A stretch of 64,000 nucleotides of DNA from Carcharhinus amblyrhynchos. Taxonomy: Eukaryota. Shown one piece after another: positions 1 through 64,000 of the stretch. Where the stretch lies: assembly GCA_965287045.1 (NCBI GenBank), contig OZ336885.1, positions 65,968,001-66,032,000 on the forward strand. The letters are read 5' to 3'. Made by a program: the position numbers and the translations under genes. The notes below the pieces were generated by a model that worked only from the letters and a program-made list of their open reading frames with translations, was not told the origin of the DNA and made no database searches. The first letter of the stretch is position 1; each line of letters opens with the position of its first letter.

Positions 1-29
1 CGGTCGTAAGCAACTAGAAATAATTTGCT

Positions 30-680
30 CAATAAAATACAAGATGGACAGCCTGAAAAGTTCTATCGAAAGAACTACAGATCAGAAGCTAGGAATATTA
101 CAACGACTGAGCCTACCTCTGACTCCCCGTTGGGAACGAACATCGGCAAGTTTCAAGTCAATACGTGATGGAATAATCCGCAATGTTTAAATGAAGACAC
201 CTCTCACCACTCTTAACGAGGTCGACACCATCCATGGCAAATTATCTCATATTATTGAAAGCCGGCCTTTTGTGATGAAGATTACCTCAGCCAATACCAA
301 CACAGTGGCTGCAGTTTGTATCTTGTAATAGGTACACTGCGGAACATTAACAATGTTCGTCGATGACATCTTCCACCAGCCTGCACTGAACTGCCAAGAA
401 GACTAAAGCAATAGATGTATGCAGATAACGTCATCTGCAATTTACCCTCCACGATAAAAGCCACCCTGACATTGAACAATATCAAACACAAATTATCTGG
501 CCATCTTCGTAATTCTGGACGTCGCTTCATAACAACAATGAACGTGTAACGAATGACGAACAATGTGCGTGTGCACTGAAGCATTTCAATAAGTCAGCTC
601 ACTAACATCTGTTCAATGGAACTTAGGGATGCCCAATACATATTTGCAATTCATAGTTCATGAACACGTCAAAGAACTCG
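30..680 (+). mobile_element. Degenerate LINE 3' fragment (copies at ~10340-10990 and ~20585-21235)
   Basis: Resembles from memory the 3' end of a common elasmobranch LINE (gtgatggaata..., caccctgac...aatatc, ttagggatgcccaata); many stops; boundaries approximate. Confidence 0.6.
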
Positions 681-2888
681 TGTTCTTCCAGAAAATCCTG
701 TATTTTTCTTCAGCGAACATTTGAAATCGATAATGTCAGACTTTAATTTGATAAGGGCACATAACGCAACACAAATATGCTGGCAAGATCCCACATAAAT
801 ATGAACAACTCTATCAAGTGTTATTTTATCTACAACTTCCATTAAAAAAGAATCCAGATTCATCGGCGCGACATTTCAGCAGATGCCCCTCAGTGTTGGC
901 TTCTCCTTTTGTATACGCACCTGCTCCTCTCCAATGCACTTTTTAATTGAAAAAAAAACTGTTTCGTTGAACAAATATAGAACATCTCTCCCTCAATTCG
1001 ATCTATTTCAGGATGTACATGTCCAAATCTCTGCCTCCCCCATTGAGCAATTTACATTTTACTTTGATGTTCTTTCACAGAGCTCTGAGGCAGATATTTC
1101 CCCTGCTTTTCCGATTCCGTCATCTAACAGTTATGCTAGAATCAGAGCCTGCAGTAGTCTTTAACATACCGATGATATTTGCATGTAGTTTACGACTGCA
1201 TATCTGTGTAGATTAGAGAACAATTCACTTCCGCAGTGAGCTGTAACATCAGAAAATTGTGATAACAATAAAGTAAATTCTCCCAGTTGTTCTTTCGGAA
1301 TTTTTTCCAGCTTTGCATAGATAAGTCTAATTTTTAGTTCTTTCGATGACGGTATGTTACAGAAAGGCTGCAAGGAACTGTCTCTGATTATCAATAAAAC
1401 CACGGGACAGGATGATATTATACTAATATCATTGTATGCCTTTTGAACAATTTTAACAAAAATTCTGAAAATATTGTAAACGAAAGAAAATATATCACTC
1501 TTGAAGCAATCTGCCACCCCGTCTGCTGCAACACCTTTGCTATTCCAGAACGGCAGTTATCTGAGTCATTTCAATTGCTCGCATGGACTTCTACATCAAA
1601 AAAAAAATCAATTGTGAGCGACCCTCACATTCCATGAACAGAAATAAAACTGTTTTGAGCGTCTATGTTGATTTCTTATTTAGCTTGGTGTTCTCGTCCA
1701 AAGTGCCTTGTCCGCATGCATTTGCTCTCCCACAGCCAATGCAGCAGTTCTAATATTGTCATCGTTTCAAAATTCAAACATTATTTCCATGTCTTCTAAG
1801 TATTGTAAATATTGCATCATTGTACAGCCGCAACAGCTTGTGAGGTCACCTTTTTTTTTCCATATCACAACGTATATCATACTAATCAGCAGTATATAGC
1901 AGACCTGTCATACGAGAAGTCAGTCTGGTCAGTCTGTCTGCACTCCCCCGTAACAAGATATAATTTTAGCGAAGCAACCAAATGGCACAAAATACGACAG
2001 ACGGAGCCACACCAATGTCCTAAACATTAGCAGTAAAACATGCTTATTCCTATTCTCAAATCTTCACGCTATGAAGGCCAGGATGCTATTGGCCCTCTTT
2101 TTGTTGCCCGCTTTACTTGTGACCTTGGCTCCAACGACCGATATGCGTCTCGGTGACTATTAAACTCTCTAATTGATATCCATTTAAACAATAATCTGCA
2201 CTTCGTTTTGCAATTGAGTTGCTTATGCTCAAACTTCATCGCATTATGCTGCATCTGGCATAGAGCTGTCCACTCAGGCAGCCAAATGTGATAATAGATT
2301 ACAATTATGCGATAACAGATGAAGTTCCCTCTCCAAGATCCTTAAAATGAACAGTTGTCTTACGATTCCAGGTCCCAGCGGCAATCCACCATTCTATGAC
2401 TGTCAAATGAAAGAAATGTTTATTCTTAATCTTTGCTTGTCGTCTCCCAAAAAAGTTTACTTTCGTCTCATCGCATCACCAGCAATCCCATACGCTTTAC
2501 TTTCAGATATTCATCCGCTAATTGATGGCTGTTGCAAGCCGTTTTACAAGAATAACCGTTCACAGCCACGGGTTTTTTCAGGTCAAAAGCACTACCTGCA
2601 GTCTCAAAGAATTTCAGTGGGTCTGTCAAGCGTATTTTGCCTTCTGTAAATACATGCTGCCTTTGTGTGATAAGAACGGAAATGCCCAGCTATGGAATGC
2701 TGTGCTGCGAAATAATTGATAATGTACTCAACATCATCCAGAACAGTGTCGTTAGGATCAGTGTTCCACCATGTCCCTACCTCGCTTCTTGAACCGCAGG
2801 TTAACATTTACTACACTCCGATACATTGGAAACATTCCAGAGTCCACACAATTTTCAAAAACGATCACCAATTATTTATTATGCTCAG

Positions 2889-2897
2889 GCCACTTTC
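2889..2897 (+). CDS. Possible 9-nt micro-exon (xHF); copy at 13175-13183
   Basis: ttattatgctcag|GCCACTTTC|gtaagt, conserved in both units, frame-neutral. Confidence 0.3.
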
Positions 2898-3657
2898 GTA
2901 AGTATTCAGAGTGAAGGTTCGCAGGTGCTGGGCATAAATATGAGTACAATTCCATTGTTTTCACGAAAAACATGGCTCGACTAATTCTGAGATCCTTCAA
3001 TTGTTCAGTAAAACTTGTGTTTCTCAGAACTTTCCATGCCATTTTCGTGCATCCCTTTAATAATTCAGGAGACAGGTACGAATTTCAATCTTCATCCTTT
3101 TATTTGGCTTTTATCGTGAATTTATATGTTTAAGAATTGAAGAGGCAGATACTCGTTTTTTTTTGCCAATCTAGTACCTCTTTACAAAGCTATGCAGGCA
3201 TTTTCAGTCAGTTTTTGTGTTCCCCGCCATGTTACATTTGTGCTCTATTTTGCGCTCCTGGAATCAATACAGTGTTTCACCTTTGCTGAACTGTAAGCTG
3301 CTCCGAAACACGTCAATTGCTCTTATTCAGCTACTTTAATTGCTATTTACTTGTCTGTAATACTTCCTCTAATTTCCTTCATACCCTGTTTTGAGCTTTG
3401 AAACTCGAAAAAGGAAAAAAAATTCCAATATTGAAACATTGCTGAAATAAGCAAAAGAGGACACGTGATTCCCATAGCTTGGCCGCTCGCTCTCTCTCTC
3501 TCTCGCTCTCTCTCTCGACGCACTTGCTTTCCACGATATGCTCACTATGCTGAATTTGTCGTAGCTTGTTCATTAACGTTCTACCCAAAATCCTCGGCTT
3601 TCGCTTTTGGCCTGTTCGTGCATTACACAAATCAAAATCAATCGTTTTGTTTTCTAG

Positions 3658-3693
3658 ATCTTGACAAACGGAATGACGATCTGAAAAACCCAG
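3658..3693 (+). CDS. 36-nt phase-1 exon, (H/D)LDKRNDDLKNP
   Basis: gttttgttttctag|...CCCAG|gtgaga; only the phase-1 frame lacks a stop. Confidence 0.75.
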
Positions 3694-4004
3694 GTGAGAG
3701 TTAGAACATTTCATCTGTCACAATGTAAACATGCATCATGGTACACCAGAAGAGCGATTTTCCCCAGATTTACAGCAACTTGGCAATATTACTGTTGAAT
3801 TTGATAATTCTCATCAGAACATTTGGATTTGTTTCCAATGATTACGTGACCCTACCAAATCGACTTTGAATACATATAATTTCCCTTAGAGACTCTTCAT
3901 TGAAGCGCAATGCTTTATATATATATATATATTATATATGACACTGAGAAGTAACAGATACTACCACTGACCACGTTTTTTCCAAAACAAATACCACAGA
4001 AATA

Positions 4005-5650
4005 TAGAAACTATGTGCAGGAATCGGGCATTCTGCCCTTCGATCCTGTAGCACCTCTCAACATGATCGTGGCTGATCATGCAATTTCGGTATCCCACTC
4101 CCCCTTTGTGTTCATACCCCTTGATTCTTTTAGCTGCCAGGGCCTCGTTCAGCTCCCTCTTGAACATATTGGACAAATTGGCACCACATCTTCCTCTGAT
4201 CGAAAACATTGCAGGTTCACTAGTCTGACAAGTTCTTCTTCCAAATTCTGAATGGATAAACCTCTATGTTTAGTCTGTGTCCCCTACATCTGCATTTCCC
4301 AAAAGAAGTAGAGTATCAGTTCCGCATCAAGCTTGTTGAGTCCAATCAGGATTGTATATATTTTTCTTTCTGCCTGAGATTTCCACACATTCTTCTGAAC
4401 TCCAGTGAATACAAACTTTGTCGATCCAGTTTCACCTCAGATGCCAGTCCTGCACTCCAGGAATCCGTCTGATGAACTTGGGGTGGAGTCCACCAGCGGC
4501 AGAAAATGTCCCTCCTCAAGCTAAGAACTCTGAACTGCACACAATAGTCATGGTGTTTCCTCATCAAGGCCGATATAACTACAGCAGGAAATCATTGCTC
4601 CTCCGCTTGCATCATCTTCTGACGGATACCAGCATGCTAGTAGATTTTCTCAGTGCCTGCAGTACCTGCAAAACAATCTTCAGTGAATGTTCCATCATAA
4701 ATCCCAGGTCACATTGCACTGGCCATTGTCTTAACCTGCGGCAATTCAGATAAAAATCTTCCTTTTTGACACCAAACTGAATACCTTCACATTCAGCCAC
4801 AATGTTGTCTATTATTGCTCCATTGTGTTGTATTTGAGACTATGTTTCCACTCAGGCATTCTGTCCATGTCATCCATTAGCCACTGATCATCTTCTTCAC
4901 AGCATACGTTGCCATCCGCTAATTGACATCTGTAAGTTTGGAGAGATTGCATTAATTTTCATTATCCAAATCATTAATGTGTACTGTGAATTGCTGGGAC
5001 CCCGACACTGAATCTTTCGTATCGCTATTTCACTGCTGCCACTTGGAAAACAACCCACTTATTCTTACGTTTTGTGTACTATTTGTCAACCAGTTCTCTA
5101 TCCATAATACAGTATGCCCAATTTCGTGAGTTTTTGGTTCGGTCATTAATCTTGGGCTTGTCAAAAGAATTTTGAAAGTGCTGGTGCATAACGTCCACTG
5201 GTTAACCCTTTTTCTAACCTACTTCTCATATCCTCACGCAAATGTAGAAGGTTAGTCAATCTTGATAGCCCATTGGCATGTCAATGCTGATTTCAGCCAA
5301 TCCTGTCACCGCTTTCCAAATGCTCATTTATTGCATCCTTAATAATTGAATTCTACATTTTTCCCCACAATTGATATTAGGCGAATTGGTCTATAATCGC
5401 ACCCCCCGCCTTTATTTTTCTCTCTCTTGTTTTGTTTTAATTATGGATTTACAACAGCTATCGTCCAATCAACTTGATTTCGTCCAGAATTTATAGAATA
5501 CTTTACGATTATTATCAATGCATTCAGTGTTTCTCGGGCCACTTCCTTTAAGTACATTTTGTTGCCACACATCAGGCCCTGATGAAGTGTTTGGTTTCAT
5601 TCGCAGCAAGTTCCCCAAACTAGTATCCTGACTAATAAGGATTTCATTTG
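4005..5650 (-). mobile_element. Degenerate CR1 LINE fragment (RT 3' part); duplicate at ~14265-15930
   Basis: Minus-strand ORF remnants WIENWL..., QFTVHINDLD...KLAD, YCVQF...LRRDI, LYSLEFRRMCGNL typical of CR1 RT C-terminus; boundaries approximate. Confidence 0.85.
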
Positions 5651-6799
5651 TTTTCAATTGTCCATTAAAATTTCACCTGATTAAGATCTTATGATAAGTC
5701 CTCAAGTCTCTCCCGAAGATTAACGGGGGATATAATTTGGATTTGTTTCTGATTGTGTTGAATTTAAAAATACTCAACATTTTCCTGAATATAGTGGAAA
5801 AAAATGAACACCCAAGTGACTGTATTGCCAAATCACTGACCATGTTCCTTCGAGAGTATGGAAAGTGCGACACCTTTGAAACTTAACATTCATAAACATC
5901 ATACAAGTATGTTTGCAAGTCAATTGGATGATTTTCCTAACACGCTGAAATTAAAATAGATTCCTCCCTGACTGGAGGCTGCAATTCATGTCGAAGTGTA
6001 CGATTAAATCTTGTTAAGCTCAACTAATGAAAGGCGACACTGAAATAGAGGCATGAGAGTTTTCACCTTATGATACTTGAATTGCTACGGAAATTGGATC
6101 GTCAAACAGGTCCTTCGTTTGTGCTTGTGAGATTTGTCTGTAAACAAGCAACTGCAGCAAAAAAGACGTTTGCCTTGGAACGAAGTTAAAAACATTAATC
6201 TATACGCCTCCCATTAATTAATTCTGCAGATGTATCATTACGCTAGTTTGTTTTGAACTAACTGTGGGCAGGTCGGACAAACGATACCTGATGGGATATT
6301 GACACTTGCTGTTGCTGTCCAGAATGACTTTCAAAGGCAACAATCCTGACTTTCACACGCACATCAATTATTTCGACATTTTTAAAAGATCACTTTAAGA
6401 ATACATTTCGTTGTCTCACTATTTCGCAATTTCAAGATATGATGTGTTTTTAAACATAAGATTAAAAAGTGACGCTGAGTAATACTAAGGGCGTGTTAGT
6501 GCTGTGCGCATAAAGTATTCAAACGCTCTTATGGAGGAAGACAAGGGGCAGAATTATACGGGCACGCCCGGCCGAGGTTCGTACGATCCAGCCCAAGACC
6601 AAAAGAGAATTCTGGAAAATTCGGGCCAAAGTCTCAAGTTATTCCAACACATGCATCGTGAGTTTTCAATAAAAATAAAAGATAGATCTGTCGTTTTGCC
6701 TGCACGGATCTTATTTCGAGTATTGGGACACTTCCTGTCCCTTCACGAACTATATCTGATCAAAAGATCGCCGCTCAACACCCCAATACTTCACACCTT

Positions 6800-6800
<1 letters not shown>

Positions 6801-6882
<82 letters not shown>
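6801..6882. repeat. (GT)n microsatellite
   Basis: About 41 GT units seen directly. Confidence 0.99.
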
Positions 6883-6886
<4 letters not shown>

Positions 6887-7648
6887 AAAAATATGATCAA
6901 GCTTACAATGAACTGGCGAGTATTAACTCGGTATGTACAACCACACACCTATTGAAAAAGTTAATGATCCTTAGGTTTGTTAAATTCTTGAGTAAAATCG
7001 AAGGGCAACAAAGTCCATATAAGCATCTGTGCATTTTTAATGTCCAGAAGAATGGCGCCATAATTTATTGCAAAAATCGTGATGAAAACATGTGCTTGCC
7101 ACTGTTCATATTGCCCTTTGGCTGAGGGAAGTGTCCGATCTCTTTCATTAAAATATATCATGCAATTACCTATACTACTCAAAAAAAAACTGGTGATATT
7201 ACTCTTCACAAGGTCCCTTTCATTTCCTTTCCCCTTTTTTCAGGCCATCTGCAGTGGCTTAGTTTTTCCAAACTCAATCAGTGTTGAGTATCCGCCTCCT
7301 TAAAGTGAAATGTTGGCATGAATTCTCACATGCCAGCTTTTTCAAAGCTAAGAAGAATCATCAACGCAGGTGCAGTTCTGTACACAGGTCATTGGGCTGA
7401 AGCGGACTCGTGATTGAAAAAAAAAATCCCTAAATCTCACTCTCTTAGTCCTGTTATAAGAAATACATCGCTTAATTATTGGACATCGTTTTGTCGTTTT
7501 ATTTGTTAATTCGCATCTATATTGCACCTGCCCAAGAGTAAAACTTTTTAGGCCATTTGGAAATTTCACAAGATGCAATGTGCTATTGCAAATTAATGTC
7601 TTAATTTGAATAAGCCAGATTCTGCTTTAATGTTGTTTGTGTTTTTAG

Positions 7649-7684
7649 AAATGCAACTATGGGACGACCTTGCCAGCAAATTCG
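7649..7684 (+). CDS. 36-nt phase-1 exon, EMQLWDDLASKF
   Basis: ttgtttgtgtttttag|...TTCG|gtaagg. Confidence 0.75.
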
Positions 7685-8229
7685 GTAAGGCTAAACATTA
7701 TTAGCGACAATCATGTCAACACTTGTTATCCGTTGATGTTTGATTAATAACAGTACACAAGAAACTGAAAGTTTCGTACAAACATCTCAGTATTCAATTA
7801 CACCATTTTCAGATTCGTTCGACTGATTTTTTTTTTCATTTTATTACATCTGCCTGAGAGGTAAACTGTTCATTCATTTAACATCTCAGAAAAAGAAAAT
7901 GAAAGTGAATACAATTGAAGCTGCACGGCCAGACAAGTATTCGTGATCGAAAGTCCTTTGTGAACTGGGGGCTGCGTTCACTGGACAGACAGTCATATGT
8001 TGGGTGCCTCAGTAGAGGGGTAAGCATGTGCGAAATAGGTATTTAAGGGGAAAAATCGTAGTATGACACAGGCAGCAAAATAATACGTTCATATTCTGTC
8101 CCAAGCAATGATACAGTGATTTTTCACAACGATTGCCAAGGCATTGACAGGAGTCATGTGAACATTATCGGCGTGGAAATTCAAGACACGTCATCATTAT
8201 ATACTTAGAAGAGTATCATCAGCCGTAAG

Positions 8230-8338
8230 CAAAGAACAAAGAACAAAATCAGCCCGCCAGCAGGCCCTTCGGCCCAACGAGCCCGCGCCGCCGTCTCAAC
8301 ACCACCAGTCCCCCTCTCCACCCACGACCCCTGTCCCA
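8230..8338 (-). mobile_element. Short CR1-type 3'-end insertion present only in unit A
   Basis: aaagaacaaagaac tail plus caggcccttcggccc; missing at the equivalent unit B site (~18565 agtaaacttatccaaacc). Confidence 0.7.
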
Positions 8339-9114
8339 TATCCAAACCGAAGCTTAAGATTCAAGATGCCTGATAACCACTGAAGGCGGTGGTTTAATGT
8401 TTTGTTTGTTCAAAAACAAAACTGATAAACAAAATGCTGCATTATATATACTGAAGGGATTGGAGTGACGCTTGCGGTATCTTATCTTCCAATATCGGGG
8501 AGAAACAAAAAAGAAAACTATATTTACTGGGCTTAATATGGCTGTGCGACATTCACTTCAGGGCAAGTCCCCTCGAATGTTGTTTTTAGCTTGAGGGCAT
8601 AGAATGAAGTGACGTGAATGCACTCACATATCCACAAGAATTGTACAGGAAGGGCATTTGCAACACATCAGCGTGCAGCCGAGAAGGTGTGACGGGGATG
8701 GGGGAGGTGAGGGAGGGGATGGGGGGGTCGGGGTGGAGGTTAAAGGAGCAGGCTCCAAATCTGAAACAGCAGAAGGATTAGAGGGCTCGTTTTCAAGATG
8801 GAAATGATGAGGTTGTCTTGCTTTGCTCAGCCGTGCCTGATGCTCGAAATTTCAGGCCCAAAAAATGGCGGAGGCAAGCGATAACTCATTTCACTTGGGA
8901 TTTAGGACAGTAGCATTTGATGCATTCACAGACGAAAGACGTATTAAAAACAAGCAACAATAGTAAAACAGGCCGAATTTTCTGCACATGAAGCCAAACC
9001 CAATGTTCGGAAACTAGTATTTTTCTGTCGGAGCAGACTTTCTTACAAGAGCTTGTGGAATGTCTGCTGTTACCACGCATATAGATATGATAATATATTA
9101 TTTATCTCTTGCAG

Positions 9115-9150
9115 GAGAAACGTTGAACCCATCAAGTAGAGGTACTTTCG
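9115..9150 (+). CDS. 36-nt phase-1 exon, GETLNPSSRGTF
   Basis: tttatctcttgcag|...TTCG|gtaagt; only phase-1 frame open. Confidence 0.75.
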
Positions 9151-9713
9151 GTAAGTCGTGATCTGAGAATTTGGCACACAAAAATATGCTTTTGTTTTAG
9201 AAAGCAATACACAGAAACTTCATACCATGAACAATACATGGTATTCTCCTCCAAAAGGAAGAAACATGCCAAGTTGAAAGTTCAAAAGGAATTTGGAAAG
9301 AATCTGAGTTAGTACAAATATCAACTAAGTTATGCTTTAGACATTGCGATGTGCAGCCAATATCACTTAGTAAAAAAAATCTGTATTTTATAAATGTTTC
9401 AACTCGTACTTTCGATCATCACTGAAATAAAATGTGTATCTAAAATTATTCATTGAGCAAAAATTAAAATGCACTTCTAATTATTATGAAACATTAACAA
9501 ATGCTAAATATTGACTTGACTTCCTAAGTATTACAAAACTCAAGATGGTTAAACTGAATAAGTATTTGCGTCAGGACTGCATATGTTTGATTACGCATCG
9601 TCTAATTGGAATCTAACTAGCTCATATCATTTTATGAATGCGAATTTCCTTCAGGCCATTAAATATTCATGGCTGTTTCAAAAAAGCTGCCTCATTCAAT
9701 CATACGTAGCTAG

Positions 9714-9753
9714 AACTAATAGGAGGACCGAACGGGAAACGACGTTTACAGAA
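9714..9753 (+). CDS. 40-nt exon (phase 1 to 2), ELIGGPNGKRRLQ
   Basis: ctag|AACTAATAGG...CAGAA|gtgagt; with the next 32-nt exon sums to 72 nt and restores frame; acceptor weak in this copy. Confidence 0.5.
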
Positions 9754-10284
9754 GTGAGTTCAGTCAATGAAATTGTAAAGCTCACATAAGCCAGCAACAT
9801 GCTTAATGGGTGGTGTTAAGTTTTTGTTTTATGGAGGGTGAAGCCTGTGTCTGCAGCAGAGGAGACAGTGCAGGACATTGCAAACATCAAACCCTTCTTT
9901 GTTTATTATGTATCAGACTTTTTTGTACTTGCGTTATTCATTAATTGCAATGATATATTTTACGAACTGTTTATCAGATGGGAAGATTAATGTTTAACTT
10001 AACATTAACACAACGATTGATAGCACTTATTATCGAAACATTGAATCATTGCTTTCCCGAATGAGCGTAAATAGTCTTTTTTTTCAAACGCAAGTGTTTT
10101 TGCTGAATTTGAAATGAGCTTTTCAAGCCATTCCACCTCCCATTTTTTGCGACAGCGATTCCCTATTCTTAAAATAAAGCACTTTCTCGTTAATCAGTTT
10201 GAGCTGTAACATAGCCTACAGACCGTTGTTTGTCCCATGCCTATCTTTTTTTCTCTTCCCTGATTTGTTCTTCGCCCTCTCTAG

Positions 10285-10316
10285 GTTTGTTGTGTCGCAA
10301 ATGGTCTCCGACGGTC
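10285..10316 (+). CDS. 32-nt exon (phase 2 to 1), KFVVSQMVSDG; donor mutated GT to AT
   Basis: ttcttcgccctctctag|...GGTC|ataaga versus |gtaagc at positions 6 and 20560. Confidence 0.45.
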
Positions 10317-13300
10317 ATAAGAAAATAGAAATATTTCGCTCAATAAAATACTACAAAATACCTTAAAAGTTCTATCGAAAGAACTACAGATCAGAAGCTA
10401 GGAATATTTCAACGACTGAGCCTACCTCTGATTCCCCGATGTTAACGAACATCGGCAAGTTTCAAGTCAATACGTGATGGAATAATCCGCAATGTTTAAA
10501 TGAAGACACCTCTCACCACTCTTAACGAGGTCGACACCATCCATGGCAAATTATCTCATATTATTGAAAGCCGGCCTTTTGTGATGAAGATTACCTCAGC
10601 CAATACCAACACAGTGGCCGTAGTTTGTATCATGTAATAGGTACACTGCGGAACTTTAACAATGTTCGTCGATGACATCTTCCGCCAACGTGCACTGAAC
10701 TGCCAAGAAGACTAAAGCAAGAGATGAATGCAGATAACGTCATCTGCAATTTATCCTCCACGATAAAAGCCACCCTGACCTTGAACAATATCAAACACAA
10801 ATTGTCTGCCCTTCTTCGTAATTCTGGATATCGCTTCATAACAACAATGGACGTGTAACGAATAACGAACAATGTGCGTGTGCATTGAAGCATTTCAAGA
10901 AGTCAGCTCACTAACACCTGTTCAATGGATCTTAGGGATGTCCAATACATATTTGCAATTCACAGTTCATGAACACGTCAAAGAACTCATGTTCTTCCAG
11001 AAAATCCTGTACTTTTTTCAGCCATCATTTGAAATCAATAACGTCAGACTTTAATTTAATATGGAGATATATCGTAACACAAATTTGCTTGCAAGATCCC
11101 ACATAAATATGAACAACTCTATCAAGTGTTGTTTTATCTACAACTTCCATTTAAAAAAAGAATCCAGATTCATTGGCGTGAAATTTCAGCAGATGTCCCT
11201 CAATGTTGGCTTCTGTTTTGTATACGCACCCGCTCCTCTCCAATGCATTTTTTTTTCGAAAAAAAAGTTTCGTTGAATAAATATAGGACATCTGTCCCAC
11301 AATTCGATCTATTTCAGTAGGTACACGTCCAAGTCTCTGCCTCCCCCATTGTGCAATTTACATTTTATTCTGATGTTCATCCTTCACAGAGCTCTAAGGC
11401 AGATATTTCCGCTGATTTTCCCGATTCCGTTATCTTACAGTTATGCCAGTATCAGAGCCTGCAGTAGTCTTCAACATACCTATGATATTTGCATGTAGTT
11501 TACTCATGCATATCTGTGTAGATTACATAACAATTCACTTCCGCAGTGAGCTGTAACATCGGAAAATTGTGATAACAATAAAGTAAATTCTCCCAGTTGT
11601 TCTTTCGGAATTTTTTTCAGCTTTGCATAGATAAGTCAAATTTTTAGTTCTTTCGATGACGGTATGTTACAGAAAGGCTGCAAGGAACAGTCTCTGATTA
11701 TCAATAAAACCACGGGACAGGATAATATGATACTAATATAATTATATGCCTTTTGAACAATTTTAACAAAAACTCTGTAAATATTGTAAACGAAAGAAAA
11801 TATGTCACTATTGAAGCAATCTGCCATCCCCGTCTGCTGCAGCACCTTTGTTGTTCCAGGACGGCAGGTATCTGAGTCAGTTTCAATTGCTCACGTGGAC
11901 TTCCACCTGAAAAAACATATCAATTGTGAGCGACCCTTACATTCCACGAACAGAAATGAAAATGTTTTGAACATCTATGTTGTTTTCTTAAGTAGCTTGG
12001 TGTTCTAGCCCAAAGTGCCCTGTCCGCATACATTTGCTCTCCCACAGCCAATGCAGCAGTTGTAATATTCTCATCGTTTCAAAATTCAAACATTATTTCC
12101 ATGTCTTGTAAGTATTGTAAATATTGCATCTCTGTACAGCCGCCATCCGCTCGTGAGATCACCTTTTTCTTCCATACCACAATGTATATCATCCTAACCA
12201 GCAGCATATAACAGTCATGTCATACGAGAAGTCAGCCTGGTGAATGTGTCTGCACTCCCCCTCAACAAGATATTACTTTAGCTAAGAAACCAAATGGCGC
12301 AAAATACTGCAGAGTGAGCCACACCAACGACCTAAACATTTGCCGTAAAATATGTTTATTCCTATTCTCAAACCTTCACGCTGTGAAGGCCAGGATGTTA
12401 TTGGCCGTCTTTTTTTTTGCCCGCTTTACTGGCGACCTCGGCTCCAAGACTGATATACGTCTCGGTGACTATTAAACTCTCTAATTGATATCCATTGAAA
12501 CGATAATCTGCACTTATTTTTGCAATTGGGTTGCTTATCCTCAAACTTCATCACATTATGCTGCATCTGGCATAGAGCTGTCCACTCTGGCAGCCAAATG
12601 TTATAATAGATTACAATTATACGGTAACAGATTAAGTTACCTCTGCAAAATCCTTAAAATGAGCAGTTGTGTTACGATTCCAGGTCCTTGCGGCAATCCA
12701 CCATTCTATTACCGTCAAATGAAAGAAATGTTTATTCTTAATCTTTGCTTGTCGTCTACTAAACAGGTTTATTTTCATCACGTCGCATCACCAGCAATCC
12801 CATACGCTTTACCTTCACATGTTAATCCGCTAATTGATGGCTGTTGGAAGCCGTTTAACAAGTATAACCGATCACAGCCACCTGCATTCTTAAAGAATTT
12901 CAGTGGGTCTGTCAAACGTATTTTGCCTTCTGGAAATACATGCTGCCTTTGTGTGATTAGAACGGAAATGTCCAGCTATGGAATGCTGTGCTGCGAAATG
13001 ATTGATAATGTATTCAACAGCATCCAGAACAGTGTCGTTAGGATCATTGTTCCACCATGTCCCGACCTCTCTTCTTGAACCGCAGGTTAACATTTACTAC
13101 ACTCCGATAGATAAGACCCATTCCAGAGTCCACACAATTTTCACAACCGATCACCAATTATTTATTATTCTCAGGCCACTTTCGTAAGTATTCAGAGTAA
13201 GGTTCGTAGGCGCTGGGGATAAATATGAGTACAAAACCATTGTTTTCATGAAAAGCATGGCTCGACTAATTCTGAGTTCCTTCAACTCCTCAGTAAAACC

Positions 13301-13926
13301 TATGTTTCTCAGAACATTCCATGCCATTTTCATGCACCCCTTTAATAATTCAGAAGAGAGGTACGAATTTCAATCCTCATCCTTTTATTTGACTTTATCG
13401 TGAATTTATAGGTTTAAGAATTGAACAGGCAGATACACGTTGTTTTTTCCCAATCTAGTACCTCTTTACAAAGCTACATAGGCATTTTCAGTCAGTTTTT
13501 ATGTTCCCCGCCATGTTACATTTGTGCTCTATTTTGCGCCCCTGGAATCAATACAGTGTTTGACCTTTGCTGAACTGTAAGCTGCTCCGAAACACGTCGT
13601 CAATTGCTCTTATTCAGCTACTTTAATTGCTACTCACTTGAATGTAATACTCTCTTTAATTTCCTTCATACACCGTTTTGAGCTTTGAGACTTGCAAAAT
13701 GAAATAATTTCCAAATTGAAACATGACTGAAATAAGCAAAAGACGATACGTCATTCCCATAGCTTGGCCGCTCTCTCTCTCTCTCTACGCGCTTGCTTTC
13801 TACGATATGCTCACTATGCTGAATTTGTCGAAGCCTGTTCATCAAAGTTCTACCCAAAATCCTCGGCTTTCGCTTTTGGTTTTTTCATACATTACATAAA
13901 TCAAAATCAATCGTTTTGTTTTCTAG

Positions 13927-13962
13927 ATCTAGGCAAACGCAATGACGATCTGAAAAACCCAA
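13927..13962 (+). CDS. 36-nt phase-1 exon, xLGKRNDDLKNP (unit B)
   Basis: ttttgttttctag|...CCCAA|gtgaga; only phase-1 frame open. Confidence 0.7.
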
Positions 13963-16900
13963 GTGAGAGTTAGAACATTTCATCTGCCACAATGTAAACA
14001 TGCATCATGATACAGCGAAAATGCGATTTTCCCAGGATTTGCAGCAGCTTGGCAATATTTACTGTTGAAGTTGACAACTTTCATCAGAAAACTTGGAGTT
14101 GTTTCCAATGATTACGTGACCCTACCAAATAGACTTTGAATACATGTAATTTCCCTTAGAGACTCTTCAATGAGGCGCAAAGTTTTTTTTTAATATTTAT
14201 TACACAAAAAGTAATACACACTACCACTGAACACGTCATTCCAAAAAAAACATAATAACACAGAAATATGGAAACTATGTGCAGGAATCGGCCCTTCTAT
14301 CTTGTCATACCTCTCAACATGATCATGGCTGATCATGCACTTTCACTATTCCACTCCCCCTTTATGTTTATATCCCCTGATCTGTTTAGCCGCAAGGACC
14401 TCGTTCAGCTTCCTCTTGAACATATGGGACAAATTGGTACCAACAGCTTCCTGTGATCGAATACTCCGCAGCTTCATTACTCTGACAAGTTTTTCTTCCA
14501 AATTCTGAATGGATAAACCTCTATGTTTAGTCTGTGTCCGCTACATCCGCACTTCCCCCCAGAAAATAAGAGAGTATCATTCCCGCGTCAAGCTTGTTGA
14601 GTCCAATCAGGATTGTGTATATTTTTCTATCTTCCTGAGATTTCCACACATTCTTCTGAACTCTAGTGTATACAAACTTTGTCGATCCAGTTTCACCTCA
14701 GATTCCAGTCCTGCACTCCAGGAATCCGTGTGATGAACCTGGGGTGGAGTCCACCAGCCGCAGAAAATGTCCCTCCTCAAGCTAAGAACTCTGAGCTGCA
14801 CACAATAGTCATGATAATTCTTCAGGAAGGCCTCGAACCTGCAGCAAGAAATCATTGTCCCTCCACTTACATCATTTTCTGACGGATACCAGCATGCTAG
14901 TAGATTTTCTCAGTGACTGCAGTACCTGCAAAACAATCTTCGGTGAACGTTCCATCATGAATCCCAGGTCACATTGCACTGGCCATTGTCTTAAACTGCG
15001 GCAATTCAGATAAAAATCTTCCTTTTTGACACCAAACTGAATACCTTCACATTCAGCCACTATGTTGTCCATTATTGCTCCATTGCGTTGTATTTGCGAC
15101 TATGTATCCACTCAGGCAGTCTGTCCATGTCATCCATCAGCCAGTGGTCATCTTCTTCACAGCATACATTGTCATCAGCTTATTGACATCTGCAAGTTTG
15201 GAGAGATTGCATTTGTTTTCATTGTCCAAATCGTTAATGTGTACTGTGAATTGCTGGGATCCCGACACTGAATCTTTCGCATCCCTATTTCGCTGCTGCC
15301 ACTTGGAAAACAACCCATTTATTCCCAATTTCTGCGTACTCTTTGCCAACCAGTTCTCTATCCATAACACAGCATCCCCAATTTTGTGAGTTTTGGGTTT
15401 GGTTATTAATCTTGGGCTTGTCAAAAGAATTTTGAAAGTGCTGGCGCATAACGTCCACTGGTTACCCCTTTTTCTAACCTACTTCTCATATCCTCACGCA
15501 AATGTAGAAGGCTAGACAATCTTAATAGCCCATTAGCATGCCAATGGTGGTTCCAGCCAATCCTGCCACCACTTTCCAAATACTCATTTATTCCACCCTA
15601 AATAACTGACTTCTACATTTTTCCCCACAATTGATATTAGGCAAATCGGCCTATAACCGCCCCCCCACCCCCCCTCTTTATTTTTCTCTCTCCCTCGTTT
15701 TTTTTGTTTTAATTATGGATTTACATTAGCTATCTTCCAATCAACTGGAGTTTATCCAGAATTTATAGAATACTTTACGATTATTATCAATGCATTCAGT
15801 GTTTCTCGGGCCACTTCCTTTGAGTACCTTTTGTTGCCACACATAAGGCCCTGGTGAAGTGTTTGGTTTCAATCGCAGCAAGTTCCCCAAACTAGTATCC
15901 TGACGAATAAGGATTTCATTTGTTTTCAGTTGTCCATTAAAATTTCACCCGATTAAGATCTTATGATAAGTCCTCAAGTCTCTCCCGAATATTAACTGGG
16001 AATATACTTTGGAATTTTTTCTGATTGCGTTGAATGTAAAAATGCTCAACATTTTACTGAATAAATGGAAAAAATGAACGTCATATTGAGGGAAGCAAAT
16101 TAAACGTACCGCATCCATATTTGACAATCAATGCTCCAAGTGACTGCATTGCGAAATCACTGACCATGTTCCTTCGAGAGCATGGAAAGTGCGACACTTC
16201 TGCAACTTAACATTCATGAACACCATACAAGTATGTTTGCAAGTCAATTGCATGATTTTCTAAAGACGCTGAAATTAAAATAGATTGCTCCCTGACTGGA
16301 GGCTGCAATACATGTTGAAATGTATGATTAAATCTTGTTAAGCTCAACTAATGAAAGGCGACACTGAAATAGAGACATGAGAGTTTTCACCTTCTGATAC
16401 GTGAATTGCTTCGGAAATTGGATATCCAAGCAGGTCCGACGTTTGCGCTTGTGAGATTTGTCTGCAAAGAAGTAACTGTAGCGAAAAAGACGCTTGTCTT
16501 GGAACGAAGTTAAAAACAAATACATTAATCTATATGCCTCCCATTAATGGAATCTGCTGATATATCATTAAGCTGGTTTTCTTTGAACTAACTGTGGGCA
16601 TGTCGGACAAACGATGCCTGATGTGATATTGACACTTGCTATTGCTCTCCAGAATGACTTTCAAAGGCAACAATCCTGACTTTAACACGAACATCAATTA
16701 TTTCGACATTTTTAAAAGATCACTTTAAGAATACATTTCGTTGTCTCACTATTTCGCAATTTCAAGATATGATGTATTTTTAAACAGTTGATATCAAGAT
16801 AAAAAGTGACCGTGAGTAATACTAAGGGCGTGTTAGTGCTGCGCGCATGAAGTATTCAAACGCTCTCATCTAGGAAGACAATGGGCAGAATTATACGGGC

Positions 16901-17119
16901 ACGTCCGGCTGAGGTTAGTACGATCCAGCCCAAGACCAAAAGAGAATTCTGGAAAATTCGGGACAAATTGTCAAGTTATTCCAACGCGTGCATCGTGAGT
17001 TTTCAACAAAAAAAATAGATCTGTCGTTTTGCCTGCACGGATCTTATTTCGAGTATTGAGACACTACCTGTCCTTTCACGGACTATGTCTGAACAAAAGA
17101 TCGCTACTCATCACCCGAA

Positions 17120-17255
17120 NNNNNNNNNNNNNNNNNNNNNNNNNNNNNNNNNNNNNNNNNNNNNNNNNNNNNNNNNNNNNNNNNNNNNNNNNNNNNNNNN
17201 NNNNNNNNNNNNNNNNNNNNNNNNNNNNNNNNNNNNNNNNNNNNNNNNNNNNNNN
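17120..17255. other. Assembly gap (136 N) where unit A has the (GT)n microsatellite
   Basis: Run of N; flanks match ~6770 and ~6900 of unit A. Confidence 0.98.
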
Positions 17256-17992
17256 TAAAACTTACAATGAATTGGCGAGAATTAACTCGGAAGGTACAAC
17301 CACATAACTATTGAAAAACTTAATTAACCTTAGGTTTATTAACTTTCCGAGTAAAATCGAAGGGCAACAATGTCCATATAAGCATCTGTACATTTTTAAT
17401 GTCCAGAAGACATAAATTATTGTAAAAATCGTGATGAAAACATGTGCTTGCCACTGTTCATGTTGTCCTTTGGCTGAGGGAAGTGTCCGATCTCTTTCAT
17501 TTAAATATATCATGCAATTTCCTAACTACTGAAAAAAATAAACTGCTGATATTACTCTTCACAAGGTCCCATTCATCTACTTTCCCCCTTTTTTCAGGCC
17601 ATCTGCACTGGCTTAGTTTTTCCAAACTCAATCAATATTGAGTACCCGCCTCCTTAAACTGAAATGTTCGCATGAATTCTTATATGCCACATTTTTCAAA
17701 GCTAAGAAGAAACTCCAATTCTATACATAGGTCATTTGGATGAAGCTGACTCCTGATTGCAAAAATAAGTCCCTAAATCTCACTCTCTCAGTTCTGTTAT
17801 AAGAAATGCATCGCTTAATTAGTGGACATTGTTTTGTAGTTTTATTTGTTAATTGACATCTATATTGCACTTTGCCCAAGAGTAAAACTTTTTATGTCAT
17901 TTCAAAATTTCAGAAGATGCAATGTGCTATTGCAAATTGAAGTCTTAATTTGAATACGCCAGATTCGGCTTTAATGTTGTTTGTGTTTTTAG

Positions 17993-18028
17993 ATATGCAA
18001 GTATTGGACGACCTTGTCAGCAAATTCG
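17993..18028 (+). CDS. 36-nt phase-1 exon, (N/D)MQVLDDLVSKF (unit B)
   Basis: ttgtgtttttag|...TTCG|gtgagg. Confidence 0.72.
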
Positions 18029-19357
18029 GTGAGGCTAAACATTATTAGCGACAACCATGTCAACACTTGTTATCCGTTGATGTTTGATTAATAACAGTAC
18101 ACAAGAAACTGAAAATTTCTTACAAATATCTCAGTACTCAATTACATCAGTTTCAGATTCGTTCGACTGATCTTTTTTTTATTTCATTACTCCTACCTGA
18201 GGGATAAACTGTTCATTCTTGAAACAGCTCAGAAAAAAAAAGTGAATGCAATAGAAGCTACACGGCCAGCCAAGTATTCGTGATCGAAAGTCCTTTGTGA
18301 TCTGGGTACTGCCTTCAGTGGACAGACAGTCATATGTTGGGTGCCTCGGTAGAGGGGTATGCATATTCAAAATAGGTATTTAAGGGAAAAAATCGTAGCA
18401 TGACACGGGCAGCAAAATAATACGTTCATATTCTGTCCCAAACAATAATACAGTGATTTTTCACAACGATTGCCAAGGCATTGACAAGAGTCATGTGAAC
18501 ATTATCAACGTCGAAATTCAAGACACGTCATCATTATATACTTAGAAGAGTATCATAAGCAGTAAACTTATCCAAACCGAAGCTTAAGATTCAAGATGCC
18601 TGATAACCACTGAAGGCAGTGGTTTTATTTTTTGTTTGTGCAAAAGCAAAACTGCACAAACAAAATGCCGCATTTTATATGCTGAAGGGATTGGGGTGAC
18701 ACATGCCGTATCATATCTTCCAATAGGGGGGAGAAACAAAAAGAAAACTATATTTATTGGGCATAATATGGCTGTGCTACGTTTACTTCTGGGCAAGACC
18801 CATCGAATGTTTTTTTTAGCATGAGAGCATAGAGCGAAGTGACGCGAATGCACTCATATATCTACAGGAATTGTCAAGGAAGGGCATTTGCAACAAATCA
18901 GCGGGCAGCCGAGAAGGTGTGACGGGGATAGGGGGTGGGGGAGGGGGTGAAGGAGGCGGGGGGGGCGGTGGGAGCTTGGTGGAGATTGAAGGATCAGGCT
19001 ACAAATCTGAAACAGCTGAAGGATTAGAGGGCACGTTTTCAAGATGGAAATGATGAGATTGTCCTGCCTTTGCTCAGCCGTTCCTTCCACTCGAAATTTT
19101 AGGCCCAAAATTGGCGGAGGCAAGCGATACTGATTTCATTTGGGATTCAGAACAGTAGCATTTGATGCATTCACAGACGAAAGACGTATTAAAAACAAAC
19201 AACAATCGTAAAACAGGCCGAATTTTCTGCACGTGAAGCCACACCCAATGTTCGGAACGTCGTTTTTCTGTTGGAGCAGGGTTTCATACAAACGTTTATG
19301 GAATGTCTGCTGTTGCCGCGCATATAGATGTGATAATATATTATTTATCTCTTGCAG

Positions 19358-19393
19358 GAGAAACGATGCACCCATCAAGTAGAGGTACTTTCG
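19358..19393 (+). CDS. Unit B copy of 36-nt exon GETMHPSSRGTF; donor lost (GT to GA), in-frame cryptic GT at 19385
   Basis: ctcttgcag|...TTCG|gaaaaa; AGAG|gtactt would give a 27-nt exon. Confidence 0.5.
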
Positions 19394-19957
19394 GAAAAAT
19401 CATTACCTGAGAAAATTGGCACACAACAATATGTTTTTTTTTAGAATGCAATGAACAGAAACTTGATACCATGAAGAATGCATGGTACTCTCCTCCAAAA
19501 GGAAGAAGCATGTCAAGTTGAAAGATCAAAAGGAATTTGGAAAGAATCTGAGTTAGTACAAAGATCAATTAAGTATTGCTTTAGACATTGCGATGTGCAG
19601 CCAATATCAATTAGTAAAAGAAATCTGTATTTTATAAATGTTTCAACTCGTAGTTTCGATCATCGCTGAAATAAAATGTGTATCTAAAATTATTCATTGA
19701 GTAAAAATTAAAATACACTTTTAATTGTTACAAAACATTAACAAATGCTAAATATTGACTTGACTTCCTAAATATTACAAAACTCAAGATGGTTCAACTG
19801 AAAAAGTGTTTGCGTCACGACTGGATATGTTTGATCATGCGTAGTTCAGTTGGAACCTAACTAGTTCATATCACTTTATGAATACGAATTTCCTTCCGGC
19901 CATTAAATATTCATGGCTGTTTCAAAAAAGCTGCCTCATTCAATCATATGTATCTAG

Positions 19958-19997
19958 AACTAATAGGAGGACCGAAAGGGAAACGACATTTACAGAA
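19958..19997 (+). CDS. 40-nt exon (phase 1 to 2), ELIGGPKGKRHLQ
   Basis: tcatatgtatctag|...CAGAA|gtgagt. Confidence 0.55.
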
Positions 19998-20527
19998 GTG
20001 AGTTCAGTCAATGAAATTGTAAAGTTCACATAAGCCAGCAACATGCTTAATGGGTGGTGTTAAGTTTTTGTTTTATGGAGGGTGAAACCTGTGTCTGCAG
20101 CACAGGAGACAGTGCAGGACAATGCAAACATCAAACCCTTCTTTGTTTATTATGTATCAGACTTGTTTGTACTTGCGTTATTCGTTAATTGCAATGATAT
20201 ATTTTACGAACTGTTTATCAGATGGGAAGATTAATGTTTAACTTAACATTAACATAACGATTGACAGCACTTATTATAGAAACATTGAATCATTGTTTAA
20301 CCGAATGAGCGTAAATAGACTTTTTTTTTCAAAACGAACTGTTTTTGCTGAATTTAAAATGAGCTTTTCAAGCCATTCCACCTCCCATTTTTTTGTGCCA
20401 GATGTTCCCTATTCTTAAAATAAAAGGCTTTCAAGTTAATCAGTTTGGCTGTTTCAAAGTCTACAGACGGTTGTTTGTTCCATGCCTATCTTTCTCTCTT
20501 CCCTGATTTGGTCTTCGCCCTCTCTAG

Positions 20528-20559
20528 GTTTGTCGTGTCGCAAATCGTCTCAGACGATC
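20528..20559 (+). CDS. 32-nt exon (phase 2 to 1), KFVVSQIVSDD
   Basis: gtcttcgccctctctag|...GATC|gtaagc. Confidence 0.6.
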
Positions 20560-21503
20560 GTAAGCAAATAGAAATAATTTGCTCAATGAAATACAAGGTG
20601 GACAACCTTAGAAGTTCTATCGAAAGAACTACATATCAGAAGCTAGGAATATTACAACGACTGAGCCTACCTCTGATTCCCCGATGTTAACGAACATCGG
20701 CAAGTTTCAAGTCAATAGAGTGATGGAATAATCCGCAATGTTTAGATGAAGACACGTCTCACCACTCTTAACGAGATCGACACCAACCAAGGCAAATTAT
20801 CTCATATTATTGAAAGCCGGCCTTTTGTGATGAAGATTACCCCAGCCAATACCAACACAGTGGCCGTAGTTTGTATCATGTAATAGATACACGGCGGAAC
20901 TTTAACAATGTTCGTCGATGGCATCTTCCACCAACGTGCACTGAACTGCCAAGAAGACTAAAGCAAGAGATGTATGCAGATAACTTCATCTGCATTTTAT
21001 CCTCCACTATAGAAGCCACCCTGACTTTGAACAATATCAAACACAAATTGTCTGGCCTTCTTTGTAATTCTGGATGTCGCTTCATAACAACAATGGACGT
21101 GTAACGAATAACGAACAATGTGCGTTTGCACTGAAGCATTTCAAGAAGTCAGATCACTCACACCTGTTCAATGGAACTTAGGGGTGCCCAATGCATATTT
21201 GCAATTCATAGTTCATGAACACGTCAAAGAACTCATGTTCTTCCAGAAAATCCTGTACTTTTTTCAGCCATCATTTGAAATCGATAACGTCAGACTTTAA
21301 TTTGATAAGGACACATAACGTAACACAAATATGCTTGCAAGATCCCGCATACATATGAGCCACTCTATCAAGTGGTATTTTATCTCCAACTTCCATTAAA
21401 AAACACAATCCAGGCTCATCGGCGTGAAATTTCAGCAGATGTCCCTCAGTGTTGGCTTCTACTTTCGTATACGCAACTGCTCCTCTCCAATGCATTTTTT
21501 TTC
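20555..21503. repeat. Partial third unit C
   Basis: Matches unit A 1-~945, then similarity stops after ccaatgcattttttt. Confidence 0.93.
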
Positions 21504-21880
21504 GACTGCGTTCCAATCCTGCTTCGATGAAAAAAAACACTCGGGCAGGATTGGAATGCAGTCATCCTGTTGTCACAGAACCAGCCATCTCTTTATGAAC
21601 AATACATCTCTCCTTTTTTTGTTTCCAAATCTATGTTAATATTGTTTGTAACTGTGAAACTTCTGAACAGTGGCAATAAATGTCAGAGTGCAGCTGTGCG
21701 CATAAGCTGACCCTTCGGACGATGTTCAGCATATCATTTTCAAATCAGACGTGACAGGTTAGAGATCTCTGGTTGTTCCCGTTTAAAAAAACATCTTGGG
21801 CTCGCAGGAAACTGCCTTCCCTTGCTATAGTGTTTGAAGGCACTCTGCCCATGCCCAGTTTCTTTTTTTTTACTGTTCAG

Positions 21881-21916
21881 GTGCATATTTAGCGGATGGG
21901 CAATTCGTTTAGTTCG
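21881..21916 (+). other. 36-nt exon-like unit with in-frame stop (xAYLADGQFV*)
   Basis: tttctttttttttactgttcag|...TTCG|gtgagt; TAG in phase-1 frame. Confidence 0.45.
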
Positions 21917-24900
21917 GTGAGTTGGTTGGCACTTGGCTCAGTTGCTAACCAAGTAACTACGTAAGATAGATGTTTTTGACTTAATGGGCAAGTGTCTGGA
22001 AGGATTGACTAATTCTGCTGGGTTACTTGTGAATATATCAGTAGATCATATTTCTTTGAGATGGGTGCTGAGGTCGGGGCTTTGGAATGTGCATATGTCG
22101 TTTGGGTGTACGACGTTTGAAATTGTCGTTTTAATTGGACCGACGAGAACGGTGATAGCTGAAATGTCTGGTTGAATGACAGAGGTAAAATGATATATGG
22201 AAAATACAGTAGCGTATTTTGAAGGTGTTCAGTGGTGTGAATAAACTGATAGCGTTGTCAGGGTGACGTTTGTTCATATTTGAGGTAGCAAGGGTGACAG
22301 TTAGGTACTGGACCAAGTCTTTGTAGCAAAACTGTTCAGTTGGGTGAGAAGAATACGGTGCTCATTCTTGTTTTGTGAGCTGGAAGTGTTCTGAAGTGTC
22401 TAACTGGCTGTATGAGCACGGAGTAGGTGAACGCACTGTTTACATGTGTGGGCAAGTTATGTTCTTTTTAATACATTCGTACTCAGTTCAGGATAATATC
22501 CTTGTGCTTGGCTTTTGATCAGTTTTGTAGTCACGCAAATGCGTGTTTCCAGGCACCGTTCAATCTCAGGTCAGATTCCTCTGGCTGGCAGGATTTCCTC
22601 CCACGCCTCATAGTTACGATCAAATGAAGCGTCGATTGTCTCTCACTTTACACGTTGCAAGGCACGTTTTCCACGCAAACACAGGAATGTTCTGTCATTC
22701 CTTATATTTACTTTAATTATCGTACGTTTACTGCCATTTGGACAAGGTATACTGTTTTGTCACTGGGGACCTCACTTTCCCTCCTCGCTGCTGTTTCTCG
22801 CTTAAAAGCTATATCGTTTTTTTTTTAAGTAGACATTTTCCCCCAAAATACAGCATTTTTTTACAGCGCACAACAGCAGATTTATACCAGCAATTACATT
22901 AGAGTCTTCCCGTGATATCATTGTGCTGCCTATGAACTTCATCGCCCTCTGGTTTCTCGTAGCGGAGTGGCTCGAAGTCTTTGCAAAGTATTCATATTGC
23001 GGTACGGTAGTTTGGAGCCTGGGAGTGGACTAAATTGGATTCGTTCGCTCTTCCAGGTGGCGATCAGAAACTACGGATACTATTTGGTCTGCTCACTTTT
23101 AATGATGATGGGACGACCAACCAATGATTGTCACAGTATATTTTCTGGAAAATCACAGCCTGTTCATTTTCTGCATCGATAGCATGAAGCACGTACTGAT
23201 TCGAAAATCTGCGCCTGACGCACAAGATGATAGTCTATGTCATCCATGGATCAGTCTGCTGAACTTCTGACATTGCACTCGTCTTACTGTGTGTCTACCT
23301 TCATTGTCAATTGCAATTTCTGTATTAACATTATGCCTATCCTGTTCATATGCAGCACAATCGATAAAGGAATATTATATGCATTGCTTCACGTCCAAGG
23401 AATTTCGCGAAATTTGGTTAGCTTCCATTTGCTACACAGAAAATCAATAAATATCATCCCTGGCTTGGAAGGGAACCCTGTGTTTACAGAGCTATAGATA
23501 ATCTTCTGTACTTTTCTAAACTATTACATTGCGCATGGATTTGTTTAACTTTCCACAGTGTTCCCGTAAGCAATCAGTCGTCTGTCCCTCCATAGCCTCG
23601 TATTTCAACAAAATTGCTTAGCATTAGCGTGAACGACGGATCTCTCTGCTTTTCTGCCGATGACATAACGTTTACTTGCTCCTTGGATCATATGACTTTC
23701 CATAACTCTCAGACTCTGCGTGGAAATTGCAGGTTCGAGATTCAACGTACGTTTTTTTTATTCGTTCTGGGGGAATGCGTCTCTGTTGCTGCTACATTTT
23801 TCCATGCTCAATAAACCTTTGCAACTCCACTTTCTTCGAAGAAGAAGACTCTGTGATACAGAAGTATGAAAAATTATCTCTTTCAAATTGCACTGAATAT
23901 TGGAAATATCAAAGTGTATTGCATAAAAGTTTAAAAAAGAACTTTAATAAAAGTTGAAAAAAGGATGCTGCGGCCATCATGATTTTCGTTTCCACTATTG
24001 ATCAAAGGTACAGTGATGGATCAATGACTTCGTGCAAGTCAATTTAATCTCGTGATGTTTAAATTTGGTTGCAAGACAACATGTTTAACTCAGGGCTAGG
24101 CTTAATTACATTGTAGACTGCAACCTTGTCCATCGTAGCAATTATGCTACGTGGTGCATGTGCAATTATACACACATAGTAACGATTGTCCTTCTCACAT
24201 TTTGCAGAATTACAAACGTTGGCGCATTCCACCGGACTCCATCGATGTCTGCGTGGAAGCCCGGAAAATAAGTGACGGGGGCCTGGGCACATGTATTTCT
24301 GTGAAAGTCGCGCCTGAAGCCCATGTGGATATTTATCGCTGCTTCAACGTTTTTTTTGCGGTTGATTCGTAAACATCATTCCGAATCGCGTTATTAAATT
24401 ATGAGACCATTTTCAGTTGTAAAGTTATTAAAAGGAGTTCAGCAAGAAAGAAGAAAGCCTCAAATCGCATTTGTGAACATTCAATGTTTCCTGACTGGAT
24501 TATCTCAGCTGACGCCCCATAAATGTAGATTTGATAACCATATGGTATATGTGATTAAGTTGCCCTAACTGGGATGATTTCTTACGCCATTTTTTGAGTT
24601 TAAAACAGTTATTAATTAAATAGCAGGACACAATTTTTTGTAATTTGAAACAGGCTGCAACCTCAATCTGAAGAAAATGGCACATTGATCACACTGTCTC
24701 GGTGCCCTAAATAATGCATTACCGGTGTGATGAAACAATATATCACTGGTGGGTTCAATTCGGTTTCTGATACTGAAGAACAATGCAAACATAATCTGAG
24801 GAAAATGGCAAACAGATTACAAATGCACAATATCATAAATTTTGCAGTTTCGACGTCAAATAACGATAATACACGGACAGGTTCAATTAGAAATGCTTTG

Positions 24901-24934
24901 GTTGTTTTAGCTCGCGGAAGCCAAATGACATTTT

Positions 24935-25475
24935 TGGCCGCACTTGGAACATAGTGATCAATTTGTCACATCACTAGAAGGATATGAAGACTTTGGATAC
25001 GATCCAAAAAAAAAGTCAGGTTGTTTCCTGGTATGGAGGGCATTAGCTATGATGAGAGGTGGAGAAAGTCGACTTGTTCTCACTGAAATGTTGGAGGTTG
25101 AGGGGCGATTATGAGATTATGAGAGGCATGGACATAATAGATAGAAGCTTTTTCAAAGGGTGGAAGAATCAATTATCAGGGGGCACTGGTTTTACATGCG
25201 AGGGACAAGATTTAAAGGAGATGTACGAGGCAGATTTTTTTTTTAAACAGGGAGTACTGGGTGTCTGGGATTCATTGCCAGGAGAGATAGTGGAAGCGGA
25301 TAAGTTAGTGCAATTTAACGGGCATCTTAACAAATACATGAATAGGATGGAAATAGAGGTGTGTGGTCCCGGAAGGGTAGGGGGTTACATGCCAATCGGG
25401 CAGCTTAGTCAGCGCAGGCTTGAAGGACTGGAGGGCTTGTTCCATTGCCGTAATTTCCTTTGTTCTTTGTTCTTT
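24935..25475 (+). mobile_element. CR1 LINE 3' end
   Basis: ORF remnant LFSL..RLRGD.YEIMRGMD; FFKQGVLGVWDSLPGEIVEA; ends in ttctttgttctttg tail. Confidence 0.88.
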
Positions 25476-26424
25476 GACAATTGGCCTCAGTGCGTGTTCT
25501 CAATACCTCGTGTTGCATTAAGACAAACGTACAGAAGTTCACCGCTCCTTAAATCATTCCGCTCCGAAAAGTTCTGCTTCCGAGTCCAAAAGTATATGGT
25601 CTTGAAACCCTTGTCCTAGACCGGGGTAAGAATAGTAACGTCAGGCCAGATGAGCGTAAATAGCAGCGGAGAACTAAATATATATGGCTGTGTTAGAGCG
25701 AGTGGGCGAACACGACCACTACGGACTCAGACTCAGGTTCAACGGCGGTACAACTTTATTTTAACGTCGACGGAGATGCAATCAGGACATACAAACAGAA
25801 CTGACCCGAAAGCACTCTAAAGGCCCGCCGCAATGGGCTACAGTTACACTCGAACTTTGACACGTTGTATGATTCAAATGTTAATGTTTTGTTTACAGTG
25901 TCTGTCCATTCTGTTTCGATGTTTTCAAGTGTCGTATTGATGTTTTATGTATAGTAATCGTTTCTCTTTGATGGCTCTATCAATGGTCTAGAAATGGGGT
26001 TTCTTGAACAATGCGTATTTGGCTGATCTCAGGAAATCTTTTGAGGCCAAGAAGGCTTCCTTAGTTTTGTTAATCCTTAGGTGTCTCTGTAGAGGTTTTC
26101 TGATGTCACTTGATTAGGTCAGTGGTGCGGACGATTAGTTGAGGGTGTACTTTTAATTTAGTTTCTGTTGGTGCCATCCTATCCGATTCCCATTGTGTGT
26201 TAGCTCTTGTTTGCATTTTAAAAGCGTGCGTTTTGCCTGCTTCTCTGGATCTGTTTCTTTGCGGTCCTTAGTGGGGGGGGTTCCGAGTGCAGTTTTAGTC
26301 TGTTTCCATATTGTATACCTAATTTCAGAAAGTCTGTTGCCTGATAACAATTGCATTCGCCTTATATAGCAGAGATGCTGCTTTTCATCAATAAGTACAT
26401 TTGTATCTCGTCCTTTTCGAATAG

Positions 26425-26451
26425 GGGCCAAAGAAGCAATGGAGAAACTTT
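26425..26451 (+). CDS. 27-nt phase-1 exon, xAKEAMEKL
   Basis: tccttttcgaatag|...CTTT|gtaagt. Confidence 0.65.
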
Positions 26452-29400
26452 GTAAGTAATTGATTTATCCTGAAAATAAGGGGTATTTGCAACTTTCATC
26501 CAACCTATATGGGACCAAGTGTGGTGGAACATGACCCAAGCATTTGTTCGCTTATTTTCCGTCTCACACGAGAAATACTTCCGTTGGCCAAGTCAATAAT
26601 TTTCTATTCAAACAGTGGACACTGCAATTAATTAATACATTGTTACACACTCTGACCATGCTTTGTCATTTAATATTCCGTGGCTGACATGGTTGTAATT
26701 CTAAATGTGTTCACGGATAAATGTAACACGGATGAATTATCAACTACTTGGTTGCGAGTAATCTATGTATTCTTGTCTTGAAATATTCATTAACTGTTTC
26801 AACACGACATTTTCCGGAAGAGAGCTCCAGCAACTCAGAATCCTCTTAAAGAAAATAAATCTCAATCTATGCGTCAAAGGGATGATCACTTATTTTTAAA
26901 CAGTAACTTCCAGTTCTCGATTCTCCCAAAAGTGAATCCAAATATTGCCTTATATACCCCGTCAGAACCCATCGATGCCTTATTTTTGTTTCCACAGAAT
27001 GTTCCTGTTAACTTTCTCATCTTTATCGGACAAAATCCTGACTTGTCAACTTTTCCTCAAAGGACAATATGCCCACTCCAGGCATAAGTTTGATAAAATT
27101 TCTTAGAAGTTCTTGAAGATTGGCAAATATCCGTACATAAGTTGACAAATACGGGAAACAATACTGAGCATTTGGGTTCGCTGGGACTCCACATACGTTA
27201 TGTGCATTATTATTTTTAATTTAACTACGCCTGCAATGGATTGTATTCGTTCTTTGCCGGCCGCATATTGTTTTTTTTTAATGACACATGCATCAAAACG
27301 ATTCGACCTGTCTGCACCTCCCAGGTCTGCAAAGTTTTAAAAATGATTTGATAGACTTCCACTTCATTCCCTTCACTAATTCGAATATTTTAACTAGTCG
27401 TCGCATTATACTCCATGTGCAGGGCCTGGACTCGAAAACTTATCCGACCTGTATATTTTCGGAGATTGCTTTTGTCTTACTCAAAACTAATTACCTATCT
27501 TTGTGTATTCAACAAATATTGTATTATCTATTCAATACCATTGACCTGACCAATTGATATAATTTGTAATAATTTGGGGTCCTAAGTCGTATCTCTGTTG
27601 CAAGCCACTTGTTACATATGCCCACTCTGAAAACAGTTGTTTATACCTGTTTTTGTTTCTTTCTTGTTCGATAATTTATGTGCTATTGACTCCAAACGTT
27701 TAGCTTCTATACGATGGGGTTTTCCTACCACAATAACCGATGCCAAGGGTTATCAAAACACTTGTGGAAAAGCAATGCAGGGAATCTGCCTTTATTTGCG
27801 GTACGTGTTACCAACAAAGGAAACGTCATCGTGTTAGAATAATGTTATTTATCGTTAACAAAATATCCTAATGGCCTGATTCTAATCCAAATTCTAGTTT
27901 GAAAGTTAAGGGCATGTGTGAGGTAGACTGTGTTCTGTCCACCTCCTTCATTGAAAAGAAAAATGAAGTAAATTTGGTATCTTCCAACCTTTCAGCCAAT
28001 CTAGGGGGGTTGGCAAGTTAAAGCCAATCAATGAAGTAAAATCAATGAAAGAAAGTTGGGTGATATTCTTTGGGGTCTGGACATTTGTATCCCGACATCA
28101 CGACAATTCGTCCAATATCATTTATCTGCTTATAATGATTTCCCTGAGCACTTTTCGGCCTCGTAATTAAGAAGAACTACGTGATGTGAACTCGGTTGAT
28201 TACGAAGAAAACAGACGCAAATTACCTGCTAATTTCATGCACAACATCCTTTATTTCCGTTATTTACATTGCAAAATCTAAATTGTCGAGTTCCATATGA
28301 AAAATGCTCGCTTTGATTTTTCTGTTTGTGTTTTGCTTCAAGGTTCAAAGAAACCATGCCACTCAATTTATTTATTTCAATCTACTTTTTCTCTTACACA
28401 TTTTTTTTCCATTCTATCTTTTTTTCAATACTTGCTGTCCCCTCCTTCAGTCCAACGTTCTGAACTGACACGTTTATTTGCGCTAATTTATGCTGTTCCT
28501 CTTGATTATTACATATTTAGCCATTCCAGTCAACTATGAATCGTGCCACTGCCTATTGGATTTCATTTTCGCACTTTAGCAAATAAATATATCCTGTGCA
28601 CTTTGAAATGTGCTTTGCATGTGCTGTTCAGTTCCTTTTTATTTTCACCGTAATGTAATTTTTTGAATTTATTTCGTTCGTTTTCAATTCCAAGCCTTTA
28701 TAACTGACCCAAATTAAACATAACTCATAAACATAAACGCAATTGTTTCTGAAACAAATTGTGTTTCAAATTCAATAATATGTCTTTCATTGATACTTGC
28801 GAACGCCTTCGCTTTAAACTTCTTAATTATTGTCAGCCTTTTGCAGAGTATCATTTGTTTCATGACTTTTACCATTTTTCATATCTGAGCAAATCGTCCC
28901 TTCATGCTGGTTTACCGCAATTAGCTCCTTTATCTATACTTTGGCGATAAAGGCATTGTCCGACTTAACATTCATTTTACCAGTTCCAACATTCGAATTC
29001 ACCCATTTGTCGTCTTCCTTTAAAAATCAGTTCCCCGACCTATTTTCTCTTGCAACCACGACTCTGCAGTTGCTGCACATTCAAAATCATATGTCTTCAA
29101 CATCCTTTTTTTTTATTATTATCAGTGTTATGATTTCTTACATTCTGATACAAAAGCTTCATTTTTAAAAACAACTTTTGAAACTGCTAGTCTCATCTGT
29201 CTATTTACTAATAGTGTCACCCTCACTGCCACTCCCATGAATTTTCTATTTCTACTTTCTCATTGTTAAGTTTTAACAATTGTTTCATTTCAAACATTTG
29301 ATTTGGTACACCGTCTACATTATCTCCATCAACGTCGGTATAAACTTTTCCATCATGCTAAGTGTGTGTCTGGCAAATAAACTGGTGCAATCACAATTCG

Positions 29401-30770
29401 TGCATATACGTGCCAAGAGTAGAGATGTTAGATTTTATTTTTAAGCATCGGCGGCAACCCAGGAACTGAAGTCGGCTTCTTCTACACTAATGTTCGAGCT
29501 ATGCATTCGGAGTCCTGATACGCTTGGTGTTGCGCACATTTCCATACGCTTAGCCAGGAATTCAGACATACTGAGCTTTGATTTTCTGCTTCTGAACTCA
29601 GCACAAAGCTGCACATACTGTCTATATGCAACATTTTTTCTGCTGCCGATAATTCAGCAGCTACAAGGAGTGCAAAGGCTAATCCCTCCCTCGTCCAACG
29701 AAGGTTCCTCTCCCATGCAGGTCTCTTGCATGCGAAGACATCAACTCGAATTCACTCAAATACTTTTTTTTTGCCGAATATGTTGCTAAAGCCAATGTCT
29801 CGACTGTTTTCTGATCAATTACGTCTTGCCTCCCAATATTTTGTTATTTCCTGTCCCACAGTGACATGACAGATTATCTCAGATCTTTTCACTAATGTAA
29901 CTGTTAGTCATGCCTTAGGAATAGGATGTTCTTCTTTTTCATGCGTGTGCTTCCGCGTCTGTGTTAATGAATGATCAAATATATATTTTGAATTAATGTA
30001 ACACAAAGGCACCTCGAAGTCTTTCGTTTGGTTGCACTTAAACGCTGCCTGAAATGTTTTTGATAACATAAAATATCATATACTGGAGCTTATTCGGAAA
30101 TAAGTCAGCAAGAAACAAGAAGAGTTCCAAATATGCACCTTGCACGGTCCAGCCAACTTAAAGTGGAGAAAAGGCAAATCGAGAAACCTAAAGCGAATGG
30201 ATTTCTGTAATCAGGAAGTATGAAAAGAAAAGTCTCAACAATGCCAATTTCAAAGGAAGAAAAAACTGAGAACATTTTTTTCACTTATTGAAGCCAGAAA
30301 CAGGGTGAGAGCAAAATGTGGGCATACATGAATGGCTTCAAAGCGCAGGCTCACTTTCAGAGGAACGTTTCTTCGTTGTGTAATTTTGCAATACACAACA
30401 TGTAATTGAGTCAGAACATTTCGTTAAACAATTTGTTAACTGTTTCATTTGATCAATCTTGCTAGAGTCCAAAGCGAATTTAGTTGATACTTTCTAATAA
30501 AAGTTCGTGCATAATGCACTGTATACCTGAGTAACGGGTGCAGAGTTCACGTTTTTCGAATAAAGTAACACAGGAAGCATATAAAAAAACAGATCTGTCA
30601 ATATTTTTATACGTAGAAAAAGTGGTCACAGTCGATGTGCACATGATGCTCCTCAGATTGAACATATTGTTGTGTCTAAATATCTGGCATCCCCATCTTA
30701 CAATGTTCCAATGAAGACCAATGTAACCTAATGATAAAGCGAGTGTACTGGCATATCTCCCAATTTTGCA

Positions 30771-30978
30771 GTTCACTAAATATAGAACATCACTCCCACA
30801 ATGCGATCTATTTCAGTATGTACATGGCCAAATCTTGGCCTCCCCCATTGCGCAATTCACACTTTATTCTGATGTTCTTCTTTCGCAGAAATCTGAGGCA
30901 GATATTTCCCCTGATTTATCCGATTCCGTTATCTTACAGTTATGCCAGTATCAGGGCCTGCAGTATTCTTTAACATAT
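30771..30978. repeat. Resumption of unit C homology (matches unit A ~967-1167)
   Basis: aaatatagaacatc...cgatctatttcag...gcctcccccattg...gaggcagatatttccc...gcctgcagta shared with 970-1167 and 11279-11478. Confidence 0.9.
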
Positions 30979-32017
30979 CTTTTTTGCATCGTATTCAAAA
31001 AGCATCTGTCACAAGTGCCCTAATTCCAATCAAATGATGCTTTTCTACGTTGATGGATCCCTCTGTAACATTACCATGCACAACTTTATCCGCCTCTCAG
31101 TTGATGAGTATATTTTAAAATTAAGGTCAGATAGCTTCAAGCAGCAGGATGAGGTAATCGATAAAACTTAATATTGTCATCTATTATCCGAACAGAGTAC
31201 TTAGAAACAAAGGCAGGCTGTTTAGCTTTCAGATCTTTATGCACCATTCAGAAATTTTGGGCTGATCAGTTTCCGGACCTACACCAATGTCTCTTCGCTT
31301 TCCCACCCATCTCTGCAATATTACTCGCCATTGACTTGCTAATCAAAACCCTCGACACAACTGCCTTAAAATCATTCCGTGAAATAGATGCAATTGCTTC
31401 TTTGAGTTGGAAAATTACAATCTTCATTAACTCCAAAGTTCAAATTGACTCAAATCACTGTTAAAGGTGAAACCTTTTATTTTTAAAATTTGCCGTGTGG
31501 GTAAAGCACATTCCCTGTATTTGACACTTTATAATACTTCAGAATCTCTCAGAAACAAAGGCAAACATGTGGACTCTAATCGAAACAAACTACTGCACGG
31601 CTGTTACACATCAACGACTTTTACATTGAATTCGTTTGTAAAAAAATCTATAGTACGTGTCCTCAACTGCGTACTACCCACTTATGTAGCGATTCCTGCA
31701 AAGAGTCATACAGAACCAACTGCGATGTTGTTTTTTTTTTGTTGTTTAATTTACTTTTTTTCTAATGCTGTAAAATTGGACCATTTAACTTCCTGTGAAA
31801 CTATGCTCACAAACAGACCATAAAATAAATATTGGACATCAATTGCTCAGATTGGTTCAACGCGGACATAGAGGTGTAGAACTCGTTGGTAATTGGTACA
31901 ATTGTAAATGCAGGAGTTTTACGCTGCAGAGGAGCTGAGGCTGATTGCATCCTAAATATGCAATCTTTATTACAATGTGTTTGCTAGGTAATAATAATTT
32001 TCTTCGTAATTTTACAG

Positions 32018-32044
32018 CCCAATATATAGAAAGAAGTAAAGATG
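32018..32044 (+). CDS. 27-nt phase-1 exon, SQYIERSKD
   Basis: tcttcgtaattttacag|...GATG|gtaaat; only phase-1 frame open. Confidence 0.65.
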
Positions 32045-33153
32045 GTAAATATATTAATCAACAATGCACCCATTGTTTTATCTTTGGCATGTGAGTCGAT
32101 AATGCAATAAGCTGTAGAATTTCACTGTAATTGCGAATGCCAACATAGAATGGATGCAAATATGCGCTCTCTATTTCGAGTAAATGCCAAATTTCCGGTC
32201 CAGTTACAATCTTCGACAAGAACTGCAATGCTCAGGTTCATACGATGCATGGCGTATCGTTAATGACAATTAAGGTTCAGCATTTATTCGGTGAAAATGC
32301 TTTCAGGGATGCAATTGTAGGCGACCACCGATTCGAAACTGATTGCATCAGAAAGAATGGCTATCATCTATCTCGTATGAATTCAGCGCCATTACTTGAA
32401 ATCAAATCCACCGTGTTTTAGGCTACATAGATATCGTCTAGAAAATTAATTCCATTAATCAATACTGTTTCCTATAATGTCAGGCTGTTTGGGTTCCCAG
32501 TGCTTGAAACACGCCTTCATGTTTAGACATTGTTTTGTAATGTTGCGAACGACCCTCTGTTACTGAACAATTGATTCGAAACATGGCATCATACACAGGC
32601 AGAGTAATATGTCAGTGACAAGACAGTTTTTTTTTTAATTTAGATCTCTGCCCTCATGAAGAAATACTGACTCTTAAACGAGCATGCATTTATTTCAATG
32701 CCAATAAATAACATAGCATATGCATTTGCAACTTATCACGGACATAATTACAAAGCAGTCTGACGGCGCGGTCGATTTTTGAAGGTAAACTTTATGTTCA
32801 GTTATGCTGAAGTCAATGATCAGAATAAACGTCTAATACGTCACCAGGGTGATAATTCCTAATTCCTACTATGTGCAGGAAAAAAATGTCTCATTCTATT
32901 TTCCATGATTAATTTCAGGCCGTAGGATAAGAAATTCAAGAGATATCAGAACGTTTCTCCGGTGTCCTTACACAACAAAACATAGTTTCTGTTTTTCTTT
33001 CTAAATTCATTAATTAAGGCAGACAGCAAGCATGATAACATCATTCTCGTGTGCACTGCCACGATTACATGCTGAACACATTGCATTTGAAATTGCATTC
33101 AATAAAAGCGATCAGGGAAGAAAATGGAGAAATTTAAGTATCTCTTTCTATAG

Positions 33154-33189
33154 ACTTAGAGAAAATGAAGAACAAGAGATTAGCTACGG
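33154..33189 (+). CDS. 36-nt phase-1 exon, DLEKMKNKRLAT
   Basis: tctctttctatag|...ACGG|gtaaga. Confidence 0.75.
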
Positions 33190-34045
33190 GTAAGACTAGC
33201 GTTGAGATGGCGCAAATGAGCCTTATGTGTTCTGATAACATATTTAGTCGTTGAAATAGCAAATGTATTTCATGGAACGCACAGCGTTTTTCGCACGTCA
33301 ATGTAACCGGCACATTAGCAGTTAAGAAATGTTTCTGGCAAAATGTTTAGTAAACAATTATAAAGCACGCTTTGAAGTTCTTGGTTGGCAGTGCTATTGT
33401 TATCATCGTATGATTGAAGTCTAAATCCTCGGTCCAAGCTATCCATGAAAGTGGTGTGTTTTGCAACCCAATTTGCATTGCTAATATTCGAGAACAGAGT
33501 AGGCCAAAACTTCTTAGCCTCTAAAACTCTCATTCTTTCAGAATGTTTGTATTCAATTAAAGTTTTGACATGGAAATTGACTATAATATGTGCCTTTACT
33601 CATGTTCACCTTACTTGATTGTCTACACCTGCATGTCATAGAACAGAAATGAAGATATAACATGATGAGAATTTTCGGCGAATAAAAAGACCAGTTAACG
33701 CTGAATGTAAAGATCATGTTATGCTTCAGGATAAACATTTAGAAACGTGTGTGAACAAGTGATTCACATTCAATAGTCTCTCACTTTAACGTAATGAGTT
33801 GAGAGGATATAATGTAACAGATTCTACAATAAGTTGTTCGTTTCTAGAGAGTAAGTCATGTTGCCAGATGACTTTCTAACTGAAAAATAGATACTGTATT
33901 GCGATTCGGAAAACGTGAAAATACAGTGTATTAGACTGGTTTTATGACGAGTAATATAGACCGAGATCCATCCTTCAGGGGTTACTCGCTATTCGAGTTT
34001 CAAATCTAATTCTGACTCAAACATTGCTTCTAATTTATTTTCCAG

Positions 34046-34072
34046 AAAAGAGCCCACATTTCCCACCAACAG
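34046..34072 (+). CDS. 27-nt phase-1 exon, EKSPHFPPT
   Basis: aatttattttccag|...ACAG|gtgaga. Confidence 0.75.
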
Positions 34073-35094
34073 GTGAGAAGTTGCAACTCATGCTTCATTT
34101 TTGACTGTCTGCTTGGGATACCAAATTTTATGTGCTACCGATATATCATTGTGCCAAAAAATCTATGTGATACTGAAGAAATTCATTTCACACAAAGTGC
34201 CACAGAATTTTTTTTCAGTATAAATAAACATGTGCTCTGTCTGGCGTGATGGACAAACATAAATATTATTGACTCAGGTAGGATGCTGTCTTTCAAGAAA
34301 ATCCACCACAAATTAATCGATGAGTGTATGCCAAAAGTTTGTAACCCACACTAGTCATTTCTCTAGATGTTTAACTGATACCTTATCTCCACGTCCCCGG
34401 TGGTCTGTGTCCGATCATCATGGCAACAAATATTATTCTTGATGAAGTTGCACAAGAAAAGCTCAGGAATTTAACACTGATTTGGCCGTTCAACCCATTC
34501 AATCACGTGATCCACTTCGATGTCAACGTCACGACTTTAGCCGCCTTGATGGCGCCGTTATAAGATATGCTGACAGCAGGGACTAAAAATGAAACATCCG
34601 TGTGTGCCATAACGGCGGGATGCCCAGGAAGACTGAAGAAGGTAATTTCCTCCAGCAAAATACGTTGAATCATTTAAAGATAAAATGAGAAATGAAAATG
34701 TTGGAATACTCACTACCTATATCAATATTGGTGGGCAGAAAAAACAGCATTCATTTCGCAAGATATTACATGATGTAAACTTGCCCTCATTTTGTTTTAC
34801 GTGGGCAGAACCCAATAACAACTGGCAGTATTTGCATTTTCAGCTGTCATTTATTATCTTTCGCGTGGAAGATACACGACAGATTCTTGCACGCGTCACT
34901 GTAATAAATGATTGATATTGAACGTATGAATACAAAGTGGTTATACCTTACGGATTTATGGTTTGTGATGTTATCTGTTTCTATAACCCATTGTTTAATC
35001 GGCACCATTCTGTTCAATCTGTACTGCTGCAATGCATGAATGATTATTATCGGCAAAGAGCACCTCAAATGCATGTTGCTTCCAACCAACTTTG

Positions 35095-35750
35095 ATTTTG
35101 ATTTGACTTGATTTGATTTATTATTGTTACATGCATTAACATACAGTGAAAAGTATTGTTCAATGAGCGTTATACAGACAAAGCAGACCGTTAATAGAGA
35201 AGGAAACGTGAGAATGAAGAAAGTAGTGTTACACTCATAGCTAGGGTGTGGAGAAAGATCAACTTAATGCAAGGTAAGTCCACTCAAAAGTCTGACAGCA
35301 GCAGGGAAGAAGCTGCTCTTGAGTCGGTTAGTACGTGATCTCATTGTTTTTCTTGTATCTTTTTCCCTAAGGAAGAAGATGGAGGAGAGAATGTCCCGGG
35401 TGCTTCGGATCCTTAATTATGCTGACTGCTTTGCCGAGGCAGACAGAAGTGTAGACAGAGTCAATGGATGGGATGCTTGTGTGCAGAATAGGTTGAGCTG
35501 CTGTGATGCGTTGCGATTCTGGACAGACCAGGAGCCATGCCAAGCCGTGATTCAACTTGTGTGCATCTGTAAAGGTTAGTTAGAGTTGTAGCTGACCTGC
35601 CAAATTTTCTTAGTCTCCTGAGAAAGTAGAGGCACTGGTGGGCTTTCTTAACTATAATGGTGGCATGGGCTGGGGGGGTGGGGGAGTTGGGTGGTGGGAG
35701 TGCTGGGGATGAGGAGGCTTGACAGATTGTTGGTGATCTGGACGACTAAA
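35095..35750 (-). mobile_element. Rex1/Babar-like LINE 3' fragment
   Basis: (gattt)n tail on plus; minus ORF SIDSVYTSVCLGKAVSIIKDPKHPGHSL typical of Rex1-type RT C-terminus. Confidence 0.75.
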
Positions 35751-35872
35751 ATCTTGTGTTTTTGAACAAATGTATTTACTTATGCAGGCTGAATTGAACA
35801 ATAGTATGTACTGCTGCATCGTGACATTTGTTATGAACCGAGTCTCTCTGACACATATGTCCCTCCTGTTAG

Positions 35873-35899
35873 GTTCTTCAAAGATTACAGACAGTTTCG
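35873..35899 (+). CDS. 27-nt phase-1 exon, GSSKITDSF
   Basis: gtccctcctgttag|...TTCG|gtcagt. Confidence 0.6.
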
Positions 35900-36965
35900 G
35901 TCAGTATCCGGCAGTTTGCACAATTGAATACAGTAATACAACCGTTATCACTGCTGCCCTTTTTTTCAATCAAATGGGAAATCAGATGTGGCGTACCGTG
36001 AAATTTATGTTCAATACAAGTTCCTGATAAGCCTGGGTACATTCACTTTCATGGGTAAATTCTTTAACTGAATAGCTAGCCTATGCAGCATTTCAAAACT
36101 ATACAATGCACCTTCCCGAAGGCATTGTTGCCTGCGATTCCAGGCATCTGAAATGTTGTAGTCCAGTTGATCGATTTCCAACAATTGAATCTAAATTTAG
36201 TAATTCAACAAATAAGTAACAAATTATACGTTCAGTAGCCAGATTCAGGAATCGGATAAATTAAAACAAAAATCAGCTGTAATTCTAAAATCGGACTGAT
36301 GTCATTAGATATTGTATGCATGCAGTTAGCCTTCTTCAAATTCTTCTCAGTTTTGGCCACAGGATGTTTATGTTTTGTAGTCAGCATTGGTCATTTGAAC
36401 CTCAGTTGGGGATATTTAGTTTCTTTCTTATAGAATGGGGCAATTGTATAAGTGGCATGTGACAGTTCTCATCTATGGCTTACCATCGTTTGAGTCATAA
36501 TATATAATTCGGCCCTGTCTGAGAGGAAAAGAATGTCGCTCATCGTTGTGCTACAATTAGCGTACATCCCTGTGTTTGACGAAACAATTGAAGAAAGCTG
36601 ATGCGATAGCCAACGATGGGTTGAGTAATCAAGCCAGGGCTTCTGCAACGATGAACTGGGATCGTAGGGATCGAGCATATTTTATGTTTTGTTCAAGTTA
36701 AGAATCAAATTAAGTGACCGTTTACGTCTGAATCGCATTGATTTCCACTTCTTTCTCGGTTAATTGAAGGCATATTTTGTCTAAATCTGACCTGATGGCG
36801 TGAGATGACACTCTCATCTCAGCTCCTAATTTTCTTTATGTTTTCTCCAAGTATGAAATTAAAGTAGGAAGGATTGTCCCTCTGAACTCCAACGGTCTTC
36901 ATTCAGCAGACTCTTGCTGAGTATTTGTAAATTCATAGCACTACTGATGAAATGTAAAAAAAAAA

Positions 36966-38470
36966 TGGACAAGTAAGACATTCGGGAACAGTTCGTCAAT
37001 AATATCACAGTTAATTTATCCCAATCCGATTTTTTTTCATCCATGTCGTGTCCCAATAACGCTTAGTGGAATTGAGTACGTTAACTTATCCATTTTCCTT
37101 GATAAATATTGAATTGAATGTGTTCTTTTCTTTGTGGGAACAACTTGCCATGATAAATTTCCACATTGCCATGTCAGTCATATTGTCAGGGAGTCATAGA
37201 CTCATGCAGCACAGGATAACTCCTTTGGCCCACCCAGTCTGCAATCCAGAGATCATTATTATCAACTGCATTACCTTATTTACCTAACTCTTCACATCCC
37301 CTCAAGAGAAATATTTTCCTTTCTATCAATATCGTTCGCATCCACGTGGGGCATGACACCTGCATCGCCCACCTCCCGGTTCCCTCCATACGCACAAGTA
37401 ATTCATTTGCATTCCAAATGAGTGTATTGAAGCCCGTACACCAACTGGTCAACACAAACTTGGGAAATCAGAATTTACCATAGAGAACATTGTCTGTGCC
37501 CTGTCTAAACGATCCGAATTAAAACGGCATTTCTCTTCTCTCCGTCTCCTTGAATGACTCCCTTAGCCCAATGCTATGCTTAGGTTCTTCACACTCACTT
37601 CAGTCCCCACTCCTGTCCACACAACTGGCAAGAATCCTAAATCAGTTGGGCAACGTCAAGCATTGATTCTTGACAAATCAACCTGCTGGATCCTTCTACA
37701 ATTCTATCCACAGTCATACATTCCTCTCAGTGTACCCTGACATTATATGATGCACACAATCCCAGGGAGTTGGCTGCCACTTGAAACAAAGCATTTATTG
37801 AGTTCCGCGAAAGGGCGCTCGCAGTCATGTTATATCATCTTTGTTTTCCATGTCCAAATAGAGTAGCGTGGACCGGTCTCACAACTGCTCCAACTCTATC
37901 AGCTAGCAAGTCCACTGAGAGATTTTGGTTTTCCACCTCGAGCTGAAGGCTTTTTTTTTATTTCTGATTTCCCAAGACTGTGTTGACTACCTGGCGTCTG
38001 GGGTTCAATGCAGCTCATTTGGACTGCAGAGGAAGTTCTCGCGGGTATGGAGGGAACAGGGACGAGGGCTATGCAGATGCCATGTCCCACGTGGATCCGA
38101 ACGATATTGATAGAAAGGGAAGTATTTCTCCTGAGGGTATATGAACAATTGGGCAAATAAGGTAATGAGGTTAATAATGATGATCTCTGGATTGCAGTCT
38201 GGATGGGCCAAAGGGGTTATACTGAGCTATACGAGTCTATGACTTCCTCACAATATGATTGACAAGGCAATGTGGAAAGGTACCATGACAAGTTGTGCCC
38301 ACAAAGAAAAGAACACATTCAATTCAATAATTATCGCGAAAAATGGATAAGTTAACATTTGTAATTTTACTAAGCGTTATTGGGACAAGATAAGGATGAA
38401 ACAATTCGGAACAGGATAAATTACCCTTTATTATTGACGAACTGTTCCTAAATAACTTAATTACTTGCCC
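36966..38470. repeat. Diverged inverted repeat: arms ~36966-37473 and ~37961-38470
   Basis: e.g. tttggcccacccagtctgcaatccagagatcattatt (37224) is the near reverse complement of aataatgatgatctctggattgcagtctggatgggccaaa (38174). Confidence 0.92.
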
Positions 38471-39062
38471 AGGTAATTATCCACGACACCCCCCCTCCCC
38501 CGCCCACACCCCAACCCCCACCTCTCCCCCCGTTATCCGCCGCAGTGTTTAAAAATCTGATTCCAGCTCATCAACGTTAATCCGGCGTTCTTCCAGCAAC
38601 CAACTCTGGCTGCAGATGTGATCCCTTGGAACCACAATGGGGTCCATCACCTCTCACATGATGCTGCGACAGCGCAGCATGGACCAGCATATTTAGATTA
38701 ATGACTTCGTTTTATTTTATTCCGTTGCTAAACTAAATACCGTTGAAATATGACATGACAGACATATGTTTCCTCCTTCTGCCGTGACCTGCAACTCTTC
38801 CTACTGAACCGTGTACACAACAAAAAAGACAGGACAAAACAGGAGTGTCTCTCCGACTTCTCTCAACTCCCACATTTACCTTGTCCCCCACGCACTCAGA
38901 GAAAGTATGTGTTCCGTGAAAGGGCGCTCGCAATCATGTTATTTAGTCTTTGTTTCCCATGTCTAAATAAAGTAGCCTGGACCGGTCTCACAACTCCTCC
39001 AAATCAATCAGCTGGCAAGTCCACTGAGGGGACTTGGTTTCCAACTTAGAAGGGTCTTTTTT
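37803..39062. repeat. ~150-bp diverged direct repeat (37803-37955 and 38912-39062)
   Basis: Shared gaaagggcgctcgca..tcatgttat...ggaccggtctcacaact...gcaagtccactgag. Confidence 0.88.
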
Positions 39063-39351
39063 CCACCAGCAGTTCGTAAATTAAACAATTTGCCAGCAAA
39101 ATATTTTAGACTAAAGAACAACAATTTAATTCTAAAGTAAATTTTGTTTAAACTATTCTGATTTCCCCTTACCTTAAGTCCCCAGTGCTCAGAGCAAAGG
39201 TCTGAGCTTTCCAAAAATGCATTCCAAAAATGTGACCGATGTTTTCAAAATACTTGCCAACAAATATTCGTGATATTGTTGACGAGCTGGTTTGACCTTG
39301 GAGGACAATATTTCTCTGTGTATAGAAATTATCAAAAACACGCTATACAAG

Positions 39352-39480
39352 CAAATTAGTGCGGATGCTGGAATATGAATCCTAACGAGAAATGATGGAA
39401 AATCCCAACAGGTCTGGCAGCGTCTATAAGGAAAAAAAAACTCACCTTTCGAATTCAGATGACCCTTTTGTCAAAGCTGT
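39352..39480 (+). repeat. Common elasmobranch interspersed repeat (related copy ~59230-59400)
   Basis: gcggatgctggaat...aaaatcccaacaggtctggcagcgtct motif recalled from shark genomes; class uncertain. Confidence 0.5.
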
Positions 39481-39699
39481 TAAAAACATGTTCATGTTTT
39501 GTGAGACGGAAATCCTTATGACATTGATTAAAGGCAGGCAAATGCCACAGAAGTGAAATGACCTTCAGAGCTGAAAATGAGAGCAGGAAAATCTGACTGC
39601 TTTGTTTTTTTTTCTCTATGCAGTCGAATATTTCAGTGACCTTCAACATGCTGTCAACCTGTAGATGCTTTTTCTCTGATGCCGTGAGTCAAAGTACGA

Positions 39700-42160
39700 A
39701 GAACAGAGAACAAAGAAAATTGCAGCGTTCGGCCTCCCGCGCCTGCAACAATCATGCTGCCCGGCTGATCAGAAAATCGGTCTCGTCCCGGAGAACATAT
39801 CCCTCTATTCCCATCCGATTCATGTTTTTGTCAGGACGCCCTTTAACATTCACTACCACATCTGCTCCCACCGCTTCCCCCTGCAGCGAATTCCAGGCAT
39901 CCGCCGGCCTCTGTGTAAACAACTTGCCTCATAAATCTAATTTAAACCTTGCCCCTCGCACTTTAAACCATTGCCCCCCCCCCACCCCATTCCCCACCCC
40001 TCCTTCCTGTAATTGACTCTTCCACCCGGTCAAAAAAACTTCTGACTACCCAATCTATCAGGCAGCCACACAACCCTCGTCGTCATAGAACAAACCAATT
40101 TATCCTGACATCTCCCCATAGCTGATGCCCTCCATACTCGGGAACATGCTGGTATGTATTTTCCGTACCCTATCAAAAGCCTCCATATCGTTCTGGTAGT
40201 TTGGCGAGCCGAATTCAACACTACATTCCAAGTGCAGCCAAAATGAGTTCATACAAAGCCGTAACATGTGTCGCGAAGTTTTGATCTCAATATCCCGGCC
40301 AATGAAGACAAGCATGTCGTATGCTTCATTGACTACCTTAGTCATGCGTGTTTCCACCTTCAGAGACCTGTGTACCTCTGCAAATACACCTCTATGTCTA
40401 TTAATACTCTTAAGGGTTCCCACTCTCTTCTATTAACGAAAGAGTTACATGTACATCTTGGCAGCTCACCGCAGATATTGTGCAACCTTACATCTGCACC
40501 AGTCTGCCATGAGGGATCTTGTCAACCGCGTTACTAATATCCATGTCCACAACATCCACTACTCTACCCTCATCAATCACCTTCTTCATTTCTTCGAAAA
40601 ACTCCATTAAGTTAGGGAAACAACGAAAAACCATGTTGCCTCCCATTCATATGTCCACTTATTTCCAAGTGGGGGAGTGAATCCTGTCTCGAAGGATCTT
40701 CTCATGTTACTTCCCTATGCTGACATAACCTTCACCGGCCTCTACTTACCTGGATTGTCCTGCTATCCGTCTTCAGCAAAGGAACAACATTGGCTGTACT
40801 CCAATCATCAGGGGCTTCCTCTGTAGCTAGTTAGGAAATATTAAGTTCTCTCAAGGCCCCCGCAACTACGTTCCTTGCGTATTTCAGTTTCTAGGGTATA
40901 TCGTATCAGGCCCTGGGGACTTGTCTACATTCATCTTTCTCAAGAACCTCAGTACCTCCTCCGTTTCAATCTTAACATAACCCGACCTCACCACCCAACC
41001 TCGCACAGGCTCAGCATCCACCAAGCCCTTAGCTTTGTTGAATATCGATGCCAAATACTCATCTGATAGCGCAACCATTTCCTCTGGCTCCATGCATAGA
41101 TTCCCACCAATGCCCTTCTTTAGGCCAACGCTCTTCTTCGCTACCTTCTTGCATTTATATAAGAATCCTTGGGATTTTCCTTAGTCCCTCGTGCCCGATG
41201 ATTTTTCATGATACCGTTAAGCCCTCCTTAATCATTGCTTAAGTGTATTTCTACATTCGTTGCATTCTGTATTTGATTCTTGTGTTGTCAACCTCTTCGC
41301 TTTGACAGGTGCTTTCCTTCTCTCTTTGACTAGTCCCGCAATAACTTTCATTGTCCGTGATTCTGGAAACGTGTCATATATTTCCTTCATCCTTATAGAT
41401 GCGTGCCTACACTGAATCCCTATCAACATAGACTTGAAAGCGCCCCTCATCTGAGATGTTGATTTGCTCTCAAGCATCTACACCAATCCACATTCTTCAG
41501 TTCCTGCCTAATATTGGTCTGCTTTGCCGCCTGTCAATTTCACACATTCACTTGAGGACTGACTTATCTTTATCCATCAGTGCCTAAAAGCTTACTGAAT
41601 TTTGGTCATACTTCCCGAACTGATCCTCTATTAACATCTCGACGACTTGGCCGGGCTCATTTCCCAGTTCAAGGTCCAATGTGGTCCGTTCCCTAGGTGG
41701 ACTATCTACATATTTTTTCAGGAAGTCCTTCTGGATGCTCCTTACAATTTTGCCTCATCCGTGACTCTAGCACTAATTGAGTCTCAGTCGACATTGAAGA
41801 ATTTAATATCTCTCACAACGGCAAATCTGTTACTTCTACTCTTCGCCAAAATCTGCCTCATATCCGTTCCCCTATTTCCTGCTGACTGTTGGGAGGCCGA
41901 CAGTAAACCGCAAACATTGCGACTGCACCCCTCCTATTCCAGGGCTTTACACATATTACTTTGCTGTATGAGCTCTCCGACGTGTCATCTCGTAGTACAG
42001 AAATGACGTCCTCCTGAACAAGTATTGCCACTCCCCCAACGGTTTGACACCCCCCTCGATCCTGCTTGAAGCATCTGCATCCTTGGACGTTAAGCTACCA
42101 ATCATACCCTTCCCTTTACCAAATCACTGTAGTAGCGACAACATCATAAAATAAAGTAAT
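39700..42160 (-). mobile_element. Long degenerate CR1 LINE (RT to endonuclease region)
   Basis: Minus ORFs VHRSLKV...AYDMLVFIGRDIE...HLECSVEFGSP and EYLASIF...NVDKSPGPDTIYPR. Confidence 0.9.
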
Positions 42161-44195
42161 ATCAAGCGAGGTTGAATGGTTCACAAACGAGGCTGACTGT
42201 CTTGCCAAGAGGAAAAAGGAAGTGTATGTAAGGAAGAAGAAGAAAAAGAACAAGGGTCAGTTGGGCCGCTTGAGGGTTACGTGGTAGCTAGGAATGAGTT
42301 AAAATGGCTTAGGAGAGCTAGAAGTGGGCATGGGAATTCCTTGGCGCGTCAGTTGAAGGAAAACCGCAAGACTTTTTACTCTTATGTGAGAAATAAAAGA
42401 ATGACAAGGGTGAGGTTAGGCTCAGTGAATGATAATAGTGGGAACTTGTGCATGGAGTCAGAAGAGAGAGCCGAGGTGTTGAATGAATACTTTTCCTCAG
42501 TGTTCACTGAAGAAGGTGACCATGCTTTGAGGATGAGTGCATAGTACAGGCTGATAGAATGGAGGTGGTAGATGTTCTGAGGGAAGATGTGTTCGTAATT
42601 TTGAAAAAAAACTGAGAGTCGATAAGTCCCCTAGGCCAGATGGGATGCATCCTAAGATACTTCGGGGGAGGGGGGGGGGCAAGGAATGTGAGCCTTTAGC
42701 TTTGATCTTTGGGTCTTCACTATCCACGGGGATTGTGCCAGAGGACTGCAGAGTGGTGAATGCTGTTCCTCTCTTCAAGAAAGGAAATAGGAATGACCCA
42801 AATAATTATAGGACAGTTAGTCTTACTTCAGTGGCCGGTAAGTTAATGGAAAGGGCCCTGAGAGATAAGATTCATGACCATTTGGAATGATGTAGTTTAA
42901 TATGGGATAATCAGCATGGTTTCGCGAGGGGTCTAAGTCCTGCCTCATATATGTGATTGAATTATTTAAGGAAGTACCTAAATGTGCAGACTAAGGTAGA
43001 ACAATTGATGTTGTATATATGGATTTTAGTATGGTGTTTGATAAGTTCACTCATGGTGGGCTCATGAAGAAAGTGAGGAGGTGTGGGAAAGCAGGAAATT
43101 TCGCCGATTGGATAAGTCACTGGCTGTCTCATAGAATACAAAGCGTGGTTGTGGAGGGAAAATTTTCAGACTGGAGGCCAGTTACCAGCGATTTACCATA
43201 GGCATCAGAGCTGGGTCCTCTGCTAAAAGTGATCCTTATCAATGACTGGAAGAGGGGGGTAACTGGTGGGTAAGTTGATTTGCTGATGACACCAAGATTG
43301 GTGGAGTAGTGGATAAGGTAGGCGGCTCTTGTAGGATTCGAAGAGTCATTGATAAGATGCAGGGCTGGGCAGAAAATTGGCAGATAGAGTTTTACCCTGA
43401 CAAGTGCGAGGTGATTCATTTTGATAGGACAATTTTAATGAGAATTACTGGGTCAAAGCTGGTCTAAGGAATGTGGAGGAACAGATAGATCTTGGGGTCC
43501 ATATCCACAGATCTCTGAAGGTTGCCACTCAAGTGGGTAGAGCCGTGAAGACGGCTTATAGTATGTTAGTGATTATTAAGAGTGGGTTTGAGTTTAAGAG
43601 CCATGCAGTTATGCTGCAACTATAGAGGACCTTGGTGAGACCACATTTGAAATACTGTGTTCAGGTCTGGTCATCTCACTGTAAGAAGGATATGGAAACA
43701 TTGGAGGGAGTGCAGATGAGATATACCAGAATGCTGTATGTTTTGGAGTGTAGGCCTTATCTGGAAACGGTTAAGGGAGCTGTCTTTTTTTTTTCTTTCT
43801 CTCTCTTCAGAACGGTGGACGATGAGAGGCGACGTAATCGAGGTTTATACGATGGTCAGGGGGATAGATAGAGTGGATGTTCAGAGACTATTTCCTCGGG
43901 TGGATGTAACTGTTGCTAGGGGGCATAACTATAAGGTTTATGGTGGGAGATATAGGAGAGATGCCCGTGGTAGATTCTTTACTCAGAGATTGGTTGGTGT
44001 GTGGAATGGACTCTTTGCTGTGATAGTGGAGTCGGACACTTTAACAAGTTTCAAGCGTTATTGTATAGGCGCATGGAGCACACCATAATGACAGGGAGTG
44101 GGATAGCTTAATCTTGGGTTTGGGCATAGCTCGGCACAACATCGGGGTCCGAATGATCTGTGCTGAGCTGGACTGTTCTATGTTGTATGTTCTAT
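42161..44195 (+). mobile_element. 5'-truncated CR1 LINE nested in the minus-strand CR1
   Basis: ORF remnants LNEYFSSVFT, PLALIF..SLSTGIVPED..NAVPLFKKG..DPNNYRTVSLTS, VRPHLKYCVQVWS, FFTQRLVGVWN; ttctatgttgtatgttcta tail. Confidence 0.95.
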
Positions 44196-44564
44196 AATAA
44201 TCCAATGTCTCAATTCATCTGCATTACCGTTACACTCTTGCATTAAAACAAATGTACTGCAGTCCACAAGTCCCTCTTTCATTGCTAACCATACCCTGCT
44301 AGATATTTCACAGAGTGTTACCAGCGCTGGCCCTACTCTCTAGTTCCCCTTTAGTTAAATCACCTTTGGTTTTGCTCCCATCCCCTGCCAAACTAATTTC
44401 AATCTTCCAGTGTCACACTAAAAAACTTCTCGGCCAGAATGTTTATGCCCTTCCAGTTTAGATACAACACATTCGTATTGTACAGGTCCCTTATGCCCGA
44501 GAAGAGATCCCGGTGACGCAGATATCTGAACCCAACCCCTCCCCCCCCACCAAATAAAAACCCC

Positions 44565-44628
<64 letters not shown>

Positions 44629-44960
44629 ACCTGCCACCTGTTTAGCTACTGCTGGAATTGTACGATTTATCTATTTCTAGCTTCATTGACAAGTGGTACA
44701 GAGAGTAATCCTGAGGTTACAACCCTATAGATCCTGTTTTCATCTTTCTCTCTAAACCTGTAAACTGCTGCTACAGTATGTAGTCACTCTTCCTCCCTAC
44801 GTCGTTAATTCCGATATGTACCACGACTTGTGGTTGTTCAGCCTCTAACTTTAAAATGCTTTCTGCCTATTCAGAACATCCGGCACCCTGGCACCATTTG
44901 ATACACGTCCCATCCTGGAGTCTCTTACATGTCCATGAAGCGCGTTTTTGTACCCAGGAA
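44196..44960 (-). mobile_element. Continuation of interrupted CR1 (endonuclease start/ORF1 region)
   Basis: Sequence resumes aataatccaatg...gttacactcttgcattaaaacaaatg as in the uninterrupted copy at 57215-57300. Confidence 0.75.
44566..44627. repeat. (CA)n microsatellite
   Basis: Seen directly. Confidence 0.99.
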
Positions 44961-45158
44961 AACGTGCCTAAATTTACAGAGTTTCGACTACAAACGGCTT
45001 GATTGGCAAACAACGCATTAATATTATGGAACATGTAGGCGGCACCGGAATTTTGGGCAGCCTGGCTGCCTTCCTTTGTGAACGAGTCGAACATAAAATA
45101 CAATGTGTTACAAAAAGTTGATGCATTCTAATCTCAAAAATAATGTATGCGCTTTCAG

Positions 45159-45194
45159 AAAGGAACAAACTGCTGATGCGCCTCATCGATGCAG
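45159..45194 (+). CDS. 36-nt phase-1 exon, ERNKLLMRLIDA
   Basis: tgtatgcgctttcag|...GCAG|gtgcgt. Confidence 0.7.
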
Positions 45195-45449
45195 GTGCGT
45201 AGATGAACTCACAGTTAACTTGTCGACATGTTGCGAATTTGGTTGTACCATAATTGCCTGTTGATTTTACCTTTCAATCATATTAATTCTTATGAAATCG
45301 TTATTACTCTGCACAACTATCTCATAGTTGGTTATTGTCTTCTTTACAAACACCCTAGCGTTTAACCAGGAAAAAAAAAGTGCCTTTACAATTACATGTT
45401 ATTGGCATTCTTGCACTTAACGTTTCATATCAAAAAAAGAGAACCGCAT

Positions 45450-45730
45450 TTATGCTCAGCGGTGAGCACTGCTGCCTCAAAGCACCAGATATCCAAGTTC
45501 GATTCCAACCTTTGGTCACTGTCGGTGCGAAGCTTGCATGTATTCCCTGTGTCTCAATGGATTTCCTCCGGTTTCATACCATTGTCAATGTGCAGGTGAG
45601 ATGAATTGGACATTTTAAATTATCCATCAATACAGCCGTACAGGTGCCAAAGTGTTGAATTCGGGTATTTTCAAAGTAACTTAATTGCAGAGCGAATGTT
45701 AACCTATTTTTGACTTATAGATAAACGTTA
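45450..45730 (+). mobile_element. Degenerate HE1/V-SINE-like element
   Basis: gctcagcggtgagcactgctgcctc (A box), gttcgattcc (B box), gatttcctccggttt core. Confidence 0.75.
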
Positions 45731-46231
45731 AATTTAAATAATTCTCCTTCTTTCACCTCAGTATAGATTTTGGTCAGAAATAATTTCGCGTCTTTTCCGT
45801 TACGTTTTCTTGTCCTGTAGTGCAGGTTAGATTGTGCTTGTGGTTAGGACGAATGTCCTGAATTAATAAAATTCATTTCAAGATAATACGTAGCGGCGAA
45901 ATTTGTGCAGTCTGAGTTGTTCTTTCATTTGCCTAATGGATTATCCTGACATGCTATGTCGGCATTTAAGATCATATTACACCCTTTCAAGAAAGAAAAT
46001 ATCATCTTATTGATACAACGTAGTACAGTATTAAACAAGGGTCGTGAAATGTTTTATGTTGACAAATGCACTTGTGTTGCATGACAAATTATTCATTTGT
46101 ATGTAATGCTCATACTGTTTGATATTGTAGCGGTTATGCAACGACCAATGCAAAGCAGGGATTGAAACTCATTGTTTACCTCGAAATAATATGACACTGC
46201 CCCAATGCTATTTTTGTTTCTACAATTACAG

Positions 46232-46258
46232 AAGATAAATTGAAGGCCTGTCAAAATG
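46232..46258 (+). CDS. 27-nt phase-1 exon, EDKLKACQN
   Basis: tttctacaattacag|...AATG|gtaagc; only phase-1 frame open. Confidence 0.78.
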
Positions 46259-46350
46259 GTAAGCAAAGCCTCCCTCAGACACAGTAACACTTGAAAACAC
46301 TTGTTCTGTTTTTCGGATAACTTTTGAATTCTTATTGTTTGTAATCTCAG

Positions 46351-46377
46351 AGCTGAAAGCCTGCAAAACAAGTGGCC
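46351..46377 (+). CDS. 27-nt phase-1 exon, ELKACKTSG
   Basis: tgtttgtaatctcag|...GGCC|gtgagt; 92-nt intron; repeats LKAC of the previous exon. Confidence 0.78.
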
Positions 46378-47961
46378 GTGAGTGCATGACTATTGTTCTG
46401 TAAGTTCACTGAGAAAGGCATAGGCATTACTTACCTGAAAATAAATGATTGCTCCCTCTTCAGGCAAATACACAGATTGCTACTGGAAAAGCAATACTAT
46501 AAAGTGTATGCAAAAGATTGTGGGAAGTTAATCAAAATGATTACATAAATCGAGAGAAATGCGCAATTACTTGACGACATTCACAATTCTCCAGACACGC
46601 TTTTGCCTGTTGATGTGCCTCTAATGTTCCATCGGCATTTATCTGCTTTGCAAATTCAGCACGAAAGCACTGTTCGCTTTTCTTCATGTAAAATGTTGCT
46701 GATCTGAATCAACTTCTGAATGATACAGGTGAATAGTAATGTTGGCTACAAAAGAGCTGCCAGGCAAATGAGTTGGTGTTATCTCTTTTAGAATTAAGTT
46801 ATTTAATGTAATTCCAAGGATCATAACTCTCTTTAAAAGAAACTGAAAATGTGGCCCAACCAGCCAACTGTTCACAGAGCAAAATAATCGATAACATATT
46901 CAGTCAATTCGGCATATTCTAACTTGACTTTGGACATGGAAATGCTTCTGAATGCTAACTTTAAAAAAAATCGATCTTACATGAACAGCTCATGCAAACG
47001 TAATGGTGAAACATTTTGATCTTAAAAAAAAACAAAACAATACATTCTTTAAAGCAAATACCACAAATGTTTAAATAATAAAAAAAAACTTTCTTTTTGG
47101 GGTACACGTGTCATTCATGTAAGCATGCAGTGGAGACATTGGAATAAGTAAGCTGTAATCAAACACGAAAAATGATATGAAGCAACTATTTTGCTCTATC
47201 TATAACTAGAGGTACAATAATAATTCTGAGAAGCGAGGCGAATGTCGTTTACAGAAGTATCCCTTCCGCCAAAAACTCGGATAGTTAGGGTGAGTGAATA
47301 TAAACCAATTGATAAAACAGTTTGGACTTGGGCTCAGAACCCGTATTGTGTCAGAAAGGATTGTGTTGTAAGTTCACGACATAAGCGAGGGATATACAAT
47401 CTCAGCAGCGAGAATTTGCAGCACTGAGGGAGTGTTAGATGAATCTTCATGATGATTTTCAATTGGTTCTGAACTAATAATGCCCTCCGCTTTGCTAATG
47501 GGTGCAGAACAAATGTTGCGATCTTCAGAACAGATGATTATTGTTGTACTTTCTTTCCGGGAAAAGTAGTTTGCTTTTGGGATGTTGAACTCAAAGACAG
47601 TGCGTGATTAAAGGTTGGTTCCTTCTTACATGTGTCGTATTTGGTTAAGCCAAATAAGGAATACATTGGAGAATATGTGTTCAAGTGACTGTCGCATTTA
47701 TGAGTGTGGTGGAGGTCACTTTGAGTGCTTTGCAAAACAAGCTTACACTTGACGAGCAAGCGAAAATTAACTGTTCCTGAATGGACCGGGAATCCATAGG
47801 CGAATTTCGTGATAGACCAGCCCTTGAATTGCAAGCAACCTAGTCTGAATCATGGACATTTACGACAATTCGATATGAAAAAGAGGCAACTTAATTAGAA
47901 ACAAAAGGAAGATAGTGAGATGGAGTTTTGAACTGAAGGAAATGGTACTTAAAATGTTGTT

Positions 47962-48480
47962 GATTTGATTTTGATTTGATTTGATTTTACATTGTCACAT
48001 GTATTAACCCAAAGTGAAAAGTATTGTTTCTGGCACGCTATACAGACACAACATAGCAATCCTAGCGAGAGAGTGCAGAATGTAGTGTTACATAGCTAGG
48101 GTGCAGAGAAAGATCAACTTAGTGCAAAGTCAATTGACTCAAAAGTCTAACAGCAGCAAGAAAGAAGCGTTTCTTGAGTCGGTTGGGACGTGACCTCAGA
48201 CGTTTTTATACTTTTCCCGAAGGAAGAAGGTGAAGAGATAATGTCCAGGGCCGTAGGCTCCTTAAGTATACGGGCTGCTTTGCCGAGGCAGCAGAAAGTG
48301 TTGACAAAGCAAATGGATGGGAGATTGGTTTCCGTGATGGTTTGGGCTACAGTCACGAGTTTTGTAGTTCCTTGCGGCCTTTGGCAGAACAGAAGTCATG
48401 AAAAGTTTGATACAACCAGAAAGGATGCTTTCTAAGGTGCATCTGCAAAAAAAAACGTTGGTGGGAGTCGTAGCTAACAT
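47962..48480 (-). mobile_element. Rex1/Babar-like LINE 3' fragment
   Basis: Same family as 35095; minus ORF FCRCTLESILSGCI. Confidence 0.78.
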
Positions 48481-48511
48481 GATGTTAGAGGAAAATGGCA
48501 ATGCTGAGAAA

Positions 48512-49122
48512 TGTAACGATGAAAGTGAAGGGTTTTGCCTGCCGCGCAGTCTGCTTTAACCCTAATGCAGTGGACAAATAACTTCGAGTAGAGGTCTTAT
48601 TAGTACAACCAACATTTATTTAAACCCACACAATTAATAATCACCCGACTAACAATGTTATCTTACAGAAAATACTAGAATTCAAGTCCAATGCCACAAC
48701 TTGACTTGCAATTGCGTGAGTGACAAGTGCCCAAGCAGATATTGACCTTTACCTGTACATCGTTATCAGTCATTCTCTGCACAGTCTGGCCCTTCGATGT
48801 GGCCTGGCACTCTGGCTCTGGTGTCCCTTCCTTTCTTCTCGGGTGTGGTTGCTCTCATCGTGCTGCTCGTCTCTGGCAATGGTCACCATTGTTGTAGCTC
48901 GTTCTTGGGGCCAGAGAGAGAGAGAGATAGTCCTTGTTGTGCAGCATCCCTTATACTCCATTGGGTTTCATGCCCCATTTGGCCACTGCCAATTATTCGA
49001 TCAGGACATGATTCCCGTGATCGATAAGAGCCCAATCACGCACTGTCACGCCGATCTCCGGGTGTTCCACAACGGCCATGTCTGTAGTTGTTGGGGGTAC
49101 ATAGGTCACATACCTCCCCCCT
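48512..49122 (-). mobile_element. 3' LTR (~600 bp, 49110 to 48512) of an LTR retroelement with adjacent polypurine tract
   Basis: Minus strand reads AGGGGGGAGGTA then TGTGACC...GTTACA; internal TATAAGG (~48950) and AATAAA (~48620) in the expected order. Confidence 0.8.
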
Positions 49123-51868
49123 AAATAACGGGTCATGGAGCCCTTATGACTGGTACACAACCCAGTGTTAACAGAAAGAGCCTTTTATTCTGGAGATGGA
49201 ACAACCCAGTGTGACAATGACGTCTCTTTCACCTTGGGGATCATCCATATCCTGTATATTCACTCGTCTGGGTTGCAGCCTGTTTGTCTCTGTCTTTAAA
49301 CTGCAGCCTGCCGTTTTAGTTCTTGCCCAATTGCCCCAGAGCGTTTTACAAATCGCCATTTTCTATCGCCCTTCTGTCCACAGGAGGAATTAACACGTGA
49401 TTCAGCAAACCCCTATTCGGGATAGTTTTAAATGCATTCAAGAAATTCCAAGGTTTTTCGCGAAGGAAAGATAATTCTATTTCATTCCTATCGACAAAGT
49501 AGTTGAAAAAATAAGTTGTAACTTAAGTGACAGAAGGCTTATTAAGAGCTTGAAAATAAAACACGACTGCGTATGAACTAGTTCCAGAAGCCTAGAGTCT
49601 GAATATGAAAAGTCTGAGGGAGGAACCACGTCAGACGTACATAGATTTTGAACACATGAATAAACTGACATTGATAGGTGGGAACGATCCGTAAAATATC
49701 TGGAATGATACATCGTTATTTTTGGAGGCATCTAAAAATCACTTCACCAAATAAAGAAAACGCAACTTAAAATATGAATGGTGCGCACTGTAGAATCGGC
49801 AGCGAAAAGGCCGATGCTTTCAAATTAGTTTGTAAAATAAAGTTTGGATTCGGACGTAAATTTCAATCTGTAAATGATCAAACTGGTAAAAAAAAACAAA
49901 CATATGGTCAACGAAAATGAGTTTTCCTCGGATATATGTTTGCCTCATGAAGAAAAGTGAATGTGGAAAAGATTTACGAGGGTTACTTTTTCTTTTCATT
50001 GCAACTCAATTGGACACACTCGTTGGGGCCAAACAGTACCGAAGGAGTACACGTGGATTCTAGCAACTTCACTGCGGCTATAAAGTCAAATTATTCAGTT
50101 GGAAGGCTGCATTGGGAAGGCGGGGCAAGCAAGTTGTATTACCGAATTGGATTTACTTAAATAGTTTGAAGTAACTTTATCAGAAGGGGTGAAAGACCTT
50201 TCGGCTATTATGACATCAGATACGTAGCAGCAGTTTAAACTTACGCGACTTGAAATGAAAAAAAAATGAGCCAAAAGCATTCGAAAGTCCACTCCACAAT
50301 CTATCAATATTATCGATCTGGTTGTGCTTGTTAACTGTATTGAAAATGTCACTTGATCTTAGGTGGACAATTGTTTCTTTGGAATTGAGACTGTGTTAAG
50401 TTAACAATTTAAATTGATACATTTCATTTTCTTCAAACCATTGTTCGACTGTTACAATTTGTGATGCTTCATTCTAGAGTCATAGAAGTTTAGAGGGTGG
50501 AAACAGGCCCTTCGGCCCAAATTGTCCTCGCTGCCCTTTTGTTTCAACCTTTAAGCTAATTTTCTTAGAGATTCTTAAACTGTTTAACGAATAAAGCTTG
50601 TCTTGATAAAATATTTAGAATTTATTTTCGCAGTTTCTGTTGGTTTAACCATGCCATCGTCTCTATGTTAGCAACAAACTGGATGCCCAATCTGGCTGAA
50701 AAATATATCTGGGGCCCAGGACCCTCACCTATAGGTAGCTGAAAAGGGCAAAATGCCCAAACACGCGGTGAACGTTTGTTTCTGCTTCGTTGCCCGTTTG
50801 TTTTTTTTTTAAGCACAGTTCCGGTAATATTCAACTAAACTTGGTCCCGATTACAAATGTTAGAAATGTTCGAATTATTGACGCCGGCGCCCAGGGATAT
50901 TTGCTTGGTGCTGATGATGTTGCCTTGCTACATTCAAGCATGGACTATGGTCCAGACACAAGTTTGTAGCATTTCCGGCTATAATAATGATGTAAACAAA
51001 CGTTTTACAGTCGCCCCGAAAAGGAACAGAAAAAAAAAACTGTCTGATTCTCCATTATAGTGCTGTTGGTGAACAAAATCGAGGGTGTCACTGCGCTCTC
51101 ATAACGCTATCACTTTTTTTCAATAATAAAACGAGAGCATATCTGCTGAAGGCAATATTTTGCCAATCATTGGAGTTTTCCACTGCATATGACCAATGTA
51201 ATTTACGAACGCTCATTAGATTTTTTACTACTTCTGCATTGTTTTCTTATCTGATTCATGATGTTCGTTTATATACACTCATTTTAATTAATTTTAATAC
51301 GAAGACAATGTGCATAAGATTGTTTGAATTTCCCCCCGTTTTGACGTTCGAATTAATGGACGGACAATTTGAAATCGCAGTATTGAGGCTCAAGAATTTG
51401 GGGAAAAAAAATCAGATCGTCCATCGGCAAGCAGGTGTTTTTCAAATAATAAAACATTGTCTGAAGTTGAAACGTGCGCTGATTACACGAACAACACAGC
51501 ATTTTCTGCATATTTATTTTTGCATGACCTTGGATCCATAGAATAACTAGCGTGCCGAAGTAGGCTGATCCGTCCCAATAACCTGCAAAGACTCTCTCTA
51601 AGAGCTTTGCAACCAGCATCCACCCCCAGCGTGCCTCCATCCTTGTCCCGTCTTGGACTCCTGCTCTTTTCTATGCATTTTCCTTGTTCAATCCCTCTAA
51701 CCATTTTTGAACTAAGTGCAAATTGAATGACAGGATTCTCCACGGCAAACATGTTTTATTTTTGACTGCGTGGACAACAGATGTGTTTCTCTCGAAAATT
51801 TGAAATCGCAGTTCTCCAGTTTTTTTTTATCTATAATGTTTCTAATTATTTCACACTTGTTTCCCTAG

Positions 51869-51895
51869 AAACTGACCTGATTAAATGCCAATTGG
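51869..51895 (+). CDS. 27-nt phase-1 exon, (Q/E)TDLIKCQL
   Basis: cttgtttccctag|...TTGG|gtaact; only phase-1 frame open; shares L-x-x-C-Q with exon 46232. Confidence 0.68.
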
Positions 51896-52046
51896 GTAAC
51901 TATTTTATTTTGAGTATTTTCTACATCAAGATACGGTAGTACATATCAACAATACACCATTTTTATGTGCATAGCAATGTTGCGATAGAGGAATGAATTT
52001 CACTCCTTTACGAAACATCAACTCAAAAAAAGGAGAAAGTTATAAG

Positions 52047-52345
52047 CGGCATTGTGGTGCATCGGTTAGCACTGTTGCCACACAATGCCAGGGTTCAAGG
52101 TTCAATTCCTGGCTTGGGTCACTGTCTGTGTGACGTTTACAATTTGTTTGCGTGGATTGCCTCCGGGTGCTCCGGTTTCCTGCCACAGACCGAAGATATG
52201 TGGGTTAGGTTAATCGGGCATGCTAAATTGCTCCTTAGTGTCAGGGGGACTGGCAGAGTGAATAGGGTTACGGGGATAGGACCTGTATGGGATCATGGTC
52301 GCCGTAGAATCGATGGGTCGAATGGCCTCCTCTGTACTTTGGGGA
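52047..52345 (+). mobile_element. HE1-type tRNA-derived V-SINE
   Basis: ggttagcactgttgcc A box, ggttcaattcc B box, cctccgggtgctccggtttcc central domain, LINE-like 3' tail. Confidence 0.9.
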
Positions 52346-53759
52346 TTTTATGTTTCCACGATGTGAAGTGGGCCCTCCTCCCCTCCGGTGGACAGTGCCG
52401 TACTTGATTTAACAACAATCGTTACAAATTCCATGATAGTTCTGACAAGCATGTACAACAATCTGTTTTTTTTTTCCAAATTTTGATTTTTTTCTTTGTG
52501 CAAAATACTTTTCAGATATGCAAGAAATACTGTGCATTGTTATGCGTTAGATTTGCTTAGTATGCATCAAATTTTGATTACATTTCTGCTCAATTATTGG
52601 ATCCCGTAGAAGGGAAATTATTTCAGCAGTATGAATGATATTGTCATGTGTAATAGGATGACGGTTGCAATTAGATAATCGCTCAGCATTTTATTACAAT
52701 CGTATTTCTAACAATCAGTTTAATGTTCCCATATAAGCAAACGATGAACAGATTACGTTAATCATGATCTTCCTTCTGAATCTAAAGTTGAAGAGACTAA
52801 AACGTTCGAAATGTATGATAAGGACAGATATAATTCGAATAGTGATCTGAATTCCCATAATAATTGCAGATATAGCGGGGCAAATTTGAATAAGTCTACT
52901 TTAATTGAAGATAACACTCGAGGCACTAAATAACTCAAATGTGACGGCAATTGAGAACTTTCCGGCATCATTATTGAAGACCACTCCTCCAGACTTAGCT
53001 GTAACATTAGGCAAGTTTATTTTTTTCCCTCGTATCCGGAACATTAGAAGACTTTGTGGAGAATAATTATGACATTTCAGTGGGAAAAAAAACGCATCCC
53101 AAACTATAACACAATTGTTTAATTCTCGGTTCTCAGCAATTTGATGGGGACTTTCATAAACTCTACTAAGAGTAATCATTTATTAAATAATAATCAACCG
53201 ACTGACATTGAGTTGCATCTTCCAGGGGCCAATAATGTTATCATTGTCCAAACAAGGAGAAAAAGAGCTGAATCCAAGAGTTCTGTTGAAAAGCGTTCAC
53301 GCTAACAACCCCAAAATTGACTGTTTCTCAACTCAACCATGCATCGAAAATCATACATCTATGGAGCCCAGTTGTAAAGTTTTACTTTGACTGGAGCAAT
53401 TCATGGCACAAACTAAGTACGTAGAGATGATTGAGATTGCTACAAGTCATTCTGAATTGCCTCCACACATCCCTTGTTGACAATCCTCTTCGAAATGGTT
53501 AGATCCAAACAACATCAGCTCTTTCATCAACGAATCCCTGTGAGTCCCAAGTTGAAAATGCGGTTTGTTGCAGAATATTCAAAACGCCTCACCATTGCTG
53601 AGATGTTAAGCGATCTAAGACTCTTTGAGGAAGGGTTGGACTGTATTTCGACGTGAACTGGAAAGGGAAAGTTTAATATTTATGTCATATATGTCTGACA
53701 TAAATGATTACCTCCAAGAAGAGCGCATCTATCGATTTACCGATATTCATCACGTTGCA

Positions 53760-54930
53760 ATCAATGTGCCATTTTGGTCAACATGCTCAGCTGAGGTACC
53801 ACCTGTACCTCAGCTGATATACTGTCTGGAAATGTGGATCTGTCGGCCTAGATCCATCTGTATTATTTGTAAGGGTTCCACAATTCACTGCATACTTTCA
53901 TTCTGCAATAAGGCTTCCAAATCGCAAAACCGTTCCTTTGTCAGGGTGAAACTCCATCTGCTATATTTCTAGTCAGTTTTCCACCCGAATATATCTTACT
54001 GAATCCTCTACAAGTCATTCTCACTTTCCGCTACTCACCCAAGTTTTGTGTTGTCTGCAAATTTGCTAATCAGGCTACTTACATTTGCTAATGAGACTAC
54101 TTCTGAATAATTTATGTACGTGATCGCAAGCAACATAATCTCCAGCAGTGATCATTTTGGAAGACGGTTTGTCAAAGACCTCCATTCGGAAAACTACCCT
54201 TGTACTGAGACTGTCTGCTTTCAAAATACAAACGAGTTTTGTATCCATCTTACCAGCTCAACACGGATCCCATATTGCTTCACTTTCTGTATCAGCTGCC
54301 ATGCGCCTGATGGAAGGCCGTACGAAAACCCATGCATGCAGCATCCACAGCCCTGTACTGGTCATTGTTTCTTCTCACTTCCTCAAATACGTCAGCCACG
54401 TTAATGCATCACGAGCTCCCCTCCAGAAAACCTTGCTGCCTGCCTCGATTAAGCCTTTCCACTTCTAGACGCTTGCACATCCTGTCCGAAAGAACCTGTC
54501 CAATTCAGTTCCCCATCACTGGTGTAAGACTCAAAGGTCCGGAATTTCCCGGATTTCCTCGTCTGTCTTTTATATGTTTGCTGCTCTGAAATCTTCTGGT
54601 CGTTCACCCGTGACTAAAAAGGATACAGAGATGTTGCCCAAGTCCTCAACAGATTTTTCCCGCCTCACTCTCAGTATTCTGGAATAGATCCTATTTGACT
54701 GTAAATACCCCTCACCCCCTCATTTTTTAAAACTTTCAGTATCTCCTTCCTTTTCATCTCAAAACGTCTTCCAATGATAACAACCTCAGTTCTACACTTA
54801 CCATCCACCTCATTCTTCTCCTTTGTGAATACAGATGCAATGTACTCGTTAGGGACCTCGCCTGCCTCATCTGGCTCAACAAATAAATTCCCCCCACCGT
54901 CGTTTACTGACCCGACAATTTCCGTACTGG
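53760..54930 (-). mobile_element. Degenerate CR1 RT fragment
   Basis: Minus ORF NEYIASVFTKE; ttgtgttgtctgcaaattt is the reverse of the KFAD motif region. Confidence 0.85.
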
Positions 54931-55371
54931 TACAACCGGGAGATTGACCCCCCGCTCTCATGTAACCACTTAGAGGAGAGGATGTTACTTTATGTGCTTT
55001 TAAACGTGAGTGAGAAGTAGTGTGATCTGCTCTTCAGCAAATTTGGTGATCAGCTCAAAATAACTGCATGAAACTTTTTCAGTAAAACATACAAGTAACA
55101 GTTTTTTTACTTAACTAACACTGAACAGGTTGACTAAACTATTAACATACCACATAAAGCGCTATTCAAATAGAATGCTGTTTAGATCAGTACAAATCCC
55201 ACTTTTTCGCAAGGAGTAGATTATTTACAACCACACTAAACGTATAATCAGATTTTACATCCAGAGATATTCTATTGTCATCCTTGTTTCTTCTGCATGG
55301 TATCTTTGGCTTCCTTCAATATGTTTTCAATTCATACGAGTTTTGCGCTAAAATAAATTAATTGTGGCAAA

Positions 55372-55454
55372 GAGAGTAGTTGATAACAGAGACCAGTTAT
55401 TTTTGTCTCTTGAGAGTAGTTGATAACAGAGACCAGTTATTTTTGTCTCTTGAG
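55372..55454. repeat. Perfect 40-bp tandem duplication
   Basis: gagagtagttgataacagagaccagttatttttgtctctt x2. Confidence 0.97.
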
Positions 55455-55729
55455 CTGAAATATCTCTTTGCTACATCTTATGTCATATCAACATCAGGTT
55501 ACAAAAACATCAACCTCAAATCTGATAGGCTGCTGTTAGTACAGTTTAAACCAGGATATATTGTTTAAGCCTGTTGTCTTGGCAATACTTCAACCTGGCC
55601 TCCTGATGTCAATGTTTCACTCCAAGCTCTCTGGGTTCATGTACTTTACAGAAAACAGACAACTCTAAATACAACAGGCATCATCCTTTTAAAAGATAAT
55701 TTTACAAACACCAACGTCACAACACATCA

Positions 55730-57720
55730 TTCCTAGGAGGAAAAAATGAAACATGATCATTAAAAGACAGCTTCACTTCTTTTCTCCTTGTAAACTCAGG
55801 CCAAACGATGTGCAAAAACAAAGAGCAAAAGACAGGGGAAATTACAACACAGGGAGACGACCTCCGGCCTTCGAAACCTGAAATACCCATGCTGCCGATT
55901 GACCTAAGACCACCTACTCTTCTGCGGACCACATCCCTCTATTCCCATCCTACTTTTGAAATTGTCATAATGACCCTGAAATTTCACTATCGCATCTGAT
56001 CCACTAATTCCCTCGGCAGCGAGTCCAAGGCACCCAACTTTCTTTGTGTAAAAAAAAGTCTCGCACATCTTGAAATATCGCCTCTCACAGCTTAAACCTA
56101 TGCTCTCTAGGAACTGGATCTCCCACCCTGGGAAAAAAACTATCCACTCAGTCCATGTCCTTCATGTTCTTGTAGACTTCTATCACTATTCCATTGATCG
56201 AGTGAGAACAAAACAGGTTTGTGAAAACTCTCCCTATAGCTAATATCGTCTTCCATACGAGACAGCATCGTTCTAATCCTTTTCTGTACCCTCTCCAAAA
56301 CCTCCACACCCTACCAGTAGGGCGGCGACCAGAATTGAGTACTATATTCCAGGCACGTTCTAACTAAGGTGCTATAAGGCTGCAACATGATTTTCCAATT
56401 TGTAAACTCAACCACCACCCCCCCCCACAAATCACCCACAATCCCACAGCCCCCCCCCCCCCACCCACCCACCCCCGGGAAGGGGGTGAGTGGTGGGGTG
56501 GGGGGGGAGGTTTGGAGTTAAGTATGCCATATGCCTTATTTATTTTTCTTCTCCCCCTGTGATACTACTTCCGTGACCTCTGTATCTGCACACCCATATC
56601 CCTCTGCCTATCAATACTCTTAAGGGTTCTGCCATTTACTGAATATTTCCACCAATCATCTTCGTCACTCCTTTGAAAAACTCGATCAAGTTATTGAAAA
56701 ACGACCTCCAATTCACATAATCATGTTGCCTGCACCTAACACGTCTACTTATTTCAAATGGGAGTCAGCTCTACCTCAAAGATACTTGTCCACTAATTTC
56801 TTTCCACTGACGTAAGGCTCGCCACCCCTTGTAAACAAAGAAACACCATTTTCTATTTTCTAATACTCTGGGATCTCTGCTGCAGTCAGTAAGCGTACAA
56901 AAATGTTTTCAAGGCCCAACAATTTCTTCCCTAGCTTTTTCCAGTGTTTTTGAGTATATCCATCTGTCCCTGGGAACCTGTTTACCTTTTCTTTTTCAAG
57001 CCCACATTACCTCATTCTTTATGATCTTAAAATAGCCCAAACTGGCTACACACCTTTGCCTGTCGTCCAGGAAATCTTTTCCGTTGCTGAATACTGAATC
57101 GTTTTACACTCTCCTCTCTTCCTTCTCAAACTTCTGTATCATGGAATGTTTATCTACCAATCCTATCCTTCCCTTAACCAAGGCTTTGTAATGGCAATAA
57201 CATCTTAGTTTCAAGTAATAATCCAATGTTTTTTTTTATGTCACTCCAGGCTCTGAATTAATCTGCCTTACCTGTTACACTGCCCGCATTAAAACAAATG
57301 CTCTTCAACCCAGCAGGTCCTCTTTGACCAGCAACCGCACCGTGCCTGCTCTTGTTTCTGTGCCTTACTGGCCCCCCTCTAGTTTCTTTTAAGTATATTC
57401 ACCTTTGTTTTGATCCCTATATCCTGCCAAACGAGATTATGCCCTCCAGCATGACACTAACATCGCCACCGACCAGTAAGTTAAAGCGCCTTCACTTTAG
57501 TTGCAAAAATTCCTTCTTATAAAGGTTCCACCTGCCCCGGAATTGATCTCTACGTATAAATATCTGAAACTGTCCCTCAAATACCAGCTGTTTAGCTGTA
57601 CTATCACCCGATTTCGATTCTTGAACAATGTTTAATTGTTCACATTGAACAATGTTTAATCCTGAGATTACATCCGAAAGTATTTTTTGAACATTCTATC
57701 GAATTCCCCAAACCTGCCGA
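55730..57720 (-). mobile_element. Internally deleted degenerate CR1 pieces
   Basis: Colinear similarity to 39700-41050 and 44196-44760 (e.g. tatcaatactcttaagggttc, gcattaaaacaaatg); boundaries approximate. Confidence 0.75.
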
Positions 57721-59012
57721 AGAAAAAGCACTTGCCTTAACATACGTGAAGTCTTATGGTTCAAAGACTCCAGTTAACAGTGTACGCGAGATCTTTGTCT
57801 TGTCGCTGTGTCATTAGCTCAGTCTCCATGTCAATGATGTGCAGCCAAAGATATCCAGATTATTCCATAAGCATTGCCGAGGACATAAAAAAACACAAAC
57901 GTAGACATTTCACTTGCGCTATTCCATTCTCCTTAAAATGTTTCAGTTCATGCTTAGAACATTTCATTCAATTACTTTGATTACTCTTACTGAATATTGT
58001 ATTAACCTTATCAGTAGTGGGCATTCATTTCAAGAATGAGAAACACTAATTATCACCATAAACTACCCAACAGCTTGCATCATTCGTTGTATCGAAATTA
58101 ATAATACAAATCCTATCGCGCTAACCAAATTAGAAATCTTTCCTAAATCACACTGAAACATCTGTTCATATGTTTTTTTTTAGCAGTTTCTTGTTTATTA
58201 ATTAGCAGCTCATGCTGTTCTTCGCCCATATTCCGGAAACGTTTTCAGACTGCAAACTTTGTGATTTAGTCTTCCCATTTCTGTTGAATGTCAAATAAAA
58301 TCAACAGTGTCTCTTTATGAATAGATTGCCACTCATTTACTCACAAAAACTCCCAGAAGCCAATGCTAAGTTCAATTAAGAAATGTATTGTTTTTATATT
58401 CTGAAACGGAGATAACAGATTTTGTTATGAAAAAAAAGTAATGACTTACGTTTTTTTTTTATTTTCGCCGTTCTTCTATTGAACTCGGGCTGGAAAAAGG
58501 ACCATTGTTTCACATTGGTTAATATAATTAAAGCTGCAGCTGTCAGTTAAATGATAAATACAAAATAAATATTGATGTTTAAATGTCATTAATAATCCCT
58601 TCCATACCCCAACTGCCACTAATGAATGTTTGCTCACCTATTTAATGTCAATAAGGTAGCAAAAAACAAGACTCCAAATGGCCTTAAAAGTTTTATTAGG
58701 AATAAACGGGGTGGGGGGAAGATCTGTTCATTTCCGTGTACTGAATCTTTTTTTTCGTGGATTAAAGTTATTGGGCAATGTAGATAAGAAACACAAACCA
58801 AATATCTCGCCAGTAATTTGGAATTTAAAAAATGACCTGCAAATGAAACAGCACATTTAGCACAATAAGATTATTCAAATTAATGTGTTCCTTATGAAAA
58901 TCTTCGACTCAACATCATCTGAAGATGTTAGATATCCGTTTTTGTTTTGTCGTGAAGTACCTGAAATTTCTATTTTAATACCTGATGTTTCATGTCTGCT
59001 TCTGTATGACAG

Positions 59013-59048
59013 AAACTGAAAAAATGAAGCAAGAACTGATACAGAGCG
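59013..59048 (+). CDS. 36-nt phase-1 exon, ETEKMKQELIQS
   Basis: ctgcttctgtatgacag|...AGCG|gtaaaa; shares EKMK with exon 33154. Confidence 0.7.
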
Positions 59049-60014
59049 GTAAAAAAAATGAAGATAATCATGATTAATACTTCTCATTGTTCATTTTCAC
59101 TCTGCTTCATATTGTCATCCAGCAATGTTTGCAGCTGCACAATTGTCCGAAAAGAGTCACGATGCCTGTTTGCTGAAAGTGAAGATGATTGTTGAACACA
59201 TTAGCAGTATTTAGGCTTAGAAATAACATGCAAAACAAAACATAAGAGTACTGGAAATCTTCCACGTCTCACAGCATCTGTGGACAGAGAATAGAGCCTT
59301 AGTTTTGAGGCTTGATTGCCTTTTGTCAAAGTTGAGACTTTCCAGCATTTTCTGTTTTTGTTTGAGATTTCCAGTATTTCAGTGTTTTGCTTTATCTCAG
59401 ATCAAACATGTTGGAAGTTACAAATTCTAACGTGTATCAAGGCACAATTCTGATCAGCACATGACAAGGAGGTGTACCTCTTCTGGAGAGATTGCATTGC
59501 AGCTTTATACGGACTGTCCCGGAGTTGGAAGTTACAGATATCAAAAGAGTTTGGGATTATCGATGATTTTTTGGAATGGAATTTAGGGAGGTGATACATA
59601 CTCGTTTGCGAATAGTAGGAGAACCGTCGATGGCATAAATAGAAAAAAAAGTGTTTTCCCATAGCTCAAGAGTCAATTGCAGGAAGCTATTGGTTTTCTG
59701 TGGTTAGTAGGTGGATTAGAATATAGACGAAAGAACAATTAATGTCAGCCAGATATCTGTGGATTTCCGCGATTCACAGCTTGAACAGCTGTTTGGGAAT
59801 GAAGCGCTGAACCCAGTTAAGATCTAAGTCGTGCTGTTCTGTAGTATTTAAGTATTTGATTGAGCTGAAAGTAAATAACTGACTTTTTTGTGTTATTTTC
59901 CCGGAAGTTGCAATGGGCTGAACTGTCCAATTATGTATCACGACGTTTAGGCCACACTGTATGATTGGATGTTGCAGTTCCTCCACTTGTGAAGAAAAAC
60001 AATGATGCCAATGA

Positions 60015-60160
60015 AATTGGATAGGTTTATGGACAAAAAGGGATTGGTTTAGATTAGTGGGTCAATGTTTTTTTTTAAAATAAGACTGGTCGGCGCAACA
60101 TTGTGGGCCGAAGGGCCTGTTCCGCGCTGTAATGTTCTATGTTCTATGTTCTATGTTCTA
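60015..60160 (+). mobile_element. CR1 3' terminus with (TTCTATG)n tail; further CR1 fragment ~59420-59700
   Basis: gtgggccgaagggcctgttccgcgctgtaatgttctatgttctatgttctatg. Confidence 0.85.
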
Positions 60161-61399
60161 AATTTATTCGATGGCAGACCAGCCATACATCTGGTACTTC
60201 AATTCTCGACTATGCAATCCCGTTAAAATTGTGAAATTGAATGCATTAACAGATTTGGTGTGCTAAAAAATAGTCAAAATATTGAAAGATTATTTTAATA
60301 ACAGAGTCCTTACTTTCCTTAAATTCACTGTCGACTCTTTTTTTGTGACCAACATCCCGCTCTCGTCCCCTCCATCCCTCCCTATCCCCGCCGCACCCTC
60401 CCCCCCACCCCCCCGCCAACCACGCACCCCACCCCCCACCCCCCACCCCCGCCCCTCATTCAATGCACATCCTTCCCTGGAGAACTCTCTTGCACTGTTT
60501 TCTTTAAATCCATCATGTTGGTCTAATGATTTAAGTACCAGACATGAACTCATTCCAAATACAGAACAGTTCCCGGGGTATTTATCGTCTCCTGCTAATT
60601 GCACTAAAAAAAACCGAACACCAAGCGTGCTTAGGCGCTGCAAAGAAAGATGCCGCGCAGGTTATTGAGCAGTTGACTTCTGGTCGAGGCATGAGCGCCA
60701 CGCTTATTTTTCATATGTTCGTTGGCGTAAACAAGCAATGTTCAAAGGTCGTTGTCTGGTCAGGGAACATGCAAACGTCTTTACGAAAAGCATAGATTTG
60801 GGGAGAACCATGAGTTCGCAAATTCTCGTTGTGTCAACCGGCGGGGAACATGCAGCTTGGTGTGTTTTGAAGTAGTTGTCACCGGAATCTTGTGATCAGT
60901 AATTTGAGAAAAAAAATAAGAATAGTTATTGTCTTGCCATTCTCGGTCTTTATAATTGTTCCCTGTAGGTTCAAAAACGTTTCCTCTTACCATTTCCTTC
61001 GTATGTATCTGCGCAACTATAGAAGAACTATCCAACTACACCAGTGACTAAAGTTGCATTGCCGCATATTTTGCAATGCAGTTCAACTGTCTGTAGAATG
61101 TTTGCAATTCTGGGAAATTACCCCGCCACATATACCCCGCCATACTTCTCAAGTCCGAACTTCCAAAGCATTTTCACTTGTGTCCCAGCAAATCCAAAAT
61201 TGGCAACATTGAAGTTACGGCAAAATAGATTCCACTCGTTCTCCGTAAATGTATCTTTAATGCAATGTTAGATGCGATTGCTTGTCAATTTTGCGTGAAG
61301 CAAGTTATACAAAACAAGTTTGTACTTAATAATGGCGTTAACAATAATAATAATAATAATAACAGATTTAATACTTCCAAAATATTTCGACATATTCAG

Positions 61400-61426
61400 G
61401 CGTGAACTGGAGCGAAATTTTCCAAG
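61400..61426 (+). CDS. 27-nt phase-1 exon, GVNWSEIFQ
   Basis: tttcgacatattcag|...CAAG|gtaaag. Confidence 0.65.
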
Positions 61427-64000
61427 GTAAAGAATGAATAAATATCTGGTTAATATTAAAATAAATACATCGCAGAATTATTTTGCAGCTGTTAGCAAGT
61501 AGTTAAAAACGGTAACACAAAAAGGGGTCATTTTGCTGGAGGAAATGTACCAGCATCTATGTTTTTTTTTAATCTGTCAACTTTAATTTACATTTCATCA
61601 CATTTCGCTGTGAAACTAGTAGTTGAGTTAATTTCCAATACATGATAATATAGCCAGCTTGCAACCGTTGTTGAAAAATGCAAACGTCACGGGAATGTAA
61701 CCCGAATGCCGCCATTGCAATAAATTCTATTCTCACCTTTTCAGTATTGTGCCCTAAAAACTAATCAATGCACTCTGCCTATTAGGCCCAGCCAGCTATG
61801 TTTACAATGACACCTTCTAGTTTCCAAAATAAGATGTTTCTTACCGAAAATGTATTTGTCTCAACAACAAATTATTAGGAGGCAAAGCAATATTTATTCA
61901 TCATTGCCAGTGTAATAAGTTTACCCAGTTCATTCTTCTCATTAGTCTTGAATTGCAACGTACTCAAAGTGTCATTGGGCAGCCCCATTGACAATCAGCC
62001 TGCGTAGAAAGAGAGTATTTTGAGCCTCCCGCTCCTCCTTGTCTATGAGGCGATTCTGCACTCGCCTACTAGCACAGCTCGTATTTTACGTAACCTACGG
62101 GTACATCTATTGACGGTTGTCCATAGCGATCATTGCAGGTCTAAATATCGTGTCCCGTTATTAAACCTCTCACGTCCTGCAATGTTTTATTTCAATATAA
62201 TGTTTCAAGTATCTGTGACGAATCTTTCTACTTTTCTTTGCCACAAAATAATTGCGGAGAAATCTTCTCCAGGGTAATTTATTTCAGTCATTTTTTTTTC
62301 CCCTCAGTGTTTAGGAAAGAATTTGCGATATAATATCCCGACAGGGACGATACGCATAGTGAAGAGGATCTTTCCCACAGTATAATTTCAACGCAAGGCA
62401 TTGTCATTTTTCATCTGGAAAAGTTATAAAATGAATAAAGAGTAATATATTCACTCTATAATAATTCAAGAGGCGATGTAGATTGAGAAATTGACCTCAA
62501 ATTGTAAAAAGAAACATCAACTTAATATTACAAAGAACAACAAATGTGCGCAAAAGTGCAAGAGTTCTCAGGATATATCTTTGAATAGGGTGTGGAACGT
62601 GTCGAAATATCTAATACATTTATGTTCGGTGGGCCACCTAAGACTGATACAGGAACATAATTCCTCACTTCACAGCGAACAGAATAGCAGGTGAAATAAA
62701 TTGTTCATTCAGTGAAAGTCTGTGTACTCCAAGGGATCATTATCAGCAGGATAATTTTACAAATCTTACATCAGCAGAAAATATAATTCCAAGGCTACAA
62801 AAATAAACCCGCGCACTATGCAACGATGTGCATCAAGATAAACTAGTACGAGCTCCCTAAACGCACAAAAGCTCAAGACAAGGGAGGCACGACAAAGAAC
62901 ATGTCGGAAGGTCACTTGGACACCGTTGCCGTCTCGTTGGCCGATTTAATTTGAAATGAGGCTTCATGCATCTTCTTTATTAAGGATATCGCAAGCGGGC
63001 AATGCAAGTCTGACATTTCCACGAGGCAATGCTCTCTTGGTGTATCAAGTGATTCATATTTCAAATATAACAAACATATTGTTAATGTTTCGTTCATTCA
63101 AACATTTCCAGGGGCATATAGTGGCAATACAACGGCCAATAATTGCCATCAAATCTCCCTGCATTCGTTGGATTCTAAGGCAAAAACATCTGGTGTTCGA
63201 ATTATTTTACACATCAGACCATTTTTTTTTCTTTCCACGTATGAAGATTCGAACTTTCTTCGAACTAACATTCCATGTCGGTTGACATGGACATGTCAGA
63301 TTTTTTTTTTAAATCTGCTTTCTGTATCGACAAAGCAGAATATTCGAATAAGCAATCACTGTGTTCTCTCTAGCATATGACAGTTGGTTCACTAAAAGCT
63401 AGTTATGAAAATATCGAAACTCGATCACCAATCTCTGTAGGGTCAGGCCCTCATGATGAGCGAAAACTTTTTTTTATTTATCCATGAGTATTCGACGGAT
63501 TGGCTAGCAATTAATCGTCACCCCGACTTATCCTTACGAGTATGGTGACGAAATGACTCCTTTCAGTCCTGTAGTCTACAGGTTCAGGTACAACAATGTC
63601 GTTCTTTTGAAAAACATGTCAAATCTTAACCCAACAACAGTCATGTTTTTAGATCAGAATGTTGAATGTTTTGCAGGTGGAAGAAAAAATAAGAGTTTGC
63701 ATTCCCATGTATCTGCTGACCTTGTTATTTTCGATAGTTGTTGCCATCTGTTTGGAAGGATTTGCCTCAGTACCTATGTTGACGGTTTTCTTTGGATATT
63801 GTTAAATGGTGATGCTTCAGCTTTTTTCCTCTTTGGTGACAATGAAAGTGAATGCTTGATGTTGGACGGCTAAACTAGCAAGTAACTTCAAACTTCAGGA
63901 ACGTAGACTGCAGATTAACAACATTGCATCACTTGAGTGCTGACCCTTGTGTATTCAACGTTTTACCACACTTTTCTTGGCATATGCACTTTTCTCTGAT

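Follow-up and report, generated by a model that had tools for sequence, protein, structure and literature searches.

According to a review (PMC3449122), partial tandem gene duplicates are common among young duplicates and are often, but not always, dead; its strict definition of such a duplicate also requires that the ancestral single-copy state be present in an outgroup. The locus described here, which lies in a 64,000-nucleotide stretch of the genome of Carcharhinus amblyrhynchos (hereafter the window), resembles partial 5' duplicates in that one ancestral gene appears to have been copied incompletely, giving truncated copies, but differs in that both relatives examined here carry more than one copy, so that the single-copy ancestor is not seen. 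In cartilaginous fish, the spp2 family likewise comprises lineage-specific tandem copies of a secreted-protein gene, and its description (PMC13188829) gives elasmobranch spp2 a cystatin-like domain with four cysteines; our unit, in contrast, contains no exon of cystatin-domain size or content. A precedent that works alike is elasmobranch scpp, which according to PMC9122587 arose when the 5' exons of sparc-L were duplicated locally in tandem; it has phase-0 introns and an acidic sequence bearing SxE, is near 350 My old and has demonstrated expression. In both cases, a signal-peptide exon and the next small exons of a secreted-protein gene would have been duplicated locally, with the 3' part left out. 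However, the introns here are in phase 1 (one in phase 2), the charge is balanced, the copies differ by a neutral divergence of 9%, and the locus is known from DNA sequence alone. An SCPP/sparc-L-derived identity was rejected: 15 of the 17 candidate 27- or 36-nt exons are open in phase 1 versus six in phase 0 (and ten in the remaining phase), and the encoded sequence is not acidic (11 D+E versus 10 K+R in 67 residues) and has no SxE. Our literature search found nothing on this gene, nor on elasmobranch tandem duplication involving small exons together with a signal peptide.

The cytoplasmic heptad exons of chicken BG genes and the precursors of amphibian skin peptides also consist of small symmetric phase-1 exons, whose duplication is frame-neutral. 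In those arrays internal exons alone are repeated and splice sites are kept, whereas here donors have been lost and a start-like exon forms part of the unit. Peptide-hormone precursors share with the predicted product a length of ~100 aa, a signal-like start and a KR and a GKRR site ~38 residues apart, and we presume a loose likeness to neuromedin U, PTH, urotensin I and adrenomedullin-2. The exon layouts of these four differ from that of the unit here, which also has no cysteine ring.

Self-BLAST of the window revealed a direct tandem repeat with a unit of ~10.3 kb, pairing positions 1–6786 with 10312–17119 (88.7%), 6899–8228 with 17258–18565 (89.0%), 8339–11255 with 18569–21502 (90.6%) and 1–944 with 20555–21500 (92.0%). 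In its natural register, copy A (1169–11255, + strand) comprises a core Z (1169–10311) followed by a block X (10312–11255), and copy B (11482–21502, + strand) comprises core Z and block X at 20555–21502. A third copy, P, is partial, contributing to the window only its block X (copy 1, 1–944) and the last 5 nt of its exon 5 with an intact GT donor at 6–7 (1–7, + strand). The three X copies are mutually equidistant (7.0, 7.3 and 7.7%, the first being 7.0 and 7.7% from the other two). Ahead of A lies a block Y (973–1168) homologous to ~11278–11478 and to 30771–30980, the latter being a ~200-nt block, Y', that is 11–12.5% from the two Y copies and marks the end of homology to the units. Global alignment of A and B gave 909 mismatches in 9,977 columns (9.1%; K2P 0.098) and 59 indels. 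A 107-nt insertion private to A (8230–8336, from the A/B alignment) matches repeat tails elsewhere in the window, and the place of a (GT)41 microsatellite in A (6801–6882) is taken in B by an assembly gap of 136 N (17120–17255). Self-BLAST and alignment thus bear out the first-pass annotation in its description of a ~10.3-kb tandem duplication whose units differ by many substitutions and a private insertion.

Read depth across individuals, proposed there as a check, was approximated from public DNA contigs of runs X1, X3, X5 and X6. By this contig depth, which is not a true copy number, the unit stands at about three to four times the non-repeat flanks in X1 (3.1x) and X3 (4.0x) and about three times in X5 (2.9x). 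Compared with the window, flank contigs show 0.03% (X1), 0.29% (X3), 2.5% (X5) and 3.2% (X6) difference; X1 and X3 are near-identical to it (allelic difference at most 0.3%), X5 is a relative, and both relatives (X5 and X6) show more than one unit copy. Within one run, A-type and B-type letters each reach about full single-copy depth (for example, 17/33 at 19272 in X1), and A's base is present at 33 of the 34 sites listed. Since A and B differ by 9% and the flanks by 0.03–3.2%, the duplication is, by sequence comparison, old and earlier than these species splits, a relative age. Three X versions 7–9% apart, together with a summed depth of 3–4x, imply that A and B are not haplotypes, and the earlier judgement that the repeat is not a simple assembly artefact holds.

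Each of A and B contains five predicted exons of 36, 36, 36, 40 and 32 nt (180 nt), which when joined are open in phase 1. By splice-site scoring with approximate weight matrices, these are, all on the + strand, exon 1 (3658–3693 in A, 13927–13962 in B; phase 1-1, with a KR pair), exon 2 (7649–7684 and 17993–18028), exon 3 (9115–9150 and 19358–19393), exon 4 (9714–9753 and 19958–19997; phase 1-2) and exon 5 (10285–10316 and 20528–20559). Exon 4 encodes GKRR in A and GKR in B, the spacing from KR to GKRR being ~38 residues; its donor is strong in A, and its acceptor is poor, ranking in the top 44% and 29% of AG dinucleotides in the window. Exon 5 has a strong acceptor in A and an intact GT donor in B. 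Candidates of 36 nt are enriched on the + strand (7/30 versus 0/30 on the − strand; 5/23 after removal of duplicates, P ~0.0015 corrected for 65 lengths). Exons 1–3 are strongly, and exons 4 and 5 moderately, indicated to be real. As a side observation, exon 1 shares 20/36 nt with a 36-nt exon candidate at 59013 (per-pair P 0.0003 among 28 pairs compared) and 16/36 nt with one at 33154.

Upstream of exon 1 in A, by 1.5 kb, a hydropathy heuristic picked out a candidate ATG-led, signal-peptide-like exon of 82 nt (2071–2152, + strand, phase 1) with a basic N-region followed by a hydrophobic run and a donor in the top 6.7% of GT (score 0.8). It is the most hydrophobic among 21 candidate rows running from ATG to a phase-1 donor on both strands, is placed after the unit edge and before exon 1, and agrees with exon 1 in phase. 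Its homologue in B (12383–12464, + strand) has GTG in place of the first ATG, retains the second ATG at 12395, and has a hydrophobic run shortened by +1 and −1 indels. In shuffles, such exons arose 0.75 times per 64-kb strand, that is ~0.03 times per 2.7 kb before exon 1 and 0.12 times per whole unit, at thresholds fixed post hoc, after the exon had been seen. Under a strict shuffle filter nothing passes on the real window, the donor score of this exon lying just below the 0.8 cut. No TATA match was found in the 1 kb upstream of its ATG, and a search with the exon plus 12 upstream codons gave no homologue (0/30 candidates at E 10), which is weak evidence. Two further signal-like exons lie downstream at 22932–23001 and 32042–32090. 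The exon looks like the first coding exon of the gene and is present within each unit, which points away from the intragenic module of the first-pass annotation and towards separately starting units, a condition that the annotation itself had named as refuting, with the chance values (0.03–0.12) and post hoc thresholds to be borne in mind.

Both complete copies have lost one donor each: in A, exon 5 is followed by AT at 10317–10318, and in B, exon 3 is followed by GA at 19394–19395, where reading on into the intron meets a stop after five codons. Exon columns differ between A and B as often as all others (24/256, 9.4%, versus 885/9,721, 9.1%; Fisher P 0.83), and two of 22 splice-dinucleotide bases have changed, 2.0 being expected if neutral. 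Over the five exons pN is 0.087 and pS 0.103, and the 12 non-synonymous differences compare with 3.1 expected at omega 0.25 (P 1e-4); an omega of 0.5, with one copy constrained and the other free, is rejected at P 0.027 only, on 39 synonymous sites. Fast-evolving secreted peptides can likewise have an omega near 1. The exons and splice sites of A and B are now likely under little constraint. Of the frame-preserving five-exon module first described, the sizes, the phase and the open frame are retained, whereas its intactness in each unit is not; the claim that every unit adds 60 aa to one protein is not supported, given the lost donors, an exon divergence equal to that of introns and the start-like exon in each unit.

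Only the last copy is followed by block I (21503–30770, 9.3 kb), which is mostly at single-copy depth except for repeats; the X–I junction is spanned by single contigs in X1, X3 and X5. Block I holds a predicted 36-nt exon 6 (21881–21916, + strand), whose acceptor outscores all others found (top 0.1%) and whose donor is preceded by 4 nt by an in-frame TAG (21910–21912). A stop just ahead of a donor is the usual stop place in a penultimate exon, in view of nonsense-mediated decay. Exon 6, which follows only copy B, probably closed the coding sequence of the ancestral gene; alternatively, it is a broken exon.

In our judgement, the repeat is probably the 10-kb front part of a small secreted-protein gene that was roughly triplicated and then decayed, an ordinary duplication rather than modular growth. 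On this explanation an old tandem segmental duplication would have multiplied the 5' part of a gene with tiny phase-1 exons to about three copies, each carrying 0.9–1.1 kb of upstream sequence (the putative promoter), the ATG-led signal-like exon and the five small exons, with only B then reaching exon 6 and its stop. The events may have begun with a ~19.5-kb duplication of Z-X-I-Y, after which the upstream copy would have lost the 9.3-kb block I and, in its shortened form, been doubled by unequal crossing-over; an equally short route would be triplication of a Y-Z-X unit beside an older Y-like block. Thereafter the copies would have evolved at the neutral rate, A losing its exon-5 donor, and B its exon-3 donor, its first ATG and part of the signal core. 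The ancestor probably encoded a secreted ~100-aa precursor containing a KR and a GKRR site, and likely at most one copy still works as it did. This most likely reading is of little import, decaying partial tandem duplicates being common, and it cautions that a repeat with a frame-preserving exon set is not in itself evidence of protein length variation. The remaining interest lies in the gene, apparently an orphan, whose clustered phase-1 exons of 27 and 36 nt have the layout of a secreted precursor.

Less probably, each unit could be a small gene of its own for a secreted, dibasic-cleaved precursor, with at least A, and perhaps P, functional, and with exon 5 of A made terminal by its donor loss after block I was lost. 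We consider this unlikely, yet A keeps its ATG, its hydrophobic run and every splice site through exon 4, and when read on through exon 5 it gives a 103-aa open frame with KR and GKRR intact; B retains KR and GKR. With exon 4 skipped, A would encode 77 aa, ending at a TAG common to all three copies. AATAAA occurs at 10342 and 11276, the latter missing from the other Y copies; however, this motif is common (59 on the + strand of the window) and the one at 10342 precedes the phase-2 stop. The neutral A–B divergence at non-synonymous sites also speaks against a functional copy, as does the failure to find a homologue of the signal-like exon (30 candidates, E 10) or of the exon-5 extension (4,662 candidates).

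A more specific and distinctly unlikely proposal is that of an undescribed peptide-hormone-like gene of cartilaginous fish, whose ~100-aa precursor over tiny phase-1 exons would release an amidated 38-residue peptide flanked by KR and GKRR. Once the gene had been triplicated and its 3' end lost, A would have been rescued by the exon-5 donor loss and a new polyadenylation signal, and the downstream 27- and 36-nt exons would be older members of the same orphan family. If expressed and processed, the product would represent a new peptide family.

Accordion-like growth, in which one transcript starting upstream spans every unit and joins the modules one after another, protein length being determined by copy number, appears improbable. 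The 180-nt module begins and ends in phase 1 and has no stop in A or B, skipping of exon 3 in B removes 36 nt and keeps the frame, and one bypass path ends in exon 6 after 144 aa of open frame. Within exon 5 of A, a cryptic GT lying 3 nt upstream would also preserve the frame, but it is a poor donor (top 27.7% of GT), and skipping of that exon alone causes a frameshift and a stop within six codons. At 19897 no B-type letter is seen in X6, whose two listed unit contigs differ from B by 7% and 11%, hinting weakly at species-variable copy content; nevertheless, about three copies in three of the four runs, from two species, are unlike a rapidly changing accordion. Neither the purifying selection on exons or splice sites that this model leads one to look for is seen, nor does a start-like exon within every unit suit it. 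If true, it would represent a rare repeat unit that has an internal promoter and start exon and yet is read through.

It is quite improbable that the duplication arose within a long gene of tiny exons that begins farther upstream and continues into the 27- and 36-nt exons at 26–61 kb, in which case the signal-like exon would be fortuitous, and exon 6 and the extra modules dead or skipped. The likeness of exon 1 to the candidates at 59013 and 33154, the prevalence of phase 1 among the candidate exons (15/17) and the ~0.12 expectation of a chance signal-like exon somewhere in a unit are in keeping with such a gene. Against it, the place, phase and shape of the signal-like exon are as expected of a true one, the stop in exon 6 falls just before the donor, and the signal-like exons downstream suggest several small genes. 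Finally, an artefact of two haplotypes assembled in tandem can practically be dismissed: the N gap inside B means that its halves could be mis-joined, but two alleles cannot give three equidistant X versions, the allelic-level difference is 0.03–0.29% against 9.1% between copies, and both letter types stand at about full single-copy depth in a single run.

Searches with the signal-like exon, the exon-5 extension and the block X frames gave no credible match, and the gene appears to be an orphan. A likeness of block X to a decayed BEL/Pao integrase was unsupported, with no Pfam family in 12/12 read-through frames, and an alignment search with block X and the exon-5 extension gave 0 of 4,662 candidates. 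Against 1.84 billion representatives, phmmer returned three matches for block X, all long repetitive bacterial-type surface proteins, which were judged to be due to chance, the score being a sum over repeats. Across the whole 64-kb window Rfam gave no matches and no neighbouring gene was recognisable; it does contain a LINE fragment, seen as one RT/endonuclease protein match (72%).

Self-BLAST of the window revealed a direct repeat whose units recur every ~10.3 kb, comprising four blocks at 88.7–92.0% identity, and block X, which follows exon 5, is present three times; the tandem duplication proposed in the first-pass annotation is therefore real. Alignment of 1–10311 with 10312–20554 (copies A and B) gave 909 mismatches in 9,977 columns (9.1%, K2P 0.098) and 59 indels, which, together with a 107-nt insertion private to A, agrees with its description of units differing by many substitutions and a private insertion. 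The divergence is uniform over the unit (5.6–12.7% per 500 bp), and B contains a 136-N gap at the position of A's (GT)41. The three X copies differ pairwise by 7.0, 7.3 and 7.7%, with 34, 30 and 36 private differences. A 200-nt block, Y, comes after X in copies one and two; after the third X, a Y-type block (Y', 30771–30980) comes only 9.3 kb later, behind block I (21503–30770), and differs by 11–12.5% from the two Y copies, which are 9.7% apart. This gives the arrangement X Y Z X Y Z X I Y' W, with the exons in Z and unique sequence in W.

Splice sites were scored using approximate weight matrices. On the + strand, 7/30 exon candidates measured 36 nt and 3/30 measured 27 nt, while the − strand scan returned neither length among 30; after removing duplicates, 36-nt candidates accounted for 5/23 (corrected P ~0.0015). 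The 17 non-redundant candidates of 27 or 36 nt (22 rows minus 5 duplicate or nested rows) were open in phase 1 in 15 cases, in phase 0 in 6 and in phase 2 in 10. This enrichment and phase-1 openness indicate the presence of a gene made of tiny phase-1 exons. Joined-exon reading bore out that the five-exon module of 180 nt is open in both A and B. Among all AG and GT of the window, acceptor and donor of exons 1–3 rank within the top 4%. The donor of exon 4 is strong but its acceptor poor (top 44% in A and top 29% in B); for exon 5 the acceptor is strong and the donor moderate. By eye, copy A has a better-looking acceptor 59 nt ahead of exon 4; it would make a 99-nt exon not fitting phase 1 (9655–9753; 19899–19997 in B), and its AG reads CG in B. 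At 19897, A's letter occurs in both relatives (runs X5 and X6) and B's letter also in X5.

Copy A has a candidate signal-like exon (2071–2152, + strand) 1.5 kb before exon 1 and 0.9–1.1 kb inside the unit edge; its ATG-led frame opens with basic residues, continues as an extended hydrophobic stretch and ends at a phase-1 GT. None of the 21 ATG-to-phase-1-donor rows from both strands is more hydrophobic. Twelve shuffles, with thresholds fitted to this very exon and a donor cut that its own donor just misses, gave a chance expectation of 0.75 per 64-kb strand, ~0.03 for the stretch before exon 1 and 0.12 per unit. The first ATG has become GTG in B, where +1 and −1 indels also shorten the hydrophobic run. 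A possible 9-nt micro-exon lies between the signal-like exon and exon 1 (2889–2897 in A, 13175–13183 in B), with a fair acceptor that is followed in each copy, by eye, by a consensus donor at a distance of 9 nt. The strongest exon candidate in the window is exon 6 (21881–21916, + strand, 36 nt), which starts 380 nt inside block I and carries an in-frame TAG that precedes its donor by 4 nt. Penultimate exons commonly have a stop just before the donor; the TAG could fit this arrangement or else be a lesion.

We consider it rather probable that the unit is the front of a candidate gene for a small, presumably secreted protein, which was copied about three times and is now drifting. In its simplest form, the ancestral gene would have run from a signal exon through exons 1–5 to exon 6 with its stop and a non-coding last exon; its product of ~100 aa, in which exon 1 supplies a KR and exon 4 a GKRR site, would have the layout of a secreted, processed precursor. 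Either Z-X-I-Y was duplicated, I was lost from the upstream copy and unequal crossing-over followed, or Y-Z-X was triplicated beside an older Y-like block; the junctions are compatible with both routes, and either would leave a start in every unit and an end in B only. Partial gene duplicates are common and often dead (PMC3449122). Copy A is without exon 6 and its exon-5 donor reads AT; B carries three lesions, one of them in its exon-3 donor, which reads GA. Splice dinucleotides differ at 2/22 bases between A and B (2.0 expected at the intron rate), and exon columns at 24/256 (9.4% vs 9.1% elsewhere; Fisher P 0.83), with pN 0.087 and pS 0.103. The 12 non-synonymous differences reject an omega of 0.25 (P 1e-4) and, weakly, 0.5 (P 0.027). 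Judged from this neutral divergence, A and B are under little selection to encode the same protein.

An unlikely alternative is that the units are independent functional mini-genes, A having been saved by acquiring a new terminal exon: A read on past exon 5 gives a 103-aa frame keeping both basic sites (77 aa with exon 4 skipped), but AATAAA is common in the window (59 on the + strand). Slightly more doubtful is the idea of an orphan gene family of peptide-hormone type in which one working copy was remodelled. The claim that a single protein grows by 60 aa with every unit, the modules of all units being joined, found no support, as the A exon-5 and B exon-3 donors are lost and the exons diverge like the rest; donor losses, neutral exon divergence, signal-like exon and exon 6 had all been overlooked. 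In-frame bypasses of the lesions exist, one path encoding 144 aa, but that path requires a poor cryptic donor and skipping A's exon 5 alone frameshifts into a stop, so we regard this reading as quite improbable. A long gene with dead extra modules would account for the similarity of exon 1 to 36-nt exons at 33154, 45159 and 59013, and is less probable still.

That two haplotypes were assembled in tandem can practically be dismissed, given a unit depth of ~3x and copies far more diverged than the flanks across runs. Four of the 19 public DNA runs listed were compared as contigs over 17260–37250, with flank divergence taken from long contigs outside the unit (25 of 32 records listed, the full set being far longer). 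Among these records, flanks differed from the window at 4/13,953 bases in X1 (0.03%; possibly the source sample, hence not independent of the window), 40/13,905 in X3 (0.29%), 312/12,697 in X5 (2.5%) and 175/5,457 in X6 (3.2%). The unit/flank mean depth ratio (6 bins in the unit against 14 repeat-free bins in the flanks; 10/30 bins dropped as repeat-filled or mixed) was 3.1 in X1, 4.0 in X3 and 2.9 in X5. X6, whose flanks have holes, gave 2.9 with one further repeat bin dropped, and nearer 1.5–2 against its single-contig depths (4.4–8.3). Since contig depth is not true copy number, only 'about three' copies are taken from these ratios. Among the variant sites listed in the unit, 33/34 show the base of A and the remaining one shows a third allele, and single contigs span the X-I junction in X1, X3 and X5. 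Altogether, the copies are paralogues whose age is roughly three to four times that of the split from the relatives sampled in X5 and X6. At 17779–19413, the two listed X6 unit contigs are ~7% and ~11% from B, with flanks at 3.2%; a B-type copy may be missing from this relative, or its copy number may be lower, a weak indication owing to low depth.

Protein searches with the signal-like exon and the exon-5 extension returned no credible match; queries were unbroken pieces, making these weak tests because real coding stretches are only 9–27 residues long. Rfam gave no match in the window, and the literature searched, with most subscription papers outside its scope, yielded no publication describing this gene. 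Among published cases, elasmobranch scpp, which arose from 5' exons of sparc-L (PMC9122587), comes closest in mechanism. Unlike scpp, the present unit is without phase-0 introns and SxE sites, and SCPP identity was therefore rejected. Tandem families of secreted-protein genes, e.g. spp2, are known from cartilaginous fish (PMC13188829).

Further 27-/36-nt candidates, all on the + strand and open in phase 1, start at 26425, 32018, 33154, 34046, 35873, 44486, 45159, 46232, 46351, 51869, 59013 and 61400, a stretch spanning 26425–61426. Those of 36 nt are similar to one another and to exon 1 (33154 vs 59013: BLOSUM 20, P 0.0002 per pair), and 46232 is similar to 51869. Such sequence likeness suggests an older duplication round, in one long gene or several small ones. 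Two ATG-led, moderately hydrophobic phase-1 exon candidates on the + strand, 22932–23001 (acceptor upstream at 22867) and 32042–32090 (acceptor at 32018), might mark where neighbouring paralogues start. The exon-1-like exon at 33154 is preceded by Y' at a distance of 2.2 kb, much as exon 1 of A is preceded by Y at 2.5 kb; Y may represent a 5' element of such tiny-exon genes.

For a vertebrate sequence, CpG depletion is slight (observed/expected ratios of mostly 0.5–1.0 in 500-bp bins of unit A), with 38–73 CG per 2 kb across the whole window. Self-BLAST also detected an inverted repeat of ~500 bp at 82.7% identity (36971–37473 / 37962–38462), which is probably transposon-derived. The stretches 40100–44100, 24600–25900 and 35090–35750 contain repeats of very high copy number and decayed LINE-type elements, the latter in either orientation; the repeat style would fit a shark or ray, and a protein-level search of the LINE fragment confirmed a LINE-type element only.

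What the first reader, a model, noticed from the sequence alone, without database searches (positions are those of the whole stretch)
3658..61426. Hidden plus-strand gene built from ~20 micro-exons of 27/36 nt across ~58 kb
Seen: AG...GT-bounded units of exactly 36 nt (3658, 7649, 9115, 13927, 17993, 19358, 33154, 45159, 59013) or 27 nt (26425, 32018, 34046, 35873, 46232, 46351, 51869, 61400), plus 40+32-nt pairs. All are on one strand and open in phase 1; for six of them (3658, 9115, 13927, 32018, 46232, 51869) phase 1 is the only open frame. Junction codons create no stops. The unique part reads RAKEAMEKL-SQYIERSKD-DLEKMKNKRLAT-EKSPHFPPT-GSSKITDSF-ERNKLLMRLIDA-EDKLKACQN-ELKACKTSG-QTDLIKCQL-ETEKMKQELIQS-GVNWSEIFQ. 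Inference: a real, modular protein segment that ORF finders and many annotation pipelines would miss; symmetric exons permit combinatorial skipping.
Basis: partly seen in the sequence, partly recalled or inferred. Interest (0 to 1): 0.85.

Follow-up and report, generated by a model that had tools for sequence, protein, structure and literature searches.

The report
Giant shark micro-exon coiled-coil B30.2 gene
Most of the tiny segments are likely real exons from the middle of a predicted gene nearly one megabase long, in what is likely a shark, that would string about 170 exons of 21, 27 or 36 bases into a long coiled-coil rod ending in a B30.2 (immune-type binding) domain; splicing of this gene is untested.

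Summary
Mostly confirmed. 16 of 17 named units are AG..GT-bounded and all are open in phase 1. 19358 lacks its donor, 35873 and 61400 score no better than background, and the 40+32 pairs are weak. With a model trained outside the window: 9 strong units on plus, 0 on minus, 0.2 in shuffles.

The window is 7% of an array running from about -432 to +468 kb: 167 catalogued exons (12x21, 86x27, 69x36 nt; no adjacent junction stop), ending in a B30.2/SPRY exon. No Ig, transmembrane or RING exon was found; a candidate ATG exon lies at -475.6 kb. Five paralogous B30.2 exons on the same contig have the same kind of exon upstream. A catshark RefSeq relative maps exon by exon onto phase-1 micro-exons, and its isoforms differ by one 27-nt cassette.

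Against: no RNA for this gene; the 10.3-kb duplicated block is partly decayed; an unlisted strong exon (21881) carries a stop shared by three relatives.

Best reading: a giant, likely cytosolic, Ig-less version of the butyrophilin/BG heptad-exon tail. The scan reported this gene type before in other shark genomes; I found no paper on it.

The parts
1..21502 (.). Tandem segmental duplication, ~10.3-kb unit, 87-92% identity; further copies reach back to about -21 kb; holds the repeated 36-nt exons
3658..3693 (+). 36-nt phase-1 micro-exon, type A (copies at -14631, -6725, 13927)
7649..7684 (+). 36-nt phase-1 micro-exon, type B (copy at -3300 has lost its AG)
9115..9150 (+). 36-nt phase-1 micro-exon, type C; strong splice sites, not coil-like
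9201..9240 (+). 40-nt unit with weak donor, 50 nt after the previous exon; its 32-nt partner 10285-10316 has no GT; doubtful
13927..13962 (+). 36-nt phase-1 micro-exon, type A copy
17993..18028 (+). 36-nt phase-1 micro-exon, type B copy
19358..19393 (+). Type C copy with GA in place of the GT donor: likely dead exon
19445..19484 (+). 40-nt unit, weak donor; with 20528-20559 (32 nt) the only 40+32 pair bounded by AG..GT on both; doubtful
21881..21916 (+). Unlisted 36-nt unit with very strong splice sites and an in-frame stop at 21910-21912 (TAG here, TAA in three relatives; AG and GT kept): stop/poison exon or old dead exon
26425..26451 (+). 27-nt phase-1 micro-exon; weak acceptor; the only catalogued exon ending in T
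32018..32044 (+). 27-nt phase-1 micro-exon
33154..33189 (+). 36-nt phase-1 micro-exon, coil-like
34046..34072 (+). 27-nt phase-1 micro-exon, very strong sites, three prolines (predicted hinge)
35873..35899 (+). 27-nt unit, not above background; uncertain
45159..45194 (+). 36-nt phase-1 micro-exon, coil-like
46232..46258 (+). 27-nt phase-1 micro-exon; first of a close pair (92-nt intron) that recurs at -104885/-104763 and -53845/-53728
46351..46377 (+). 27-nt phase-1 micro-exon; second of the close pair
51869..51895 (+). 27-nt phase-1 micro-exon
59013..59048 (+). 36-nt phase-1 micro-exon, coil-like; open only in phase 1
61400..61426 (+). 27-nt unit, not above background; uncertain

Best explanation
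The window holds about 14 likely live exons from the middle of one predicted ~945-kb gene that would splice ~170 phase-1 exons of 21, 27 and 36 nt into a likely cytosolic protein of ~1,900 residues: a short head, a long predicted coiled-coil rod and a terminal B30.2/SPRY domain. SHOWN: the array of units on plus; its order (21-nt block, then 27/36-nt exons, then 36-21-27 nt, then the B30.2 exon with its stop); its coil-type composition; paralogues with the same kind of exon. INFERRED: each exon is a frame-preserving helix module. 145 of 167 end in G and 134 begin with A, so the junction codon is usually Glu or Asp and almost never a stop. The gene can therefore lengthen by duplicating exon-bearing blocks (the 10.3-kb repeat here) and lose or skip exons without harm. 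The rod would dimerise, up to ~250 nm long at 0.15 nm per residue, and hold two B30.2 ligand-binding heads at a distance: a length-adjustable tether or scaffold, working like the chicken BG 'zipper protein' tail with a butyrophilin-type B30.2 on its end. Inclusion of exon 21881 would give a shorter rod without B30.2 or send the mRNA to decay. The ligand and tissue are untested; a cytoskeleton or membrane partner is my guess, an immune ligand the alternative.
For: Window statistics. Untrained filter: 27/36-nt units exceed other lengths on plus in the 50-kb bins from -300 to +450 kb, and not on minus. Trained model in -290..+468 kb: 151 plus vs 0 minus 27/36 units at score >=4; 112 of the 167 catalogued were not training seeds. 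No adjacent junction stop; K/L/E/D make up 53% of residues; hydrophobic residues at fixed a/d-like exon positions; period 3.5 in the 21-nt block and in the 3' block. Terminal phase-1 exon is Pfam SPRY E=1.7e-12; the family profile's best PDB match is BTN3A1 B30.2, E=6e-32. Five paralogous B30.2 exons on C16 at 38-58% identity have phase-1 27-nt exons upstream, with 21- or 36-nt exons in most; the 63.74-Mb one has 8x27 and 10x36 sense vs 2 and 2 antisense in 90 kb. Catshark XP_038672306/308/309 (coil + B30.2, no RING, Ig, signal or TM seen) maps collinearly and in register onto phase-1 exons of the C9 sister gene. Its isoforms X1 and X2 differ by 9 residues lying exactly between two mapped exons. 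Candidate ATG exon at -475.6 kb, good Kozak context, phase-1 donor.
Against: No RNA evidence for this gene; the laid runs are genomic. Linking 167 exons, the ATG exon and the B30.2 exon into one transcript is inference from strand, phase and order. Array-wide trained counts are partly circular (55 seeds picked on plus for open frame and coil composition). The duplicated block shows decay (dead sites at -3300, 19358, 10285, -18550) and its exons are not clearly more conserved than flanks. Exon 21881 has a stop shared with relatives, and its 36 nt vary as much as the flanks (3 of 36 vs about 18 of 245 sites). The window's unique part shows no clear heptad period. The ATG exon is one candidate with no sequence homologue to confirm it.
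Confidence: 0.7

Rival explanations
1. The array is two transcription units or two main isoforms. An upstream, B30.2-less rod (BG-zipper-like) ends at the stop exon 21881. A downstream gene starts after it (26425 contains an ATG in a good context) and runs to the B30.2 exon.
For: 21881 has among the strongest splice sites in the window, and its stop is kept in three relatives (TAG vs TAA); AATAAA-type signals follow from 22240. The duplicated block before it is decayed. The head-to-head minus-strand array also has a 27/36 block in front of a 21-nt block, which could mean extra units.
Against: 21881 keeps a strong GT donor in all four genomes, as expected for an internal cassette. The close 27+27 pair module occurs on both sides of it. 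No longer first exon was found at 21.9-46 kb. TAG to TAA is the commonest transition, so it is weak evidence of selection.
Confidence: 0.14
2. It is a membrane or secreted butyrophilin/BG-like protein whose signal, Ig and transmembrane exons were missed. The rod would be a cytoplasmic tail, or an extracellular stalk if the start of the -475.6 kb exon is the end of a signal peptide.
For: 21-nt heptad exons come first, as they do after the TM exon in BG and BTN genes (PMC4046983, PMC6790196 passages). The -475.6 kb exon opens with a few hydrophobic codons before the ATG, and the rod holds 2.5% Cys. A teleost protein of 1628 aa has an apparent signal peptide, a long coil and B30.2.
Against: No Ig Pfam hit in 150 of 186 plus-strand Cys/Trp ORFs upstream. 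No butyrophilin IgC hit on C16 among 87 candidates genome-wide. No TM-like exon in -700..-280 kb and no convincing signal exon. An opposite-strand paralogue bounds the space at about -527 kb. The catshark relative starts directly with a polar coil.
Confidence: 0.11
3. The window's units are remnants of a decayed gene or chance AG..GT pairs, with no protein made.
For: Dead splice sites and prolines in the duplicated block; two named units at background level; one stop exon.
Against: 9 vs 0 vs 0.2 in the window. 84 of 85 strong array units open in phase 1 vs 33 and 41 in the other frames (up to 55 seeds were chosen as open). Intact B30.2 exon. In-register mapping of an annotated relative onto the sister gene.
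Confidence: 0.05

Closest known systems
Butyrophilins (BTN3A1 and kin)
   Same: Very short 'heptad' exons ahead of a B30.2 exon (PMC6790196, passages). BTN3A1 is the best PDB match of the family profile. An ordinary IgC-bearing gene of this genome (C46) also has candidate 33/27/27-nt phase-1 exons before its B30.2.
   Different: About 167 micro-exons instead of a few; no Ig or TM exon found; the W350-H351-Y352 pocket motif aligns with D-S-W; the B30.2 sits on a long separate branch from the 12 ordinary B30.2 domains sampled in this genome.
Chicken BG genes and 'zipper protein'
   Same: Long coiled-coil tail encoded by 13-36 exons of 21 (sometimes 24) nt; tail length varies; a soluble tail form regulates actin-myosin (PMC4046983, passages).
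   Different: BG has an IgV and a TM region and no B30.2. Here most exons are 27 and 36 nt (together three heptads), there are about five times as many, the span is ~0.9 Mb, and a B30.2 ends the chain.
Catshark XP_038672306.1/308.1/309.1 ('TRIM39-like', 442-460 aa)
   Same: Coil plus B30.2 of the same clade (66% to the C9 sister); maps onto phase-1 micro-exons; 9-residue cassette isoform.
   Different: About a quarter of the predicted length; counterpart of the C9 gene, only 36% to this B30.2; the automatic name is misleading (no RING or B-box); no study found.
Enterophilins (recalled: cytosolic, long leucine zipper plus B30.2)
   Same: Same domain layout, from recall. The papers read give only that enterophilin-1 binds SNX1 and lowers surface EGFR (PMC13749957, PMC9205943 passages).
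   Different: Mammalian, with a much shorter rod as recalled; exon structure and kinship untested; primary papers not held.
Class-IV TRIM proteins (TRIM21/39/58)
   Same: C-terminal PRY-SPRY after a coiled coil.
   Different: No RING/B-box exon found upstream; the coil is encoded by micro-exons.

Membership tests
B30.2/PRY-SPRY proteins | C-terminal B30.2 domain | tested here: met
   Pfam SPRY 47.9 bits vs cut-off 26.3; PDB hits; Atlas SPRY clusters at 0.96. Joining it to the window exons is inferred.
Butyrophilin | Extracellular IgV-IgC domains | tested here: not met
   No hit in 150 of 186 upstream ORFs; no PF22705 hit on C16. The V-set search scored only 150 of 1794 candidates and is uninformative.
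Butyrophilin | Signal peptide and transmembrane exon | tested here: not met
   Hydrophobicity scans of candidate exons; a weak or unusual exon could be missed.
Butyrophilin | Short phase-1 heptad exons before B30.2 | tested here: met
BTN3A phosphoantigen sensor | W350/H351/Y352 pocket residues (PMC7348870 passage) | tested here: not met
   The W-H-Y motif aligns with d-s-w in the family profile; numbering matched by the motif.
Chicken BG | Many 21-nt heptad exons forming a long coil | tested here: met
   11 exons of 21 nt at the 5' end with period 3.5; the rest are 27/36 nt.
Chicken BG | IgV plus TM and no B30.2 | tested here: not met
   B30.2 present; IgV and TM not found.
TRIM | RING and B-box at the N-terminus | tested here: not met
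   No RING/B-box Pfam hit upstream (one sub-threshold zf-C5HC2 hit); none in the catshark relative.
Enterophilin | Cytosolic long zipper plus B30.2, orthology | not testable with these tools
   Layout matches by recall only; no sequence or primary paper obtained.
Any expressed gene | Spliced transcript | not testable with these tools
   No RNA run listed; laid runs cover introns evenly, so they are DNA.

The most novel reading that the evidence does not exclude
Sharks carry an undescribed multi-megabase cluster (C16 60.4-66.4 Mb here) of giant, Ig-less B30.2 genes, one ~0.95 Mb and its head-to-head neighbour 1.5-1.7 Mb. Each is written almost wholly in 100-200 symmetric micro-exons, and together they produce a combinatorial set of coiled-coil rods of adjustable length, by exon skipping, block duplication and a regulated stop exon. 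This would be a vertebrate micro-exon-gene family and a cytosolic offshoot or forerunner of the butyrophilin/BG tail.
Probability: 0.4. Interest if true: 0.82.

Novelty: new variant of a known kind. Interest (0 to 1): 0.64.

Why it matters
Genes of this build are nearly invisible to annotation: about 500 coding bases in this 64-kb window, and no close protein found in two database searches with the B30.2 exon. If transcribed whole, they would be among the most exon-rich and micro-exon-dominated vertebrate genes (comparison from my own knowledge). They would offer a natural test of how more than 100 consecutive micro-exons are spliced across kilobase introns. They also bear on an open question about butyrophilin and BG tails: chicken BG diversity is reported to be selected in the heptad tail, and whether orphan B30.2 domains serve such tails is unclear (PMC8813856, passage). 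A shark family made only of tail plus B30.2 makes the function of that module testable by itself.

Tried and rejected
RNA: the look-up of sequencing runs with the B30.2 exon and flank gave no RNA holder listed. The six listed runs are from three coded organisms; the four laid behave as low-depth DNA.

Protein database: the single B30.2 sequence gave nothing at E<=1e-10 (longer) or 1e-8 (near); only the 7-sequence profile found a relative (8000 candidates scored).

Own genome: PRY and V-set family searches scored only the best 150 and showed nothing on C16. The idea of an ordinary Ig-bearing butyrophilin was dropped. Regex scans for lectin, fibrinogen and C1q ends gave nothing. A CpG scan gave no promoter candidate near the 5' end.

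The C. milii 1697-aa protein named in an earlier scan note did not appear and was not tested. No structure or complex was predicted. Place look-up in earlier findings was empty.
Full report
Setting. The window is G000:C16:65,968,001-66,032,000 in a 2.9-Gb genome. Positions below are window-relative; add 65,968,000 for C16. That it is a shark is my inference, from the genome size, the large Ig and TRIM clusters and 66% identity of one B30.2 domain to a catshark protein.

Observation. Sixteen of the 17 named units are AG..GT-bounded as stated; 19358 has GA after 36 nt. All are open in phase 1, seven only in phase 1. I trained splice and composition matrices on 55 units lying outside the window. 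With splice score alone, 10 of 22 strong plus-strand units of 15-60 nt in the window are 27 or 36 nt, against 0 of 16 on minus. Requiring an open phase 1 gives 9 plus, 0 minus and a mean of 0.2 in 30 shuffles. Five of the nine are copies within a 10.3-kb tandem duplication at 87-92% identity. Unit by unit, 14 of the 16 stand above the minus-strand background; 35873 and 61400 do not. The 40+32 pairs are weak. The duplicated block has dead copies at -3300, 19358, 10285 and -18550.

A missed unit. 21881 (36 nt) has very strong sites and an in-frame TAG. In DNA runs of three related organisms it keeps AG and GT and reads TAA; the exon varies about as much as its flanks. It is an old stop, either a regulated stop/poison exon or a long-dead exon.

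Extent. An untrained filter over 1.06 Mb shows the plus-strand excess of 27/36-nt units from about -290 to +462 kb and none on minus. The trained model finds 151 plus against 0 minus 27/36 units at score >=4. This is partly circular, but 112 of the 167 catalogued exons were not seeds. The catalogue has 12 exons of 21 nt (11 of them at -432 to -310 kb), 86 of 27 nt and 69 of 36 nt, with a median intron of 3.6 kb; five weak units (26425, 32018, 35873, 61400, 467465) and 463971 were added by hand. No adjacent junction makes a stop; 69 of 13,861 ordered pairs do, all through 26425. The 1,685 codons are 53% K, L, E and D, with hydrophobic residues at fixed exon positions. The period is 3.5 in the 21-nt block and the last 170 kb, 3.65 in -290..-30 kb, and unclear in the window's unique part and in +64..+300 kb. 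A pair of 27-nt exons about 90 nt apart recurs three times, once in the window, which suggests growth by block duplication.

Ends. After exons of 36, 21 and 27 nt (461697, 463971, 467465), a phase-1 acceptor at 468397 opens a 170-codon frame ending in a stop, followed by poly(A) signals. It is Pfam SPRY and matches TRIM58, BTN3A and TRIM21 B30.2 structures. At the 5' side I found no Ig domain (150 of 186 candidate ORFs scanned; no butyrophilin IgC on C16), no TM exon and no convincing signal exon. The best candidate is a 120-nt exon at -475,562 with an ATG in good context and a phase-1 donor. A similar 111-nt ATG exon faces the other way at -526,902 and heads a minus-strand array. These start assignments are inference.

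Family. Five more B30.2 exons at 38-58% identity lie on C16 at 60.4-63.7 Mb, and one on C9 (150 of 328 candidates scored). The C16 ones have phase-1 27-nt exons upstream, most also 21- or 36-nt ones. Twenty 10-kb samples between 63.88 and 65.22 Mb hold 18 minus-strand units against 1 plus, 21-nt ones at the high end and 27/36 below. So the neighbour mirrors this gene over 1.5 Mb or more, though continuity rests on 14% sampling. In a 19-row tree the six C16 domains plus the C9 one fall on one side of a 100/100 branch against 12 ordinary B30.2 domains of this genome; the tree is unrooted and holds no other species.

Annotated relative. A profile search found catshark XP_038672308.1, named TRIM39-like but with only PRY/SPRY. 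Its coil maps collinearly on phase-1 exons of 24-48 nt in the C9 gene: 18 sense hits against 2 antisense, about 13 of them in order, with four consecutive exons in exact register at residues 229-270. Isoforms X1 and X2 differ by nine residues lying between a mapped 27-nt and a mapped 36-nt exon. That RefSeq isoforms rest on RNA is my assumption. This is the nearest thing to splicing evidence, and it concerns the sister gene.

Mechanism. Shown: exon-like units, their order and phase, the terminal domain, paralogues. Inferred: one ~945-kb transcript giving a cytosolic protein of about 1,900 residues, a dimeric rod with B30.2 heads, whose length changes by skipping and block duplication, with 21881 as a possible off-switch (0.70). 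Rivals: two units split at 21881 (0.14); a membrane or secreted form with missed 5' exons (0.11); decay or chance (0.05). The binding partner is unknown; a tether to cytoskeleton or membranes is my guess by analogy with BG zipper protein.

Known kinds. It works like a butyrophilin/BG heptad-exon tail with a B30.2, but it fails membership of butyrophilin (no Ig or TM found), BG (it has B30.2) and TRIM (no RING). The BTN3A1 pocket motif W-H-Y aligns with D-S-W (PMC7348870). Papers seen, all as keyword passages only: PMC4046983, PMC6790196, PMC12841164, PMC8813856, PMC7348870, PMC13749957, PMC9205943; no supplements were read. The enterophilin layout is recalled. Seven searches (listings only) showed no paper on this shark family; subscription journals are largely absent from the library.

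Earlier scan notes. Four follow-up reports describe the same gene type in other shark genomes. My reading was set before I saw them. One of them led me to retry the protein search with a profile. They are unchecked AI notes and are not counted as support.

Verdict. A real feature, larger than reported, and a new variant of a known kind; interest 0.64, held back by the lack of RNA for this gene and of any functional evidence.

Noticed in passing
G000:C16:63.74-65.44 Mb, minus strand (L123-L131, L178-L197, L102-L119): Head-to-head sister micro-exon array of 1.5-1.7 Mb ending in a B30.2 exon at 63.74 Mb. A 27/36-nt block at 65.27-65.42 Mb precedes its 21-nt block and may be a separate B30.2-less unit.
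   Followed up: partly
L074:~5291-6214 region (window-relative +491,291..+492,214), minus strand: Single-exon ORF of 308 aa that looks like a class-A G-protein-coupled receptor by eye, just downstream of the B30.2 exon.
   Followed up: no
L008:4624-7016 (C16:66.097-66.099 Mb): LTR-retroelement gag- and protease-like ORFs with an env-like fragment inside an intron of the array; another env-family hit at L120:5612-5923.
   Followed up: no
window 3028-3075 and 13313-13360 (copies at -15255, -7344): 48-nt AG..GT unit, open in phase 1 and with both sites kept in all four duplication copies, but not coil-like; possible extra exon.
   Followed up: partly
window 12048-12107 (copy at -16544): 60-nt phase-1-open unit with strong sites in two duplication copies; the copy near 1737 appears to lack the GT.
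   Followed up: no
window 36971-38462: Inverted repeat of about 500 bp at 83% identity with a 490-bp spacer.
   Followed up: no
window 24932-25619, 39800-43434, 54671-55033: Degraded LINE reverse-transcriptase fragments in introns.
   Followed up: no
P0005 (XP_026230924.1, Anabas testudineus): 1628-aa teleost protein named CCDC18 with an apparent signal peptide, about 1,400 residues of repeated coil and a C-terminal PRY-SPRY: a similar layout, possibly convergent; exon structure unseen.
   Followed up: no
L142-L146 (C46:1.056-1.106 Mb): Ordinary butyrophilin-like gene with an IgC exon, candidate 33/27/27-nt phase-1 exons and a standard B30.2.
   Followed up: partly

Follow-up and report, generated by a model that had tools for sequence, protein, structure and literature searches.

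An array of phase-1 micro-exons leading to a B30.2 exon in Carcharhinus amblyrhynchos and the coiled-coil rod that it probably encodes

Six exon-like segments of 27 and 36 nt lie between positions 45159 and 61426 of a 64,000-nt stretch of Carcharhinus amblyrhynchos contig OZ336885.1 (hereafter, the window), and the question was to what kind of gene they belong. The first-pass annotation had taken them for the greatly extended cytoplasmic tail of a possible butyrophilin/BG-like receptor. The reading preferred here, with a probability of roughly 0.48, is that the segments are internal to an array encoding a long coiled-coil rod, built in segments, which carries a B30.2 head and is exported by way of an N-terminal leader. 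The architecture alone, a micro-exon rod joined to a B30.2 domain, is very likely; export is the least certain element of the explanation. Coordinates beyond the window are extended on the same scale (contig position = 65,968,000 + window position).

At the sequence level all six segments were found where they had been annotated, with AG and GT ends and open phase-1/phase-1 frames (Table 1). The 27/36-nt class lies far above chance. At a score of 4 or more, 27-nt candidates number 8 in the window and 36-nt candidates 9, where other lengths average 1.1; on its minus strand neither length yields any. An interval of 92 nt separates the micro-exon at 46351 from the preceding one (46232..46258), a spacing also seen in repeated upstream modules. 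The duplicated cassette is part of tandem copies of approximately 10.3 kb (86-91% identity) that reach upstream beyond the window; these recent cassettes include non-helical exons. A tandem-repeat search of the 45159..61426 region returned short unrelated repeats only.

Table 1. Features of the micro-exon array (all coordinates in window numbering)
Feature	Position	Strand	Details
Tentative leader-like frame	-475,602 to -475,443	+	best plus-strand candidate; no in-frame ATG before the hydrophobic stretch
21-nt exon block	-434,937 to -309,794	+	13 exons scored >=5
27/36-nt array	-289,713 to +463,991	+	
Duplicated micro-exon cassette	3658..19393	+	36 nt at 3658, 7649, 9115, 13927, 17993; 27 nt at 19358
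Further micro-exon candidates	26425..35899	+	27 nt at 26425, 32018, 34046, 35873; 36 nt at 33154
36-nt phase-1 micro-exon, 12 residues	45159..45194	+	acceptor -2.0, donor 6.0; combined score 11.0
27-nt phase-1 micro-exon with Cys	46232..46258	+	acceptor 4.2, donor 4.8; combined 18.3
27-nt phase-1 micro-exon	46351..46377	+	weaker 21-nt donor also present
27-nt phase-1 micro-exon	51869..51895	+	acceptor 4.3, donor 1.2; combined 11.4
36-nt phase-1 micro-exon	59013..59048	+	acceptor 3.8, donor 0.7; combined 13.1
Trp-containing 27-nt candidate, weak	61400..61426	+	splice score 2.1; not the pre-B30.2 exon
Terminal Trp-bearing 27-nt exon	+467,465-467,491	+	
B30.2 terminal exon	+468,397-468,911	+	AATAAA 453 nt past stop

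The last of the six segments was considered as the exon immediately preceding B30.2 and was rejected in that role; its splice sites are weak, and 27/36-nt exons run on for another 406-407 kb or so. The score band in which it falls is unenriched (19 candidates at 27 nt versus 14, 23 and 13 at 24, 30 and 33 nt), and there are 14 Trp-containing 27/36-nt candidates along the array; a special status of this segment was not confirmed. In a genome search the DNA around this segment and that around the exon at +467,465 were each single-copy. As a real hinge exon the segment stands at about even odds.

The array comprises about 170-175 phase-1 exons of 21, 27 and 36 nt extending from -435 kb to +467 kb, and the entire window (1..64000, plus strand) sits in the middle of it. 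The tail had been thought to end with the Trp exon at 61,400; the true terminal Trp exon is that at +467,465, with approximately 406 kb of further array between. The downstream check proposed for a phase-1 B30.2 exon succeeded on the plus strand at +468,397, with the Trp-bearing 27-nt exon ahead of it. Over the 908 kb of the array, 96 candidates of 27 nt and 80 of 36 nt were counted, compared with 20.4 +/- 5.2 (maximum 31), and the phase-1 frame was open in 91/96 and 70/80 of them, respectively. Exons of 21 nt account for 15 of the 175 in the chain, the median intron is 3.5 kb, and gaps of 20-30 kb occur within the chain. About 6% of its exons may be false (11 on the minus strand versus 184 on the plus strand), and the cut-off also loses non-helical exons. 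An excess of 21-nt candidates on the minus strand was explained as background together with a recurrent retroelement-derived match.

For the register analysis the chain was used with two omissions, one repeat-derived row and the 21-nt exon at +463,971, which a paralog shows to be real. Together a 36-nt and a 27-nt exon encode 21 residues, or three heptads. Hydrophobic residues were found at positions 2, 5, 9 and 12 of the 36-nt exons in 83, 54, 70 and 31% of cases (n=70) and at position 4 of the 27-nt exons in 76% (n=90); together they form a continuous a/d pattern. Power at period 3.5 was 2.53 against a maximum of 2.14 among 500 shuffles, and the exon junctions along the chain produced zero stops. 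The proposal of phase-1 heptad micro-exons was thereby borne out along the array, with one change: the heptads are the bulk of the protein and not an appended tail. The attribution of the sequence to a cartilaginous fish was also correct. Cysteines of the rod (n=46) are concentrated at exon position 5 where the exon is 36 or 21 nt long and at position 7 where it is 27 nt. N-glycosylation sequons in the rod are not enriched (3 versus 7.3 expected), and unclassified B30.2 controls carry more of them than do subfamily members.

The array is predicted from its sequence to be one gene of approximately 0.9 Mb. That it is not one unit, and holds either several shorter transcripts or a short 3' gene with decaying duplicated exons upstream (those of the window included), is unlikely: the phase-1 frame is open and the register kept over the whole array, no second B30.2 exon lies inside it, and long-rod models of 945 aa (catshark) and 1697 aa (chimaera) occur in relatives. 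Such a fragmented locus would suit the size of most database models of relatives (130-460 aa), the tandem cassettes with non-helical exons, the 20-30 kb gaps and the candidate 5' frame without ATG.

Within 1.46 Mb a single B30.2 exon was found, intact, at the end of the array. The terminal domain passed the PRY-SPRY test (Pfam SPRY, E 1.7e-12) and was matched by 80 solved-structure sequences (best E 9e-17), with TRIM58 and BTN3A among the top ones. In a tree rooted at the midpoint only, a 100/100 branch set 15/15 subfamily rows apart from the other side, where shark butyrophilins were nested among TRIMs. The head is a separate clade across cartilaginous fishes, apart from shark butyrophilins and TRIMs. 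Six subfamily genes are located on the contig of the window (C16), and relatives occur in skate, catshark, ray and chimaera. All five of the other B30.2 exons on C16 have a 27- or 36-nt exon ahead, and in 120 kb, counting in a member on contig C9, 19 candidates of 27 nt were sense and 1 was antisense. In the gene at 63.07 Mb, the last strong 27-nt exon matches the peptide that leads into B30.2 in catshark model XP_038668997. MHC class I matches fell on contig C9 (82/82) and not on C16 with the B30.2 gene cluster; the subfamily member on C9 is at 106.4 Mb.

IgV and IgC profiles were built from shark and fish butyrophilins and applied to 23,696 frames in 1.86 Mb upstream of four arrays. The IgV profile gave no sense-strand match in these frames and one wrong-strand match at E 0.6; a nectin-like V exon downstream, divergent as it is, served as positive control and was detected at E 0.008. 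The IgC profile matched none of the same frames, and the butyrophilin IgC family has 35 matches in the genome, none of them on C16. Nothing upstream of the arrays was found by a RING/B-box profile that matches 101/232 proteins searched. From -600 to -280 kb no exon ending in phase 1 was found to contain a hydrophobic window of 19 residues, a short anchor in the first exon lying outside this test, and no transmembrane exon was found upstream of two paralogs. A Pfam scan of 13 subfamily database proteins gave no Ig and no RING family. Comparison of the upstream intervals of four paralogs revealed no common first (5') exon, the sole shared block resembling an old mobile-element remnant. One array begins only about 40 kb from the end of the preceding gene. 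The tentative leader-like frame upstream is single-copy in the genome; leader-like frames there numbered 2 and 2 in 105 kb, about chance at 1.67 per 100 kb, and were dropped as support for export.

The upstream check proposed for IgV/IgC, transmembrane and RING/B-box exons was thus negative. Of the butyrophilin/BG-like label, a B30.2 protein with a BG-like micro-exon rod stands; a receptor with a cytoplasmic tail is unsupported, with neither Ig nor transmembrane exons found, no Ig or RING in the subfamily proteins and a B30.2 domain outside the butyrophilin/TRIM group. A membrane protein of this type with a giant cytoplasmic tail, its Ig and/or transmembrane exons too divergent for the scans or a membrane anchor alone left, is improbable. 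The exon order is butyrophilin-like (21-nt heptads, longer units, Trp-bearing 27-nt exon, B30.2) by the available portions of the published descriptions (PMC4046983, PMC6790196), and in a chimaera model basic residues come after a hydrophobic stretch. These points are opposed by the lack of sense-strand Ig matches despite a working control, the absence of IgC matches from C16 and of a phase-1 hydrophobic exon, the 40-kb interval, and the position of the head outside the shark butyrophilin group.

Splicing of the array exons is inferred from database models of relatives, which are labelled 'TRIM39-like', 'TRIM69-like' or 'A33-like'. Among 8 isoform pairs, five are distinguished by internal cassettes and three by their starts only; the five distinct cassettes are of 9, 9, 9, 7 and 6 residues, as predicted by micro-exon skipping. 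Homolog searches with an insensitive word index returned, in turn, 0 matches, mostly TRIM/butyrophilin proteins plus one subfamily member, and 1 match. A one-peptide 'A33-like' entry in the accessible part of a shark skin proteome is not assignable to this B30.2 subfamily (PMC10707392), and the available text of a Greenland shark plasma paper contains no relevant entry (PMC13701976).

Evidence on export came from the same relatives. Hydrophobic starts were present in skate XP_055510696 (3.3) and chimaera XP_042192744 (2.7); a leader-like start precedes a rod in 2/9 homolog clusters, and 7/9 have no hydrophobic start. Heads of the subfamily average 0.7 Cys versus 2.5 for butyrophilin/TRIM heads (Mann-Whitney p 2e-4, the rows not being independent). 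The leader-like starts in two relatives and the Cys-poor heads are hints of secretion. The skate cluster includes a further member whose hydrophobic start continues directly into the B30.2 exon and resembles intron read-through, which could also account for the start of XP_055510696. In XP_042192744 a basic cluster follows the hydrophobic stretch and would suit a cytosol-facing anchor; the N-terminal part of this model had no match in the present genome.

B30.2 domains are usually cytosolic, a point in favour of a soluble cytosolic product of the same gene and rod, with its Met start in a micro-exon, serving as an enterophilin- or zipper-protein-like scaffold from cytoskeleton or vesicle machinery to the B30.2 head. 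This is possible, if rather doubtful. It agrees with the seven clusters that begin without a hydrophobic stretch and with the lack of Ig, RING or transmembrane exons upstream; however, the non-hydrophobic starts (inside heptads, at the head or in sequence that looks unrelated) resemble 5'-incomplete models, and the Cys-poor heads, patterned rod Cys and two leader-like starts also weigh against it. Precedents for a cytosolic role, from the portions of the sources available, are a coiled-coil protein derived from a BG tail that acts on actin-myosin (PMC8813856) and the binding of enterophilin-1 to sorting nexin 1 (PMC13749957).

In the preferred reading of an exported protein, the chains would form a parallel coiled-coil oligomer, stabilised by Cys at fixed exon positions, with the B30.2 heads at the tip of the rod. 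The rod would reach at most about 1,750 residues, or about 260 nm, with all exons in use. Skipping could change rod length because every exon is phase 1-1; length would be altered in evolution by duplication of exon plus intron, and in the cell by skipping. The head would bind a protein ligand and, like other B30.2 domains, would probably serve innate defence, and export would proceed through an N-terminal leader instead of attachment to an Ig receptor. Tentatively, secreted disulfide-stapled rods tipped with B30.2, up to hundreds of nm long, may be found throughout the cartilaginous fishes as a collectin-like system of extracellular recognition or scaffolding, encoded by megabase genes of 100-175 micro-exons, tuned in length through duplicated exons and skipped cassettes, and split by annotation into 'TRIM-like' fragments.

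Several Mb of one shark chromosome arm appear to be occupied by six or more giant genes, which standard annotation breaks up or mislabels, and the B30.2 lineage dates back to the shark-chimaera split or earlier. The locus provides natural tests of the recognition of 21-36-nt micro-exons across 3.5-kb median introns and of exon-by-exon coiled-coil growth, with the paired 36+27 unit set against the 21-nt BG unit. Export of the proteins would mean that B30.2 acted outside the cell, mounted on a rod, in early jawed vertebrates; a cytosolic location would make them informative on how butyrophilin, BG and enterophilin tails arose.

The heptad exons of butyrophilins are in phase 1, with a 27-nt exon before B30.2, and BTN3A is among the best solved matches of the present head. 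In the available portions of the descriptions of BTN/BTNL and ERMAP (PMC4046983, PMC6790196, PMC8813856), as here, the heptads are encoded by small exons and B30.2 by the terminal exon after them. Unlike butyrophilins, the shark gene has no detected IgV, IgC or transmembrane exon, about 175 exons (mostly 27/36 nt) instead of a few, a head in a separate clade, and a gene cluster off the MHC class I contig save for the one C9 member. Chicken BG and zipper protein likewise have a long coiled coil assembled from numerous tiny exons, each encoding 7 or sometimes 8 residues, and BG exon number and splicing are variable, according to the accessible sections of PMC4046983. BG combines IgV with a transmembrane segment and lacks B30.2; here B30.2 is present and the other two were not found. 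A BG exon carries a single heptad, whereas in the shark gene three are shared between a 36+27-nt pair, 21-nt exons are a minority and the gene covers about 0.9 Mb. TRIM proteins of the PRY-SPRY class share the coiled coil and B30.2, and the relatives are labelled TRIM-like; here RING/B-box is lacking upstream of the arrays and in relatives, the rod is built from micro-exons and the head is in a separate clade. The enterophilins of guinea pig, compared by description, likewise consist of a long heptad rod and a B30.2 domain at the C-terminus and lack Ig, transmembrane and RING parts. They are cytosolic, with about 30 heptads. Vespryns and ohanin of snake venom, likened here by description only, have a leader and a B30.2 domain and no long rod; as secreted B30.2 proteins they are a precedent for an exported B30.2 domain.

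Six segments (45159..61426), which the first-pass annotation had read as part of a possible butyrophilin/BG-like cytoplasmic tail, were recovered with AG..GT ends, and joining them in phase 1 gave the peptide described. The count of six stood as a part only, as about 17–20 candidates of 27 or 36 nt are present in the window. Scanning for splice sites with a simple weight matrix found 8 of 27 nt and 9 of 36 nt on the plus strand (1.1 per other length) and none of either length on the minus strand. The Trp-containing segment at 61,400–61,426, taken as the special exon ahead of B30.2, was weaker than the other five (score 2.1), and around that score 27-nt candidates did not exceed the 24/30/33-nt controls; the expected motif lies about 406 kb further downstream. 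An exon-plus-intron cassette of about 10.3 kb, in three to four tandem copies with 86–91% identity, occupies −18,000 to 21,500 and contains non-helical micro-exons that offer a choice of 27- or 36-nt donor (9115, 19358). The array of micro-exons grew by such ~10.3-kb tandem copies, both in the window and upstream of it.

Across 908 kb, 96 candidates of 27 nt and 80 of 36 nt were found, against 20.4 ± 5.2 for other lengths, and the phase-1 frame was open in 91/96 and 70/80 of them, respectively. Enrichment of 21-nt exons was local only (26 plus vs 27 minus over the whole array). At a cut-off giving 184 hits vs 11 on the minus strand, a chain of 175 exons was assembled (90 of 27 nt, 70 of 36 nt and 15 of 21 nt), encoding 1,755 residues with a median spacing of 3.5 kb. 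No stop codons occurred at its exon junctions. A broken-up array was judged improbable. Although exons were scored on residue composition, blind to residue position, hydrophobic residues fell at positions 2, 5, 9 and 12 of the 36-nt exon and at position 4 of the 27-nt exon; this is an a/d pattern over the 21-residue exon pair. Within the tested 3' portion of the chain (781 residues), the 3.5-residue period was stronger than in any of 500 shuffles.

Features of the array and its surroundings. Signed positions are window coordinates extended outwards along contig OZ336885.1 (C16), on which the window occupies 65,968,001–66,032,000.
Feature	Position	Strand	Evidence
21-nt exon block ahead of 27/36-nt exons	−435 to −310 kb	plus	splice-site scan
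27/36-nt exon run	−290 kb to +467 kb	plus	splice-site scan
Putative LTR element in an array intron, Gag/protease-like open frames	+128,600 to +130,700		named from motifs
27-nt exon, Trp at first full codon	+467,465	plus	
Phase-1 terminal exon, intact 170-residue B30.2 domain	+468,397	plus	Pfam SPRY, E 1.7e-12
Strongly hydrophobic transmembrane-type segment, then basic residues	~+503,376	minus	
Nectin/PVRIG-like IgV exon, 52 kb past the B30.2 exon	+520,954	plus	Pfam V-set, E 3e-12
Transmembrane-type exon after the IgV exon; separate small receptor gene	+525,677	plus	
Trefoil-domain exon	+633,177		Pfam, E 2e-10

The phase-1 B30.2 exon preceded by a Trp 27-nt exon, predicted downstream by the first-pass annotation, was thus located. 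The best solved matches to its domain (the head) were TRIM58 and BTN3A, and no second B30.2 exon was found in 1.46 Mb around it. Close paralogs of this exon numbered five on C16 (60.4–63.7 Mb, 38–58% identity) and one on contig C9 of the same assembly. Exons of 27 or 36 nt stood directly upstream of B30.2 in 5/5 C16 paralogs, two of which carried a Trp at the matching position of the final or penultimate 27-nt candidate, as did skate and chimaera models. A second array lies on the minus strand, head to head with the window gene, from about −540 kb; it runs from ~65.43 Mb downward to beyond −797 kb, its 27/36/30-nt exons preceding a 21-nt exon block. It probably ends at the 63.74-Mb B30.2 exon, which would give a length of ~1.7 Mb. 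Four more paralogous micro-exon/B30.2 genes, tandem and tail-to-tail, occupy 60.4–63.7 Mb, and higher-order exon modules recur between the C16 paralogs. MHC class I matches all lay on C9 (82/82, 89–101 Mb), a different contig from that of the C16 cluster, with one rod-family member (C9, 106.38 Mb) near them. Large clusters of ordinary B30.2 exons were seen on contigs C46, C53, C73, C9 and C41.

In a full HMMER search the best single-domain hits were from little skate, small-spotted catshark, a numbfish, basking shark and elephant shark, under TRIM39-, TRIM58-, TRIM69-, A33- or nuclear-pore-anchor-like labels; Ig or RING families were found in 0/13 relatives scanned. Together with the six C16 domains, the B30.2 domains of these relatives formed one side of a 100/100 branch, opposite 8 butyrophilin, 18 TRIM and 9 unclassified rows. 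The tree was midpoint-rooted; subfamily members were picked by how they scored against a profile built on the six, and isoform duplicates were excluded. The subfamily heads are Cys-poor (mean 0.7 vs 2.5 in butyrophilin/TRIM heads and 1.6 in unclassified rows). Two relatives' models contain long rods (945 and 1697 aa), and isoforms differ by 6–9-residue cassettes. Catshark XP_038668997 joins the residues of a 27-nt exon found in this assembly to the B30.2 exon, the models being assumed RNA-based. Poorly named chordate clusters in the atlas (1,277–1,802 aa, PRY/SPRY with coiled-coil-type families) serve as leads only.

The Ig or RING/B-box exons expected upstream did not appear: IgV, IgC and RING/B-box profiles, built from proteins fetched for this analysis, gave no sense-strand match in the head-to-head interval or upstream of two further paralogs (about 92 and 40 kb, back to the previous gene's end). 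The IgV profile did detect the divergent nectin-like V exon downstream, as a positive control. Of 35 genome matches to the butyrophilin IgC family, most fell on C46 and C53, two on C9 and none on C16. No transmembrane-type phase-1 exon was found upstream of the array, and a membrane receptor tail was considered unlikely. Comparison of the paralogs' upstream intervals yielded no common first exon; 61.076–61.082 Mb and −513 to −522 kb are collinear over several kb (64–75% identity) and resemble degraded copies of an LTR-type element. A leader-like frame at −510.9 kb (minus) is of a kind occurring at chance rate. Another at −475.6 kb (plus; −475,620 to −475,443) has a strong donor and lacks an in-frame ATG, the only nearby upstream ATG being out of frame with a stop after it. 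Across 898 kb, none of the 6 control frames was a like case, at thresholds set after seeing the frame, which may represent a non-ATG start, an upstream exon, an assembly error or chance. Among relatives, a 295-aa skate model (head 49% identical) starts with a leader-like stretch, and at the start of a chimaera model a hydrophobic stretch leads into basic residues. The start falls within the rod, at the head or in sequence that looks unrelated in seven other clusters, and one skate-cluster member reads from an intron. Export of the predicted rod protein was modestly favoured over its three rivals (probability about 0.48); a cytosolic scaffold is a tentative second reading.

The proposed mechanism starts from what was observed, namely the array, its register, the head and the clade. 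The array's exons would be spliced as one transcript, whose product would form a coiled-coil oligomer of parallel chains in which non-helical hinge exons occur now and then; rod cysteines could link chains, exon duplication and skipping would vary rod length, and the head would bind ligand.

In the literature searched, with most subscription journals outside its scope, no published description of a micro-exon rod/B30.2 family was found. As outlined in the cited reports (PMC4046983, PMC8813856, PMC6790196, PMC12841164), butyrophilins combine Ig domains and a transmembrane segment with a few heptad exons and B30.2. BG proteins lack B30.2; they carry IgV, a transmembrane segment and numerous exons of 7 residues. 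By Ig domains, transmembrane segment and clade the array gene falls outside the butyrophilin/BG group; in layout it resembles a BG tail that carries a B30.2 head.
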